This document shows positions 1 through 64,000 of a stretch of 64,000 nt of DNA, in pieces. The number at the start of each line of letters is the position of its first letter. Within the stretch, counting starts at the first letter, position 1. Source of the stretch: Bispira polyomma (lineage: Eukaryota); assembly GCA_965649765.1 (NCBI GenBank), contig OZ287751.1, positions 80,290,001-80,354,000 on the forward strand, in the 5' to 3' direction. The notes under the pieces are model-generated. The model worked only from the letters and a program-made list of their open reading frames with translations. It made no database searches and was not told the DNA's origin. A program made the position numbers and the translations under genes.

Positions 1-185
1 AGGTGACGGGCAATGCCAGGCGATTTTTTTCGCTCCTAGTACCGAAAAAATCGCCTGGCATTGCCTGTCGCCTATTGACGTGGCTCACATGGAAACACTT
101 GTTTATAAATCAATGAAACTGATAGAATCGCCGCCGGCCGTCGCCTGAACGCCTCAGAAAGTTGCCTGCATGGAAACGCTCACTT
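1..185. mobile_element. End of a non-autonomous DNA transposon with an internal hairpin
   Basis: 1-29 is nearly the reverse complement of 45-73; ends GGAAACGCTCAC followed by TTAA. Confidence 0.45.
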
Positions 186-3101
186 AATCTCACTATCAGG
201 GCTGATCAATTATCTGAATGTATACAAATGTCAGTATCTTATGTCTTTTTTTAATCAGGTTGAGTCTGGTGTTGTTCTCACTTTGGAAAGGGCACCGCCA
301 TTGAAAAAGGTTGCCGCCATCTTAGAAATAATATGTAAGGCCTTCATGGATTGGTTGAAAGGAATGAACCTGTCCAAACTGAGGAGGTGTCAGATTTGCC
401 TTGGTATATAGGGGCAATATCAACCCCTGTATCTTTTTAAAAGACACTTCTTGTTTTGGTTTAATTTTGGCGGGTAAACTAAATCTTAATATACTTATTG
501 CTGTTCTCTTTTTTGGCATTAATGAAAGTTTGCATTCAATTTGACATATTTCCTCAGTAGTTTAAACTTTTAACTTTGAATTTAACTTCCATTATTTTTA
601 CTGTGTACAAATATATACAAGTGGATATTTATTACACCTTCGTACTTTCAAATAGTCTTTTTATGGACGTTCCATAAGTTTGTGCCAAACATACATCACA
701 CAAAAAAGCTTTGAAGTACACTGTACATTCTCAAACCGGTTGTATGTCTTAATGCATGACCTAAACTAGTGGCTGAATCTTCTATCTCTGCTTGTATAAG
801 TCTACATTTTCCAGTACCCTTGGAGATTCGTGGATATCATAATTAAATTAGCAGGTATATTGGTATAGCATATATTTAATTTTTAAAATTGTAAACAGAA
901 GTAATGCAGATATTAGTATAAAGGCTATATAGTAAGCTACTTTAATGCAGCACATTCTTTTATATATATATTCTATAGCTTAATTGATATTATTAAATTG
1001 AATGTATGTGGATAAAATTATTAATTTGGCAAGGTGATTTTGATGTTTAGTTTGTGCAATACAAGATGACCTCAACTTAGAGAATATATCGTTGCCATTA
1101 TTTCACTATAGCACTTCATACACATGTAGTTTGAACTCTCTATGTACATAGTTATGTTACTGGGTTAATTACACCTTTACTTTTGCAATGACTGTAGAAA
1201 TTATTATTGTCAAATGTGACCGTTTTTCAATACAGAGGTCTCGTGATGGCAATTAGCCTAGATGAGGCCTATATGGGATAAAGTTATATTAATTACATAA
1301 TTTGATTTTGGGTTAAACGTTGCTTTCAACACATTGTATTGGTAATATCACGAAGAACAGTTTCAGTGCTGGAGAAAACCAGTAAATACTCGGTGGTCAA
1401 GATTTTACACTATAAACCAGCGACCATTGGTAATGGCTTGGTCACACATACACGTGCTATCGTCCAACAATGTACCAAAGCCATATAAACTGAAAACGTG
1501 GTAGTTTTGTGTCAAAGTGACGTCTTTTTCATAAATGTGCAGTCGATTGTGACGTTTTGTGACGATGTTGGTACTTATAAATACAGAGAGGGGCAAATTC
1601 GATCACTTTACTGGTAGGATATCACTACCTGCCACTACGCTGAGCTACTGTACTGCTGCATTTTGTGACTTAGTGAAAAGTTCCATGACGAATACAGACA
1701 AGTAGAGACAATATCACTACTTACTGCTGCATTATGCTATGTTACATTATGCTACTTATACAGACATATGGAAACATCCTCGAAAAACAAAGAGCTCTGC
1801 CACGATTATTTCAAACAGTTTGAAGTAATGGTGGCAGCGGACCAAATGACCATGTTTCCGGAACAATATCATCGGTTAAGCAAAGTCACGGAACAAACGC
1901 AGCAGGGAGCCTCACTTTTGCATTACCTTCTAACTATGATATATGAGTTTTCAAAACAGTTCAAAACGTCACACACACGTAGCTCCAGCACGTGTAGGTG
2001 TGACTAGGCTTGAAGAAACTGCCAACTTTCCCACTTAAAGCCCAGGCTGAGATATGAACTGGGACTATTGAAGTGGGAGGCGAGAGAGTTAGCACTATTA
2101 CATGATTTAACACTTTGTGGTTTGGCTGCCTTTTCAGAATAAAAACAATACCAGATTGCCCCTGATAAAAAAGACTACTCAAGTTACAGGTATATTTTCC
2201 AATGAGAGCCTACGGAGAGACTAGTTTTGTATAGGTTCTAAAATGCAAAGAAGGAAGACCCGCTTTTCCTTTACAGTATCACACATTTACAAATGCATTG
2301 CATGATTTATATGTTTAGTCTTTCCAATTAATCAATACATCACATTCACTGAAGCATTTCATACATGCACAGTTATTATTGATCCAGAGAGTCATTTGTA
2401 TCTGTGACTGACGTTTTCATTGGTCGGCCTTTGGTGTTTCAGGTTTTTAACCATGCCCATATGGTCATGCATTGTAGCAGATGTTATTGATTGGTAACGG
2501 GAAGCCACGGAAATGCACGTGAGGTCTTTTAAATTAGCCTTAATGTTTGGAATTCCAAGTAAAAAAAAACGTTGCATCTATATTATATACCATAGTTATA
2601 TACATACAAAAAAAAGTTCAGTGTTATAATTGATAATTAACTAAATTAAAGATGAACTGTCTATAGAACAGTGATATTTAGATTTGAGGTGGTCTTAATT
2701 ATGATAGCTTTTAGTTGTGAATGCTTTATTGTTATCCCAGGCAAGCATATTTTACATATTCCAATAACTCTTTGAAAGTGTGTAACTAAAATGTCCTGAA
2801 ACTGTAGTGCCTGAAATAGGTAAAAAGAACAGTTGAGAGACATAGTTTAAATATTTCGTTTCTTATAATGAAATGTTGATAAAACCACTTATTTGAAATA
2901 ATTGACAAAAAATAAGACAAATCAAGTTTTATTCTGTGTATAATCATGTGTTACCTACTATAATATTTGTGAGAACATAAATTGTTGATAAATGTATGAC
3001 ATTTACATTTGTTATTTATTTATTTAGGATATATTTTATATAGCTAGTGGAAGAAGTGGATATATCTCATTCATCAGGATATTATAGTGCTTTGCATAAC
3101 A

Positions 3102-3171
3102 ATGATAATTATCACAGGATTACTTTTGTGCCTGTGTGCCGGATTACAAGAAGTTAGTGCACAGGATGAAG
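3102..3171 (+). CDS. Exon 1: signal peptide
   Basis: MIIITGLLLCLCAGLQEVSA-QDE; donor AAG|GTATGT; acceptor CATCAG at 3077 implies an upstream 5'UTR exon. Confidence 0.75.
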
Positions 3172-6100
3172 GTATGTTGTATTTATGTATATTTAAAATC
3201 ACACTTGTTGCCTGGGGGTTAGGGTGTCAGAACTTTGGATCTGAGGAATTTGATGGTCCAGGTTTGATCCTCGCTGCAAGCCTAGAAATTTTGCCCTTTG
3301 GACAAGGTATTTTACACAAAGTTTTCCCTCTCTACCGAGGTGTATAAATGGGTACCTGGCCACTAATGGGTGTTAAGGTGATGTATCTTATCTATGTTTA
3401 CACACAGTATGCAAGTTTAAGTGTTTTTTATCTGTTCTATGTTTTAATATAAATAACAAATGCACTTACCTTAAAAGAGGTAAGTAAGAAGAAAATATTA
3501 AATTTACTGGTGGGCTATCTTTGATGATATGTATGTTTGCATCATTTCGCAGTAAATTTACACCAAGAAAACATCTTCATTATGCATCATCCGGCCGAAT
3601 CATTCGCCTTAGTATAGCTACAAAGAAGATGAATCCCATATGGGATTTAAATCCCACTGCGTAAAAAAAAGGATGCGGCTGTGTGTGTTTAGACCTTTAG
3701 TCTGTGCGCCAATATATGTGGCAGTATGGCTAGTCTGATCCATTAGGAAGCTGAGAGTGAACAATTGCTTGACAAGTGGAAGAACCCAGGCTTTTTATTG
3801 TTTTTTTTTTTTTACATATAAAAAATCCTAGACATGATACAGGTATTAGACATACATTTTAATATCACACTAAACAGATACATTACACTAAACATGATAC
3901 AGGTATTAAACGTACGTTTGAATATTACACTAAACAGAGACATTACACTAAACATGATACAGGTATTAAACGTACGTTTGAATATTACACTAAACAGATA
4001 CATTACACTAAACATGATACAGGTATTAAAAATAATTGTTCAACTTGTTTCTTTGCTACTTTAAAATAATTGTCTCAAGTAGATCCTCTTCACCAATATC
4101 AAAATATGCAGTTTCTTGAGCAGTAATGTCTACTGTTATCCATGTTTTTAACCCTTTGGTCCTCTATGTTGTTAGCAAGCAGTAGACGACATTTATTTAG
4201 TGGGGAAAACTAGACCTATCCTTGTTGACCCGTAACAGTTTTATTACCTGTATATATATTCACTTAAGGTTACTATACAGTTAAGCACACATATATAGCA
4301 AATACAAAGAACTTATGTTATTTCCATCTGCATCCATAGAAAAAGATTCCAGAACCTTTTGGTGCGGAATTGGATGAAAATGGCATCAATTAATTGTGTT
4401 TGTTGTCTGTCAGGTTAACTGAATGGATATATTTCTTGAATATTTCTACTGGTAATAACATGGGTACAGGTGAACAACAGATAGGTCAAGTTCCCCATTA
4501 ACTCCTAGAACCTACGTCAACAAGCAGTCGACGCCCCACTTAAACATTTTATTTTCCTTCAGTTCCTCTAAATGGGAAATTGTTTGTAGACTTCTTTGTT
4601 TAAACAATTATACGCAAGGTCGTTATTGAGTACAAGAAGTATTCTGTGGTGTGTGTTTTAGTTACTGTGCAGCTTTCTGTAATCTATTCCCCAAAAATTC
4701 TTTCAGTTCATGGGGATAGTTTTCTCTTGGGGTTAAAAGGGTTATACATGTATGTATTTTCTGTAATAAATCAAGGTTTTTAGCACTTTCATAAACCAGC
4801 TGTGTGGTCTTGCAAACTTGCAACAGAAATAACCCAAAGTTATATCAATAAAAAGCCTGCACAATCTTGTATAGTGGCATAATTTCAACTGAGCTTTATA
4901 AGTACATGTATTTTCCATTGAAAGTTTAAGAAGTAAGAGAAATAATTTTTATAAATGTAGATTTTTTAATGGCAAATGAGTTTGTTGAATGAAAAAAAAT
5001 AGTGTACAAACCCCATATAACTATTATAATTACATAGTCATTAATGTTTTTCCAAAAACTAAATAGCTTTAACCTGGCTTTGTGGCACCAGGATATGTAT
5101 AGACTGATCCCATGTATTAAAACGATTCCAGTGATATATAGTTTTTTTTTTTTTAAATCCAGCCAAAAATAAAGGTTTCTCTTACCAAATATGGCTTCAA
5201 AATGATTTTTTCACTACCCACATCCTTATCTGCAACAAAGGGTCCCATTCCTTAAAAATATGGACGTGGATGCGAATAGGTTTATCTTGATCAAATGTTT
5301 GATTGCCATTTCTAATTTTACGGATATGGATGTGAAAGGTGAAAAAAGTACCGTTCTATCTGATGCCACTTTATCGTATTATATGTTTAGGCGGTGTTAC
5401 ATATGGGGACATTGTGGTGTGTTGAAGAAAAACCGGTCTAGTTAGTACTAATGGTCTTACACTCTGCTGGAGTGATCTATTTATAGATTTGGGGAAACCC
5501 CTAAGCTTCTAGAAACCGGTTCTATTTTATTTCTGAAGGTTATTAAAGTTGTATTCATATGTATATCTCATCTCTGGAATGTCCTAGCGATTGCTTACAC
5601 ATTCTAGCAACCTTCTCTAGCAGTGGTATATATAAGGGTTGACAGCCTGGCCACAGAAGAGAGTTAATTGAGCTGAGGTGCTATATGAATGCTATATGAA
5701 CTACTATACTGTGGATATAAACTGTTTGTTACATACATTTTGTGGTGAACTCATTGGAGTGAACTAGATAAAAGTTGTGGATCTACCAGAGATTGGATTT
5801 ACTGCATATTGGATATTGTTTGCATCCTGGACTGGATAGCTTAGTTGTGCAGACTTTCTGGATATATACATTTTGTGTGCATGGACACTGAACAGATAAC
5901 AGGATACAGGCATTGTGTGGACATTGAGCGGATCTCAAGACAGATTGCTGGATACAGTGGACAAACTGGTTTAATTGTTATTTGAGTGGACAGGACTGTG
6001 GTCAGGTCAGATTGATTTCATTATTGTATTATTGTGTGAGCTATTAAGGGTATCTCAGTTGACTGTAATTTTGTCATTGTATAATTTTGTAATTCTGTAA

Positions 6101-9100
6101 TTGTTATTTTATTTGTTAAATAAATTTGTTAAGTGAAACTTTTTATCTTTTCCTGTTACAACCTCAAAGCAACCGGTAATTGCTACCACGCTGGCTCCCG
6201 TCACCGTAACAGGAAAATTGGGGGCTCGTCCGGGATCTAACCATTTGATCTAACTATTTTATAGCTTTTTGAAAATTCATTTATTTTGTTGAAAAATATA
6301 TTACAGTCAACAGTGCTCAAAATGGCTAGTGCTAAAGAGTTTGTACAGTCACCATCTATTGAGGTTCTAGAAACTTTTAAAAAAGATATGTTAATGCAGA
6401 TAGCACAGGAATTACAGTTAGATGTGAAAAGGTCAACACGTAAACATGAACTTAAAAGGCTTATTGTTGAACAGTTAGTTGATGAAGACCTTTTGCATGA
6501 TAGTTGTTTAGAAGTGTATGAACCTCTGCCAATGGAACCTTCTGGGCAATTTGAGATCAGGCGATTAGAAATTGAAAGAGAGCTAAAACTTAAAGAGCTT
6601 GAAGCTCAGCAACAAAGGCGAAAAGAAGAGCTTGAGCTTGAGGCTCAAAGGCGAAAAGAAGAGCTTGAGCTTGAGGCTCAAAGGCGAAAAGAAGAGCTCG
6701 AAGCTCAAAAATTTGAAAAAGAGCTTGAACTTAAACATGAAAGGGAAATGAAGGCTTTGGAACTCAATGCTCGCCGAATTGCCCATGAAGAGTCCATGGC
6801 AACCAAATTTGATTTGGGTAAAAATATGCGACTGGTACCACCTTTCAACGAGTCCGAAGTTGATAAATATTTTCAACACTTTGAGCGAGTAGCTCAAAAT
6901 TTGAAATGGCCCACAAACCAGTGGCCTTTATTGCTGCAAAGTGTTTTCAAAGGCAAAGCCCAAGAGGCATATACAGCTTTGCCAATTTCTGAATGTAGAG
7001 ATTATGACTGTGTGAAAAATGCTATCTTGAAAGCATATGAGTTGGTACCAGAAGCATATCGTCAAAAATTCAGAAATTATCGTAAGCAAGAAAATCAAAC
7101 TTATGTTGAATTTGCCCATGAAAAAGAAGTGTACTTTGACAGATGGTGTAATTCTAGAGAAGTTGGTACAGACTTTGAAAAGCTTAGGCAAGTCATTTTA
7201 ATTGAGGAGTTCAAAAGGGGTGTTCGTGATGACATTAAAACCTATCTGAGTGAACAGAAAGTAGAAAATTTGCAAAAAGCAGCAGCTTATGCTGATGATT
7301 ATGCGCTGACTCACAAGTCCACTTTTAACAAGAGTAAATCCTCTGGTCCCACAAAGAAGTTTTATCCTGAAGTAGGAAAGAAATTAGAAAATGTAGCTCC
7401 AGAAAAGAGTTCAGATAAGTTTCAAACAACAAGGTACTGTAACTTGTCTTTCTGCCTTAGTAAAACGGATGTTCCTTCTAGGAAAAATATACCCCCTAAA
7501 ACTATTGAGACGGAAGACATACAGTCGTGATGAAATAATACTAGGAAACTCACGGAAATGGGTGAAAACAGACGATTATTGGGACGAAAATGTTATAGTA
7601 GTGAATTGGCAATACTCGGAAATGGGCGGAACCACTCTACCACCTTTTCCCACCTTGGTGAGGCAGAAGTTTTGACCCTACCCAAAACTCCCTCCTCACA
7701 CGGCTGACTGCAGAAGGTTTGGGATTAGGAAGCTGAAGTTAAGGCAGTTAAGTTATAGATAGGGTTTTTCGCACCAGAAGGCGTTTTTCTAATCTTCGCT
7801 TACTGTCTCTACATACCGGGGGGCCGCGGTGGCCTAGTGGTTAGCAAGCATTGCGCTTCACAATCACTGGTCTCTCACCTCTGGGTGGCGTGAGTTCGAA
7901 TCCTGTCGATGCCTATGTGGGAAAGGTGGTAGTTCCTTACTGTGAGCCGCTGGTTTCTCTGCAGGACCTTGACCAACTGTATGCAGTGTTTCCTCCAGCG
8001 TTTCCAACTACCTACCAAATATCCAAATTCAAATTCAAAGTCTCTACATACCGGCATAGTGAGAACCACACCAGTCTAGCTTAGGCCTTACACTGTTGTC
8101 TTCTGTTCAGATTGTGTGAACCTCCACGATAGTGATGCTCAGTGTGAACAGTGGGCCAGAGACAATCAATGTGTAATCAACCCTACATGGATGGTCATTT
8201 ACTGTAGGAAGGCTTGTGAGGCTTGTCTGGAAACAGGTAAGGAGGGAGTGAGGGGAAGGGGGGGGGGATAAGATGTCTTATTAGTCCATTTGTCTGTGGG
8301 AGCCGAACTTAGGATTTGGCTGATCTTAAGATGGCTATGGCCCAATTAAAGATCATAATTTTAGTAGCCTATCTTAAGATGGGATGGCCGGTCCATCTCA
8401 AGATTGGTCAGCAAAACTAGTCCAACTTAATTTGTTAAGTGCTTAAAATATATAATGCTATAAAGGTATTTCTATTACATTTTTGATAATTAATTCAATG
8501 TAAATTATTTTACATTTGATCACAGCTCTCAACTTTTTATCCAATGCTGACTACTATTCACTGAAAGATATGGATTTTTTTTTACTGAGGAACTTATATT
8601 TCAAATGAATTCCAAAATTAGAATCTGAAGTTTGGCTAGAGCCCATTTTAAGATTGGCCAAATCTTATTATTTAACCATAACGATTAATAAAATTAATGA
8701 TTCACTATTTATATGGTTAAGTATGCATATTTTAAGTAAGCTAAGCTGTATATAAAACTCCCTGCGAGACGTCAAGTCCCATACTTGGTGAAATTGTGTT
8801 GTTTACTCTGTAGGAGTAAGTTAGTAACACTTTTCTTTTTGTATTCAGTAGAATATATATATGGTGTGCATGAATGAATATCATTTGTGCTACAATTTAT
8901 GCACCTATTTTGAAAATGTTACAATGTTTTTTTTTTATTTTTTGTGTAAATGTCACAATATATATTGTTCATTATTCTATTTTCTGTTTTTTTTTTACAA
9001 ACCGCTATAAATATAGCTTTAATTATGTACATATTTTATGTTCAATTTGCACTGTGCACTAAATATGCACCCCTTTCACTGCTGTTCTGCTAAAAACACA

Positions 9101-12100
9101 CAGTGCATCATTCAAAGAATTTGAGCTGGAGTAAAATTTTGTTTGAGACTTACTCGGGAATTTACGGAAGCCTATATCTAGTAATTACTAGAAACAGCTA
9201 TCTTGTAATTACTAGATAGTCCTATCTAGTAATTACTAGATAGGGTTATCTAGTAATTACTAAATAAGTGCTTCTCGTAATTACAAGATAGCTGCTTCTA
9301 GTAATTACTAGATATATCTTGTAATTACTAGATATATGTTGTAATTACAAGATAGGTGTTTCTTGTAATTACAAAAAGTAGCTATCTTGTAATTACGAGA
9401 AAGACCTATCTAGTAATTACTAGATAGCCCTATCTTGTAATTACTAGATAAGTGTATCTTGTAATTACAAGGTATATCTAGTAATTACAAGATAGCTTTT
9501 TCTAGTAATTACAAGATAGGGATATCTTGTAATTAGAGGATAGAGCTATCTTGTAATTACTAGATAATTCTTATTTTTTATGTGTGAGCTGTATAGGCTT
9601 CCATAGGAATTCAAGGTCAAAACATAATCCAGTATATGCCGAGTTTTCTGTCGTTAGTGAGGCCTTGATTTACTGATGTACGCATAGCGAGAGACAGAGT
9701 TGTTTACCATAGCCAATCGTTGCAAATCTGACACATTTACAAAGATTTGCTATAGTATGCAACTCTGTCGCCAACTGCCCCAAATCAGTAAACATGTGTT
9801 ACTATGACGTATATAATACAAGATTCCATGTTTTATGTTATAAAGACCTCGCATGTGCAAACCTGTATGGCAATGACACTCTGTGCAGTCAGTGGGCCAA
9901 TCAGAGTGAGTGTATCATCAACCCTGGGTGGATGGTTCCCAACTGCAGATATGCATGCAGCGCCTGCAGTCATTTGGGTAGTGGGCTATGTTTTTGTTTT
10001 ATACGTTTCTTACAGAGATGTAAAAATGTACTGTTTGCTTCCTCTATGAAACACCCCCTCATTTGGTAGGGTAAAATGTGTGTCTTTATAGACAGGCGAG
10101 TCTTTACATACATGTAAAAACATAAAGCAACCAATAGTAGAGGGTAGTTTAAAGAAGGCTATTTATGGACAGGGTATTTGTTTAATACATTAGTGCTCTC
10201 TCAAATAGTCAATGTTCCAAAATCTGGTCGAGTCCAATTTCCGGTCTAAACATTTTTAACGTTACAATTGAGATGCATTACACATAAAAATCACAAACTT
10301 TAAATGTTTGAAATAGAAATGTTTGTTTATATAAATACACATAACGATGGCCAGATTCAACGGTGGAAGAAACCCGTGCGAACATTGGTGAGAGGCCAAT
10401 GAATCTAAAGCAAGCACTTCTAACCACTAGGCCCCATAATAAGGGTTGAATAAGCAGTGGTATTGCCGTATTGTACACAGTACTAGGTATGTTGAACGAT
10501 ATACAGGACAGTCACATAGAACTCTTCCACAGCAACGTACTCGCCTCACACTTCTGTAGTTGTGGGTTAAAATGTTGTCTATGGCGTTTATGTGAGAGTT
10601 GGCGATAGACTTGCTGAAAGCCTGTTGCTCTGATTTCTTTCACCATTTGATTTTCACGATTTGATTATCTTTCATATGACACAAGACATGTAGAAAGTGA
10701 CTTTAATTTTAACTACATTAAACTCTAAGAAATAGATTTAAATCTAACAAACACTTCTCATCTAAAATATCAGGAAAACATGCTTGACACTTGGCAACCA
10801 GTGGGTAAAATGTTCGATTAGTAATAAAATTATACTAGAACCTCTATTATCCGAACATGTTGGAAGAGCTAGATTTTGTCCGGATAATAGAAGGTTAATA
10901 GAAAAAGGAAAATAGAAGAGGCATTTCTGTTTAAAACAATATATATATATATATATAAACAGAAAAATATAAGTTTGAAAGAGTGAAACTGAGTTCATAA
11001 AATGAAATATTCGGAAAATAGAAGTTCGGATACAAAAGGTTCCACTGCACAATCATGAATGCACATATCACATATTAGCTCCTTAGAATTTAATAAACCA
11101 CGAGAAAAACTGCGCGCTAAAAAAGTTTGATAATATTAAAAACATGTCACAAGACATTCACTTCCCTTCACTGCTACTGCTCTGTAGGGTGTACGAATGA
11201 AGAAGGATTTTCCCATAACTGTGATTGGTGGGCATTTGACGCTAACTGTCGGGGCAGTCATGATGTGTTGACTCTTGAAATGTGTACAAGATCGTGTGGA
11301 TTGTGTCCTCAGTTTACTGAAGAAGAAACCACAACACTGAGTACCGTTTCTGTTTTTGTCACCGTTGATTCTAAAACCTCACTCGACTGGTTACCGACTT
11401 CTGTCAGCTCAGAGGAAGCAGAAAGCGGTGATGGTATTTATGCGTTATTTTTTTAAAATAATTTACGTGTGACTGTCATTGGCTTACCTGTTTATGTATT
11501 CACTGACATGGTTATAATTGGTGATACATGTTGCACTGTGTCAGGCTTTGTGTTGATTTGCCTTGTTTTTCACAGTTTTTGTTTGTGTGCAATTTGATAA
11601 ACATTAAGCTGTTTTTAATCACAAAGGTTTTACACACTTAAACTAGCAATAATCTCCAGAACTAGATTTTTATGTACATGTGTACACAAGGAAGATTGTC
11701 TAAAATCTGACCACATATATTCGAGTTTTTTGCTGAAAGTGCTGGTCAAATGAATGGTAAGATTACTAGGTTATTCATCTTCATAAGGAACTCTACATAC
11801 GTAGTATTTTAGTTTAAGTATAAGTTTAAGACCTTTGATAAAAAACAGACCCTTGCTTTTTGTTTAAATGTAGTTTGTTATGTTACATTGCTACAGCACC
11901 TTGTCTTACACAGTTTTTATAGTAGTTTAATTTCAATCCATTTCTTCAGAAATTTAAAACATCTTGTTAATCATTATAATATTCATGATTGTCATATTGG
12001 CATTTGTATATGAAAACACACTTTGGAAATCCACTTTGGTGTAAACCATTCAATTTTTATTCCTCTAATTCTACCACACAAAAGCATACCGGTATTTGCA

Positions 12101-15100
12101 TAATGACTCATGTTATGTTACAAAAAAGTTTGTAATCAAACAGGTTCCGGTGATGACGACATTGTAGATGATTTGTCCAATACTATAATTCCTATTACCA
12201 CAACATCTGCTGAACCAAATACTGATAGTACTCATGCTGATATAACAACATCTGAGGTACCTCCTACCAGTACCCCAATCAAAACAGAGAAAACTACCTT
12301 CTATACACCAGAGGACAGCCATAGTCACATTACAACAACAATTAACTTTCATGACATTAGTTCTGTGGCGATTAACATGAATGAGACAGAGGATGAAGAC
12401 TTCATTACATTATTACCATCCGATATTACAACTGAATCTGTGGCTACACACTTGACTACTGAGGCCTCGACTAGCACTGCATATACCATAGAAACTGTGA
12501 CTCAAGATTACACTGAAATAGCCAGTACTTTCTCCTCAGGGGAAGAATTCTCTGGCGAAATGCATGTCTCTACAGACAGTTTGTTTCATACAACTGATGA
12601 AGACACCAGCACCGGTTTTACAGTGGCAGAAAATAGGACGAACCTCACAACTGATGAGATTAAGAGTATCTCAGACATCACAACAACTACTTCAGATGAA
12701 TATGACTTGGAAACAACTACAAAAGAAGCCATGTTTCCCACTACTAACTACAATGATTATAGTGTGGATGACTTATCTGGTGATGCAGAAACTACAGTAT
12801 CTCAAACAGGTGCAGTGGATATTAACACAGTGGTTATCAATGAACCAACAGAACTTGTGTTTTCCACAACTAAAGATGATTATTCTGGGGATGTAGACAC
12901 CACATTGTCTCATACAAAGAGTGTTGAAACAAGCAGTATGTTTAGTGAACCACCACTATTGACAGTGTCTGAAAGGTATGATCCCTTAACTACAGATTCA
13001 CCAGAACATTTGACTACAGACACAGAGGCAGGATCTACTGAGGGTGTCCAAGGCACACCAAGCTCAGATATGACCATGACCACAGAGCCAGATGGATCAG
13101 ATGTCAAAACAGATGAATATACAACAAAAAGCTTTAGTACTACTATAGATATACTCGAAGGAACAGAAACTGACAGTTATTCAGGAGATATAGAGGTTAC
13201 AATGAATGCAGAGATGACTTCGGTTTTTGATATAACAAGGACAGACACTTCTGAAACATCCTATGATGTATTTCAAACTACAGGTATGGACATCCAAAGG
13301 TCCACAGGCCATACAAGCATGGTTACAAGTATGGGGACATCAGAGGCATTTGAAGATTTGGAACTTACCACAGAGTTCGAAGTGGAGAGTACCAGAAGAG
13401 ACTTGGATGATTTCACTAGTCTTTCAGATGGAGCAACTACTGTAGACACAGAAGAGCATACAAGTCAGAGAGGTATTACTAATGTTAAAACAACACAAAT
13501 TTTGGAAGAGTTTGAACTTACCACAGGGTATGAAGTAGACATTACTGACCAAGACATGAGTGATTCCTCTGGTATCCCAGATGTTACAACTGATTTTATA
13601 AACTTAAGTACTTATGAATTATTTAAGGAAGAAACTGAAGATTTTTCTGGTGATCTAGAGCTTACCACTGCTCCTGATGAAGACATTTCAGATACCACTT
13701 TAGTTTATTCAAGTTTAGGAGAGCTTTCCAGTGTTGGTGCTGATATCATAACTACAGATGAGACATCTGAAGATTTAATGTTAACTACAAACTTTGAATT
13801 TGATAAAACTGAACTACACCAAAGCTATTCAAATCTAGATACTACTTCTGTCTATGACCCTACTTCTGCAGATTATACAGAACAGGAGCAAATTACTACA
13901 CTGTCTGCTACTTTGGAAGTCACAATAGACATGAGTATGACATCAGTGACAATGTCTGATGCAGAGAAAACAGACTTTATGACAGATGAAGACTTAATAG
14001 AAAGTACATCAGTGACTACATCTGAAGAAACTAAGGATTTTACCACGTATGTTGACAAGACTACTACTTATGACTTTACAACAACTGCAGAACCTATCTA
14101 TACCACCAAAGAATCATCAGATGATATGGACAAAATTACACAGGACCATGAATGGACTAAAGAATTCCAAACAGACTGGGTACCGGATGTAACATCTCAG
14201 GACATAGATATTACTACAGGATATATTAGCTCTGTTTCTGGTGAGACAGATGAAACTGTGCAATATGAAACTACAAGACCATTCCAATATTCAACACCTG
14301 ATGGTATTGTATCTACAAGTATAGAAGATGTATTCACTGATGCAAGTGGTGAAATGTCAACTGAGTCCGTTGGAAATGACACAAGAATGGTTACAACTGA
14401 AATATTGACATTTTATACAAATTTATTAGAAAGTAGTAACGTTTCTACTACAACATTTACCCAGATGGACACCTTACCAGAAGAGACAGTAACAGAAAAA
14501 ACAGAACAAACATCAAGTATAGATGTGGATAAAGCAACTATATCAACCATACCAGACACTACACATGGTGAAGTGTTTATTTCAGTAACATTAGAGACAG
14601 ATACATCATCAGGAGAAACAGTGGCTGATACCACCGAAAAGACAGAGAATACAATTTATTGGAGTCCATATGTCACCACTGAAGTAGATACTGAATTGAG
14701 CACTGATACAGCTGAGCACTCTACCAAGGAAGGTGACATGTGGACTACAATGGATGAGGTAGAATACATTACCTCTGAAGTGAATTATACAACCAGTAGT
14801 GATGATAGCACTGAAGATATGGGAACATCAGATTTTAAAACTGCTTACTTTACTACTCAATTAGATGATAGTGTGACTTTGTCTAATACCCCTGAGTACC
14901 ATACCACTGAAGTGGATTTTGAGGTTAGTGATATTGTTACCACTGAAGACATGGTAGCATCCACTGAAGCAGATGTGGAAACCTCTGCCTCTACAACTCA
15001 CTTCTTTACCAGTGAGTCAGATGTTGAAATTAGTGAAGATAGTTCTGGAGATTTTGTGACTTCATCAGGCACCTCTGAGTATTATACTACTGAAATGATT

Positions 15101-18100
15101 TTTGAGCTTAGTGATTTTACCACAGAAGATGTAATAACAGTAACTGGTACAGAGGAATTATATCAAACCACTAATGAAGATTTTGATGTCTACACCACCA
15201 GAGACAACATAGCAATTTCGAAAAAAACCTCCGAATTCTTTACCACAGGCTTGGAGTTTGATGTTAGTACTCATACCACTGATGATTCGGGGCTATTTAC
15301 TGATGCTTATCACTACAATTATACCACTGACAAAGACGATACTGTACCTGAAGAGGTGATGTCAACAACTGACATCACTTCAGAGATGGAAACAAACGAG
15401 TATGTAACTGAGACTCTGTTATACTTCTCTTCAGAGGCAGGACAAGAGACAAGTACAGATGATGCAACAACATTGGTTTCCCTGATTTGTGATTATGCTT
15501 TATTTTTGGTTATTTTTGTAACTTGCACTTGATTATTTTAATTTATTATACACATTCTTGTTAAAGTTGTGATCAGTTTTTTTTAGTTTTTTTTTAAAGA
15601 TTTTGTCAGTCATGCTTGTCATCCTTTTATGGGATGTATTTTTTATTGTTTGTGTGACTTTGCACTTTATTATTTTAATTTATTTTATACATTTTCGTTA
15701 AATTTTGTTGATTTTTACTCTGTTCAGTATTTTGTAGTTTATACAGTTATACATGGATGTATTATTACATTAATTTTATGCACTTTGGTATTTGTTAGTT
15801 TTCACTTTTTAGTGCCACTGATATTTTTGTTGTCTGTAGGCTATAGATGAATAAAATCAACAGCAGCTTTTTATAATTATTCATTTTCATATTTTCAGTG
15901 CCTGTGATATTTATCTCTAATGAGACCCACATCCTCAAGTATGACAGTGGTGTAACGTCAACATTCCTACACCAGGTAAATATCTGTAATACAGTAGAAA
16001 TCATATGACCCAAACAGTTTGAAAGAATGAGTCTTTGTTTTGACAAAAAGAATGTTTATAAAATACATATGTTTATTTAAAAATAGGGATAGTAAAAATG
16101 GATAACCATTAAAAGTAAGGTCATTTCGACCTCAAGAGAAAATGGTCACCTGGAACTGAAAGAAATCTAGAAATTTTCTATTGCGAGGAAGAAAAATAAA
16201 ATAATATTTTGGGTATATTGGATGCTTGCCGACAGACATAGGATCTGGGAGTAAGAAATGCTGTTGGCTGCTACCCAATTGAGAGTAGAAAGCCTTAAGT
16301 GAAACTGGTTGAGATTGAAAATAAAACTGTGAATAATAAAACCCTGAAATTAGTAACAGTAAATATGAGATGACACTTTATTATGATAAAGTGTTAACTT
16401 TTACAATATAATATGTCATTGGCAACAGATGCTACATACCTCTGTAAAATAATCTCTATTGAATACAGTTATAAACATGTAGTGATATTTCTGTTTTTAT
16501 TTTAATACTAATATCAATAAAAGTCCAACTTCTCCTCAACTAGAACCAATATTCTGGCCCCCAAATTTCAAAATATTTGCTTTATAAATTAGGTATAACT
16601 AAAAATTACCATCAATAGAAGCATATCTAGTGGGTATTAGAGAATTGACTTGATAATGCAAACCAATAATTGTGCATCATTTGTTTACACAAAAATAACC
16701 CTTTCAACCCCTAGGTTGTTGACTTGCAGCTGATGGAATTTGTTACTCCAAGAGCCTGTATCTGTCGGCAAGCATTTGACACCCTGAAAATGTTATTATT
16801 TTGATGACGACTTCCTTCTGTCTATCACCTATGTTTTTCGACTCTGGCTGTGTTTTTTTTGCGCCTTAGAATTCGTTACAACAAAAATAAGCGCTAAAAA
16901 AGTCTGATATATTATTATTATGATATATTATTATTTTCTGTTCATTCAGTTCCTTGGAATAGGGAGTTGTTAGTACAGCAGATTTCCCCCTTTATTGAAT
17001 GCTGAAAGTAGTAAGGGACTTTTACTGCAACCTATTATTGAAAAATTCTTTCAGTTCCCAGCGATAGTTTTCTCTTAGGGTCGACAGAGTTAATATAGTT
17101 TTACAACATGACTTAAGTTTTCACACTGGAGTTTAAGAAAACTTACATTAATGTTAATTAAACTTTTTTCACACTAAATTTGGATATAATTTGTGAAAAA
17201 ACTGTGTTGTGTTTAAACTGTTTGAACTGTTAATTTCTAGTGCATAACTTTGACACATGTTACCTATTTTGTTTCTAATTACTAAACTATTACTGGGAGT
17301 CATACTTTACTTTTTTGTTTTTCCAGAAAGGAGGAAGTATAGTTGGCCTGGCTGTAGATGACCAGAACAATGCCATCTTCTGGTCCAATAACAACCAGCC
17401 TTACAAAGGCATCTACCGAGCATCACTGCATGGACAGGATAGCGAGAGAATTGTCGCCAATGGTAAGACTGTGTTGTGTTGAATTCTATTGTATTTATAA
17501 AGTGTTTTAAGTGATTTTAACCTCAGCTGTAAGACCATTCCATTACACATGGGCAGCAATATAGAAAGCTCTTGATTCAGCTGTCTTAATAGATCTTACA
17601 GAGGAAACAGAAAGTGTCTTTCCCCTCTTAATGTTGATGAAGGAAAGACAAGCAGCAAGGTGAAAGGGCTGTTAAGAGATAACAGCTTTCAAAGTGGTTA
17701 CATGGATTTAAACAAAATTCAATAGCAAATAGGAAGCTAATGTAGTTATTTGAGACATGGAGAGACATCAGTATTGATTCCCAGATGAAAAATGATTGAC
17801 TAGAGTCGATGATAATATATTCCCAGAACCTATGTCTGTTGGCAAGATCTGTCAACACCTGAAAATATTATTATTTTCTTTTCTTTCTGTTCCTTGAAAT
17901 AGGAAATTATTAGTACAGCAGACTCCTTTGTTTATGAAATTATACATGAGGCTATTATTGAATTCCGGAAGTAGTCTGTGGTGTGCTTTTTAGTGACTCG
18001 AGCTATCTGTAATCTGTTACCAAAATATTTCCTTCAGTTCCGAGCGATAGTTTTTTCTTGGCGTGGAAAGGGTTAATGTCACATTCATCACCTCTGTAGT

Positions 18101-21100
18101 AAATAATGATGGGTAGTTAGTTTAATACACAGGTCAGGTCATGAAACCGCTCGACACATATTTATAATAAACAGTTAAAATAAGTTTGTAGTTTTTTTTC
18201 TATACAACTGTTGTCAATGAAGTGTCAATTCCCGACTGTATAGTACTGTGATTACTAAAAGCAATCTAAGTTAACTCTTTCTTATAAAAAAGCAGCCCAT
18301 TGGGGTATCATGTTTATGTGGTAAAATATTTTCTTCTGTTTCCTTGATGTAAAAGGACCTTGTATTGGATATATTTACTAGTTGGAAAAAAAAAGAAAAC
18401 GGAAAAGAAGTTCTATTCTATATTTCTGAAGTCAAGTAGATACTCTTTAAGCTAAATCTGTTTCTGTTATTGAGTTTATTATGCTTTAAAATTTAAAAAC
18501 CACCCGATTGATAATTTGAATGCCTGTGCACTTTCAAATCTCTCATACATGCAGTAAAAGTATATATTGCTGTAGATTTCCATGAAGTAAACAGTCTGAC
18601 CTTTGACCCCAATGCTAAGCTGCTGTTCTGGACAGATGCCCAGAAAAAATGCATTCAAGTCTCCAGTTATGATGGAGAAACAACCAAAACCTTAGTGAGG
18701 ACTGGTCTGCAAGTACCACGTGGTATTGTGGCTGATCCTGTCAATGGGTAAGTGGTCTTGTATGACATGATACTAACAGGTTTTAGAAGGTGCTAGACTT
18801 TAGTAAAAGTACCACATGGTATTGTGGCTGATCCTGTCAATGGGTAAGTCTTATATGATATTATATTTACTGGAAAAGTCAGACAATATAGATTTCAGAT
18901 GGTGTATATTGTGGTTAAAGTACCACGTGGTATTGTTGCTGATCCTCTCAATGAGTAAGAGGTAGTGGTTGCACGATTAGACATATGCTTGAATAATAGT
19001 CGGTGATACTGCATGATTGTTGTTGATTAGTCTTAATTTTATATAATCGATTATCAAGCAAATTCTGTTTCTAAGTTCAACTAATAAAATATTTTTAAGT
19101 TTTATTGTTATTTTACATAGTTTTTTTGGTAAAATAAAGCAATTTTTATTACTTTTACATTTTGTTTTCCTTTACCTCCATGTTTACCGGAAGTCACATA
19201 GGTTAGCAGTAGATACTAAATAGTGAACATCTGAATCCAACCAAATTATTACCAGATCACAATATATTCAGCCCGAGGTGGTATGTGGAGTACCTTGATA
19301 TGTGGCGTTTAGTTAAAATACTGTTTGCTATTGTGGCTGATCCTATTAGTGGGTGAGATGACTTATGTGATATGATATTTACTGGTTTTAAAGGTTTGGG
19401 TTTTACTTAAAATAGTGTCTGCTGTTGTGGCTGATACTACTATCAACGGGTAAGAGATCTTATATGATATGATATTTACTGGAAAAGTCCGATAAAATAG
19501 ATTTGATAGACTTTTGGTTAAAACAGATTATTACTAGAGTATTGTGGTTGATCCTATTAATGGAAAAGAGTAAACATGTGAACATACTGGTATAATCACC
19601 TAAAATGAATTTGAGAGAGTGTAGCCATCTGATTTTGTCATAAAAAAATTCACATGGAAGTAAGTAAAATAGATATAAATACATACACATGTGCTTACTA
19701 AGTTGCTGTAAGTTACAATACGGAAATCAACCAAGTTAAAACATTCACATATTTTGTCTTTGATTAAAGTAGAAAGTTTTGTTCATTACACTTTATTGTA
19801 TAAACAAAGCACTAGATTATATATATCACTAATTGTACATATTGTATCTCATACAGATATATTTACTGGAATGATCAGGGCTCTAAAAAGATAGAGAGAA
19901 GTCGGTATGACGGCTCACAGAGAGAAACGCTCCTAGAAGGGGACATGGTGTACTGGCCCAATGAGATGGATGTCACACAGGATAACATGTAAGAGGGCAT
20001 TGTGTGACTTGTATTCAGATGTAATATAGGGATAGATAACAGAGCATTGTGTGACATGTAATAGACAACATGTAAGAGGGCATTATGTGACTTGTAATCA
20101 GATGTAATATTATCTAATGTGAAAAGACAACATGTAAGCATGCATTATGGGAATTTATTCATTATCAAAAGTTGTACATGACAAAATGTCAGGGCCAATT
20201 ATGGATCATCTTGGTGGGGGTATGCGCCCTTCTGAATGCCCTTGAGCCCAAAACCACAACCTTACGATATTACTGGGGGTAAATATAGATTTGGGTGAGT
20301 ACAAATGAAGTTGCTAAAATCACATAGTCGGGAGCCAGAAGGTTTGGATACTAAAGGTATGGTACAGTAAAACCCATAGTGAACGCCGCCTTGTCATTCA
20401 CCATTTTTTCCTATTTTGTCACCAGTGAATTGTACTATACCTCCAAATAGTGAACACACCTATTTATGGTGAACTTTTTGGTTGGATGCAACATGTAAAA
20501 AGGTTTTACTGTATTTGTACAAAAGACCACCTTTTAAAAAAACCCTAGCATTAGCATAGCCGCTTAGAAGAAGATTGAGGTCCAGAAACAAAACCTATAG
20601 TCGGTGTGACTTTTCTGGCAGACATTAGTGAGACTTGTTACAGACATTTCTGGTATCCAAGACGTCTTAAGAAAGTAACCCCCTACCCTAGGCTACTGGT
20701 CGGTAGTTAATGGACTGACTAGAACTGATACACAGTCAAACCCTTCAAGGGACCAAACAAAATACTTCTACTGAAGCAGGATTTCTAGTTAACAGGACAA
20801 GGTTTAATGGCAAATGCTCTGATTAGGACCACAAATTCACTTGTACTTATCAGGGAAGTCAACTTAACTATTAAAAAGTTCCACTTAAAATGGTTTGACT
20901 GTATATTCAAGCTATACATACAACATATTTTGAGTAGACCAGTAAAGACTACAGAAAAAAACTAGTGTTTAGTACTGCAGGTGTGGTAAGTTCACTTGAA
21001 TTAATACTCTATAATTCCAGGCTACTGTGGACAGATGCGCGGTTACAGAGACTTCAGATCCTAGATGTAGATGCCCTCTCACTGCGTAGTATTGATCTCT

Positions 21101-24100
21101 CTCTGTACACCAATAGTCAGCCTGTATATGGACTCAGTGTACTGGCTCACACTGCCTATATATCAGTGTGGGGCTCTACCAGTCTACTCAGTGTAGACAC
21201 ACGGCCTGACCACAGCGATGTCATCAAAGTACTAGACCAAAGGCTTGGACAGGATGTTCTGTTTGGGGTGGATGTGCTAAAGAAGCACATCATGTCTGGT
21301 AAGTCAATATAGTAGAAGCATTATATGAAGACCCACTGAATTTATTAATCTTGTGTCAGCCAAAAAACATATTTGTTGTAAACAAAATATATACTAGAGA
21401 GCAAGTCATATGTTATCAAATGATCACTGTCATACAGGCCAGTTTAACAGCTTAAATGTATCGAGTCAGTGATTGTTTCCATTAGCTGATCATCCCCATC
21501 AATACCGTTTAATTTACATGTAACAACTCAGGTCCCAGCTTGTATGTGGAAAAGTTGGAGCACAGCACAAAACCTTGACCAACATGTTCTGATTTTGTGC
21601 ACCAGTGAACTGCCCATCGTGATAGTGACACAAAATGTGGTGAAAGCCGTGTTAAGCCCAAACTATCTAACTATAATACCATGTCACACTGATCAGCCTG
21701 GCTGCTCACACCTGTGATTTGTTTGTTTACTCTAGCTGACCATCCCTGTCACACCGGTCAGTCTGGCTGCTCATACCTGTGATTTGTTTGTTTACTCTAG
21801 CTGACCATCCATGTCATACCGGTCAGTCTGGCTGCTCACACCTGTGATTTGATTTGTTTGTTTACTTTAGCTGACCATCCCTGTCACACTGCTCAGTCTG
21901 GATGCTCACACCTGTGTCTGATGACAGGAGTAGACACGTACACCTGTGTGTGTCCTGATGTCGGGGGTCTTCTACTCTCAGAGGACCAGCACACCTGTAC
22001 AGGTATGATAGTTATGTAGAGTGATCACATCAACGGACATAAGTTAACATTAAAATCAAACCTGACTATAGTTTTAGCACATATGGCTCATTTTTCTTTC
22101 ACATATCGAGATGAAAATCTTTTGGTTTACAATAAAATTGCTGACAACTAAATACATGCACAAATAGTTACTACAAGGGAGGGTGCAGTGACCTAGTGGT
22201 TAGAAGCGCTTGCTAATAATCACTTGTCTCTGACTAACGTTGATCTGAATAATGTACGTCCTTGTGGAAAAGCTTGCCAGCCTACCAGGTGCTTGCAATA
22301 GGCTGATGGTTTACAATGTTTCAGCACTGGTTTCTTTAACCGTTAAATCTGGCCGTTGTGATATGACCTGGGCTGTTGTAAGTAATGTAAAAACCAACAA
22401 AATTCTAATTTAAAGCTACAATAAGGGTATTCAGTTAAGCTCATACCTCCACCAAGGTGCCATAGTGTCAGAAAGATAAAAAGCAAGGATTACCAGATCA
22501 GCCTTTTTGCACAGATCTGCTCTAAAATTGAATGTGTTCTTCCTTGGCCACATGCCTTGTACCTCAACTAAATTTTTTGTAAATTGGTTCAGCCATTTTT
22601 GTGGAATCCCTGTGATAAACAAATAAAGCACTAAATGTATGAAAATGTCACTTTCGTCCTGGGGAAAAATATGAATGTGTCAGTAATATTGTGTTCAAAT
22701 AATATCATTTGTAAAGGCATTATGATGTATTTAGATTTTGTGATCTTCTATGACCTTGTGGTTAGGAGTTGGTCCCGTGACCAGAAGGTTACCAGTTTGA
22801 CACCAGGTAATAATGGTCATTGAGGCATAACATCCTTGGACCAGATCTGAACATGCCATTTGCCTACTAATGACACCAATTGACTATATTGTAGGACTAT
22901 TCCTTCTCTAGGGACCAGAACCATAGAGGATGCATTCAGGAGTAAATGCACTTTACTGTTATCAATTATGTTCGTTTACAAATGTTTCTTAAAATAGTGA
23001 AAAGAATGTCGATTAAAGTAGTCTTTTTTTGAAACCAAATCTTACACAAATATCATCAAGCTAACCATTATTAGACCGTATATTATTATCATAAAAATAT
23101 AGTTTATAATATTTAAAAAAATACTAAGGGACAAAATTTTGTAATCTGCGGATTAAATTCTAGTCGTTCGGACCCCTAATCCTCGTAAGTGACGTACGCC
23201 GCTTACAATGCCTATGTCGCTCTAAGCGAACTAGTGTATGTGACCGATTTTAAATCGGTCACTGGATGCTTGTTAGTATTCCTGAAAGAAATAAAATATT
23301 ATTATTATTCATTGATATATTTACTTAATTTAATAATTTAATTATAAGTTTTGTCTGCGACTTGTTTTGTCAGTAACCTGCATGTAACTCTAACAAAAAC
23401 GTAGCAAGTATGAGAATTTTTTGAGAATTTTTTTTTAATGGACTTCAAACAATTGCTTATATCTATGATGTTGAATAATATGCAGTAAAATATGTGACAA
23501 CTCTGTTATATATTGATAAAAGGCGAAAACCCTAAATAGAAGTAGGCACCCTTTCTTTGTTTAATATTTCATTTTAATTGAAAACGAGAGCTGTAAGTGA
23601 TAATAGAAGTTATTGTAGACCAATTTTTCTGTCCCTGACAATGCTTTTATCAGACGTTTCGCCCATGTGCTGTACATACATTCAGATAGCAAACTCTGGT
23701 ACTTTTAATTGCATTTTGAAGACGGAATATATACTGCTAGGAAGCTGTACAAAACATCCATCTTTGTGTGTCCTAAGTCAGAGCTCATCACCTTATAAAG
23801 CGGCAAACAGGCCGCCATTCTCATCTTGTCATATTTTAATTATTATTTATGTAAATAAGCCTCTCAATGTTTAGTATTGAAGTCTCCTTTTTGTATGTTG
23901 TGAGCAGAACCCACTGAGATGTTGCTGTTTGCACACATGGGTAGAGGAGAAATCAATATGGTGTCCAAGACACACACTCCAGGAGACAACAACATGGCAG
24001 TGGTGGGGAGAAGTAGTGGTCCTGTGGGGGTGACCTATGACCCGATTACACAGGTAACTTATAGTGGTAGTAGATCAATTGGATGACCTATGACCCAATT

Positions 24101-27100
24101 ACACAGGTAACTTATAGTGATTGTAGATCAGTTGGATGACCTATGACCCGATTACATAGGTAACTTATAGTGATAGTAGATCAGTTGGATAACCTATGAC
24201 CCAATTACACAGGTAACTTATAGTGATTGTAGATTAGTTGGATGACCTATGACCCGATTATACAGGTAACTTATAGTGATAGTAGATCAGTTGGATGACC
24301 TATGACCCAATTACACAGGTAAATTATAGTGATTGTAGATTAGTTGGATGACCTATGACCCGATTATACAGGTAACTTATAGTGATAGTAGATCATTTGG
24401 ATGACCTATGACCCGATTACACAGGTAACTTATAGTGATTGTAGATTAGTTGGATGACTTATGACCTAATTACACATGTAAGTTATAGTGGTAGTGGGGT
24501 GACCTATGATCCGATAACACAGGTAAGTTATAGTGATAGTACTGGCCAGTTGGGTGACCTATGACCCGATTACACAGGTAATGTATAGTGGTAGTACTGG
24601 CCAGTTTGGGTGACCAATGACCCGATTACAGAGGTAAAGTATAGTGATAGTACTGCCCAGTGGGGTGACATATAACCCGATTACACAGGTAAGTTATAGT
24701 GGTAGTAGAGATCAGTTAGGTGACCTATGACCCAATTACACAGGTATGTTATAGTGGTAGTAGCTAGTAGCTCAGTAGGGTGACCAATGACTTGATTACA
24801 CAGGTAACTTATAGTGATAGTAGATCAGTGGGGTAACTTATGACCCGATTACACAGGTAGGTTATAGTGGTAGTGGGGTGACCTATGACCCGATTACACA
24901 GGTAAGTTATATTGGTAGTACAATGTACTGGCCAATGGGGTGACATATGACCCTATTACACAGGTAAGTTATAGTGGTAGTACAATGTACTGGCCAGTGG
25001 GGTGACCTATGACCCGATTACACAGGTAAGTTATATTGGTAGTACAATGTACTGGCCAGTAGGATGACCTGTGACCCGATTACACAGGTAAGTTATATTG
25101 GTAGTACAATGTACTGGGCAGTGGGGTGACCTGTGACCCTATTACACAGGTAGGTTATAGTGGTAGTGGGGTGACCTATGACCCTATTACACATGTATGT
25201 TATAGTGGTAGTACTGACCAGTGGGGTTACCTATGACCCGATTACACAGGTAAGATGTATGACAGATTATGTAGTAGTTATGTTGTACACCAGTAGGGGG
25301 TGACCTTTGTGACCTATTATATTTTGAACAGGTGTACTAAAATATTTAGCCAACAAAATCCCGAATTAACTTGATAACAGGATTCCATTAAAGATTTTAA
25401 TTCAGGTTATATTAACATTTGCAGTATGGTGTTCAGCATGATTTAACAACAGCTTAGAATAATTAATCATTCAGAAAGGGATTCCGAATCAAACTTAAGA
25501 AAAAGTTTGATCTAGTTTCTAACTTGAGAAAAGGGGTTCTATTATGTTCCAACTCTTTATTTACACTTGAATATGTGAACATGGTACTCATACTCTTTTC
25601 ATCAGTAAAATATGCTTTACTTTATTTTTGCTTGCAGACTTCAAACAATGAGTATACAATATACTTGGAAGCCTTACTTATGATATCTGATTTGTAAATA
25701 GTTGTGTTGATATTTAACTTCTTTATCTATATTTTAGCTGGTTTACTGGAGTGATGTCCAAGAGAAGAAGATCTACAGGGCTCCACTCCAAGGCCACACC
25801 AGAGAAGAGTTCCTCAATGTCTCACACGGGCTGGGCTATGTGGAAGGTTCGTCTTTATACTGTAAAAAAAAAGTGGAGCGACTGTTCTGTGTTAAAATGT
25901 ATTAGTACTTGTATTATGTGAACACAATTTGACTCTCCTGAGTTATGATTTTGCTATTGTTTTGTACTGAACTGTCTCTTCTATTTTATAAAAGACCTTC
26001 CTCTATCTGAACAGTATTTTGAGATAACAGAGGTTCTACTGTAATGTATGTTACATGTTAACCCTCTGAATGCTCTGTTCATCATCTAGTGTTCAACACC
26101 AAACATTTCCATTGCTTGTTTATTTCTTCTTGTATAGTTCACAAACCCATTAAGCACCTTTTCTGGTCACAAACACAAGATGTGTTTAGAACATTAATGT
26201 TTCATTCCTCTTGGCTATTTGGACAGATAATAATCGTCCATGCATTTTCTAAAAATCGGTTGCTCAGTATGTAACAACACTATATTTGTCATGGCAATGT
26301 TAATACTCATTAAAAAAAAGAATAAATTTTGTATTAAATAACCTGTACAATAGAACCTCTATTATCTGAGCATCTATTATCTGAATAATCAATTTCATAT
26401 ACCCATGTTTACTATGATCCCAGTTATAAATGTTACTATTGTTTTATAAAAAAAATGTCTCTTCTAAATTTTTAACCTTCTGTTGTAAGATTAAAATCTT
26501 GCTATTCTAAAATATTTTGATAGTAGAGGTTCTACTGTATTTACTTACACTTTTTAGGACTGTTTCTGGACTGGAAGCAGAGGAAGCTGTACTTTACCAA
26601 CTCAGATTTTGTGACCATAGACGGTACGGCTTTTAGCTGGCACAAGATACAAGTCTTAGATGTGGACACCATGGCTAGAAGAGATGTAGTGACGGATGTA
26701 AGGGAACCCAGGGGCTTGTTTGTGGATTCTCTGAATGGGTAAGTCACTCAACGGTTGTCATACATTCTCACATTGTAACAGTCAGCACTATATAGTGTAC
26801 CCCTAAAGTTCACTATGTTATGTATGAGTTAAAAGGCCAGGCCTCATAGCCTAGATAACCACAGCAACTAGATAACTAGAAGTACTGATTTTTCTCACCG
26901 ATCTTATAATGCACCGTTCTACTGTAATCTATTCACACCAACAATGCACACATATTCCCTCTACCGTACAATATGTGCAATATGATTTGATCATAAAATC
27001 GGATGAGGTGTTGTTTCCATATAAACAATGCCAGCAAGCTATATATATAGTAGATGATCAATATTTCTAAACACCTAGCACATATGATTTTCCCCTCCCC

Positions 27101-30100
27101 CTAAAAATTGCATTCATACATGTGACTTCAGATGTCGTAAATCAAATTCATATATCATAGGTCTAAGTGCACATACAATCAGTTGCTAGGAGTCCAGTTT
27201 ACATCTATTGCTAGGAGAGATATAGTGACTGATATTAGAGAACCTGGGCTCAAAATCCAAAAGTTCCAGACTAGGCTGACTATATATATTTTTATAGCAA
27301 TAACAGAATTACTGGATGTTTTTTCCCTGAATAATCTACACTTTTTACTACAATAGTACAATAATGTGATTTTGTAGGGTGTTATAAGGTTTTAACAGCA
27401 CAACATTAATCATTAACAGCCAAAGGGCCGTTAATGAGATAAAAAAAATTATTATGAGATAAAATAAAAAGCTGAAAACTACTATAAATCCTGATATTTT
27501 ACAAAAACACCCAAATAAAATGTGTCACTAAATATCATATTACACTTACGAAATATCATTTTAGTCTATATACACACTGAAGTGATTGTATAGTGATGTT
27601 CTAAACTATTTTATATGCCCACAATTCACCGAGTGTTTAAAAAACCACATAAAAATTATTGTATTGTGACGTCACACAGTCTCAAGATGTGCGTAGAACA
27701 CCATATTTGCACTGATGCTCCCCCTCATATATGTCTGCATAGAAGTCCCCCCTCTCCTTCCCTTAGTCTTCATATTTGCTGGATCAATACCTTTACAACA
27801 GAAAGTGTTCTCTAAGATTTGTTTGCATTGCAACAACATACAGCGATGACTTATATAAAATATGACTTCAGAGGTGAGCTGGTAATGGTTCAGCCTTTTT
27901 AGTAATGCCCGGCCAACTCGGAATTACAGTATTTTAGAATATATATAAATCATTGCTAACCTACTAGTAATGCCCACCTATCTAATAATTATACCAATTG
28001 ATAACAATTGCATTTGTTAACCAGATATCTGTACTTCACTGACATTGCTGATGAGCCAAAAGTCAGAAGGTGTGGCCTCGATGGGAGTAACCTGGAAACC
28101 TTGATGTCCTCAGACAATGGCCTTGAACTTCCTAATGGTATGTCAGATAAGGCTATGTTTACTTTATACTTTGAGAGTTGTCACAGGCATTTATAATACT
28201 GGTCGGGTCATAATAACGGCTAATGCATATTTTTACACACGAAACGTCAGTATATTCTAAATAAGTTATAATTTCCTGTAGTGTAATTGGTATTCTGTCA
28301 GTTAAATCAGTTTCTTTTAATAATTTCTATGCCTTAGCATTTGAAAATCTTGACGAACCGTATTATGTCCCGACCAATCTTATGTATGCCCTTGTAATAT
28401 CCTCATAAATGCATAAGGTTTTTTGGTAAATCATTTGCCAACTGGCCAAATAAAAAAATGATATCTTGAATTTTGAGGGTTTTCGTAAGTATTTTTTGTC
28501 CAAGTAGTGTTTCTGATATCTATCTCTTTCTGGTAATAGTTTATAAATTATTTCTTCCAATACAATTGTTTCAACATCAATATTTCGTCAAAATTTCACC
28601 TTAGGGTGAAAATTAGGTGCTATAGGTACCCTATATGTGCTTTATAATGTGATGTAATAATACTTGAACTAATAACGGTTCTAAAACTATCTTATTGGAC
28701 AGTGAACTAACAGTGGACTATGTTAATGATTTAGCCCTTTACATATGGTATAGCATCCAATTATCCATTTCTGTCTTACCTATCAGTGTGACATTACACA
28801 GGTTTTCTAAATAAATGTAAACAAATTTTCGGTGTATATTTTCACAGCTAATTTGCAGTATTTTAATACTAAAACTGTTAGAGTTTTGCAAAATTAAATC
28901 TAGAAAAGCTAAATTCAAGATGAATACAGTCAAGCCTGTACTAGTGACCACTCTCAAAGAGAGACCACCCCTATTTAAAGACCACTCTACTTGTGACCAC
29001 TCTCACAGAGAGACCACCCCTATTTAAAGACCACTGTACTAGTGACCACTCTCAAAGAGAGACCACCCCTATTTAAAGACCACTCTACTTGTGACCACTC
29101 TCAAAGAGAGACCACCCCTATTTAAAGACCACTGTACTAGTGACCACTCTCAAAGTGAGACCACCCCTATTTAAAGACCACTGTACTAGTGACCACTCTC
29201 AAAGTGAGACCACCCCTATTTAAAGACCACTCTACTAGTGACCACTCTGAAAGAGAGACCCACTCACACTTAAAGACCACTGTACTAGTGACCACTCTCA
29301 AAGAGAGACCACCCCTATTTAAAGACCACTCTACTTGTGACCACTCTCACAGAGAGACCACCCCTATTTAAAGACCACTGTACTAGTGACCACTCTCAAA
29401 GAGAGACCACCCCTATTTAAAGACCACTCTACTTGTGACCACTCTCAAAGAGAGACCACCCCTATTTAAAGACCACTGTACTAGTGACCACTCTCAAAGT
29501 GAGACCACCCCTATTTAAAGACCACTGTACTAGTGACCACTCTCAAAGTGAGACCACCCCTATTTAAAGACCACTCTACTAGTGACCACTCTGAAAGAGA
29601 GACCCACTCACACTTAAAGACCACTGTACTAGTGACCACTCTCAAAGATGTTGTGACCAGAGGCCACTTAAATTATTCCAAACAACAATATTTGACCTGT
29701 ATAGAATCTAGGAGAGACACTGATTCAAAAGATTATAGTATTGAGCACTCAGATTTCATAACAACAGGGTCTACAAAAACCAGCCGTTAATCAATGTCTA
29801 GACACCACTATTCAGCTCTATAGAAAGATATATGGTCTTGTTTTTGTAATGCTTTGTCTTTTGTGGTCTTTAATTTAATCACACATGCCACTTGTTTATT
29901 GTTGTGTAAATCTTGTAGGAGTAGCAGTAGGCAGTGAAGGTGTGTTTGTGGTGGATTCTTATTACAAATCACAGACAGCTGGGGTGTCGTCAGCCAGGGG
30001 CAAACTCTACATATATAGTGACTCGAGTAAAGATACAAAACTCGTGGAAAGTCAGCTTAAGGTAAAGGGTCTGACAAGTGTACAAAAACTGTACTAACAT

Positions 30101-33100
30101 AGTGACTTGAGTGAAGATACTGAACTCATGGAAAGTCAGCTTAAGGTAAAGGGTCTGACATGTGTACAAGAACTGTACTAACATAGTGACTTGAGTAAAG
30201 ATACTGAACTCATGAAAAGTTAGCTTAAGGTAAAGGGTCTGACACGTGTACAAAAAAACCTCTAAATATATAGTGACTTGAGTAAAGATACTGAACTCAT
30301 GGAAAGTCAGCTTAAGGTAAAGAGTCTCACATGTGTACAAATACTGTACTAATATAGTGACTTGATTAAAGATACTGAACTCGTGGAAAGTCAGCTAAAG
30401 GTAAAGAGTCTGACAAGTGTACAAATACTGTACTAACATAGTGACTTGAGTAAAGATACTGAACTCGTCGAGAGTCAGCCTTAGGTAAAGAGTCTGACAA
30501 GTGTACAAAAACCGTACTAACATAGTGACTTGACTAAAGATACTGAACTTGTGGAAAGTCAGCTTAAGGTAAAAGGTCTGATAAGTGTACAAAAACTCTA
30601 CACATATAGTGACTCAAGTAAAGATACTGAATTCATGGACAGTCAGCTTAAGGTAAAGGGTCTGATAAGTGTACAAAAACTCTACACATATAGTGACTCG
30701 AGTAAAGATACTGAACTCATGGAAAGTCAGCTTAAGGTAAAGGGTGTGATAAATGTACAAAAACTGTACTAACATAGTGACTTGACTAAAGATACTGAAC
30801 TCGTGGAAAGTCAGCTTAAGGTAAAGAGTCTGACATGTGTACAAAAACCGTACTAACATAGTGACTCAAGTAAAGATACTGAATTCATGGACAGTCAGCT
30901 TAAGGTAAAGGGTCTGATAAGTGTACAAAAACTCTACACATATAGTGACTCGAGTAAAGATACTGAACTCATGGAAAGTCAGCTTAAGGTAAAGGGTGTG
31001 ATAAATGTACAAAAACTGTACTAACATAGTGACTTGACTAAAGATACTGAACTCGTGGAAAGTCAGCTTAAGGTAAAGAGTCTGACATGTGTACACATGT
31101 ACAAATACATGTACCAATATACTTGACTTTACTGTTGGTGAAACACTGTTCGACTGGATTTTACACAGTTCCCATTCTGTTCCAAAGGTGTCAGCACTAG
31201 TTGTTTTATAACTGGCACATTCTTTATTTTATTCCAAGAGTAAATTCAGGGAGGGATTTAGACTAAAAATCATAATGCCCTCATGGAAGGACCTTGTGCA
31301 AGGTCTACCAAAGACACTGACCTCATAAAAAATCAGCTTAAGGTAAATAGAAACAGACATGTATAACAACTATATAGACATGGTGATCTGAGCAATAAAA
31401 GCTACACTAAACTCATGGAAAGTCAACTCCAGGTAAAGAGTCTGATACTGGTGTACTGTTGCATCTTGGTGGAAGTACATGCTCTACTGAGTGTCCTTCT
31501 AGTGTTGATATAAGGTTGGACTTATATGTTTTGTCCTCTGTACAGGTTCCCTTTGGCCTCTCCTCCTCAGAAGAAAGGACTCTGTACATCAGTGACTGGG
31601 GGACAGGGAGTGTGTTGCAGTACATACCAAACACTGCACAGTGGACAACACTGGTGTCTGATCTCTCTGAACCTTCAGGGCTGTTCTATACAAAGAGAGT
31701 GCAAAACTTGGATGGTAAGTTTTAGACAGTTTACAAACATATTTGTGGGCCATCTGTCTCAGGGGCCATTGTGGTATAGTGGTTAGTGTCTGCTGCATAA
31801 TTCATAATCACTGGCCTTGCCCTCACCAATGTAGGTTTGAATCCCATTCATTCCTTCATGTGAGAAAGTTTGTCAGACACTTACCATAGGTCAGTGGTTT
31901 ACAGTGCTTCATCATTGGTTTCTTTCACTATTGATATCTGGCAGTCATGATATGACCTAAGCTAAATAAAATTTATGCATCTATCTTACTAACTTTGATG
32001 ACACAATAGTAAGAGTCAGATGATTTATCTTCTTTATCAATGTGGCCTTGTAGTTAACATACTCACTTAGGAATGCAAAGGACCTGGGTTTGATACCAGC
32101 TTGGGGCTCACAGGTACAGGTAGGTACAAAGTGGTCATTGGCTTCTATATATCCAGTGGCAGGCTAAAAAAATTTGGGACGTTGATAAATGGTCATCCTC
32201 AAGCCACTCTCTTTAATTAAGAGAAATGACTGTTGCTGGTTGCTATTCTTGAACAGTCAAGAAAAGGTTAATTAGCACTTCATTAATTTTAATGTTTGTT
32301 AATGTCAACACTATTCACACAATAAAACCATGTGTTGGAGTTAATGGGTAAATCGTTTATGTGTCATGAGATCAATATCAAAGACAAAATTTGTTCAATA
32401 TTCGGACATACCAAGAAACTGGAAATTTTTTAAAACCCAAAAATTTGCACATACTTATGTACAGTATGTACAAACCCCTAAATTGGTAATAAGTAAGTAT
32501 GAACAGACTTAAAATGGTTATCATTTAAAAATTAAGGTATTGCCGTAAAATATGATCAAAATTGTTGTATAAATGTTATGCCAAGGTGAAATATGCCCCA
32601 TTTACAACATTGGTATGTTTGTCTTACACATCGATATCGCCACCAAAGAGTCTAAACAATTAATATTATTGGTAAACAATTTACCCTCTAGTTGGAGTTC
32701 ATGACCTTAAAGAAAAGGACTGAGGGAGTCTGACTCAGTACTGCTCTGGTATCTCAATATACCCTGGGCTATTTGAAGTTTCAATATCTAACTCAATCAC
32801 TTGGTTTTCATGTGGGTAGCATAATTATATCCCTCAAATTCTCGGGACATAGAACTGTGCTCTAATGTGAAAGTGTGATTCAATTGTTAAAATCAAGTAA
32901 ACAATGCCTATATACACTGGCTTACTATGTTTTGTTTCTATTTTATCGTCCATATTATATTTCATAACAGAGATCAAAGAACCATTGTGTAACCAAAGCT
33001 GTGAGGGACTTTGTCTAAAGGGTAGGGATTCGGAGTATGATTGCTTCTGTGATGGTTACTATAGTAACCTACAAAGGGAGGACAAGAGCTTCTGTTCAGG

Positions 33101-36100
33101 TAATGTATGTTTTAATGCTTTGAAAATCTTATTTACTGGCTTAAGGAAATGGTTCAAAACACCTCTGTATCAACTTGCTTTTCTGTCTTAACATTTTTCT
33201 GCTGCTTACGACTGAATTATGATCATGGACCTTTTCTCCTATTGGACTATTTTTTTGGCATACTAACTGGAATATGCGCCACAGAGGATGTCTGGTTATC
33301 GATGGCATTATAGAAGTAAAAGTTTTCCATTACATTGCATTTTAACAGACACACATAGAAACTGGCCGAAGTCATAATGTTTAATACATGTGCATGATTT
33401 CACAAAAGGTTCTGAGGCAAAATTATCAAATTAACGTTTTACACATAACCACCGTTACAGATGCAACACTTTAATACTATAAGCTAGTGTAATTGAAGTA
33501 CCGCAATTTAAGACAACTATTTGCAAAATATCTCTTCTGTTTTGCAACAAATGTAAGCATTTTTGACCAACCATGCAGCCATAATCTTAGACACAGTGTT
33601 TTTGGGCAGTTAAAGCTGGAGCAATGGTTTATTGTACATACTTGTATTCATCCAATCAATGTTAAATCTCTCTGTTGAACTGTTGTGCGTTCAATACTAA
33701 CCGTAACTACCTTTGATACAGTGACTTTGAGGTAACGATTTTCAAGAGGTAGAAGAGCTATTTTAGTTTCAAACAGTAGGTAAATATCAATTTGGGAGAG
33801 TTAATCAAATGGAATATTTAGGATAATGGAAGTTTGGATAATAGAGAATCTGCTGTTCAATTAAAGCATTTATCTTACACGGTCTTAACTTTTTGATATT
33901 TTCAGTTGGAGAGAACTTTATCATAGTGAGTGATCTCAACAGTATCAAGATCAAGTCCTTAGATCTGAGTAAAGCCATGGATGACTCGGCTGTGTATGTT
34001 ATACAGGAGGGAAACAAATACTTCACTAGTTACTCAGCCTTATACTATGACAGCAAGACTGCGACTGTGTTCTGCACTGATGTCAACAGGTAATAATACT
34101 GTAAATATTCAAATATGTAGTCTCTCTATATTAAAAAAGTTAATCTAAGTTTTACCTTAGCCTTATACTATGACTGCAGGAGGGAAACAGTGTTCCACAC
34201 TGATGTCAACAGGTTTTAATACTGTAAATTAATCAGGTAAGTGCCATCTCCCTAATAACTGGGGTCAGTGGTGTCCTAGTGGTTAGAAATGTTAGCATCA
34301 AAGTGTTCAGCCAAATATAAAAGTACCTTTGAGATAGTGTTTTAGTTACTTTTATTTCAAGAATTTATATAGCACTGAATTGATGACAACGCACCCTCTA
34401 AGGTGCTCGTTCGTGGAGAAAGGATAAAGTCATACAACACGGCATTAGTAGTCATCAGTAAACAATGGTGTGTTAGCATCTTGCCCAAAAATATGTTCTC
34501 CCCCTGTAGTTACCATTATGGCATTATTGGGAATTGAACCGCAGACCTTCTGATTGCCAGACCAACTCCCTAAAAACAATGCTTAACCTCTAATACGTTC
34601 AGAGAAACTGCAGAACAGTTGCGTCTGTCAGAGAAAACACCTCCTGAGGTCATTCATAGGGGGTTGATGTTACAGATGACGTGGACCAACTCCCTAACAA
34701 TGTTTAAACTCTACTTTCAGAGGAACTATAGAACATTTGAGTCTGTCAGAGAACATTTCCCATAAGGTCATCTACAGGGTGGCTGATGTAATAGATGATA
34801 TGCACTAACTCCCTAATCATGTTTAAACTGTACTTTCAGAGGAACTATAGAACAGATAAGTCTGTCAGAGAACACTTTCCCTGAGGTCATCTACAGGGGA
34901 GCTGATGTTATAGATGATGTGGACTTTGTCCAGTCTACTGGTCACCTGTATTGGACCTCAGAGTTTGAGGGCTGTATTAAGAGAGCACCTGTCCACAACA
35001 TGTCCAGGGTGGTCAATGTACTCTGTGACCTAGATCACCCACGCTCTCTGACTGTGGCTAATGTATTTGGGTAAGTATAATGTAAACTTAAAAACGAACT
35101 TAGTTCTGTTGTGGCTCTTGCTCTGCACTGACATTACATGCCTCACCTCCACGAACACCTGTCCTCAAGTCTTATACTACTACATCATGATTCGCTTGGC
35201 TTATGAGAGGGGGGGGATGTCTAAAAATGCAACTGAACTCAACCATGTAAACTTAAGAAAGGAACTCGGTTCTATTGGGATTCAAACCGTGGCTCTTGCG
35301 GATCTTAAGGTTAATAGTTGCATGCATCTAACACTTGAGCTAATGGGAAAACCACTGAACCTGAGTGTTTAATGGGCTGATACACAGAGAAAGAGAGAAA
35401 GAGTTTTTTATTATAGTGCCACCTGTAATTACAGTGTTATACACATCAAATGAAAACATTAACAAGGACAGCCTGTCCAATAGTTAGGCTTATGAGGTAC
35501 TCTATATACATCAATTTTACACTTAAAGTTAAATACATTGAGGAAATTATAACAAGTACTCATACTATACCATATTACATGGATGTTAAAATTACCATCT
35601 CTTTGTCAATTAAGAAACATTACAACTGCTGTATCAGTGACAATTTTCACCCAAATGTATTTTAGTTGTTTTTAGTACTTTTGTTGATAACTACTCAACT
35701 AGATAGAGTTAGGTTCCACTCCTGCTTATACATTATATAATTACTTGACCCTTTCAACATCTAGGTTGTCGGCAAGCAGCTGACAGCATTTCTTACTCCC
35801 AGAATCTATGTCTGTCAGCAAGCAGTCGACACCCCCCAAAAAAATATATTATTTTTCTTGAGTGAGTTCCTTGCAATAGGAAATCGTTAGTACAGCAGAA
35901 TCTCCAGTTTAAAAAATTATACATGAGGCTTTGGTTGAATAGACCCTCTGGAAATGAAGCTTGATCATTGTTTACAGTGTATTAGGCACTAACAAAAGCT
36001 AATACTTTAATCTATATTGTTTAATATATAACTGCGATTCTCTAACTTTTAGACTACTCTTCTGGATGGAGCTGGGATCCACTCCCTCTGTATGGTTATA

Positions 36101-39100
36101 TATCACTGGTTAATATATACCTGTCTTTCTCTTACCTTCAGACTACTCTACTGGACAGAACTGGGATCCATTCCCTCTGTTTGGTTATATATGACTGGTT
36201 AATATATACCTGTCTTTCTCTTACCTTCAGACTACTCTACTGGACAGAACTGGGATCCACTCCGGCTGTTTGGTACTCCAGAGTGGCAGGCACAGACAGG
36301 AAACCATTCTGGATGGCTAACGGAAGTGTCCCTAATGATGTGGTGTATGACTCGCAAAAATTCGCCATTTTCATTCTGGATGAGGGCAACAGAAACATCG
36401 TTGAATGTGATCTCAGTGGTAAAATGTCTTTTTAGCTTCTAAAATTGTTATATTGTGTGAAGGACTAAGCATTCCATTTTAAATAATCATTAATGTGTCT
36501 TAAAGTAGAACGTCTCTTATCCAAATATGTTGGAAGGGCAAGATTTTGTTGACATAATAGAATATTTAAAAATAGACACAGAAATTAGAAACATACATTT
36601 GTGAGAGGGGAATTCTTTTTATGACCTCATATGATTGATGATTCGGGTAATAGAGGAAGTGCATCATATCTAAAGGCAGTCTTTAGTAGTATTAAAAATG
36701 GATCGTCAGCAAAAATTACACAAAACATTTGCTGTAAACAGCCATATTCCACAAAAAAAGATCCAAACAAAAGTTCTGATACTGAAAACAGTGGTGTCCA
36801 ATAAAAGTGTGACCACAGAGGCAGGTACTCACGCCGGGTTTAATCTGATATCATGTGCAGGTGTATTCCCATGCTTCTCAAAAAGCCGACTAGTACTGGG
36901 GGTGACTTAAGTAACCCTTAATTTTTCTTGATAATTTTGGCTGCCCCTTGTAGGCAAGCTTACCTTTGGGTAATAAGTTACATATGTTGCTGGAGTCACT
37001 AAATCACACACCACAGACTCACTACCAGCATGAATCTAGTTCTCTATGATTTCTTTGGTACCGGTCAGTTTGTGGATCCATTCCTGGATTTTAGGTTTGA
37101 ATGCAGCATTGTACCTGGGAAGAGTAAGGAATACAGATTAAATCAGAATGACTCACTGGGCAAAAAACATTTCTTATGTATAATATTACCACTTTGGATC
37201 CCAACTGGTAAGAAAAAACTCTCGCCAGGAACTGAAGGAAAGAAATTTTCCGGTAATAGGTAACTAACAGATAGCTGGAGTCACTATAACACACACCCTA
37301 GACTACTTCCAGCGTTCAGCGGTCTTGCATCTATTTTTTAAACAAAGGAATCTGCTGTACTAACAATTTCCTATTGCGAGAAACTGAGGAAAATAAAACA
37401 ATATTTTTGGGGGTCTTGACTGCTTGCCTACAGACATAGGCTCCGGAAGTAGCAAATACAGCCGACCTTTTTCTGACAACATAGGGATCGAAAGGGTTAA
37501 AATGAAATTTTACAATTTTACTGTATTTCTTCTGTATATCAGGTAGAACCTGTCTCCATGTCGTCGACCTTGAGGGCAGTGGTCCATTCTTTGGTCTACA
37601 GACAGATGGGCAGTTTGTGTACTACTCTGACTGGGGGACTGGGTCAGTGCTCATGTACAACACACAGACCAATGTGACCAGGGTCTTAATGAGTGGATTA
37701 CTGAGACCCACCAGATTTGTAGTACATCACCCCACACAGATCAAAGGTACAGTATGTACTCATATAGTGTGAAGTAACTACCAGATTTGTTGTACATCAC
37801 CCCACACAGATCACAGGTACAGTATGTGATCATATAGTGTGAAGTAACTACCAGATTTGTGGTACATCATCCCACACAGATCACAGGTACAGTATGTGAT
37901 CATATAGTGTGAAGTAACTACCAGATTTGTAGTACATCACCCCACACAGGTTACAGGTGTGTGCTCATATAGTGTGAAGTATGAATTATGTCCACCCCAG
38001 TGGGGGGCGGACATTTATTTTTGCTTTTTCCGCCGTCCAGCGTCTGCTGTCCGTCATGCTTGGTTTCCGGTCATTTCAAGGAAAAGTATTTATCCTATGT
38101 TTACCAAATTTGGTATGGATGTTTATTGGGTTAATAGCTTGCATGGGATTGCTTTTGGTGAAGATAGCTCTATAGCTAACTGAGTAATAGCTACTTACTT
38201 ACTTTTGTGTACTTCTTTGGTTTCCGGGCATTTTAAGGAAAAATATTTGACATATCTTTACCAAATTTGGTATGACCAATAGTTAGGTCAATAGTTTGCT
38301 TGGGATTGCATTTAGTGATAATAGCTATATAACTCACTCAGTAATAGCTACTTAGCTACTTTTAGTAGCCTTTTCATTTTAAGCTTTTTAAAAGAAAAGT
38401 ATTTAACCTATGTTCAGGAAAAGTATTTATCCTATCTTTACCAAATTTGGTATGGGCGTTTATTGGGTAAATAGCTTTCATGGGATTGCTTTTGGTGCAG
38501 ATAGCTGTATAGCTAACTGGGTAATAGCTACTTAGCTACTTTTGTATACTTCTTTTGTTTCCGGGCATTTTAAGGAAAAATATTTGACATATCTTTACCA
38601 AATTTGGTATGAGCAATAGTTAGGTCAATAGCTTGCTTGGGATTGCTTTTAGTGGTAATAGCTATATAACTGACTGAGTAATAGCTACTTAGCTACTTTT
38701 AGTAGCTTTTTTATTTTAAGCATTTTAAAGGAAAAGTATTTCACCTATGTTCACAAAATTTGGGATGGAGGATTTTTGGATCAGTAGCTTGCTTGGGATT
38801 GCTTTTGGATACCTTTATAGCTAACTGAGTAATAGCTACTGTGCTATATAGCTATTATGCTATTTTGAGTTGACTTTTTTCTATACATTTTAATGAAACA
38901 ATGTTTTCTATCTTCACAAAAATTTATATGAAGGATAATTGTGTCAATAGTTTGGTCAGGATAGCTTTTGGTCGATGATAGTGTAGTAATGCTTATATAA
39001 TAAAAATTCTATTTAAAATGTATGATCACTTGTTATACTACTTCAATAATTTCTTGTGTTTTATAAGTCTGGCATTTCCTCCCTTGCTAAAAATTTCCCA

Positions 39101-42100
39101 ATGTGTAACTTTGACTACAAATTTGTGTCCAGATATTTTAAAACAGTCCTGTAAGACTACTGTGCAATTGTTCCAAAAGGTTCATGGGGTGGACATTACA
39201 CATGCTAATGTGTGTTCTTCTATGCTATCCTGTTTCTTTTCATATGTTGCAGCTACTCTTAACAGGGCGTCCTATTTCTAGTTTACTACCGGATTTGTAG
39301 TACATCACCCAACGCAGGTCACATGTGTGTGCACATATTGTATTAATTAACGACCATGTACAGTGTGTGCTCATATAGTGTCAAATATAATCTGGCACGG
39401 TAATGAATTGCAGTTAAACCCAGTAGAACTCTGTGCTACTAATTTAATACCAATTATAAAACTAAATATTAAAAAATGCTGTAAGTTATGAATTGTTCAG
39501 GTTCATTGCAAGAACATATCAGACTATCACTCAGTATATCTTCCCTTACTACTATTATTGCTCTTTACATTTAAAATATTTAGTGTAAATATGTCATCAC
39601 AAGACAAACACCTTCCATTTGTTCACTTGTGACAAATATAGCCATGCCACTCAGAGGTGGGAGGCAAGTGCGTTAACCACCATCATGCCACCTAAACCAT
39701 CTCTGTATTAAGATAACTGTACAGTATATAACTGTGTGTAGATAACTATATATAGTCATATAACTCTATGTAGATAACTGTAAGAGGGCTGGGTGTACAG
39801 ATATCTGCCATCCTTTAACTCAGTATGTATAACTCTGTGTAGATAACTGTAAGAGGGTTGGGTGTACAGATATCTGCCATCCTTTAACTCAGTATGTATA
39901 ACTCTGTGTAGATAACTGTAAGAGGGCTGGATGTACAGACATATGCCATCCTTTAACTCAGTATGTATAACTCTATGTAGATAACTGTAAGAGGGCTGGA
40001 TGTACAGACATATGCCATAGTTTAACTCAGTATGTATAACTCTGTGTAGATAACTGTAAGAGGGCTGGATGTACAGATATCTGCCAACCTTACCCCGGTG
40101 GTTACAGCTGTGAGTGTCTTAATGGACAGCCTCAACTCAACAAACTCTCCTGTATTACAGGTAATGCAACACATGACACATGTGTGGTCTTCATATTTGT
40201 TATTTATCATCCAATATTATACCTCAGCAGGGATTCCTAAGATTTCATTGGCTTGGCATTTTTCCTTAGAAGTGGTCACATGTCCTGTTCTATAGCTTAG
40301 GACACTAAAGAAAATTATTTTTTTTTTTTAATTATCCTCACTAAAGTAAAAATCGGCCACAATTCCAATAATTTTCATTAAAATATTTATTTTCATTGAA
40401 ACATTTAAAAAAAAATTTAATTTTACAAATTTTAACAATTAAATATGGTTAAAATGAAATAAAAAATTAAAATTGTAAAAATCTCACCATGTAAAAAATA
40501 CAAAAAAAAACGTGCTCGGTTTCATTACTGTGACGTTGTTTTTGTAATAATTAGGCATCAGCATGAACCATTCACCTAAATTGTACAGGAAACTTGTCAT
40601 GGAGCGAGTACTAAGACTTACACATATGAAACACCCAATTATAGTATAACTTCTGTTATTTGTACATACCACTGCTCACGTATAAATGTTATTTGCTTTT
40701 GAATTTTTTTTCTAATCTTTACCTCAAGACAGTTTTACCACTATTATATTTTCCAAAGATATTCCCCTTTAGATAATAGAGGTAATGTCATCTGTTACAT
40801 CATGAAAGTATTCTCCATCAGTATAGTAGAGTTACTCTCCATCAGTGGCAAATCCTCTGTGATGAAAACCAATGTTAAATGTTGTTCATAATGTACCCAT
40901 GTAAAACACCTCAGCAGATGACATCACCACAGAAGTGACAGATAATGTCACCACGACAACGACCCCAGTACCTGTTGAGGAGGAAACGACTGCCCCAGAC
41001 ATGGCCACCACTCAGAACATCACCTCCCCAAAGGTCACGGACACTATAGATAGCTCTATGCCTACTACAACTGAGGCCATTATAGGTACAAAATATACAT
41101 TGTAGTCACAAGTTATAGGATAATGATTGTGTATTTTTATATTAAAGATTATATTTAATTAGAGTTCATTAACTCTAAAACACAAAAAAGTCTGTCATGT
41201 GAGTATGATGAACAGTCCTCAAATTCCATATCCTCATGCCAAGATCGCAGATACATGTACCATTATTAGTTACTTGGCAACAGCAACTGACTGAACTGAG
41301 GGCATTATAGGTATTGTAGTCACAGGATATACACATGTACACATGTATATTTGTGGTCTCCTGTTACTTATAGTGGTTATCGAGTACTAAGTCTGGTGAT
41401 CAGATGGTCCCCTGTTTAACTCCCAGTGGGGGAAGTTGGTCTGGTGATCGGAAGGTCCCCCGGTTCAACTTTCTGCAAAGGTCGCAAAGTTCACTAGTGG
41501 GATAACATCCAAGATATGAATACGCCATTGCCTACTGATGATGACCCAAGCTATGTTGTAGGACACATGATTGGTTCATTGCTTGGGTTGTTGCACTTTA
41601 GAAGATGCCCCACATCAATGAAGCATGTTAAAAATATACAATATAATCATACAATATGTCATTTGATTTTTCTATTGTAAGGCGTTCATTATGTCCTCAT
41701 GCTATACACTCTTTTTGAGAGAATTTTGGTTTTTTAATTTACGTACATGTATATGCATAATGCAGTTTATCTTTGATGTTACAGAGAAAAAGTTATTTTT
41801 GCTGTTGGGCTATCAGATTATATTTGGTAAACTTAGTGCTTAATATATGTATGGAGATGATGCATATTATTATGAAGTTTCATTGTTGTCAATAGATTTA
41901 AAAAATTAAAACGCCAATATTTATTTTTTTATTTTATCAAAAGAAATACATCACTTTCAGTGATAAAGAAACTTCTTATTATTTATATCCTGTCAACATT
42001 TGAAATAGTGTATGACTTTTGTATTTTATATTGGGAAAGGTTGTTATCATTATGTTTTTCATGTCAGTGTGGTAATGGGGCGATTGAATGTTATTGAATT

Positions 42101-44901
42101 TTTGTATTTTCTTCTTCTTTTTTTTGTTGGGGGGGGGGGGGGGACTAAAAATCCAATAATATTCTGGTTTATTTAAGTTATACAGGGTGTTCATAATACT
42201 GGTTTGGCCAATAATACCTGCTCGGTGCTTATTTGTGCACACAAGAACATTGATAGCTTTGAAATTAATTATATTTTTCTAAAGTTTTCTTATAATTCCT
42301 TAGGCTATGTCTGCTTTAGTCAAGAATATATATGGTTAGTATTTAGATAACCTGTCTTATGTCCCAATTAATATGACCTAATTATGTTAGACAGTGTTTT
42401 TATGATTCAATTTATATGACATAATTATGAACTCTGATCACGACCCTTTCCATTATTCGGACTATAGTCATGAATTGTGGTGCTGTCAAAGTAAAGCATT
42501 AGCATTAACCTGTATTATGAACACCTGTGTATTACAAACTGGGGATCTCTTACAATTATATTGTTTTTTAATTGTACAAGTCTTCATGGACTAAATCTTT
42601 CTCTAGCTACTTCATTCAGACCCGTTATCATTACATCAGATGAAGATTCTGTGACACAAACCAGTGACCAGACTTCTACAATGGATGAATATCGTACAAC
42701 AGCAGGGGTGGAGTATGTATCATCCACATCCTATGAATATTCAGTGACTGAAACAGAAGAGGCTGACTTGACTACAGTAGTTGAGACTAGTGGAGATTTT
42801 GATGACTTTACAACTGAAGATGAAAGAGAAACGACAGCTACTGATGAAACGACCACAACTTATGAGGACAGAGTTACAGATACAACAGAAGTGGTCCTGA
42901 CAACATTGGATGATATTGGTACAAGTGAACTGTCTGTAATAGGTGCAGAAACTACTACAGAATATGAGTTTACTACAAGGGAAGTAATTGAAGATACTAC
43001 AATTGAAGACTATGATCTTACTACAGAAATAGCAGATGTAGATACTACAATTGAAGACTATGAATTTACTACAGAAATAACAGATATTGGCAGTACAACT
43101 GAAGACTATGAATTTACTACAGAAATAACAGATGTAGTTACTACAACTGAAGACTATGAATTTACTGCAGAAATAACAGATGTAGTTACTACAATTGAAG
43201 ACTATGAATTTACTACAGAAATATCAGATGTAGATACTACAATTGAAGACTATGGATTTACTACAGAAATAGCAGATGTAGATACTACAATTGAAGACTA
43301 TGAATTTACTACAGAAATAGCAGATGTAGATACTACAATTGAAGACTATGAATTTACTACAGAAATAACAGATGTAGTTACTACAACTGAAGACTATGAA
43401 TTTACTGCAGAAATAACAGATGTAGTTACTACAATTGAAGACTATGAATTTACTACAGAAATATCAGATGTAGATACTACAATTGAAGACTATGGATTTA
43501 CTACAGAAATAGCAGATGTAGATACTACAATTGAAGACTATGAATTTACTACAGAAATAACAGATGTAGTTACTACAATTGAAGACTATGAATTTAGTAC
43601 AGCAATTACAGATGTAGATAGTACAACAGAAGAATACAAGTTTACTACAGAACGTACAGATGTAGATAGTACAACAGAAGAATATGACTATACTACTGCG
43701 GGAAGAGACAGAGCTACAACAACAGTAGATTATGACTACACTAGTGGAGAGACTGTAAAAGCCACTGTTACTACAACAATAAATACTTCTGCTGAAGGAA
43801 GAGATACAACACTGGCTTATACCAGTCAATATGTGGAGGTTACAACTGCAGAAGGTAGTACAGACAGGGGGAAAGATACCACAGAAGTTTATCAGACAGT
43901 AATCTCAACCAGTAGATATCCTGAATCATCAACCTCTGACGATGATGGTGTAGATATTGATACAACAACAAGACAAGTTAACCAGACAGAAATCTCCACG
44001 GACGAGTATACAAGTAGATATCCTAAATCTTCAACCTCTGAAGATGATAATGCAGAATTTGATACAACAACAGACACCATATATACTACTGGGGGGCATA
44101 CTACTGATGGTGATACTGCCAAGTATACTGAAACAGTGTTAACAACAGTTACTAAAGAAGAGGAGTACACTACAGAAAGGTATAGTACTAAACAGAGTAC
44201 TGACAGTGATACTCAAACTACTGGCTATACTGAAATAAGAACAACAACTGAAGAAGTGGATATGGTAAGTGAACAAGTGAAGACTACCACAGAGAGGTTG
44301 ATTGATGTTTCAAAGGATGCGACCACAGAATCTAGAGATATGCCTAGTGAAACAGATGCATTGACTGGAGAATACAATGGTACTACAGCAGCAAGTGATG
44401 ATACTGCACAGAATGTTACTGGAGAGTTAACATATACAACGAGTACTGCTAGTGATAGCCAAACACATATACCACTAGATGTGACTACAGACACGGTCAC
44501 ATTGACATCTTCAGTGTCAGAAATAGCATCAACTACAGAAGACTTTATGACAGAGTTACAGCTAACGACTGCACCTCTTATAGGTATTGTGGTGATTTTG
44601 TTTTTCTTAGTTTGTTTGCAGTGATTTATGAATGTGGTTTGTTTTATATTAAATTATTCTTTTTAGTTTTGGATCTGCAGTGTAAAAGGTTAAAGTTTAG
44701 TTGTACCTCAATTTTCTGATAATTCTGGTGTACTTGGTTCTGGGTTTCAATAATTTATATATATTGTGTCTTTTTGCCTTTTTATTCCCTTCTTGTTTTT
44801 GACAAAGTTAGATTTGTTGGAGTGGATTTAGTTTATTGGCATTACTCTCATCAATCTTAACTCAGGTCATAATAATGTTTGGTGCCTATGTGAATGTGTA
44901 C

Positions 44902-44970
<69 letters not shown>

Positions 44971-47900
44971 GTATTCGACGTAATTAGCGCACAGTGCCCT
45001 TAGAAAAACAAATTACCCCTATAAATGAGGTATGATAAATTCTCTTAGTTTTTAAAGACATAACTATTTGAAACTTCTACAGCCTACAACAAGAAATAAA
45101 ATATGTACTTGGCGAATGAAACTTAAAGCAAAATTTTGATCATTTACTATGAATTTTTACCGGATTTTAATGGCCATTTGCTGCAGTCAATGGCCATTTG
45201 CTGTAGTTAATGGCAGGACAGAAATAGTAACCTTGATTGGGCTTGTATTTCACACCATTGATCTAAATATATATTAATTTATTTAAATTTAACATTATTG
45301 TTTCAATAATATATTAAAGATTATATTCTAATTACATTAATCATGCTAAAGTAGCTAAACTAAGTGGAAGTTATTATTTTGCCACCAATGGGTGTGTATA
45401 CTAATTTTCCTAAATACAATAAAGTTGAGCCTTAAATATCTTTGAACAGGGCTACTTTAGCAGTCACTTTCTTCAGTGTTCAAATTTATGACTAGTTTCT
45501 AGCTTTGTAAACCTGAGTGCAGGAATATTGCGTCTGTTACTATTACAAGTTTACTTTCACAGGCACTAAAAGTCTTGATAGCAGTTATTAATTTGTATTA
45601 GAAATAACCCAAGTACTAACTCAGAATTGTATATAGTATTTATTGCAGTCACTTGCAAAATAGTTTTATTTTAAAAATAGCAGTAGAATTATTTTTTTCC
45701 TCTTTCAAATTCTCATTTGGATAGGTACATGCTGATACTTAACATAAGGCTGAAGTAATATCTCAAATAGAGAACTATACCAAACATAAAATTAGGGGAT
45801 GTGCGGTTAATGGGGCATGTGCGGTAATTACGTCGAATACGGTATATATATATACTTTAATTAATATTCTGAAACTTGCATATGTTTTGCATTATAAATT
45901 TGTATATTGTTTATTTTCTTAAAAACCGCAACCAATGATGGTATAATGCCTTGTCTGTAATTATGAATGCCCATGTAGTATATATTAATACAGTCTTCTT
46001 GTGTTGCCAGTCCCAGACTTGTCTTTCCTGTATTGTCCAAGTGACATGGCTGTGTACACTGATACTGACACTACACAAGTCTGGTGGAAGGACCCTGTCG
46101 CTGTGGCCCTGCCTTATGGTCAGTGTATTAAAAACAAACAATTGTCTGTCAAAAATACGTACTAAATTGTTATGGTCAGTGTAATAAGAATGAACAAATG
46201 TCTGCCAATATGTATTTTTCAATTTTTTTCTAATATGAGTCCAGCAAAACCTCCATTATTTGATCAGATTGTAAGAGCAATATTTTGTTTGGATAATGCG
46301 AGTGTCTCTATGTTTATAAAACCCAATATTCATATAATAGAAATACAGATAATAGACTATCTACTATGATAATACAGTAGACTCTGTAAATAAAACCAGT
46401 ATAAGTCAAATTTATCTATAGCAATTTTAGTATAACTGAAACCTATGCGCTGGTCATAACATTCAAAATTACTGTTTTAAATTAGGTATAAGTGAAAGTA
46501 TAATTTTTGTTGCTTAATATAGTATTTTGTCATGAAAGATTATTGTAATATGTCCTCAAATATTGAACATGGTTTAGGTCAGTTCCCAATGTATAAATTA
46601 GTAGAGATGAACTTCGGATCAAAAACAAGGTTTCCTCACTATGCTTATTTGGAAATCCAGCTAAGTGGTTAGTTCTTGCTTGCCCTTTAAACTTTAAATT
46701 AAAAGTGTTGAACTCCTTATATAAATAATGTATTAATACAACACATCAATGCTATTGTTAAGTAAATGAGAAAACAGATTAGAGAATGTCATTACTAATC
46801 TTGTAATACATATATTCATAAAGTAAATGACATAGTTGAATGATCTTAAAATCCAGCTTTCAGTATCAAGTGTTTTGATTATGTTTCCACAGTTGAAGAA
46901 CCCACCGATGTTTTCTCAAATGTTGTGTCTGGAGCGGAACTTGCTGTTGGCATTAATGCAATTAATTATGAAGCTACAATAGAGAAATTCAATGTGACAG
47001 CTGAGTGTATATTTACGGTCACTGTTAATAAACAAGGTAAGTTTCTAAGGCTGTAAAAGATGAAGCTCTCTGGATTAAGTGTGAAAAATAGGCTTACATT
47101 TCAACTGAAACATCTGTGTATGTAGAAGTCTGTCATGTTTGATAGAGTTTTAATAACTGTCTCAATTAATTGACCATTTTAATCCATATCTTTGTTCAAT
47201 TTGTTTAAAATATCCTTAAAGTAGTTTCATTGCCAACACATTGTGAAATGTAAATGTATGTATGTATCTTTATGTACAGTCAAACCCCTTTAAGTGGAAC
47301 TCTGTTAAACCAATTTCCCTGTTGTATAGAGATAACATCTGTAGTCCCACAATCATGGCATTTTCCAAACAAATATACCCAGTTACAAGTGGACATCCTG
47401 CTCAAGTAGAGGTATTTTTTTTGGTCCCATGAGGTTGGACTGAAAGGGGTTAAACTGTGGTTTGATAAAGTGAAGGATGTCTTGTACATCTACAGTAGAA
47501 CCCTGTTAAGTCAAATCCGAAGGAACCATAAAAATGTGTTGTACTTAACAGAATTTCCACTTTACAAGGATTTTTTTATTAGAAATATAGAAGTTTGACT
47601 GTGGTATGTTACTAAAATGAGAGACGCATAGTAAAAGTTTAATCATTCAGAACAAATTCAAAAGGTTACATTTAAATCACTGCAATATACATTTGTTCAC
47701 CATGTGTGTCTATTTAGATGCCAAGGGTCATAGTGTTTCAAGTGATATCATGTTTCCAGTAATTCATATACATGTACTATGACAATAACAGGAAACCAGT
47801 AATAGCATATGAGCAGGTAATTCTCTCAATAAGAAGGTCTCTGTACAATTAATTGTTTCAGAGTTTTACTGTGAATCCCCACCAATGATACATCACGGTG

Positions 47901-50900
47901 AGATGGTTTGTAAAGCCACAAACGTCATGTATAAATGTGAGGTCCAGTGTGATGAAGGGTTTATACAGACACCTCCACACAAACAGACATACTCCTGTTT
48001 AACTGGGGGTTGGGAGCCACAGTTTGGAGCAGAGCTCAGCCAGATGGCATGTATACGTAAGTACGACAAGATGTAAACCAGATGGCATGTATTTGTAAGT
48101 ATGGTTTTTAAGATATAAACCAGATGGCATGTATTTGTAAGTATGGTATTTAAGGTGTAAGCCACATGGCATCGATATGTAAGTATGACATTTAGGATGT
48201 AAGCCAGATGGCATGTATACATATGTATGGTATTTAAGGTGTGAGCCACATGTCATCGATATGTAAGTGTGACATTTAAAATATAACCCAGATGGCATGT
48301 ATATGTAAATATGGTATTAAAGATGTAAGCCAGATGGCATCTATATGTAAGTATGGCATTTAAGAAATAATCCAAATGGAATTTATATATAAGTTTGTTA
48401 TTTGAGATGTAAGCCACATGGCATGTATATGTAAGTGTATGTACACATGTATGCGGCTCCCGACGTCAGACATTCGATTTGCGACTGAGATTTTTTTCTC
48501 TCGTCATATCTTTTGTTTATTTGTTCACATGTATCAGACTGCGAATTGCGACGCACGATCTGCGGCTTCCGAATGCGAACTTTTTGCTCCAGGACCGAAA
48601 AAATTGGATGAGAATATAAAATCGCACTGTTTAAGGTGATAATTCAATAGTGAGGGGAGGGGGGCGGCGTGGGGGGAGAGGGGGCGTCGAAGGGGGAACG
48701 TAAATTGCACTTCGCAAATCGAGAGTAGTATATCGGAAGCCGCATACATGTGTACATACACTAAGTGTGGCATTTAAAATGTAAGTCACTTACGTAAGTA
48801 TGACATTTAATATAAAGAGCCACATGGCATGTTTATAAGAGTAGAGCACTGATATTAAAGGTTACTGGTAAAGATCTATTTATTATATAGGCAATTCAGA
48901 CAATTCTATAAATTATTTTGCTAATGTTTAATTAAGTTTACTTTGACAACAATGTTTTTACTCAGTATGTCTAAAATTATCCACAACTTCCCATCTCTGT
49001 TTTTTGATTCCAGAATCTAACGTAATAGTAAAATTAGCCAAGTGGTGTATATCAAAATTTATTATGAAGAAATACATTAAACAGTAAAATATCTTCTTGA
49101 GTCATATGATGATTAATACTCACACCACAAGGGTTGTTTTACTTTTGTTATCCACTTCATTAGAAACTTTAAGATGAAAAATATTGAACAGATAAATGTA
49201 AACTTCTTTCAGATTTGCATTGTGACATCATAATGGAAGGTTTTGACACAAAACTTTTTTATATTGGTTCATACAACGCATTTTGTAACCCACCCTGTAT
49301 TGCACTTCGAAACATCATATTTCACGGCTGAGTGGCTAATCAATTAGATTATTTTGTTCGTATTAACACAAGCTTCTACCTCTTTCTGTCTGTCTTACAC
49401 AGGTGATGTGACATCATCATCCCCAGTTGAAGTGACTCTTACCTTCACCGTATCCTGCCCCTCGGAGAACCCAGATCAGACATTCTTTGAAGAGTTTACA
49501 TCACAAGTGCATGCAGATCTGCACAGAAGTGGGGTTTGTTCCGTGGAGAGTTTGTACCATGTCTGTAACACTGACCTGTACCAAGTGACCTGTGGTCAGA
49601 GTCAGAACAGGCAGAAGAGAGCACTGACCTCAGGAGGGGTCAGTCTAGTGATCAAACTGTGGTTCAATCAAAGGTAGGAGGCTGGAGATTAAACCTAATA
49701 TCTTTGAGCAGCCATAATGTCTGGGAGCTTATTTGCAACACTAATTTGTCTAAATAGTTGTTGACGGTTCATTTAAGGAATAACAAATGACAAAGTTTGA
49801 TATACGCTAATTTTCACCACGATTGAAGGCATAGTAACAGAAGGTCGAAGCCTGGGTGTTTCTATGCTCCAAGAGTGGTACACTCCCTTTCTAACATTAA
49901 AAATTACAATTATTACCTAATTTACTGTAAAATTACATTATCGAATTAACTATATCTACTGGTCACCAATACACTGCAGACAAAGTTAGACTTTTTCCAT
50001 CTGTGTATACAGTTATTTTTACCAAGGCTTCCGGCCAATCAGAATCTCCAACACTGCCATGTCATGTTAGAATTGTTATGTAAATGTAGAGAAAATAGAT
50101 TATATTATCGCAAAAATATGGCCAGTCCAAAAGAATTAGGAAGTTTTCAAAACACATCCTATATATATTACTTGGTAAGTATGAATGTGGCAATACTCAT
50201 TTCTTACTCCCCTTCACATATGCACTGTGTGTCTGATTGTGCTCCATATATATATATATTACTGTGGGGGTCACAAAAGCATAGAATTGGTCTATATAGG
50301 AATGTAATGTTGTAGAACATTGCTAATAACCTCAATTTCTGTAAAAGGGCCTAGTGGTTTGCAGGACCTGCTTCACAATCACTGGCCTCTCACTAATGTG
50401 GGTTTGAATTTATATTCCCTCCTGGATATTGGAAAGTTTGTCAGGGTACTTTGCTTTAGGTTTATGGTTTACAGTCCTTAAGCACTGGTTTCTTCCACCA
50501 TTAAATGTGGCTGTCTTGGTATGACACCTAAGCTGTTGAAAGCGAAAGCCCTCAGATATTCAAATTTAAATAACCTTTCTATGTAAAGTGGAACCATCTA
50601 AATTCAAATCTAAAGGGGCCATAACAATTTGTTCTGCTTAACATAAATTCTACTAAACAGAGTAAATATTTATTAGAGAATTAGCAATGGGACCCTAAAT
50701 AACTTCTACTGAACAGGTATTTCCACTTATTTAAGTTCTACTTAAAGGGGTTTGACTTTGCATGTAATGTAATTCTGTATTCTAGCTCGCCAAGCCAGCA
50801 GGAGATAGCCACTGTCCTGCAGCCTTTGGAGGCCTTTGTAGCTGGAGGTCAGGTGGAGGTTGTTGTAGAGGGTGTGGTGTACACAGCTACAGAGGATGTG

Positions 50901-53900
50901 GTTGTAGATACAGTGGCTGAGAGTGACTGTCCACCTGGTACTGTCATGTTTACTGAACAATGTGGTAAGTATAGAGCTGTACCTTCCGGGTACACAGAGT
51001 CAGTGCTAGATGCAGTTAAAGTGGAAAATTTAACCCCTTCGCCACCGATTAAGAGTAAATATACTTTACCGAGGGAACATACTTTAATGACCTACTTTAT
51101 GAGGTCACAAATAAGGTTTTTGCAATAACTGAATACATTACAAATTACAAAATAAAATTAACTTTGTGTTAAAAGCATTGTACCACATTGATTTTATTCC
51201 TGTGTGCTGGCAGACGGACATGGCACTGGCGAATAGAAATAGCCATTGATCGAGGAAAACTCAAAGAAAATGTTACAAATTTCGAGACATTCACTGGAAT
51301 TAATTTTCAGTGTGAGCTATTTTGTAGTTAAAATATTAAAACAAATAATCTAATTTTTACTGATAATTAATATTCACCATTCCCAACGCATTAGCTAAAA
51401 ACAGCTAAAATCAATTGCAATAAGTGAATGTGCTGTGGCAATCCAGATTTCATTCATTGCTGTTCATAACGTAATCATGTGGCAATTATGACATCATTCA
51501 TTGCTGTTCATAACGTGATCATGTGGCAATTTTGATGTCATTCACTGCTGTTCATAACACGATCATGCAGCCATCATGGGGCCCTTCGGGGGTATTCTAC
51601 TTGTGCCTTCTCAAAAGAAGTAGTCAGTATTCTATATCCCAGACATCATGACAAGTATTCTTGGTTATTCTTTGACATATTTAGACAATCTTTCCCAAAA
51701 TCGTCTTGTAATTAGTGTGTATGAATACAATGCCTATCGTTGGCTGTTCTTATATCTACTTTACTACAGCTGAACAAAACCATATTTATTCTTGCAACAT
51801 TATATGCGTCTAATTTTTATAAACCTCCCAAAGCTGGCGCCCATTCCCCTCTCTGGTTTAGGTAACTAGCCGTGGAGTGCAATTTGCCTAGAATCTTGGT
51901 AGATTCACCCACTAAATCCTTACTTGATCTTACTGTGTGTGACGGTGCGTTTAGACAGTTAATTCTATTAATATTAAAACTGTCCACATACTGGATAAAT
52001 AAGAAAGGCAAATACTTACATCCAGAAAAGCTGAAAAAACTAACCTGTGATAAAGTATATGCTCGCATTTATATAATTGTTTGGTCCCAGTAGTCAGTCC
52101 TCTATTCTGTTAAGTGCTTCATAAAAAGGAGAAACTTAGCAAAATATGATTTCTTGTTTTTGACAAAATAAGTCAAATAGTTTCATCCCATGGTTTTCAA
52201 CCCATGACCTTTAGATTATCTGCCTTACTTATCAGTGTAATTCTATGCTTCCATCAAGACTGTTGTACCTGTTTTAGGCCTGTGTCCAAGTGGTACATTT
52301 TACAATGATGACCCGGGTGTATGTGAACTGTGTCCATCTGGATATTACCAAGGATTAGAGGGACAATCATCCTGTGTTGCCTGCCCACTGGATACTGTGT
52401 CCAATCCTGGATCATTCCTAGAAAAGCAATGTGAGTGTTTTGATATACTGGTACAGTAGAAACCCCAAATTTGTGTTTTACTGTTGTTTTTGTGCTAAAA
52501 TGCTGGTCTATTTGTAGAATTCAAACAAAATATATACATACTCTCCCAACATCAGGCCTCACAATATTTCAATATTTCCTTTATTTTCCTATGTTTTGTT
52601 AAAACCTATATTTCCAGTATTTTTCTTGAAAAAAATGTTGTGGTATCACAAAAATAATAATGTTTACTAGAAGTTCATGACTTTTTGGCCAATATCATAA
52701 AGTATAAAGTCACTGGATTGGTTTTAAGTCATCTGATCACTGACAGAATGATATTGTAGGATTTAAATTAACTTATTGAACAAGTTTCTAGAAGTGGTGG
52801 TTGTGTAAAGATTCAACGTAGCAAGGCTTCATTTTGGTGCCCGAAAATCCTATATTTTTCTCTATTTTGATTGAGATTTCTTAAATTCTTGCCTATATTT
52901 GATGATTTTCCTGTGTATTAAGATTTTTATCAGGCACACCCTGATATTGTTTTTATTTTGAAAAGAGCACCAAGATCGTATAAAATATCTAAAGCCTTGC
53001 TTGGAAGCAATCGACCAGGCCAAACTTAGGGGTGTTTTCTTGTTATCAAGGGCAGCCTGGGTCCTGAGTATATAGTGTCCATATCAATGTTAGTGTATTT
53101 TTTGAAAGACAGATCTTGTTATGTTGTGAGGCCTGCAACATAAGTTCATATAATAAAGTGTACATCTCTACACACACACAGGTCATGCAGTGCAGACACA
53201 ACCAGACAGGACAACGACTGAGGTGGAGGAGAAGAGCAATAAGACCTTACCACTGGTGATTGGTCTCAGTGTTGCTGGTGGTCTTCTCTTTCTGGCGGCC
53301 TTTGCCCTGGCCTGCTATACCTGTCACAGAGTCTTCAAGTAGGCAAACTTTGTTATTATCAGGTTTTAGAAAAAAGCTTAAACCCTATATCTCTTCAAAA
53401 TCGCCTTGTATAAGTGGATAAGTTCAATGGAATTAATTTTCACTTATTGGCTATTTTTATATCAATACAAATTCATATTGTGTTAATCTTCACTATCCCA
53501 ACTCATGAGCTAAAATAGTGAAATTGCACCTATATGTTCTGGAATGGCCTTCCTGTTGAGTGTAGATCAACTGGAACACTTTCTGGTTTTAGGAAAAAGT
53601 TCTAAACTTATCTCTTCAAACTCGCCTACCCGCCCCCCCCCCCCCCCCCCCTAGTTCCCTCGTTATACACCTACACATCCTTTCTTGCAACCGTGGCCAT
53701 GTTTTTAGACTTCTCTATGGGTCAACAGATTCTGTTGTTGCACTTTAGAAGATGCCCCACAGCAATAAAAATCCATAATTCAATACAATTAATGTAAACC
53801 CTTTGAACACCTATATTGTTGCCTAGTCAGTTGGCAACATTCCTTATTCACAGAAACCTATGTCGGCAAAAGCAGTTAATTATTATTATTATAGATTTTT

Positions 53901-56900
53901 AACGTGCTTTATTGATGCTAGGCATCTTCTAAAGCGCAACAGCAGAATCATTAGTCCAATCATTAAGTCCATGGAAATTGCAGAGTCGTAAGGAAGGAAG
54001 TGGGAGCGTGCACGAGGAAAACTAAGGTGGGTAGGCAAGATTAAAAAGATAGGTTTTAAGCTTTTTCCTAAAACCGATAAGTGTGTCAACTGATCTGAGG
54101 TCAACTGGGAGACTGTTCCATAACCGTGGAGCTGCGGTGGAGAACGCTCTGAAACCCGCCCTTCTGATTGGTCTGACCGAAGTGACAGAGAGTCTGTTGC
54201 CTCTCTTGCGGTTACTAAAGGAAAGAAGGGAGGCAAGGTAGGGTGGCTGTTGAGTGATTACAGCCTTAAAAGTGGTAACATGAATTTTAAACAAAATTCG
54301 AGATTTAATGGGCAGCCAGTGTAATTTTTTGAGGTAAGGAGTGACGTCTGTGCGACAATCCAGGCGAAAAATGACCCTACATAGGTAGTTTTGGATGGAC
54401 TGGAGCTTTTTAATGTTTGACTTATTTGCTTCGTACAAGAGAGAATTGCAGTAGTCGAGGCGGCTACTTACAAGGGCATTTGCCACAATTATCGCTGTGT
54501 CCATGGACAAGTGGTTTCTGATTCTTTTGATGTCGCGTATGTGGTAATAGCAGGAGCGACAGATGTTGGCAACATGAGTATCGAACGAAAAAGCTGAATC
54601 AAAAGTGACACCCAGGTTTTTAGCATTTTCGGAAGGTAGTATTAACACCTCAAAAAGGTATTTCATTTTCCTTCAGTAGCTCGAATTAGCAACATGTTCA
54701 GGGGAGTAGCCAGGATTTTTCATCTGGTACTCCCAAATTAAAATTAAATCAATATATTAGGTCCTTTTTTGTCCTACAAAAAATTAAATTCGTAGGGGGG
54801 AGGGGGGGGGGGGGGCGTTATGTGAGGCAACAACATAATAAACTTGAGGAGTACCAAATTTTTTTTTTGAACAACAGGAATCTATGTTAAAATAAAATGA
54901 ATTTTTTTTTTTTTTTTTTTTTTTTTTCAAATATTTTTTTTGGGGTTTTTAATTTTTTTTTTCTTTCTTGTCATTAAATTGGTAAGCCTGGGCGTACTGG
55001 CGTTAATGGTAGCTACACCCCTGCAAATCCTGGTCATTACCACTCGGCGAACCTTGAAACCTCTAAATTTCCCCAAGAAACATTTATAAAGGGGCTGGAA
55101 GCATGTATCAGTTTTTATTGTTCAGTCAAGTGAAAGAGATGGTTCCACATGGGTTAATAGATATTGCAAGAGGTCTGCAAGGTTTAGTTGGCTACATGCA
55201 ACTTCAAGTAATGTATATTATAGACACTAAAGGAAGAAAAGTCAGAGAATCCACATGTTCAAGGAAAGGTGGGTAGAAGAGGAGGAGCAAGATGTAGATT
55301 CTGGATCAGACTATGGCTAAGGGAAGAGAACAAGGTCATTATACAGCACTTGTGCCACGCATGGAGGTTCAAGATCTCCAGTCTTACAGGAATTTATTGA
55401 GGATCCCCTGGAATTATTCCAGGAAATGGAGAGGAGGGTGGAGCACAGGATACAGAAACAGACCACCTGGTTCTAGAAACGACTGTCCCCTGGACTCAAG
55501 ATAGCTATCCTTTGAAACATTTAGCAACTAGGGGGCCATACACATCACTGCAACACTCTTTAGTGGTGTGCAGGTCAAGCATCACCACGTTTATGCCACA
55601 GGTTTGCCAGGCAATCATAGATGAGTTCCAGGAAGAATTTCTGTCATGCCCCACCACCCCAGAGGACTGAAAGAAGGTTTGAGTCTGTCTTCAGGAACAC
55701 ATGCAATGTACTAAATGCCCTGGGGCCATAGATGGGCAACATACTGCCATTCAACGTTCAAGAAAAGAGGGGCAGTAAATATTTAAACTACAAAGGCTTC
55801 CACTCCATGGTGATGCTGGCCTTAGTGAATGCAGAATACAGGTTCCTGTGGGTCAACATGGGATCTAGTGGGTTCAGCTCAGATTCCCAGATATTCATTA
55901 GGTCAGAACTGAAAAAGAAGATAGAAGATCGGTCCATCAACTTCCCCCTCCTGAAGCCATAAACCCTTTCAGGCACCCCATCCCCCACTTCATCCTTGAG
56001 ATGGTGCCTCTGCACTGAAGATCTTGCTCATGAAACCCTTCTCCAGATGAGGGATGTACCCGAATTAGCGGATTAACAACTACAAGATTTCCGGAGGGAG
56101 AAGGGTAGTAGAGAACTTTGAACTGAGGTAATGGGCTCTACTCTCTACTATGCAGCAAGAACCACCAGTGGTAAAAACCGTAACCCTAGCCTGTGTCGTC
56201 CTACACAAGTGATGAGAACCGCTACTAAAATAAACCAGGCAATGTAGCACCAAAATCCAGAAGACGACCCACCCATTCCACAGGAAGCACTTGCAGGAGA
56301 TAATATCCCACATGTCAATAGGAATCTTAGCGGGGGAGCCAAGCAATAGAGAGAGATACTCATAGGCTAATAGTACATGGAGTATGAACCAATCGGTCCT
56401 TGTGACGACCAACCAAAAAAGGCCCTTTTCAGGGCCACCCAAAACTTCCAAAAACAATATCTAAGCTTTTCTTCTTGGTTACCCAAATTTTTTTACAGAA
56501 AGCCCCCGTGACAAGAATCAAACTGGCCCCACAAATGACTTTACTTAAGCCCCTGTCACACTATGCCGACCGATCAGGAGGAGACCCCGATAATGCGGTC
56601 GGGAGCAATCTTTAACATTTTGCCCCAATTTTGGAAAAAAGGGCGGGAAATTTTACGTCTCACGACTATAATCGTAATGGTTCCCGAGTCTTATGATAGA
56701 TCAGGAACAAGGCCCGATAGATGGGGACAGATCGGGAATTTTTCCAAGAAATGGAGAGGAGGGTGGCCCCCAGGACTGCAAAAAACACGACCTGTAACCG
56801 CACGGCACTCTCACCTGGACTGAAGATTGCAATAACTTAAAGACATTTGGCGACTGGGGAGTCATACACCTCACTTCAGTACACATTTCGGGTGAGGAGG

Positions 56901-59900
56901 TCAACCATCACCACGTTTGTTCCCGAGGTTTGCCAGGCAATTACCAACAAATTCCAGGTGGAATTCCTCTGCTGCCCCACCACCCCAGAGGACTGGAAGA
57001 AGGTCGCAGCTGTTAACAGAGACAACTGGCAAGTCCCCAATGCCCTGGGGGCCATAGATGGCAAACACATAGCAATGATATGTCCAAGAAAGGGGGGAGT
57101 GAGTTCTACAACTACAAGGGATTCCACTCCATTGTTATGCTGGCCCTGGTGGATGCTGAGTACCACTTCATGTAGGTGGACCTGGGTTCCATTGGCTCCT
57201 GGTCTGATTCACAGATTTTCAACCAATCTGAATTGAAGGAAAATATTGAGGACCAGTCTATCAACTACCCCCTACCTGAACCCATAAGCCCTGGTAGGCC
57301 CCCCTCCCCCTACTTCATCATGGGAGACGACGCATTTGCCTTAAAGACCTGGATGATGAAACCCTTCTCCAGACGAGGCCTGGACCCCAACGGATGTTTA
57401 ACTACAGGATATCCCGCGCATAAGGGTGGTGGAGAATGTCTTTGGTATATTAGTGGCCAGGGTTAGACTTTTACTCTCGACGATGCAGCAGGAACCACCT
57501 GTGGTAGCCACCTTAACCCTAGCCTGTGTAGTCCTCCACAACATGCTTAGAAGTAAAATTATCAACCATGGAGGAGACCGCCCAAACCCAGCAGATGACC
57601 TCTCCGTCCCACAGGTTGCACTGATTGCAAATCAACACAACCCAGCCAACATCAGAAATCCTAGCCGAGTAGCTAAGGAACAGAGAGATGCCCTGATGAA
57701 CTACTTCATGAATGAACCATTGCAGAACGACCATGTTTGAAGCCTCCCCTGAGCTTGAGGCAGAAAAAAACAATCGGCCCTTTTTAGGGCCACCCAAAAC
57801 ATCCAAGAACATGTTCTGAGCTTTTGTTACAAAATAAAATAAAACCCAAACCCCTCATTACAAAATACACATTGGCCCCACACAAAAAATCCACAATACA
57901 GAGACAAAGAACAAAACATTATCACCCCCTTACATACTTAATGAAATGAAATTCATAACTGTCTAAACCCTAGTAAGAACTTGTAAACTCCAATCTTAAA
58001 CACCTTTAAGTGGAACTCTCCCCTTTAGTTTTAAAACCAAGGAAATAAGTCTGTCAAATTATTTCTTTTTTTATTTGGACAGCATAAAAATAAATTGCTC
58101 AGTTCTTTAAACTCTGTAAACTGCTTCAAGTAGCACTCTTTTAAGGGGACATTGTCTTAAAAAGACTTCTACTTGGATGGGTTTTCAAATTTAAAGGGGG
58201 TTATATGTGGAAGGGCTTTATATTATAAAGGGGATTATATTTGGAAGGGTTTCATATCATAAAGGGGATTATATTTAGAAGGGCTTTTGTATGTTTGATA
58301 GTTTAGAAATTATTTTCATTTTTTTGTGTGGGGCCAAGTTTATTTTGTTTTGTGTGTGAGTGAGATATATTATTTGTGGGGCCAGCAGGGGAGGAGCCAG
58401 GATTTTTCATTTGGTACTCCCAAATTAAAGCAATATATTATGTTCTTTTTTTGTCTTACCAAAAATTCAATTCATGAGGGGGTGGGACATCAAGGTAATA
58501 TTTTGGTTTAATTGGGGGATACCAATTTTTTTTTATTTAACAAGAGAAATCTATGTTACTACTAAAACAAACAGAATAAAAGGAAGTCTAAATTTATTTT
58601 TTTTCAAATTTTTTTCAAATTTTTTTTTTTTTTTTCAAATTTTTTTTTTGCTTTCTTGTCATTAAATTGGTACGCCTGGGTGTACTGGCATTAATAGTAG
58701 TTACGCCCCTGATGTTATTACTGCAGTATTTTCTGTTTTAAAAATGTAAACATAATCAGAGGCCATTATGAAATGACGGAAGTCATCTGTGGTGATTTTC
58801 TGATTGTCAGCTTTAGAAAATAGTAGTGCTACTGAACTGACAGTTCATTTATTGACTTTATGTGGTGTAATACCTGCAGAACAGTTCTACTATGTTTGCA
58901 CTTCTTGCATTTTAACTCCTTTTGCAATTAAAACCGCAGTATTTGCCCGTGCTGAAAGAAAACACCTGGGGAATAGATTCTGATTACTGGGGGTCTTTTC
59001 ATAATGAACTCCGGTAAGTTTTTTTAAACATACAATTTTGCCGGTTCTGGTACATCTTAAATGTGGAGTGTACTAAATGAACGTAAAACAGTATTATGGG
59101 AGTTTTGACTTCTTTCCACTGAGTGCCAGTAACTGTCAATCTCCAAACTGAAGACAGAGGCTTGAGGATGACTATATATTTAATGTCCCTACGTTCTTAA
59201 CCCGGCACTGGGATAGGCCCCAATATCTGAGGGCTGCCATTTTGAGTAGTTATCTGAACCACTATATACATGTCTATACCTGGTCGCCGCAGGCTGGTAT
59301 CAAAGTCAGGTGCTCTGTGTTCCTAAGCATCATAGGCCATAGTGGCAGACGTCATTCTTACTCTTAAGACCTAATATTAATCAAGTTTTGGATCTTATTG
59401 CTAAAATTTATACACCAGGGCCCGTATTCACAAAGGGACTTAGCCAGGTCTTAAGCTTAAATCTAGCACAAAAGTATACTGAGTTAAGCCTAAGACCTGG
59501 CTAAGTCTTTTCGTGAATACGGGCCCTGGGGCCTTATTCATAAACATTCTTAGAAATTTGTTTGTCTCAGCCAATGGGATTCTTTAAAAAATATTTTCAG
59601 TCAATCAAGTTGATTGAGACAAAAATTTAAGAATAAGAATCTTTGTGAATACCAGCCATAGTTTATGAATGGGAATTTCTTACTTCTCACAACAACAAAA
59701 AAGCTTTATAAAATGAATAGTTTATTATTGTCATTAAAAATCAGCGAGGTTTGATATAATTACATGTAGCATTTTGATTTATTTTATACAATTATAGCCT
59801 TAACTTTTCCATGAATTTCTTGTCGAATTGTTTACTGTATGTAATTTATTTAAAATAGTCATTCATTATGTAAAACAAACCAGCTTTTTATTGTTTTTTT

Positions 59901-62662
59901 TAGAAGAAAGAAGGGGGAGATTTACTTTGATCATGAGAAAATGGCAGCAATGTACAATAAAAGGTACGTCTCACATCAATTAGGTAAATTATAAAACAAT
60001 TATTGTTATAGCATTTATATGACACTCTATTAATGTATCATCTTCTGAGGTGCTTGTTTACCAAAAAAGGATAGTCCTAGGTTGGGTCATTATCAGTAGA
60101 CAATGACGTGTTCACATCTTGCCTAACGATGCTATCCCACCAATTTAAAGAGCCTGTAACGATATTAGCACGAGTCGAATCTGGGCCCTTCCGATCACCA
60201 GACAAACTCTCCAAGCCAAGAGTCAAACCAACCAAGAACCTTCTGATCATCAGAGCAACTCTGTAACCACTAAGCAATGGAAGAAACTTTTATTTCAACC
60301 AATTTGATTGGCTCAAAATATTTTTTCGAACAATCTGATTGGCTAAGCCCAAGAAAATTTTAAGAATTGTTTTCTAAAAATGTTGGTGAATAGGGTCCCT
60401 GTACAGATCAACTCCCTAGCCACTTAACACTGGAAGAATACTTCTACAGTAAACTCCCTGTAACTAGAATAAGAAAACGTTAAATTTGTTTAAAACTGAA
60501 CTAATTTTCTGTCTGAACATTCCGAAATACTTGTTTCGAATGAAGTAGAACTAAAACATGATTGAAAGAATCTAATCACGTGGACATTTTGTCTTATGTA
60601 ATTAAAGGATGAGCAAACATTCTTTTCTAATGGATAATGACAATTGCTAATGGTTTGTGTAATGACAGAAATGGAGGTTTTATGAAGACATTTGATCTAC
60701 TTGATATTGAGTGGTACATTTAGAAATGCAATAAAACTGTAATTATTGTCCATGTAATAAGTTAGATATCAACACAAACTCTTATACTCTTGATGTGTAG
60801 TAAAAATGCTTTTGTAGTTTAGTATATCATTTTTTACAAAAGATATTCAAGATTTGTTACCTTTGCCGGGGAGGTTATCTTTTTGCTCTTTGTCCATTGG
60901 TTTGTTTGTCACCAAAATAACATGTAAAATACTAAACCTATGTATGCACGACATTTGATGATGGCTTGGGTCAAGGAAGAATTCATTAAATTTTAGAGTG
61001 AATCTGGTTAGAATGTCAGATCTAGGAATTCTTTCACTTTTTTTTAGCACTGTAGCATCTTGGCGAAGGTATTTACTCTACTGAGTTCTCTTCTACATGT
61101 AGTTGTACTTGATAGATATATTGTATTGCAAATTTAGTTAAAGCTCTCTGATCACAAATAACAATTCCATGTAATAGACGTTTATCATCAAGTCAGCTGA
61201 ACATTGGGAGGAACCATGTGATGACTGATTTATGTAACCTACATTGCTTATTATAACCCAAATTTATGTACAATACTTTAATTAAAAATGAACCCTTTCG
61301 ATCTCTAGGTTGTCCATTAGCATCTGAAGGCATTTGTTAATCCCAGAACCTATGTCTGTCGGCAAAGCAGTCGACACCCTAAAAAATATTATTTTATTAT
61401 CCTTTAGTTCCTCGCAATAGAAAATTGTTAGTACTGCAGGCTTCTCAATTAAAAAATATTATACATGAGTCCATTATTAAATGCCAACAATTTTACTTCA
61501 GTTCCCGGCGATACTTAAAATTTCCATTGCGGTCAAAAGGGTTGATAGTAAAGGTGAAAGACAAAACTATAATTTCAAGTGTTACTAGTAACAGTCTCAT
61601 CCCTGTAATGCATGTAACATGTGACATTTTACACAAGCAGGCTAAATATGCAGTCAGCCTTTGTGGCTAAGTCAGAAATCGAGAGCAGCCCTGGTGGAAC
61701 ATTGCCTACAATGAGTAGATATAAAGGTATACAGGATAACTAGTCAGGAGACCTTAAAGTATATTCCCTGATATAGCATCAATGCTGAAATAAACACTCA
61801 GTCATTTAAATTTGATTGTATTATAAAACTACAGATAACAAGAGTTGTCTTTTAAAAAAGACACAGGCACACAGTGTGCAAAATATTAATCCGACACCTC
61901 TCATTTTGGCCAGGTCGACGGCAATGACCAATCCATGAAGGCCCTATATAATATTTCCACATCTTCAAAGAATGTACAGTAAATCCTCTATGGGTGAACA
62001 CCCATAAAATAGTAAATTCCTCTCCATTGTCCACAGGTTTTCCTGGCCCCTGTTTTGCCATTAATGAATTATAAAGAACCCCCTTTGAATAGTGAACACC
62101 TCTTTATAGTGAATCTTTTGGCTGTGTGCCAGGGGGCCTTATTTACAAAAGGTCTCAGCATTAACTTCGTCTACAGCTTAAGATTCTTGCCTTTGAATAT
62201 TGGGTGAAAACATTAAGATTTTAGTCTTTATTATATATAAGTGACAGTAGCAAAAGATCTTTGGTTAGTGTTAGCTTTGCCCTTAACACTTAAAGACTAA
62301 CAACAGGCTGTACTTAAATATTTTAGACATAAATGTTAAGCTTGGGACTAAGTCAGGACTTAGGCATTTTTGTGAGTATGGCCCCAGATTGTTCACTAAA
62401 AAAATCTGTTACTGTATATCTCAACCATCAACACAAAATCTACTAAAATGAAGAAAATTAATGCTTCTGTATATTTTTACCCTGAGTCAAAGACATTACT
62501 TGACTGCCTTTTACCCAGAAATTATTGTTTATTTCAGTATTGATGATATTTTAAATTATTTTCAATTTAAATAATATATGATATATTGATATATTTTTTC
62601 TTATAATTTTGCCAGGTGATGTCAAAAGTCATGGTGTGGATACACATAAACTTGGGGTGTAA
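3102..62662 (+). CDS. 35-exon gene for a ~3,420-aa type I membrane protein: SP-3xShK-mucin-3x(YWTD propeller+EGF)-mucin-HYR-Sushi-furin-site domain-GCC2/GCC3-TM-tail
   Basis: 35 exons with GT-AG boundaries join in phase into one frame (10,266 nt including the stop). Domains were recognised by eye from Cys spacing and YWTD-like motifs. No ortholog is recognised. Confidence 0.85.
3831..4030. repeat. 60-bp tandem repeat, ~3.3 copies
   Basis: ACATGATACAGGTATTAAACGTACGTTTGAATATTACACTAAACAGAKACATTACACTAA. Confidence 0.95.
5395..6211 (+). mobile_element. 5' LTR of a Ty3/Gypsy element
   Basis: TGTTAC...GTAACA termini, TATA-like box ~5627, AATAAA ~6119, followed by a PBS. Confidence 0.8.
6219..6236 (+). 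other. Primer-binding site, tRNA-Pro
   Basis: TGGGGGCTCGTCCGGGAT, the canonical PBS-Pro 18-mer. Confidence 0.9.
6322..7530 (+). mobile_element. gag: Gypsy (Gmr1-like) gag; homology ends ~7433; no pol or 3' LTR
   Basis: Coiled coil with 3x QRRKEELELEA, then VPPFNESEVDKYFQHFE and YELVPEAYRQKFR capsid/SCAN-like motifs. Confidence 0.85.
7820..8039 (+). mobile_element. tRNA-derived SINE (MetaSINE-like), young, with a 15-bp TSD
   Basis: A box TGGCCTAGTGG, B box GTTCGAATC, (CAAATT)n tail; GTCTCTACATACCGG at 7805-7819 and 8040-8054. Confidence 0.9.
8111..8236 (+). CDS. Exon 2: ShK domain 1
   Basis: CVNLHDSDAQCEQWARDNQCVINPTWMVIYCRKACEAC; TTCAG acceptor, GTAAG donor, phase 1-1. Confidence 0.9.
9163..9605. 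mobile_element. Non-autonomous DNA transposon (IS3EU-like) with an internal palindrome array
   Basis: TIR TACGGAAGCCTATA / TATAGGCTTCCATA; 6-bp TSD GGAATT; ~17 copies of ATCTAGTAATTACTAGAT. Confidence 0.8.
9846..9977 (+). CDS. Exon 3: ShK domain 2
   Basis: CANLYGNDTLCSQWANQSECIINPGWMVPNCRYACSAC; phase 1-1. Confidence 0.85.
10833..11050. mobile_element. Tc1/mariner-type MITE (related copies ~26345-26539 and ~36505-36660)
   Basis: TAGAACCTCTATTATCCGAAC ... GTTCGGATA...AGGTTCCACTG termini. Confidence 0.6.
11188..11433 (+). CDS. Exon 4: ShK domain 3 and start of S/T/E-rich linker
   Basis: CTNEEGFSHNCDWWAFDANCRGSHDVLTLEMCTRSCGLC...EEAESGD; phase 1-1. Confidence 0.85.
12144..15452 (+). CDS. Exon 5: giant acidic Thr/Ser-rich mucin/proteoglycan-like exon (~1,100 aa)
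   Basis: Lies within ORF 12110-15532; acceptor AAACAG at 12143. The donor is uncertain: phase-1 AA|GTACAG at 15452 was chosen because exon 6 needs phase 1. Confidence 0.8.
15899..15975 (+). CDS. Exon 6: start of beta-propeller 1
   Basis: PVIFISNETHILKYDSGVTSTFLHQ; TTTTCAG acceptor, CAG|GTAAAT donor. Confidence 0.75.
16697..17092 (+). mobile_element. piggyBac-like MITE family (other copies ~4500-4743, 16100-16280 rev, 17815-18076, 35745-35945, 37340-37500 rev, 53797-58810 split, 61290-61543)
   Basis: TAACCCTTT...AAAGGGTTAA termini across copies; shared body CCTATGTCTGTCGGCAAGCAGTCGACACCC. Confidence 0.65.
17327..17462 (+). CDS. Exon 7: YWTD repeat, propeller 1
   Basis: IVGLAVDDQNNAIFWSNN...IYRASLHG. 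Confidence 0.9.
18576..18747 (+). CDS. Exon 8: YWTD repeat, propeller 1
   Basis: LTFDPNAKLLFWTDAQKKCIQVSSYDG...PRGIVADPVNG. Confidence 0.92.
18710..19575 (+). repeat. Five degenerate copies of the exon 8 3' end plus donor
   Basis: GGTATTGTGGCTGATCCTGTCAATGG|GTAAG recurs at ~18818, 18928, 19328, 19422 and 19538. Confidence 0.85.
19857..19988 (+). CDS. Exon 9: YWTD repeat, propeller 1
   Basis: YIYWNDQGSKKIERSRYDGSQRETLLEGDMVYWPNEMDV. Confidence 0.9.
21021..21298 (+). CDS. Exon 10: YWTD repeats, end of propeller 1
   Basis: LLWTDARLQRLQILDVD...PVYGLSV...AYISVW. Confidence 0.88.
21677..21916 (+). repeat. ~65-bp tandem repeat spanning the exon 11 acceptor
   Basis: GATTTGTTTGTTTACTCTAG|CTGACCATCCCTGTCACACC...CACCTGT x3 plus a degenerate copy. 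Confidence 0.92.
21871..22002 (+). CDS. Exon 11: EGF domain 1
   Basis: PCHTAQSGCSHLCLMTGVDTYTCVCPDVGGLLLSEDQHTC (LRP-type post-propeller EGF). Confidence 0.92.
22181..22400 (+). mobile_element. Old MetaSINE-like copy (others ~1310-1410 rev, 21530-21670, 31762-31965, 50347-50570)
   Basis: tRNA-like head plus GAAAGTTTGTCAG...GGTTTCTTCCACC...GATATGACCT...GTTGAAAG body. Confidence 0.65.
23908..24053 (+). CDS. Exon 12: start of propeller 2
   Basis: PTEMLLFAHMGRGEINMVS...PVGVTYDPITQ. Confidence 0.88.
24028..25255 (+). repeat. 45-62-bp tandem array of the exon 12 donor, 23 copies including the real site
   Basis: GTGACCTATGACCCGATTACACAG|GTAA(C/G)TTATAGT... Confidence 0.97.
25738..25846 (+). CDS. 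Exon 13: YWTD repeat, propeller 2
   Basis: LVYWSDVQEKKIYRAPLQG...LGYVEG. Confidence 0.9.
26558..26738 (+). CDS. Exon 14: YWTD repeat, propeller 2
   Basis: LFLDWKQRKLYFTN...EPRGLFVDSLNG. Confidence 0.9.
28025..28137 (+). CDS. Exon 15: YWTD repeat, propeller 2
   Basis: YLYFTDIADEPKVRRCGLDGSNLETL...LELPNG. Confidence 0.92.
28925..29647 (+). repeat. 49-bp minisatellite (~14 copies, 344-bp higher-order unit) starting at a MITE-like terminus
   Basis: TACAGTCAAGC then (CTGTACTAGTGACCACTCTCAAAGAGAGACCACCCCTATTTAAAGACCA)n. Confidence 0.93.
29919..30061 (+). CDS. Exon 16: propeller 2
   Basis: VAVGSEGVFVVDSYY...KLVESQLK; phase 1-0. Confidence 0.82.
30002..31095 (+). repeat. 84-bp tandem array of the exon 16 donor, 13 copies; degenerate copies to ~31445
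   Basis: ...GGAAAGTCAGCTTAAG|GTAAAGGGTCTGA...; 252-bp higher-order duplication. Confidence 0.96.
31546..31714 (+). CDS. Exon 17: end of propeller 2
   Basis: PFGLSSSEERTLYISDWGTGSVLQY...LSEPSGLFY. Confidence 0.9.
32971..33099 (+). CDS. Exon 18: EGF domain 2
   Basis: LCNQSCEGLCLKGRDSEYDCFCDGYYSNLQREDKSFCS. Confidence 0.9.
33906..34089 (+). CDS. Exon 19: start of propeller 3
   Basis: ENFIIVSDLNSIKIKSLD...ALYYDSKTATVFCTDVN. Confidence 0.88.
34560..34924 (+). repeat. ~119-bp x3 tandem repeat of the exon 20 acceptor
   Basis: CAACTCCCTAA...TACTTTCAG|AGGAACTATAGAAC... Confidence 0.9.
34840..35070 (+). CDS. Exon 20: YWTD repeat, propeller 3
   Basis: GHLYWTSEFEGCIKRA...LDHPRSLTV. Confidence 0.88.
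36018..36273 (+). repeat. ~89-bp x3 tandem repeat of the exon 21 acceptor
   Basis: TTACCTTCAG|ACTACTCTACTGGACAGAACTGGGATCC. Confidence 0.92.
36231..36418 (+). CDS. Exon 21: YWTD repeat, propeller 3
   Basis: LLYWTELGSTPAVWYSRVAGTDRK...PNDVVYD. Confidence 0.9.
37543..37746 (+). CDS. Exon 22: end of propeller 3
   Basis: PFFGLQTDGQFVYYSDWGTGSVLMY...LLRPTRFVVHHP. Confidence 0.9.
37710..37982 (+). repeat. 70-bp x4 array of the exon 22 donor; resumes at 39284-39380 after the HINE
   Basis: ACCAGATTTGTAGTACATCACCCCACACAGATCA(A/C)AG|GTACAGT. Confidence 0.92.
37986..39283 (+). mobile_element. Helentron-associated non-autonomous element (HINE/DINE-1-like)
   Basis: 5' subTIR ATGTCCACCCC with a local inverted copy, CCGTCC microsatellite, ~157-bp internal repeats, 3' subTIR GGGGTGGACAT at ~39186, terminal hairpin and CTAGTT; TT target. 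Confidence 0.8.
39700..40087 (+). repeat. 69-bp array of the exon 23 acceptor (5 full copies plus partials)
   Basis: TATAACTCTGTGTAG|ATAACTGTAAGAGGGCTGGATGTACAGATATCTGCC. Confidence 0.95.
40050..40160 (+). CDS. Exon 23: EGF domain 3
   Basis: NCKRAGCTDICQPYPGGYSCECLNGQPQLNKLSC. Confidence 0.88.
40915..41085 (+). CDS. Exon 24: Thr-rich linker (NAGNAG acceptor, alternative start 40918)
   Basis: DDITTEVTDNVTTTTTPVPVEEETTAP...; phase 1-1. Confidence 0.8.
41370..41650 (+). mobile_element. tRNA/CORE-type SINE with an L2-derived 3' tail (related: ~22755-22880; 34400-34575 rev)
   Basis: Degenerate A/B boxes; tail 41588-41637 matches the LINE 3' end at 53892-53948. Confidence 0.7.
42607..44583 (+). 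CDS. Exon 25: second giant T/E/D mucin exon (659 codons) with a 16-aa repeat
   Basis: Within ORF 42561-44624; CTCTAG acceptor, TAG|GTATTG donor, phase 1-1. Confidence 0.88.
42950..43720 (+). repeat. Coding 48-bp VNTR (DVDTTIEDYEFTTEIA), ~16 copies
   Basis: Visible in the translation; 43141-43319 recurs 240 bp downstream. Confidence 0.95.
44905..44968. repeat. (TA)n microsatellite
   Basis: ~30 TA units. Confidence 0.98.
44969..45842. mobile_element. Tc1/mariner/pogo-type non-autonomous element
   Basis: TIR CCGTATTCGACGTAATTA(G/C)CGCAC at both ends, TA runs on both flanks. Confidence 0.88.
46011..46118 (+). CDS. Exon 26: HYR domain, N-terminal half
   Basis: PDLSFLYCPSDMAVYTDTDTTQVWWKDPVA. 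Confidence 0.85.
46893..47036 (+). CDS. Exon 27: HYR domain, C-terminal half
   Basis: SGAELAVGINAINYEAT...TAECIFTVTV. Confidence 0.85.
47862..48056 (+). CDS. Exon 28: Sushi/CCP domain
   Basis: YCESPPMIHHGEMVC...CEVQCDEGF...YSCLTGGWEP...AC. Confidence 0.9.
48038..48840 (+). repeat. ~42-bp array of the exon 28 donor (~10 copies plus remnants)
   Basis: CCAGATGGCATGTATA(C/T)|GTAAGTATG... Confidence 0.92.
48435..48761. mobile_element. MITE with a TAA TSD (PIF/Harbinger-type target)
   Basis: TIR GTGTATGTACACATGTATGCGGCT(C/T)CCGA; TAA at 48432-48434 and 48762-48764. Confidence 0.85.
49403..49673 (+). CDS. Exon 29: SVEP1/uninflatable-like inter-domain containing the RQKR furin motif
   Basis: ...VTCGQSQNRQKR-ALTSGGVSLVIKLWFN; phase 1-2. 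Confidence 0.85.
50786..50964 (+). CDS. Exon 30: leads into the Cys-rich repeat
   Basis: ...ESDCPPGTVMFTEQC. Confidence 0.85.
51434..51570. repeat. ~44-bp x3 tandem repeat
   Basis: TGTGGCAAT...TCATTCATTGCTGTTCATAACGTGATCA. Confidence 0.85.
52278..52430 (+). CDS. Exon 31: GCC2/GCC3 (ephrin-receptor-like Cys-rich) repeat
   Basis: CPSGTFYNDDPGVCELCPSGYYQGLEGQSSCVACP. Confidence 0.92.
53182..53338 (+). CDS. Exon 32: transmembrane helix
   Basis: LPLVIGLSVAGGLLFLAAFALACYTC-HRVFK. Confidence 0.9.
53880..54641 (-). mobile_element. 5'-truncated L2/CR1-group LINE: RT C-terminus, 3'UTR, (TAA)n tail
   Basis: AKNLGVTFDSAFSFDTHV...ALVSSRLDYCNSLL...LHWLPI...AAPRLWNSLP...LKTYLF (ORF 54022-54666). Confidence 0.93.
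54699..55023 (+). mobile_element. MITE copy A (CAGGGG...CCCCTG)
   Basis: TIR CAGGGGAGTAGC / GCTACACCCCTG; homologous to 58386-58711. Confidence 0.85.
55330..56470 (+). pseudogene. Degenerate PIF/Harbinger transposase (DDE_Tnp_4), copy 1
   Basis: YLNYKGFHSMVMLALVNAEYRFLWV...GFSSDSQIF; many stops and frameshifts. Confidence 0.88.
56548..57830 (+). pseudogene. Harbinger element copy 2: 5' TIR plus a frameshifted transposase
   Basis: TTA|AGCCCCTGTCACACT terminus; LATGESY, GAIDGKHI, GDDAFAL, VVENVFGIL, ACVVLHNML motifs split over frames. Confidence 0.92.
58386..58711 (+). mobile_element. MITE copy B, same orientation as copy A
   Basis: CAGGGGAGGAGCCAGGATTTTTCAT ... GTAGTTACGCCCCTG. Confidence 0.85.
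59416..59528. mobile_element. Palindromic Tourist/Harbinger-like MITE (relatives 59528-59658 and 62130-62387)
   Basis: CAGGGCCCGTATTCAC...GACTTAGCCAGGTCTTA / TAAGACCTGGCTAAGTC...GTGAATACGGGCCCTG. Confidence 0.85.
59904..59963 (+). CDS. Exon 33: basic stop-transfer / cytoplasmic
   Basis: RKKGEIYFDHEKMAAMYNK; strong polypyrimidine acceptor, AAG|GTACGT donor. Confidence 0.8.
60857..61100 (+). mobile_element. Short HINE-like element (related copy ~22435-22670, reverse)
   Basis: TTACCTTTGCCGGGGAGGTTA...TTTGTTTGT...TTGGCGAAGGTA...TCTACTGAGT. Confidence 0.6.
61641..61726 (+). CDS. Exon 34: cytoplasmic
   Basis: LNMQSAFVAKSEIESSPGGTLPTMSRYK; open phase 2-1 segment bridging exons 33 and 35. Confidence 0.65.
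62616..62662 (+). CDS. Exon 35: C-terminus ...DTHKLGV*
   Basis: TTTTGCCAG acceptor; TAA at 62660; AATAAA at 62821 and 62995. Confidence 0.65.
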
Positions 62663-64000
62663 CATTTAGGGCAATTCTTGGCAAAGCAAAGAAGGTCAAA
62701 ATGTAGATCATTATTTTACTGCAAACTGAACTTCATCACTTCATCATTAAGTTTTATGCCCCATACCGGAGAAGTTATTGCTATGCAAATAGTTAAATCT
62801 TGAAAAGGTTCTAAAACAAAAATAAAACAGAGACATATTTTTGTCGCCTTGATATTTTATGTTCAGATATAAACTTGTTTTGTATTTCCTTATAAATTGC
62901 ACTAAGTGGGTCATTCCTAGTTTATTTATGGCATCATAACTTAGACCATAACCAACTGGCATTATAGTGTCTTTTGAAATGTTTGACTTAATATAATAAA
63001 ACTGTGTTTTATGTGACTTTTAATCTTAGTGACCATAACCTTAATAGCGAGAGTAAGTAGAGTTTTTGACATTACATAAAAATCCATCTTATCTCAGTAC
63101 ATATATATATATAATGTATTTTATCAATACAAATCTCTTTTGATAATATCTATTGTTAAAAAAAAATGGTGTGATTTTGCAGAAATTCTTATGATTAATT
63201 AGTTATGTAATGTCAACTGATAACCAAATAGCATGTACTGTTTGTGAAAAGCTTAATCAGTGTGCATATAAAGCGTAATCTAAACCAAGCTTCTGCTGAT
63301 GTATATATATGCTATTATAGCTACTAAAACTATATATTCTTTTTGTTGTAATAACTATTCTTGTACTACAAAATGTAATTCATGTTTATATTGCTCTCAG
63401 GTATATCTTAGTTATATCTCAATACAATTTTTATGCCAGCTGACATATTGCTGTGAGAAGGCAACTTGGTTAGGCAATCTAATGTTAGAGCAGGGTTGGT
63501 CTTAAAGTCAAAGTTATGTGGTCAATTTTGAACCATTTTTGTGATATTTCCTGTAAAACATACTCAAAATTTTGCTTGAAGTTTAGGGTGGACCAATAGA
63601 CATACCTCAACTATATATATCTCCAAGAGGCTGTGAATTTCATATTCTTTAGTTGGTCTATTTGTTTGCAACCAAACAACCTAACCACAGTTTAGCCTTG
63701 ACTTTACATTTACCTTTGTGTGATCTTCACCTTAAAACTCTTTCCAACTCTATATCCCAGGAAATACTTTAGTAGTACATGGGAAAGTCAAATTTAGTAC
63801 CAATATTCCTTTGCTAATCTTGATGTGCAACATAAAGGTCTGACTTCTAGTTGACCTTTGAACCTTGACATTAAAGACCATTTCTTTACTATATCCTTGA
63901 CATTGTATACTTTCTATGGTCTTTATCTTAAGGAACAAGGTAAAGGTCAAATACGGTATGTTATATTGTGTTATCTGATAATGTTTGAAATAAAGGTACA

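What the first reader, a model, noticed from the sequence alone, without database searches (positions are those of the whole stretch)
3102..62662. Mosaic receptor: ShK domains in place of LDLa repeats on an LRP-like propeller core, joined to an SVEP1/uninflatable-type C-terminus
Seen: SP-ShK x3-mucin-(YWTD+EGF)x3-mucin-HYR-Sushi-RQKR-GCC2/GCC3-TM. Known: LDLR/LRP receptors pair propellers with LDLa repeats and carry NPxY (or PPPSP in LRP5/6); neither is present here. HYR-Sushi-dibasic site-GCC2/GCC3 is the order found in SVEP1 and uninflatable. I do not recognise this combination. Inference: a lineage-specific, exon-shuffled glycocalyx/matrix receptor that displays ShK modules on a very long stalk (mucosal defence, adhesion or matrix/biomineral role).
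Basis: partly seen in the sequence, partly recalled or inferred. Interest (0 to 1): 0.78.

Follow-up and report, generated by a model that had tools for sequence, protein, structure and literature searches.

The report
Giant mosaic membrane mucin-like gene
The window holds what is most likely one very large gene of a marine invertebrate for a membrane-anchored, strongly acidic, sugar-carrying stalk protein built from shuffled standard modules; the combination appears to be new, but this is an ordinary kind of novelty and no RNA data exist to prove it is one gene.

Summary
A 31-exon + strand model (3102-53338, about 3,336 codons) has no stop codon. It encodes a signal peptide, three ShK modules, a 1,110-residue acidic Thr/Ser stalk and three LRP4/LRP6-like YWTD propellers, each followed by an EGF. 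After these come a second stalk (56 + 659 residues), HYR, Sushi, a module with a conserved furin site (RQKR), one Ephrin_rec_like (GCC2/GCC3) module and a single membrane span.

Splice sites picked without regard to phase agree at 25 of 30 junctions (P = 2e-8). No LDLa module exists in any frame. The stalks are Pro-poor and polyanionic, so they are not classic PTS mucin.

The last four exons recur in the same order in an unrelated 1.9-kb metagenome contig, so the membrane-proximal cassette is conserved.

Several claims could not be supported or tested:
- The stated identity of module order with SVEP1 and uninflatable is not supported.
- ShK on mucin stalks is already known in nematodes and recurs elsewhere in this genome.
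- Propellers without LDLa are also known.
- No RNA run holds this locus, so the one-transcript claim, the 3' end (62662) and the cytoplasmic tail stay untested.

Verdict: a real, probably single, lineage-restricted mosaic gene. It is a new combination of known parts, of modest interest.

The parts
3102..3171 (+). Exon 1: start codon and signal peptide, donor in phase 1
   Evidence: ATG followed by a hydrophobic core (Kyte-Doolittle 19-mer maximum 1.9). The donor GAAG|gtatgt is in phase with exon 2.
8111..8236 (+). Exon 2: ShK module 1 (phase 1-1)
   Evidence: PF01549 at 23.1 bits, above the 20.9-bit cut-off.
9846..9977 (+). Exon 3: ShK module 2 (phase 1-1)
   Evidence: PF01549 at 16.2 bits, below the cut-off. 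It is 55% identical to module 1 (E = 2e-16).
11188..11427 (+). Exon 4: divergent ShK module 3 plus the start of the acidic Thr/Ser linker (phase 1-1; alternative donor at 11433)
   Evidence: No Pfam hit. The six Cys and the W-A pair align with modules 1 and 2.
12144..15475 (+). Exon 5: stalk 1, 1,110 residues (T 22%, S 12%, D+E 22%, P 2.4%, no Cys, net charge -213)
   Evidence: Open frame 12107-15529 and composition. The donors are weak; 15475 (phase 0) fits the strong acceptor at 17327.
17327..21298 (+). Exons 6-9 (17327-17462, 18576-18747, 19857-19988, 21021-21298): YWTD propeller 1
   Evidence: Ldl_recept_b at 26.1 and 26.9 bits. Best PDB match is LRP4 at 4e-8.
21871..22002 (+). Exon 10: EGF 1 (phase 1-1)
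   Evidence: FXa_inhibition at 30.4 bits (below its 33.4-bit cut-off) and EGF_LRP2 at 22.6 bits (below its 30-bit cut-off). Six-Cys alignment with the other two EGF exons.
23908..31714 (+). Exons 11-16 (23908-24053, 25738-25846, 26558-26738, 28025-28137, 29919-30061, 31546-31714): YWTD propeller 2
   Evidence: Ldl_recept_b at 21.8 bits. Weak PDB matches to LRP4, LRP2 and LRP6 at about 1e-3. Phases match at every junction.
32971..33099 (+). Exon 17: EGF 2 (phase 1-1)
   Evidence: No Pfam hit. The six-Cys pattern aligns with EGF 1 and EGF 3.
33906..37746 (+). Exons 18-21 (33906-34089, 34840-35070, 36231-36418, 37543-37746): YWTD propeller 3
   Evidence: PDB matches to LRP6 at 7e-13 and to LRP4 at 1e-5.
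40050..40160 (+). Exon 22: EGF 3 (phase 1-1)
   Evidence: FXa_inhibition at 17 bits, weak. Six-Cys alignment.
40918..41085 (+). Exon 23: stalk 2a, 56 residues, Thr-rich (phase 1-1)
   Evidence: Composition. Donor TTATAG|GTA.
42607..44583 (+). Exon 24: stalk 2b, 659 residues (T 27%, D+E 26%, P 0.9%, net charge -145), containing a 48-bp repeat of 14.7 copies at 42992-43696 (phase 1-1)
46011..47036 (+). Exons 25 and 26 (46011-46118, 46893-47036): HYR domain split by a phase-1 intron
   Evidence: The second half matches PF02494 positions 44-81 at 18.2 bits, below the cut-off. The first half has no hit on its own.
47862..48056 (+). Exon 27: Sushi/CCP (phase 1-1)
   Evidence: PF00084 at 26.4 bits.
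49403..50964 (+). Exons 28 and 29 (49403-49673, 50786-50964): unassigned four-Cys membrane-proximal module with furin site RQKR (49609-49620). The last residues of exon 29 begin the Cys-rich module.
   Evidence: No Pfam or PDB match. Single copy in the genome. Three related exon ORFs from metagenome contigs keep all four Cys and R-x-[KR]-R.
52278..52430 (+). Exon 30: Ephrin_rec_like (GCC2/GCC3) module (phase 1-1)
   Evidence: PF07699 at 42.8 bits. The counterpart in L002 scores 34 bits.
53182..53338 (+). Exon 31: membrane span and basic stop-transfer residues
   Evidence: Kyte-Doolittle 19-mer maximum 2.45. 43% identical to the matching exon in L002.
59904..59963 (+). Candidate exon 32 (cytoplasmic, basic); not verified
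   Evidence: Strong pyrimidine tract, phase-2 acceptor and donor AAAAG|gtacgt. No comparative or RNA support.
54694..58716 (.). Dead Harbinger-type transposon remnants inside the intron after the membrane-span exon
Evidence: Weak Plant_tran hit.

Best explanation
The locus is one gene of at least 31 coding exons. It encodes a type I membrane glycoprotein of about 3,350-3,400 residues.

From the outside in, the protein has:
- three ShK/SXC caps;
- a 1,110-residue polyanionic Thr/Ser stalk;
- three LRP4/5/6-type YWTD propeller-EGF units;
- a second polyanionic stalk of about 715 residues;
- HYR and Sushi modules;
- a conserved membrane-proximal module cut by a furin-type convertase at RQKR;
- one Ephrin_rec_like Cys-rich module;
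- the membrane span and a short tail.

Shown: the modules, their order, an open phase-compatible exon chain, one signal peptide, one membrane span, absence of LDLa, and conservation of the furin motif and of the last four exons in another organism.

Inferred:
- It works like a transmembrane mucin. The O-glycosylated acidic stalks hold protein-binding heads (propellers, ShK) far above an epithelial surface.
- Furin cleavage turns it into a two-chain complex whose large ectodomain can be shed.
- The gene arose by shuffling phase-1 module exons. These would have joined a ShK-mucin cassette, an LRP-type propeller array and a separate membrane-anchor cassette.
For: Modules:
- Pfam hits for ShK, Ldl_recept_b, EGF-type, HYR, Sushi and Ephrin_rec_like.
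- All three propellers best-match LRP4, LRP6 or LRP2 in the PDB.

One open chain:
- 31 GT-AG exons carry no stop.
- Splice sites chosen without regard to phase match at 25 of 30 junctions (P = 2.4e-8). The other five have near-equal in-phase alternatives.
- Only exon 1 and exon 31 are strongly hydrophobic.
- The acidic Thr/Ser composition starts inside the ShK3 exon and continues into exon 5.
- No ATG-plus-hydrophobic first exon was found before the propeller block or before HYR, while the same scan recovers exon 1.

Comparative support:
- The furin motif and four Cys are invariant in relatives.
- The order of exons 28-29-30-31 is kept in contig L002. tblastn gives 1e-13, 2e-9 and 2e-11 for exons 28, 30 and 31. 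Exon 29 gave no tblastn hit and is seen only by eye as an open frame. L002 also has Ephrin_rec_like.
- ShK fused to a mucin array exists elsewhere in this genome.
- ShK/SXC mucins are known in nematodes (PMC7333891, PMC2563036).
Against: - No RNA run holds the locus, so no junction is proven.
- The junctions that carry the claim, either side of the two large stalk exons, are the ones with the weakest splice signals. They were among the five blind mismatches.
- Reading through the donors of exon 5 and exon 24 meets a stop within 12 to 18 codons, so shorter products are possible.
- No full-length relative was found in 1.84 billion representative proteins.
- The fold of the furin module is unknown. 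AlphaFold2 on exon 28 alone gave pLDDT 45.8. The only SEA lead is an ESM Atlas score of 0.84, below that tool's threshold.
- The stalks are Pro-poor, so heavy O-glycosylation is assumed, not shown.
- The tail and the stop codon are unresolved.
Confidence: 0.55

Rival explanations
1. There are two or three neighbouring genes on the same strand. One is a secreted ShK-capped acidic mucin (exons 1-5), like the ShK-mucin genes elsewhere in this genome. Another is a separate propeller-EGF membrane protein (exons 6-31), which might itself split again before HYR.
For: - ShK-mucin units exist on their own at C2:98.9 Mb.
- Exon 5 has only weak donors, and reading through it meets a stop after 18 codons.
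- No RNA evidence exists.
- LRP5/6-type proteins begin directly with a propeller (established knowledge).
Against: - Exon 6 has no start codon and no signal peptide.
- The strongest acceptor in the region (17327) is in phase with the donor at 15475.
- No candidate first exon was found in 15530-17300 or in 44600-46000.
- Exons 23 and 24 are open, symmetric phase 1-1 exons that need partners on both sides.
Confidence: 0.25
2. The locus is decaying or partly non-functional. The many tandem copies of splice junctions and the transposon insertions would disturb splicing, so the full-length product is rarely or never made.
For: - Eight tandem arrays duplicate exon edges together with their splice sites.
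- The introns hold Harbinger remnants and a SCAN/Gag-like ORF.
- Several Pfam scores are sub-threshold.
Against: - About 10 kb of coding sequence in 31 exons carries no stop and no frame break.
- The Cys patterns of every module are intact.
- The C-terminal cassette and its furin site are conserved in other organisms.
Confidence: 0.12
3. It is a divergent orthologue of a canonical LRP (a Wnt co-receptor of the LRP5/6 type, or LRP4) that lost its LDLa repeats and gained other modules.
For: The propeller exons best-match LRP6 and LRP4.
Against: - The genome has separate loci that carry both LDLa and YWTD modules, as canonical LRPs do.
- This locus has three propellers rather than four and no LDLa.
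- No PPPSP or NPxY was seen in the candidate tail frames.
- Identities to the LRPs are low.
Confidence: 0.03

Closest known systems
LDL-receptor-related proteins LRP4, LRP5 and LRP6
   Same: - Tandem units of a six-bladed YWTD propeller followed by an EGF.
- Single-pass type I membrane topology.
- The best sequence matches of all three propellers.
   Different: - No LDLa repeat at all.
- Three units instead of four.
- No NPxY or PPPSP seen.
- About 1,800 residues of acidic stalk, plus ShK, HYR, Sushi and Ephrin_rec_like modules that LRPs lack.
YWTD proteins without LDLa (pro-EGF, nidogen G3, ROS1/Sevenless); from established knowledge, not tested here
   Same: They show that YWTD propellers work as protein-binding platforms without any LDLa partner. 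Pro-EGF is also a type I membrane protein of propellers and EGF modules.
   Different: None has ShK caps, polyanionic stalks or the HYR-Sushi-furin module-Ephrin_rec_like anchor.
Nematode ShK/SXC mucins (Toxocara canis Tc-MUC-1 to 4, C. elegans PHAT proteins; PMC7333891, PMC2563036)
   Same: - ShK/SXC modules joined to Ser/Thr-rich mucin-like tracts.
- The toxin Lys-Tyr dyad is absent. In the window this was read from the three ShK modules.
- The same kind of cassette recurs in this genome.
   Different: Those proteins are small and secreted. They have no propellers and no membrane anchor.
Vertebrate transmembrane mucins with a SEA module (MUC1, MUC13, MUC16 type); functional analogy only
   Same: A long glycosylated stalk, then a small membrane-proximal module that is cleaved in a loop, then optional Cys-rich modules, one membrane span and a short tail.
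   Different: - Cleavage here would be by furin at RQKR, not autoproteolysis at G|SVVV.
- SEA membership is unproven.
- The stalks are Pro-poor and highly acidic.
SVEP1/Polydom and Drosophila uninflatable
   Same: They share module types: HYR, Sushi/CCP and Ephrin_rec_like in SVEP1; HYR, CCP, EGF and a membrane span in Uif.
   Different: - The order and the numbers differ. SVEP1 is vWFA, Eph-like, HYR, EGF, PTX and a long CCP array, and it is secreted (PMC10281526).
- Uif has CLECT, 3 CUB, 8 CCP, 2 FA58C, 3 HYR and EGF-like repeats (PMC3340373).
- None of vWFA, PTX, CUB, CLECT or FA58C was found here.

Membership tests
LDL receptor / LRP family | LDLa (class A) ligand-binding repeats | tested here: not met
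   None of the 31 exon frames hit PF00057. No LDLa six-Cys spacing occurs in any of the six frames of the 64 kb. The same scan finds 3 and 5 modules in two LRP loci of this genome. An LDLa split across exons would be missed.
LDL receptor / LRP family | YWTD six-bladed propeller followed by an EGF module | tested here: met
   Ldl_recept_b and FXa_inhibition/EGF_LRP2 hits. PDB best hits are LRP4, LRP6 and LRP2. Three units in total.
LDL receptor / LRP family | Cytoplasmic NPxY (or PPPSP in LRP5/6) | tested here: inconclusive
   The tail exons are not resolved. Neither motif was seen by eye in the + strand frames of 40 aa or more (25 aa or more from 59964 on) after the membrane span.
ShK/SXC domain (PF01549) | Six Cys in the ShK spacing, scoring above the family cut-off | tested here: met
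   Module 1 scores 23.1 bits (cut-off 20.9). Module 2 scores 16.2 bits but is 55% identical to module 1. Module 3 matches by pattern only.
ShK-type potassium-channel toxins | Lys-Tyr functional dyad between Cys 3 and Cys 4 | tested here: not met
   No Lys-Tyr pair lies between Cys 3 and Cys 4 in any of the three aligned modules. The dyad criterion is as described in PMC7333891.
SVEP1/Polydom | vWFA, pentraxin and a long Sushi array; secreted | tested here: not met
   No vWFA or pentraxin hit, one Sushi only, and a membrane span is present. Domain list from PMC10281526.
Uninflatable (Uif) | CLECT, CUB, FA58C and an array of EGF-like repeats, together with HYR and CCP | tested here: not met
   No CLECT, CUB or FA58C hit. 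The only EGF modules are the three that follow the propellers. Domain list from PMC3340373.
SEA-module transmembrane mucins | SEA fold next to the membrane | tested here: inconclusive
   No PF01390 hit at E <= 0.1 and no PDB profile hit. AlphaFold2 on exon 28 alone is unusable at pLDDT 45.8. The ESM Atlas neighbour 'SEA' scores 0.84, below the tool's 0.9 line. The two exons of the module were not joined for folding.
SEA-module transmembrane mucins | Pro/Thr/Ser-rich tandem-repeat domain | tested here: not met
   Thr+Ser is 34%, but Pro is only 0.9-2.4% and Asp+Glu is 22-26%. Only stalk 2 has a tandem repeat, of 16 residues and 14.7 copies.

The most novel reading that the evidence does not exclude
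This is the first described member of a family of furin-processed, polyanionic 'propeller mucins'. Its membrane-proximal cassette is a four-Cys module with an invariant R-x-[KR]-R loop, followed by Ephrin_rec_like and a conserved membrane span. That cassette would be a new anchoring unit, analogous to SEA, shared by at least two further animal lineages that are so far seen only as metagenome contigs.
Probability: 0.3. Interest if true: 0.45.

Novelty: new variant of a known kind. Interest (0 to 1): 0.3.

Why it matters
If it is one gene, it shows LRP-type propellers used as heads of a surface mucin rather than in an endocytic or Wnt receptor. It would also give a furin-cut, conserved membrane-proximal module that may be an invertebrate counterpart of the SEA module. 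That would interest people who study the glycocalyx, mucus and tube or cuticle secretion in marine worms, and the evolution of mosaic extracellular proteins. It does not open a long-standing question. Lineage-specific domain mosaics made by phase-1 exon shuffling are common in invertebrate genomes.

Tried and rejected
- RNA evidence: the look-up of sequencing runs returned only three DNA-like runs from one study. Read laying was therefore not used, because it could not test splicing.
- Full-length relatives: the single exhaustive protein search, with exon 28 as query, gave three exon-sized ORFs from metagenome contigs. It also gave spurious bacterial DUF11/DUF7507 repeat proteins, which were rejected as a shared short motif.
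- The contigs that carry those ORFs are at most 1.9 kb long.
- A metagenome contig scan with alignment A1 found nothing.
- The search for homologous proteins was not used. Its length filter (0.55-1.75 times the query) cannot reach a protein of about 3,400 residues from any stop-free reference in the window.
- AlphaFold2 on exon 28 with four sequences gave pLDDT 45.8, so no fold search was run on it.
- A PDB profile search with A1 found nothing. The ESM Atlas search on exon 29 gave nothing with a family.
- Own-genome protein searches with single exons return only the query itself, so distant paralogues are not excluded.
It was redone with coordinates only.
- My first dynamic-programming models mis-set several sites (exon 3, exon 5, and exons 21-24). 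These were corrected by reading the sequence.
- The spliced model was never joined for any search or fold tool. Exons were searched one by one by reference.

Full report
**Setting.** The window is G000:C4:80290001-80354000 of a 1.035-Gb genome in 75 contigs. The organism is coded. Other agents of this scan call it a worm, probably an annelid, and I did not test that. The DNA is AT-rich, at 31-47% GC. It carries many short + strand open frames separated by introns that hold repeats and transposon remnants.

**Check of the observation.** I scanned 31 candidate exon frames one by one against Pfam.
- ShK (PF01549) scores 23.1 bits at 8080-8268, above the cut-off, and 16.2 bits at 9713-10066, below it. 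The third candidate at 11121-11453 has no hit.
- ShK modules 1 and 2 are 55% identical. Module 3 keeps all six Cys and the W-A pair.
- Ldl_recept_b scores above the cut-off in two exons of propeller 1 and one exon of propeller 2.
- Exons of all three propellers find LRP4, LRP6 or LRP2 as best solved relatives. The E-values are 4e-8, 7e-13, 1.7e-5, 1.3e-5 and 1e-3.
- Each propeller is followed by a six-Cys EGF exon.
- Downstream come the second half of a HYR domain (18.2 bits, below the cut-off because an intron splits the domain), a Sushi (26.4 bits) and an Ephrin_rec_like/GCC2-GCC3 module (42.8 bits), all.
- A hydrophobic membrane span follows.
- RQKR lies at 49609-49620.

So the list of modules and their order are right. 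The label 'mucin' is loose. The two large stalk exons are 22-27% Thr, 7-12% Ser and 22-26% Asp+Glu. They have only 0.9-2.4% Pro and no Cys, and net charges of -213 and -145. Only the second stalk holds a tandem repeat, of 48 bp in 14.7 copies.

**Gene model.** A chain of 31 GT-AG exons runs from the ATG at 3102 to the membrane-span exon ending at 53338. It is open throughout and totals about 10,010 nt, or 3,336 codons (corrected).
- As a test, I took for each exon the best-scoring acceptor and donor without looking at phase. The phases agree at 25 of 30 junctions, against 10 expected by chance (P = 2.4e-8).
- The five misfits each have a near-equal in-phase alternative:
  - exon 3 donor at 9977;
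  - exon 5 donor at 15475 onto the strong acceptor at 17327;
  - exon 9 acceptor at 21021;
  - exon 23 at 40918-41085;
  - exon 24 at 42607-44583.
- Exons 23 and 24 are both symmetric phase 1-1 exons, and both end in TTATAG|GTA.
- The ShK, EGF, HYR, Sushi and Ephrin_rec_like modules all sit on phase 1-1 exons, the classic mark of exon shuffling.
- Only exon 1 and exon 31 contain a strongly hydrophobic 19-mer. The model therefore has one signal peptide and one membrane span.
- A scan for an alternative first exon (ATG, hydrophobic stretch, donor in the right phase) finds none before the propeller block or before HYR, but it recovers exon 1.

The weak point is that the junctions flanking the two large stalk exons have the poorest splice signals. 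These are the junctions that carry the 'mosaic' claim. No public RNA run holds this locus, and other agents met the same gap for this genome. The spliced model was searched exon by exon.

**3' end.** After the membrane-span exon the frame needs a phase-2 acceptor. The best candidate is 59904-59963, a short basic exon with a strong pyrimidine tract. What follows is undetermined. No NPxY or PPPSP was seen in the candidate frames, but this cannot count as a test.

**Absence of LDLa.** No frame of the window has the LDLa six-Cys spacing. The same pattern finds 3 and 5 modules in two LRP loci of this genome. The genome has at least 842 LDLa candidates and about a dozen YWTD loci. Several of those carry both modules, as canonical LRPs do. 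ShK loci (at least 46 hits) and YWTD loci lie near each other nowhere in those lists. The window's own weaker modules fall below the listing thresholds, so the lists are lower bounds.

**Relatives.**
- Exon 28 (the furin exon), exon 29 and a propeller exon (E19) are single copy in the genome.
- The exhaustive search of 1.84 billion representatives with exon 28 found no full-length protein. It found three exon-sized ORFs from metagenome contigs, at 35-40% identity. These keep the four Cys and an R-x-[KR]-R motif. The bacterial DUF11/DUF7507 hits share only a short motif and were set aside.
- One contig, L002 (1,895 bp), shows more. Counterparts of exon 28 (1e-13), exon 30 (2e-9, Ephrin_rec_like at 34 bits) and exon 31 (2e-11) lie in the same order with very short introns. 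An exon 29-like frame lies between them, visible by eye only, with no tblastn hit.
- The membrane-proximal cassette is therefore a conserved unit in at least one other organism. Nothing can be said about what lies upstream of it there.

**The furin module.** It has no Pfam or PDB sequence match. AlphaFold2 on exon 28 alone is unusable at pLDDT 45.8. An ESM Atlas neighbour annotated SEA scores 0.84, under that tool's reliability line, and exon 29 gives nothing. The predicted strand-helix-strand-strand pattern, with the cleavage site in a loop, is compatible with a SEA-like sandwich. That is a hypothesis, not a result.

**Comparison with the known.**
- The propeller-EGF array is LRP4/5/6-like. 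The protein fails the defining LDLa test, so it is not a member of the LDL receptor family.
- Propellers without LDLa are known from pro-EGF, nidogen and ROS1 (my knowledge).
- ShK/SXC modules on mucin tracts are known in Toxocara Tc-MUC proteins and C. elegans PHAT proteins, where they lack the toxin dyad (PMC7333891, PMC2563036). The three modules here lack it too.
- Elsewhere in this genome, at C2:98.9 Mb, ShK exons lie beside SUEL-lectin exons. One 1,867-codon frame there fuses a ShK directly to a PTS array. A ShK from that cluster is 42% identical to module 2 here.
Only module types are shared.

**Mechanism (inferred).** The protein would be a type I surface glycoprotein that works like a transmembrane mucin. 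Two long polyanionic, probably O-glycosylated stalks hold three propeller platforms and three ShK caps far from the membrane. Tyr residues in acidic contexts in the stalks are possible sulfation sites. Furin cleavage next to the membrane would give a two-chain form that can release the ectodomain. Ligands and tissue are unknown.

**Verdict.** A single gene is likely at about 0.55-0.6, against about 0.25 for a split into two or three genes. The combination is not found in any family I could test or read about. It is assembled from known cassettes by an ordinary process, and the key junctions lack RNA proof. Interest is modest.

Noticed in passing
window 21682-21916, 24028-25254, 30015-31095, 34594-34925, 36021-36274, 37710-37981, 39759-40091, 48038-48436: Eight tandem arrays (42-119 bp units, 2.8-22.6 copies) each have one end anchored 18-85 nt inside an exon and run into the intron, so they copy the splice site. 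Arrays on the donor side extend downstream and arrays on the acceptor side extend upstream. In the model the exon always uses the copy nearest the exon body.
   Followed up: partly
window 6265-7527 (+), inside intron 1: A 421-codon open frame with a SCAN domain (PF02023, 46.6 bits). It is a retroelement Gag-like or domesticated capsid gene lying in the sense orientation inside the first intron.
   Followed up: partly
window 54694-58716: A 4-kb insertion with dead Harbinger-type transposase fragments lies in the intron after the membrane-span exon. Only a weak Plant_tran hit was obtained.
   Followed up: partly
L005 and L006 (G000:C2:98885000-98904999): A cluster of ShK exons interleaved with SUEL-lectin exons. 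One 1,867-codon frame fuses a ShK directly to a classic Pro/Thr mucin array, so ShK-capped mucins are a recurring gene type in this genome.
   Followed up: partly
window 15476-15529 and 44584-44621: Reading through the donors of both large stalk exons gives a short hydrophobic C-terminus and then a stop. This is probably just T-rich intron sequence, but intron retention would yield shorter products with a hydrophobic end.
   Followed up: no
window 19213-19353 and 19308-19482: A dispersed or tandem copy of the 3' end of exon 7, including its donor, lies about 560 nt downstream inside the next intron.
   Followed up: no
P0002-P0004 (bacterial DUF11/DUF7507 repeat proteins): Exon 28 shares a short motif around its second Cys with every repeat of these bacterial surface proteins, which produced E-values down to 4.5e-10 through multiple stretches. 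I judged this convergent or compositional and did not pursue it.
   Followed up: no

Follow-up and report, generated by a model that had tools for sequence, protein, structure and literature searches.

Macrotransposition is well established in maize and has seldom been dissected in animal-type genomes. Ac macrotransposons were reportedly described by Huang and Dooner in 2008 and by Wang et al. in 2022.

Documented maize hAT macrotransposons include Tam3L at White Cap (10.1101/082677) and Ac (PMC9910405), and among animals, DNA bounded by two DNA transposons moves as a unit in the Drosophila melanogaster Ising TE (PMC6431247); the mechanism is thus already known. In the maize macrotransposons a segment of the donor lies between two whole elements, whose own TSDs are absent, and one TSD is shared at the outer ends. 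The same arrangement is found in the block of Bispira polyomma described here, and the White Cap study applies identical diagnostic logic. The maize cases differ in having an 8-bp TSD, multi-kb elements and gene cargo, whereas the Bispira block has a 5-bp TSD, 325-bp MITEs of two subfamilies and a cargo of dead transposons, with donor and transposase not found. The long foldback elements of the Ising TE enclose hundreds of kb, compared with 4 kb between MITEs here.

Two other systems of composite appearance should be mentioned. KolobokP, also from marine invertebrates, has direct terminal repeats that carry their own TIRs and occur solo as well (PMC9587614). However, KolobokP forms a stable lineage that encodes a transposase and a His-Me nuclease of its own, and it has RR..YY termini and repeats of 450/660 bp. 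The block was therefore rejected as a KolobokP element, its termini being CAG..CTG, its repeats 325 bp and of two subfamilies, its DDE_Tnp_4 interior foreign and its copy number one. Animal Pack-TIRs likewise have TIR ends around captured DNA (PMC8277862), but they are filled inside one element, by gap filling or FoSTeST, and the present block has two whole elements. Among the top-ranked papers listed in the literature searched, which did not take in Repbase Reports or subscription papers, none describes an amplified MITE-pair composite from an animal genome.

The composite-like block

The window is the whole stretch of DNA analysed: 64,000 nt of Bispira polyomma (GCA_965649765.1, contig OZ287751.1, positions 80,290,001–80,354,000, forward strand). 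Every junction of the block is readable, since target, ends and both pieces of cargo all belong to multi-copy repeats. The features, in window coordinates, are as follows.

54643..54698, forward strand: left remnant of the host piggyBac-like MITE (family TTAA-CCCTTTCG...GAAAGGG-TTAA), consensus 109–164, ending in the target 5-mer; 43/54 aligned bases identical
54694..54698, forward strand: left TSD copy ATGTT, read in the sequence; the host consensus has one TTGTT at the same place
54699..55023, forward strand: MITE copy A of subfamily alpha, 325 bp long, which forms the outer block end on the left
55024..56548, forward strand: H1, Harbinger-like, with a dead DDE_Tnp_4 transposase and ~340 bp of its 5′ end missing; cut exactly at A and ending at TAA where H2 begins
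56549..58385, forward strand: H2, Harbinger-like, nested in H1, with a dead DDE_Tnp_4 transposase; natural terminus at its start, cut exactly at B
58386..58711, forward strand: MITE copy B of subfamily beta, 326 bp long, which forms the outer block end on the right
58712..58716, forward strand: right TSD copy ATGTT, read in the sequence; junction bridged by 100%-identical contigs
58712..58812, forward strand: right host remnant, consensus 160–258; 72/95 aligned bases identical

The sequence-only reading had described two direct CAGGGG..CCCCTG copies of about 325 bp, both lacking a TSD of their own, with ATGTT directly left of A and directly right of B, and this description is accurate. ATGTT at 54694–54698 is followed by CAGGGG at 54699, and CCCCTG extends to 55023; the second CAGGGG is at 58386, CCCCTG extends to 58711, and ATGTT follows at 58712–58716. 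The immediate flanks are ATGTT/CAAAT around A and GCCAG/ATGTT around B, and because the members of each pair differ, neither copy has its own TSD. A and B are direct repeats with 73% identity (low-complexity indels counted). The TIR of A is imperfect, ~14 bp in length, with the sequence CAGGGG(A/C)GTAGC(C/T)A. Both copies have a TIR pair, and A-left and B-right are compatible and in direct orientation. The unit bounded by these two ends is 4,013 bp, with a cargo of ~3.4 kb (55024–58385). The block likely jumped as one piece, because a single 5-bp duplication, of the length typical of the family, is present only at its outer edges.

LTR retrotransposons and TRIMs have TG..CA repeats, near-identical at insertion, and a fixed multi-copy interior. 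This identity was rejected for the block on the basis of its CAG..CTG ends, two subfamilies and single-copy interior.

The MITE family and its subfamilies

The MITE family has at least 1,552 right ends in the genome. The TSD length of solo copies, which the composite reading needs to be 5 bp, was measured and is indeed 5 bp: the duplication is exact in 52 of 73 two-ended copies from 80 sampled loci (79 in genome order, leaving out loci sampled previously, plus L255, which was chosen as TSD-less), and in 46/65 copies of a BLAST-selected set. The 46 TSDs have no fixed sequence. By composition, the chance of a 5-mer match is 0.002, and cross-pairing of flanks gives 5 matches in 5,256.

A 5-bp TSD is also a property of hAT5 (PMC12730594); the MITE ends here differ in being without a linked transposase in the searches made. 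No autonomous element with these TIRs was found within 1.5 kb of 30 of the 150 listed PF05699 hAT hits, and tblastn of open reading frames near those hits gave no match in other loci. Because no autonomous transposase was found, membership of the MITE family in hAT5 is something we infer only.

The subfamilies rest on copies that A and B, used as queries, had retrieved. A falls in alpha and B in beta, and a 100/97 branch separates the two. B has the beta state at all diagnostic columns from 56 to 213 where either state is present. A has the alpha state at columns 36, 56, 96–110, 133–140, 161 and 213. Its call is less clean than that of B, because it has the beta state at columns 116, 117 and 157, retains letters at 216–227 that are deleted in many alpha copies, and is 8.9% distant from the alpha consensus (member median 4.8%). 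There is no reciprocal swap between A and B over the ~160 scorable central columns (56–213). The first 35 bp of the MITE and its last ~90 bp contain no diagnostic sites, so a crossover there would be invisible.

Separate MITE copies 2–12 kb apart, each with its own TSD, are found at L132, L133, L136/137, L138 and L236, and therefore the substrate for composites exists elsewhere in the genome. Another H1 copy carries one MITE (L145). Two sets of candidate composites were rejected: L131–L133, L136–L138 and L236, considered as two-MITE blocks with unique cargo, have their own TSDs or are tandem duplicates, and for the TSD-less copies L140, L213, L234, L244 and L255 the surrounding ~5 kb contain no second MITE whose outer TSD matches.

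The host element at the target site

When the two outer flanks are aligned separately to the host MITE consensus, the left flank stops at 164 and the right flank starts at 160/161. On individual host copies the flanks overlap by exactly 5 in 26 of 30 cases, by 8 in three and by 4 in one. None of 1,000 shuffled controls scored as high as either flank alignment. The sequence from 58712 onward, which had been named as a point where the sequence-only reading might be refuted, aligns to the host consensus with 72/95 bases identical (0/1,000 shuffles). Judged on these paralogous copies, the outer flanks directly adjoin one another where no block is inserted, and the alignments indicate that the outer ATGTT is a true duplication of host MITE sequence.

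The 5-bp overlap upholds the proposal that removal of the block rejoins a piggyBac-like MITE, although the host there is merely a remnant (about 54643–58812, consensus 109–258). Colinearity with other copies in the window stands for those at 17890 and 61410, which give a 5-bp overlap, but is ambiguous for the copy at 4550, where the overlap is 10.

The cargo

Both transposase remnants contain stops and frameshifts and match Pfam DDE_Tnp_4 (E 4.6e-10 and 1.6e-6), in keeping with their original description as dead Harbinger transposases. H2 copies start with TAA followed by GCC/GGC, which fits PIF/Harbinger; we take DDE_Tnp_4 together with a TWA target adjoining a GCC/GGC terminus to be the mark of this group. 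The H1/H2 joint is the natural end of H2 after TAA, and the cargo can therefore be read as a single unbroken stretch of donor DNA. H2 has a colinear internal deletion of ~596 bp near 56735–56742.

Beyond the cut at A, 11 of 12 anchored copies of the H1 family extend upstream with a common motif. Beyond the cut at B, the same is true of 11 of 13 anchored H2 copies, and the family runs about 780 bp further. Judged by these copies, the block interior originated at a different locus and was severed where the inner MITE ends lie. No function is apparent for the dead cargo, and because it is junk there is no direct biological consequence at the locus. The proposed likeness to a bacterial composite transposon would extend to movement by the outer ends, but the cargo is passive and not a selected payload.

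Origin of the block

The 4-kb block most probably represents a one-off macrotransposition via the A-left and B-right ends, with a probability of roughly 0.8. That it moved as a unit by its outer TIRs, as first proposed, is supported by the 5-bp family TSD, the host overlap, the sharp inner cuts and the subfamilies, which are unswapped in the scorable centre. In addition, the direct orientation of A and B provides a normal pair of left and right ends, and a long multi-copy element that ends in this MITE has moved past an inner TIR that was intact (described below). At a donor locus, H2 would have inserted into H1, after which A may have entered H1 and B may have entered H2 independently, with their own TSDs CAAAT and GCCAG, of which the inner copies alone would survive. 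A transposase that produces 5-bp TSDs, acting in trans and, we infer, likely of hAT5 type, could then have brought the two outer ends together, cut out 4,013 bp and reinserted this DNA at ATGTT in an old piggyBac-like MITE.

The block is single-copy and unamplified as far as searched. The cargo search that had been suggested was run, together with a search with H1/A-junction DNA, and among the best 40 candidates there was no donor or second copy spanning a MITE junction or the H1/H2 joint. No excision scar joining H1 5′ to H2 3′ was present in 30 of 38 pattern hits. The scar loci gave three weak matches to one H1 copy, located elsewhere. The suggested look-up of an empty-site allele in public contigs (one study and one metagenome, with rare alleles dropped) gave no 54698–58717 joint among the joints listed; the small-share metagenome run X1 was kept out of the evidence.

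The identical outer TSD and sharp inner junctions are also predicted by recombination or repair capture into a solo MITE already resident at ATGTT, either through crossover with a one-MITE circle or through break repair from a two-MITE donor. There are two published precedents: template-switch gap filling lies behind most single-copy animal Pack-TIRs (PMC8277862), and a circle entering a solo terminal repeat has been proposed for KolobokP (PMC9587614). The block is single-copy, and its MITE ends are without diagnostic sites. Such capture is nevertheless unlikely. With no reciprocal swap at columns 56–213, any exchange would have to be confined to the opening 35 bp or the final ~90 bp. The circle that the sequence-only reading had offered as its alternative is weakened by the unswapped centre but keeps some probability, because the terminal segments cannot be scored. 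Repair copying leaves a donor, but no second joint or junction-spanning copy was found among the best 40 candidates, and two rare steps are required. Among the joints listed, one bypasses the cargo (54815 to 58488), but it lies within the repeated MITE sequence, where one side has only 21 bases, and cannot be assigned to the locus.

A considerably less probable origin is reversed-ends transposition with re-replication, whereby the outward flanks of two nearby MITEs are joined mid-block by repair to give a composite insertion. In maize, termini produced in this way flank duplicated segments with an outer TSD (PMC4270019), and the cargo here does have two internal joints. However, one of these is the natural H2 terminus after TAA and the other is the colinear ~596-bp deletion, and source copies of the flanks were not found among the best 40 candidates. 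Least credible, to the point of being negligible, is an assembly chimera or a chance match of five bases. The region is highly repetitive and no single public contig spans the block, but the exact 5-bp host overlap and the cross-pair rate of 5/5,256 argue against chance, and a misjoin would not yield a host duplication of family length. Public short-read contigs, which may derive from the assembled individual, match at 100% across the right outer junction (58666–58979/59169) and the H1/H2 junction; the other block junctions are unbridged among the contig pieces listed.

A second, amplified element

The same MITE, whole, forms the right end of a second element of 5–7.5 kb found at dozens of sites, with about 68 left-end loci. 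Its left end is a shortened MITE of a sister subfamily, whose inner TIR is without the last four bases; at the right end the inner TIR of the whole MITE is nibbled or deleted in half of the copies (intact in 10/20, deleted in 9/20). Seven left-end-only copies were checked, and nothing is common to them past the MITE start except one short stretch. The element appears to be a composite in transition to an ordinary pack element, and once the inner TIRs are gone it resembles a multicopy Pack-TIR (PMC8277862).

The MITE family may well breed long transposons by pairing, a proposal that we favour slightly, with the window block a fresh product and the 5–7.5 kb family the same process after amplification. 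If so, animal multicopy Pack-TIRs would have a third route of origin, in which a composite captures DNA and its inner ends then decay, with several stages present in one genome. The amplified family suggests that composites can become fixed as ordinary non-autonomous elements through inner-end loss, which would hide their origin. The window block indicates that MITEs of 325 bp can mobilize kilobases of unrelated DNA, and annotation MITE by MITE would overlook the composite unit.

Exact outer 5-bp TSDs are present in 8 of 14 complete copies of the 5–7.5 kb element. Three copies with outer 5-bp TSDs (L282, L283 and L291) have an intact inner TIR; the element thus moved repeatedly with this TIR in place, and therefore the system can skip an inner end.

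Block structure and MITE family

The window (G000:C4:80290001-80354000; GC 36%) belongs to a eukaryotic assembly of 75 contigs and 1.035 Gb. Its composite block is bounded by two MITE copies in direct orientation, which share 73% identity:

54699-55023, MITE copy A, imperfect ~14-bp TIR present at both ends
58386-58711, MITE copy B, imperfect ~14-bp TIR present at both ends

Inspection of the sequence confirms the block coordinates of the sequence-only reading and its claim that neither copy has its own TSD, ATGTT bounding the pair. The block is a real and well-supported composite, and the mechanism proposed for it is of a known kind.

Genome pattern searches give 420 exact matches to a 32-base left-end query of the MITE family and, with up to two mismatches allowed, 1,552 for a right-end query of 30 bases. 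In 80 loci fetched with ±5 kb, 73 copies are two-ended and eight left ends lack a partner. An exact 5-bp TSD flanks 52 of the 73, with one mismatch in the five bases in eight, an exact 6-bp TSD in one and no TSD by these criteria in 12. In a BLAST-selected set without A and B the TSD is exact in 46/65 copies, and cross-paired flanks, the chance control, match in 5/5,256. The TSD of solo copies is thus 5 bp, the length of the ATGTT duplication. This is compatible with hAT5 as described in the available part of PMC12730594; hAT5 membership is a candidate assignment only, no transposase being tied to the ends.

In some copies (loci L007, L013, L016, L020, L109 and L256) a further 2-4 bases separate the left TSD from the TIR (e.g. 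GACTA+ATTT / GACTA; AACCAG+TG / AACCAG), perhaps filler left when ends were joined imprecisely; TSDs of 6-7 bp also occur. Two closely related inverted MITEs 6 kb apart, each with its own TSD (L133:1658-1946 and 7690-7968), look like local hopping. A direct pair 3.3 kb apart (L131:1752-2067 and 5049-5397) is rejected as a composite; it has identical flanks and its own TSDs, and is a tandem duplication. The 1,735-bp element at L208:3423-5157 has both MITE ends, a TATCA TSD and ~1.4 kb of other sequence between, and may be either a nested insertion or a filled copy.

Target site

The block flanks are parts of a TTAA-flanked MITE with ends CCCTTTCG..GAAAGGG, which we take to be piggyBac-like from its end type. 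Aligned separately to the host consensus, the left flank terminates at 164 and the right begins at 160/161. The flanks overlap by 5 bases on 26 of 30 individual host copies, and therefore ATGTT is duplicated host DNA. The proposal that the host MITE rejoins across the block, with sequence from 58712 onwards aligning to it, is borne out. The host copy is a remnant only (consensus 109-258). Additional host-MITE copies lie near 35745-35940 and 37210-37500. Directly left of the remnant, at 53879-54642, is a repeat of very high copy number, as judged from read-contig depth and loose ends; related pieces are at 17500-17772 and 53536-53769.

Cargo

The interval between A and B contains a pair of dead transposase genes that share 71% identity. 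Both match DDE_Tnp_4 (Pfam; two of five window frames tested are above cut-off), and one further frame of the five weakly matches Plant_tran. The Harbinger-like elements concerned, H1 and H2, are members of separate dispersed families. H1 begins directly at A; 11 of 12 anchored family copies continue upstream, and the part missing here is ~340 bp, up to the family copies' own terminus. H2 starts at a natural end after TAA, with unrelated flanks in other copies, carries a ~596-bp deletion and terminates directly at B, where 11 of 13 anchored copies run on by ~780 bp (6/19 copies fell short of the anchor). Since H1 and H2 are cut at the inner MITE ends and the H2 start is natural, the cargo represents the central part of a locus in which H1 and H2 were nested, and the two inner junctions each preserve one half of a separate MITE insertion site.

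H2 has an internal inverted repeat (57771-57889 and 58320-58385) whose right arm extends past the cut in other copies, and H1 56393-56541 matches its left arm. At L145:4329-4657 a MITE flanked by its own TSD has inserted independently into a different H1 copy.

Mechanism and alternatives

Subfamilies were set on 62 other MITE copies, of which 25 are alpha, 20 are beta and 17 belong to neither. At every diagnostic column from 56 to 213 where B has one of the two states, that state is beta. A is alpha at columns 36, 56, 96, 97, 109, 110, 133, 137, 140, 161 and 213 and beta-like at 116, 117 and 157, and retains letters at 216-227 that are deleted in many alpha copies. A 100/97 branch separates A from B in a tree whose bootstrap is not fully settled. 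No reciprocal A/B swap is seen in the central columns; the MITE ends hold no diagnostic information. Formation of the block by recombination or repair capture is unlikely. Insertion of a composite through reversed ends is considerably less probable again, and an artefact is hardly credible.

The structure of the block, the length of its TSD, the duplicated host bases, the truncated cargo and the presence of two subfamilies support the earlier suggestion that the block moved as a unit by its outer TIRs. Macrotransposition of the whole A-cargo-B block is the preferred reading, with a probability of about 0.8. At a donor locus H2 would have inserted into H1, followed by A and B; a trans-acting transposase would then act on the block ends, with a single excision and a single insertion. 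There is no donor or second block copy among the 40 best-scored candidates of each cargo/H1 search, no excision scar in the 30 of 38 scar-pattern loci examined, and no empty-site allele among the joints listed in public short-read contigs. No transposase with these TIRs was found near 30 of at least 150 hAT-domain matches, nor by tblastn in other loci.

As portrayed in the available parts of the respective reports, the block works like the maize Tam3L macrotransposon (10.1101/082677), maize Ac macrotransposons (PMC9910405) and the Drosophila Ising TE (PMC6431247). Animal Pack-TIR models, in the available part of PMC8277862, involve filling inside one element. Identity as KolobokP, as far as described in the accessible part of PMC9587614, is rejected, as is an LTR element.

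An amplified sister element

The single block is a tidy event without consequence; the added value comes from an amplified 5-7.5 kb sister element with decaying inner ends. Three TSD-less MITE copies (L189, L190, L231) have kilobases of left flank in common at 90-97% identity and diverge exactly at the MITE right end. When L231 is extended, a left end is reached after 7.2 kb; GGCAAC(+TT) lies just beyond that end, and GGCAAC just beyond the right end.

G000:C2:48,236,679-48,243,876 (L256:7780 to L231:5077), amplified element, L231 copy
L280-L299, L189 and L190, further copies

Searches with either element end matched in 40/40 best-scored candidates at 87-100%, and the left-end motif has 93 matches in ~68 loci (hand count, matches within 1 kb merged). 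Both outer ends are visible in 14 of 20 fetched copies: eight have an exact outer 5-bp TSD, two a 6-bp TSD with one mismatch, two have two mismatches and two no TSD. At the right end, 10/20 copies carry a whole MITE whose inner TIR is intact; this TIR is deleted in nine and not reached in one. The copies show that outer-end transposition past an intact inner TIR occurred repeatedly with these ends. The left end consists of ~145 bp from a sister MITE type, its right TIR without the last four bases, and is presumably a former whole MITE. An RVT_1 fragment (Pfam) precedes the inner TIR and is cut at the MITE. In nine exact pattern matches the position of this joint differs by 0-6 bases, perhaps because the inner end was cut and rejoined more than once. 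Inner TIRs range from intact to nibbled or deleted, and the element is non-autonomous, with LINE-RT scraps inside.

Other repeats

A short palindromic repeat at 59415-59529 has copies in other loci. Tandem arrays lie at 9173-9567, 24012-25260, 28936-29648, 30002-31133, 38060-38981 and 42951-43743.
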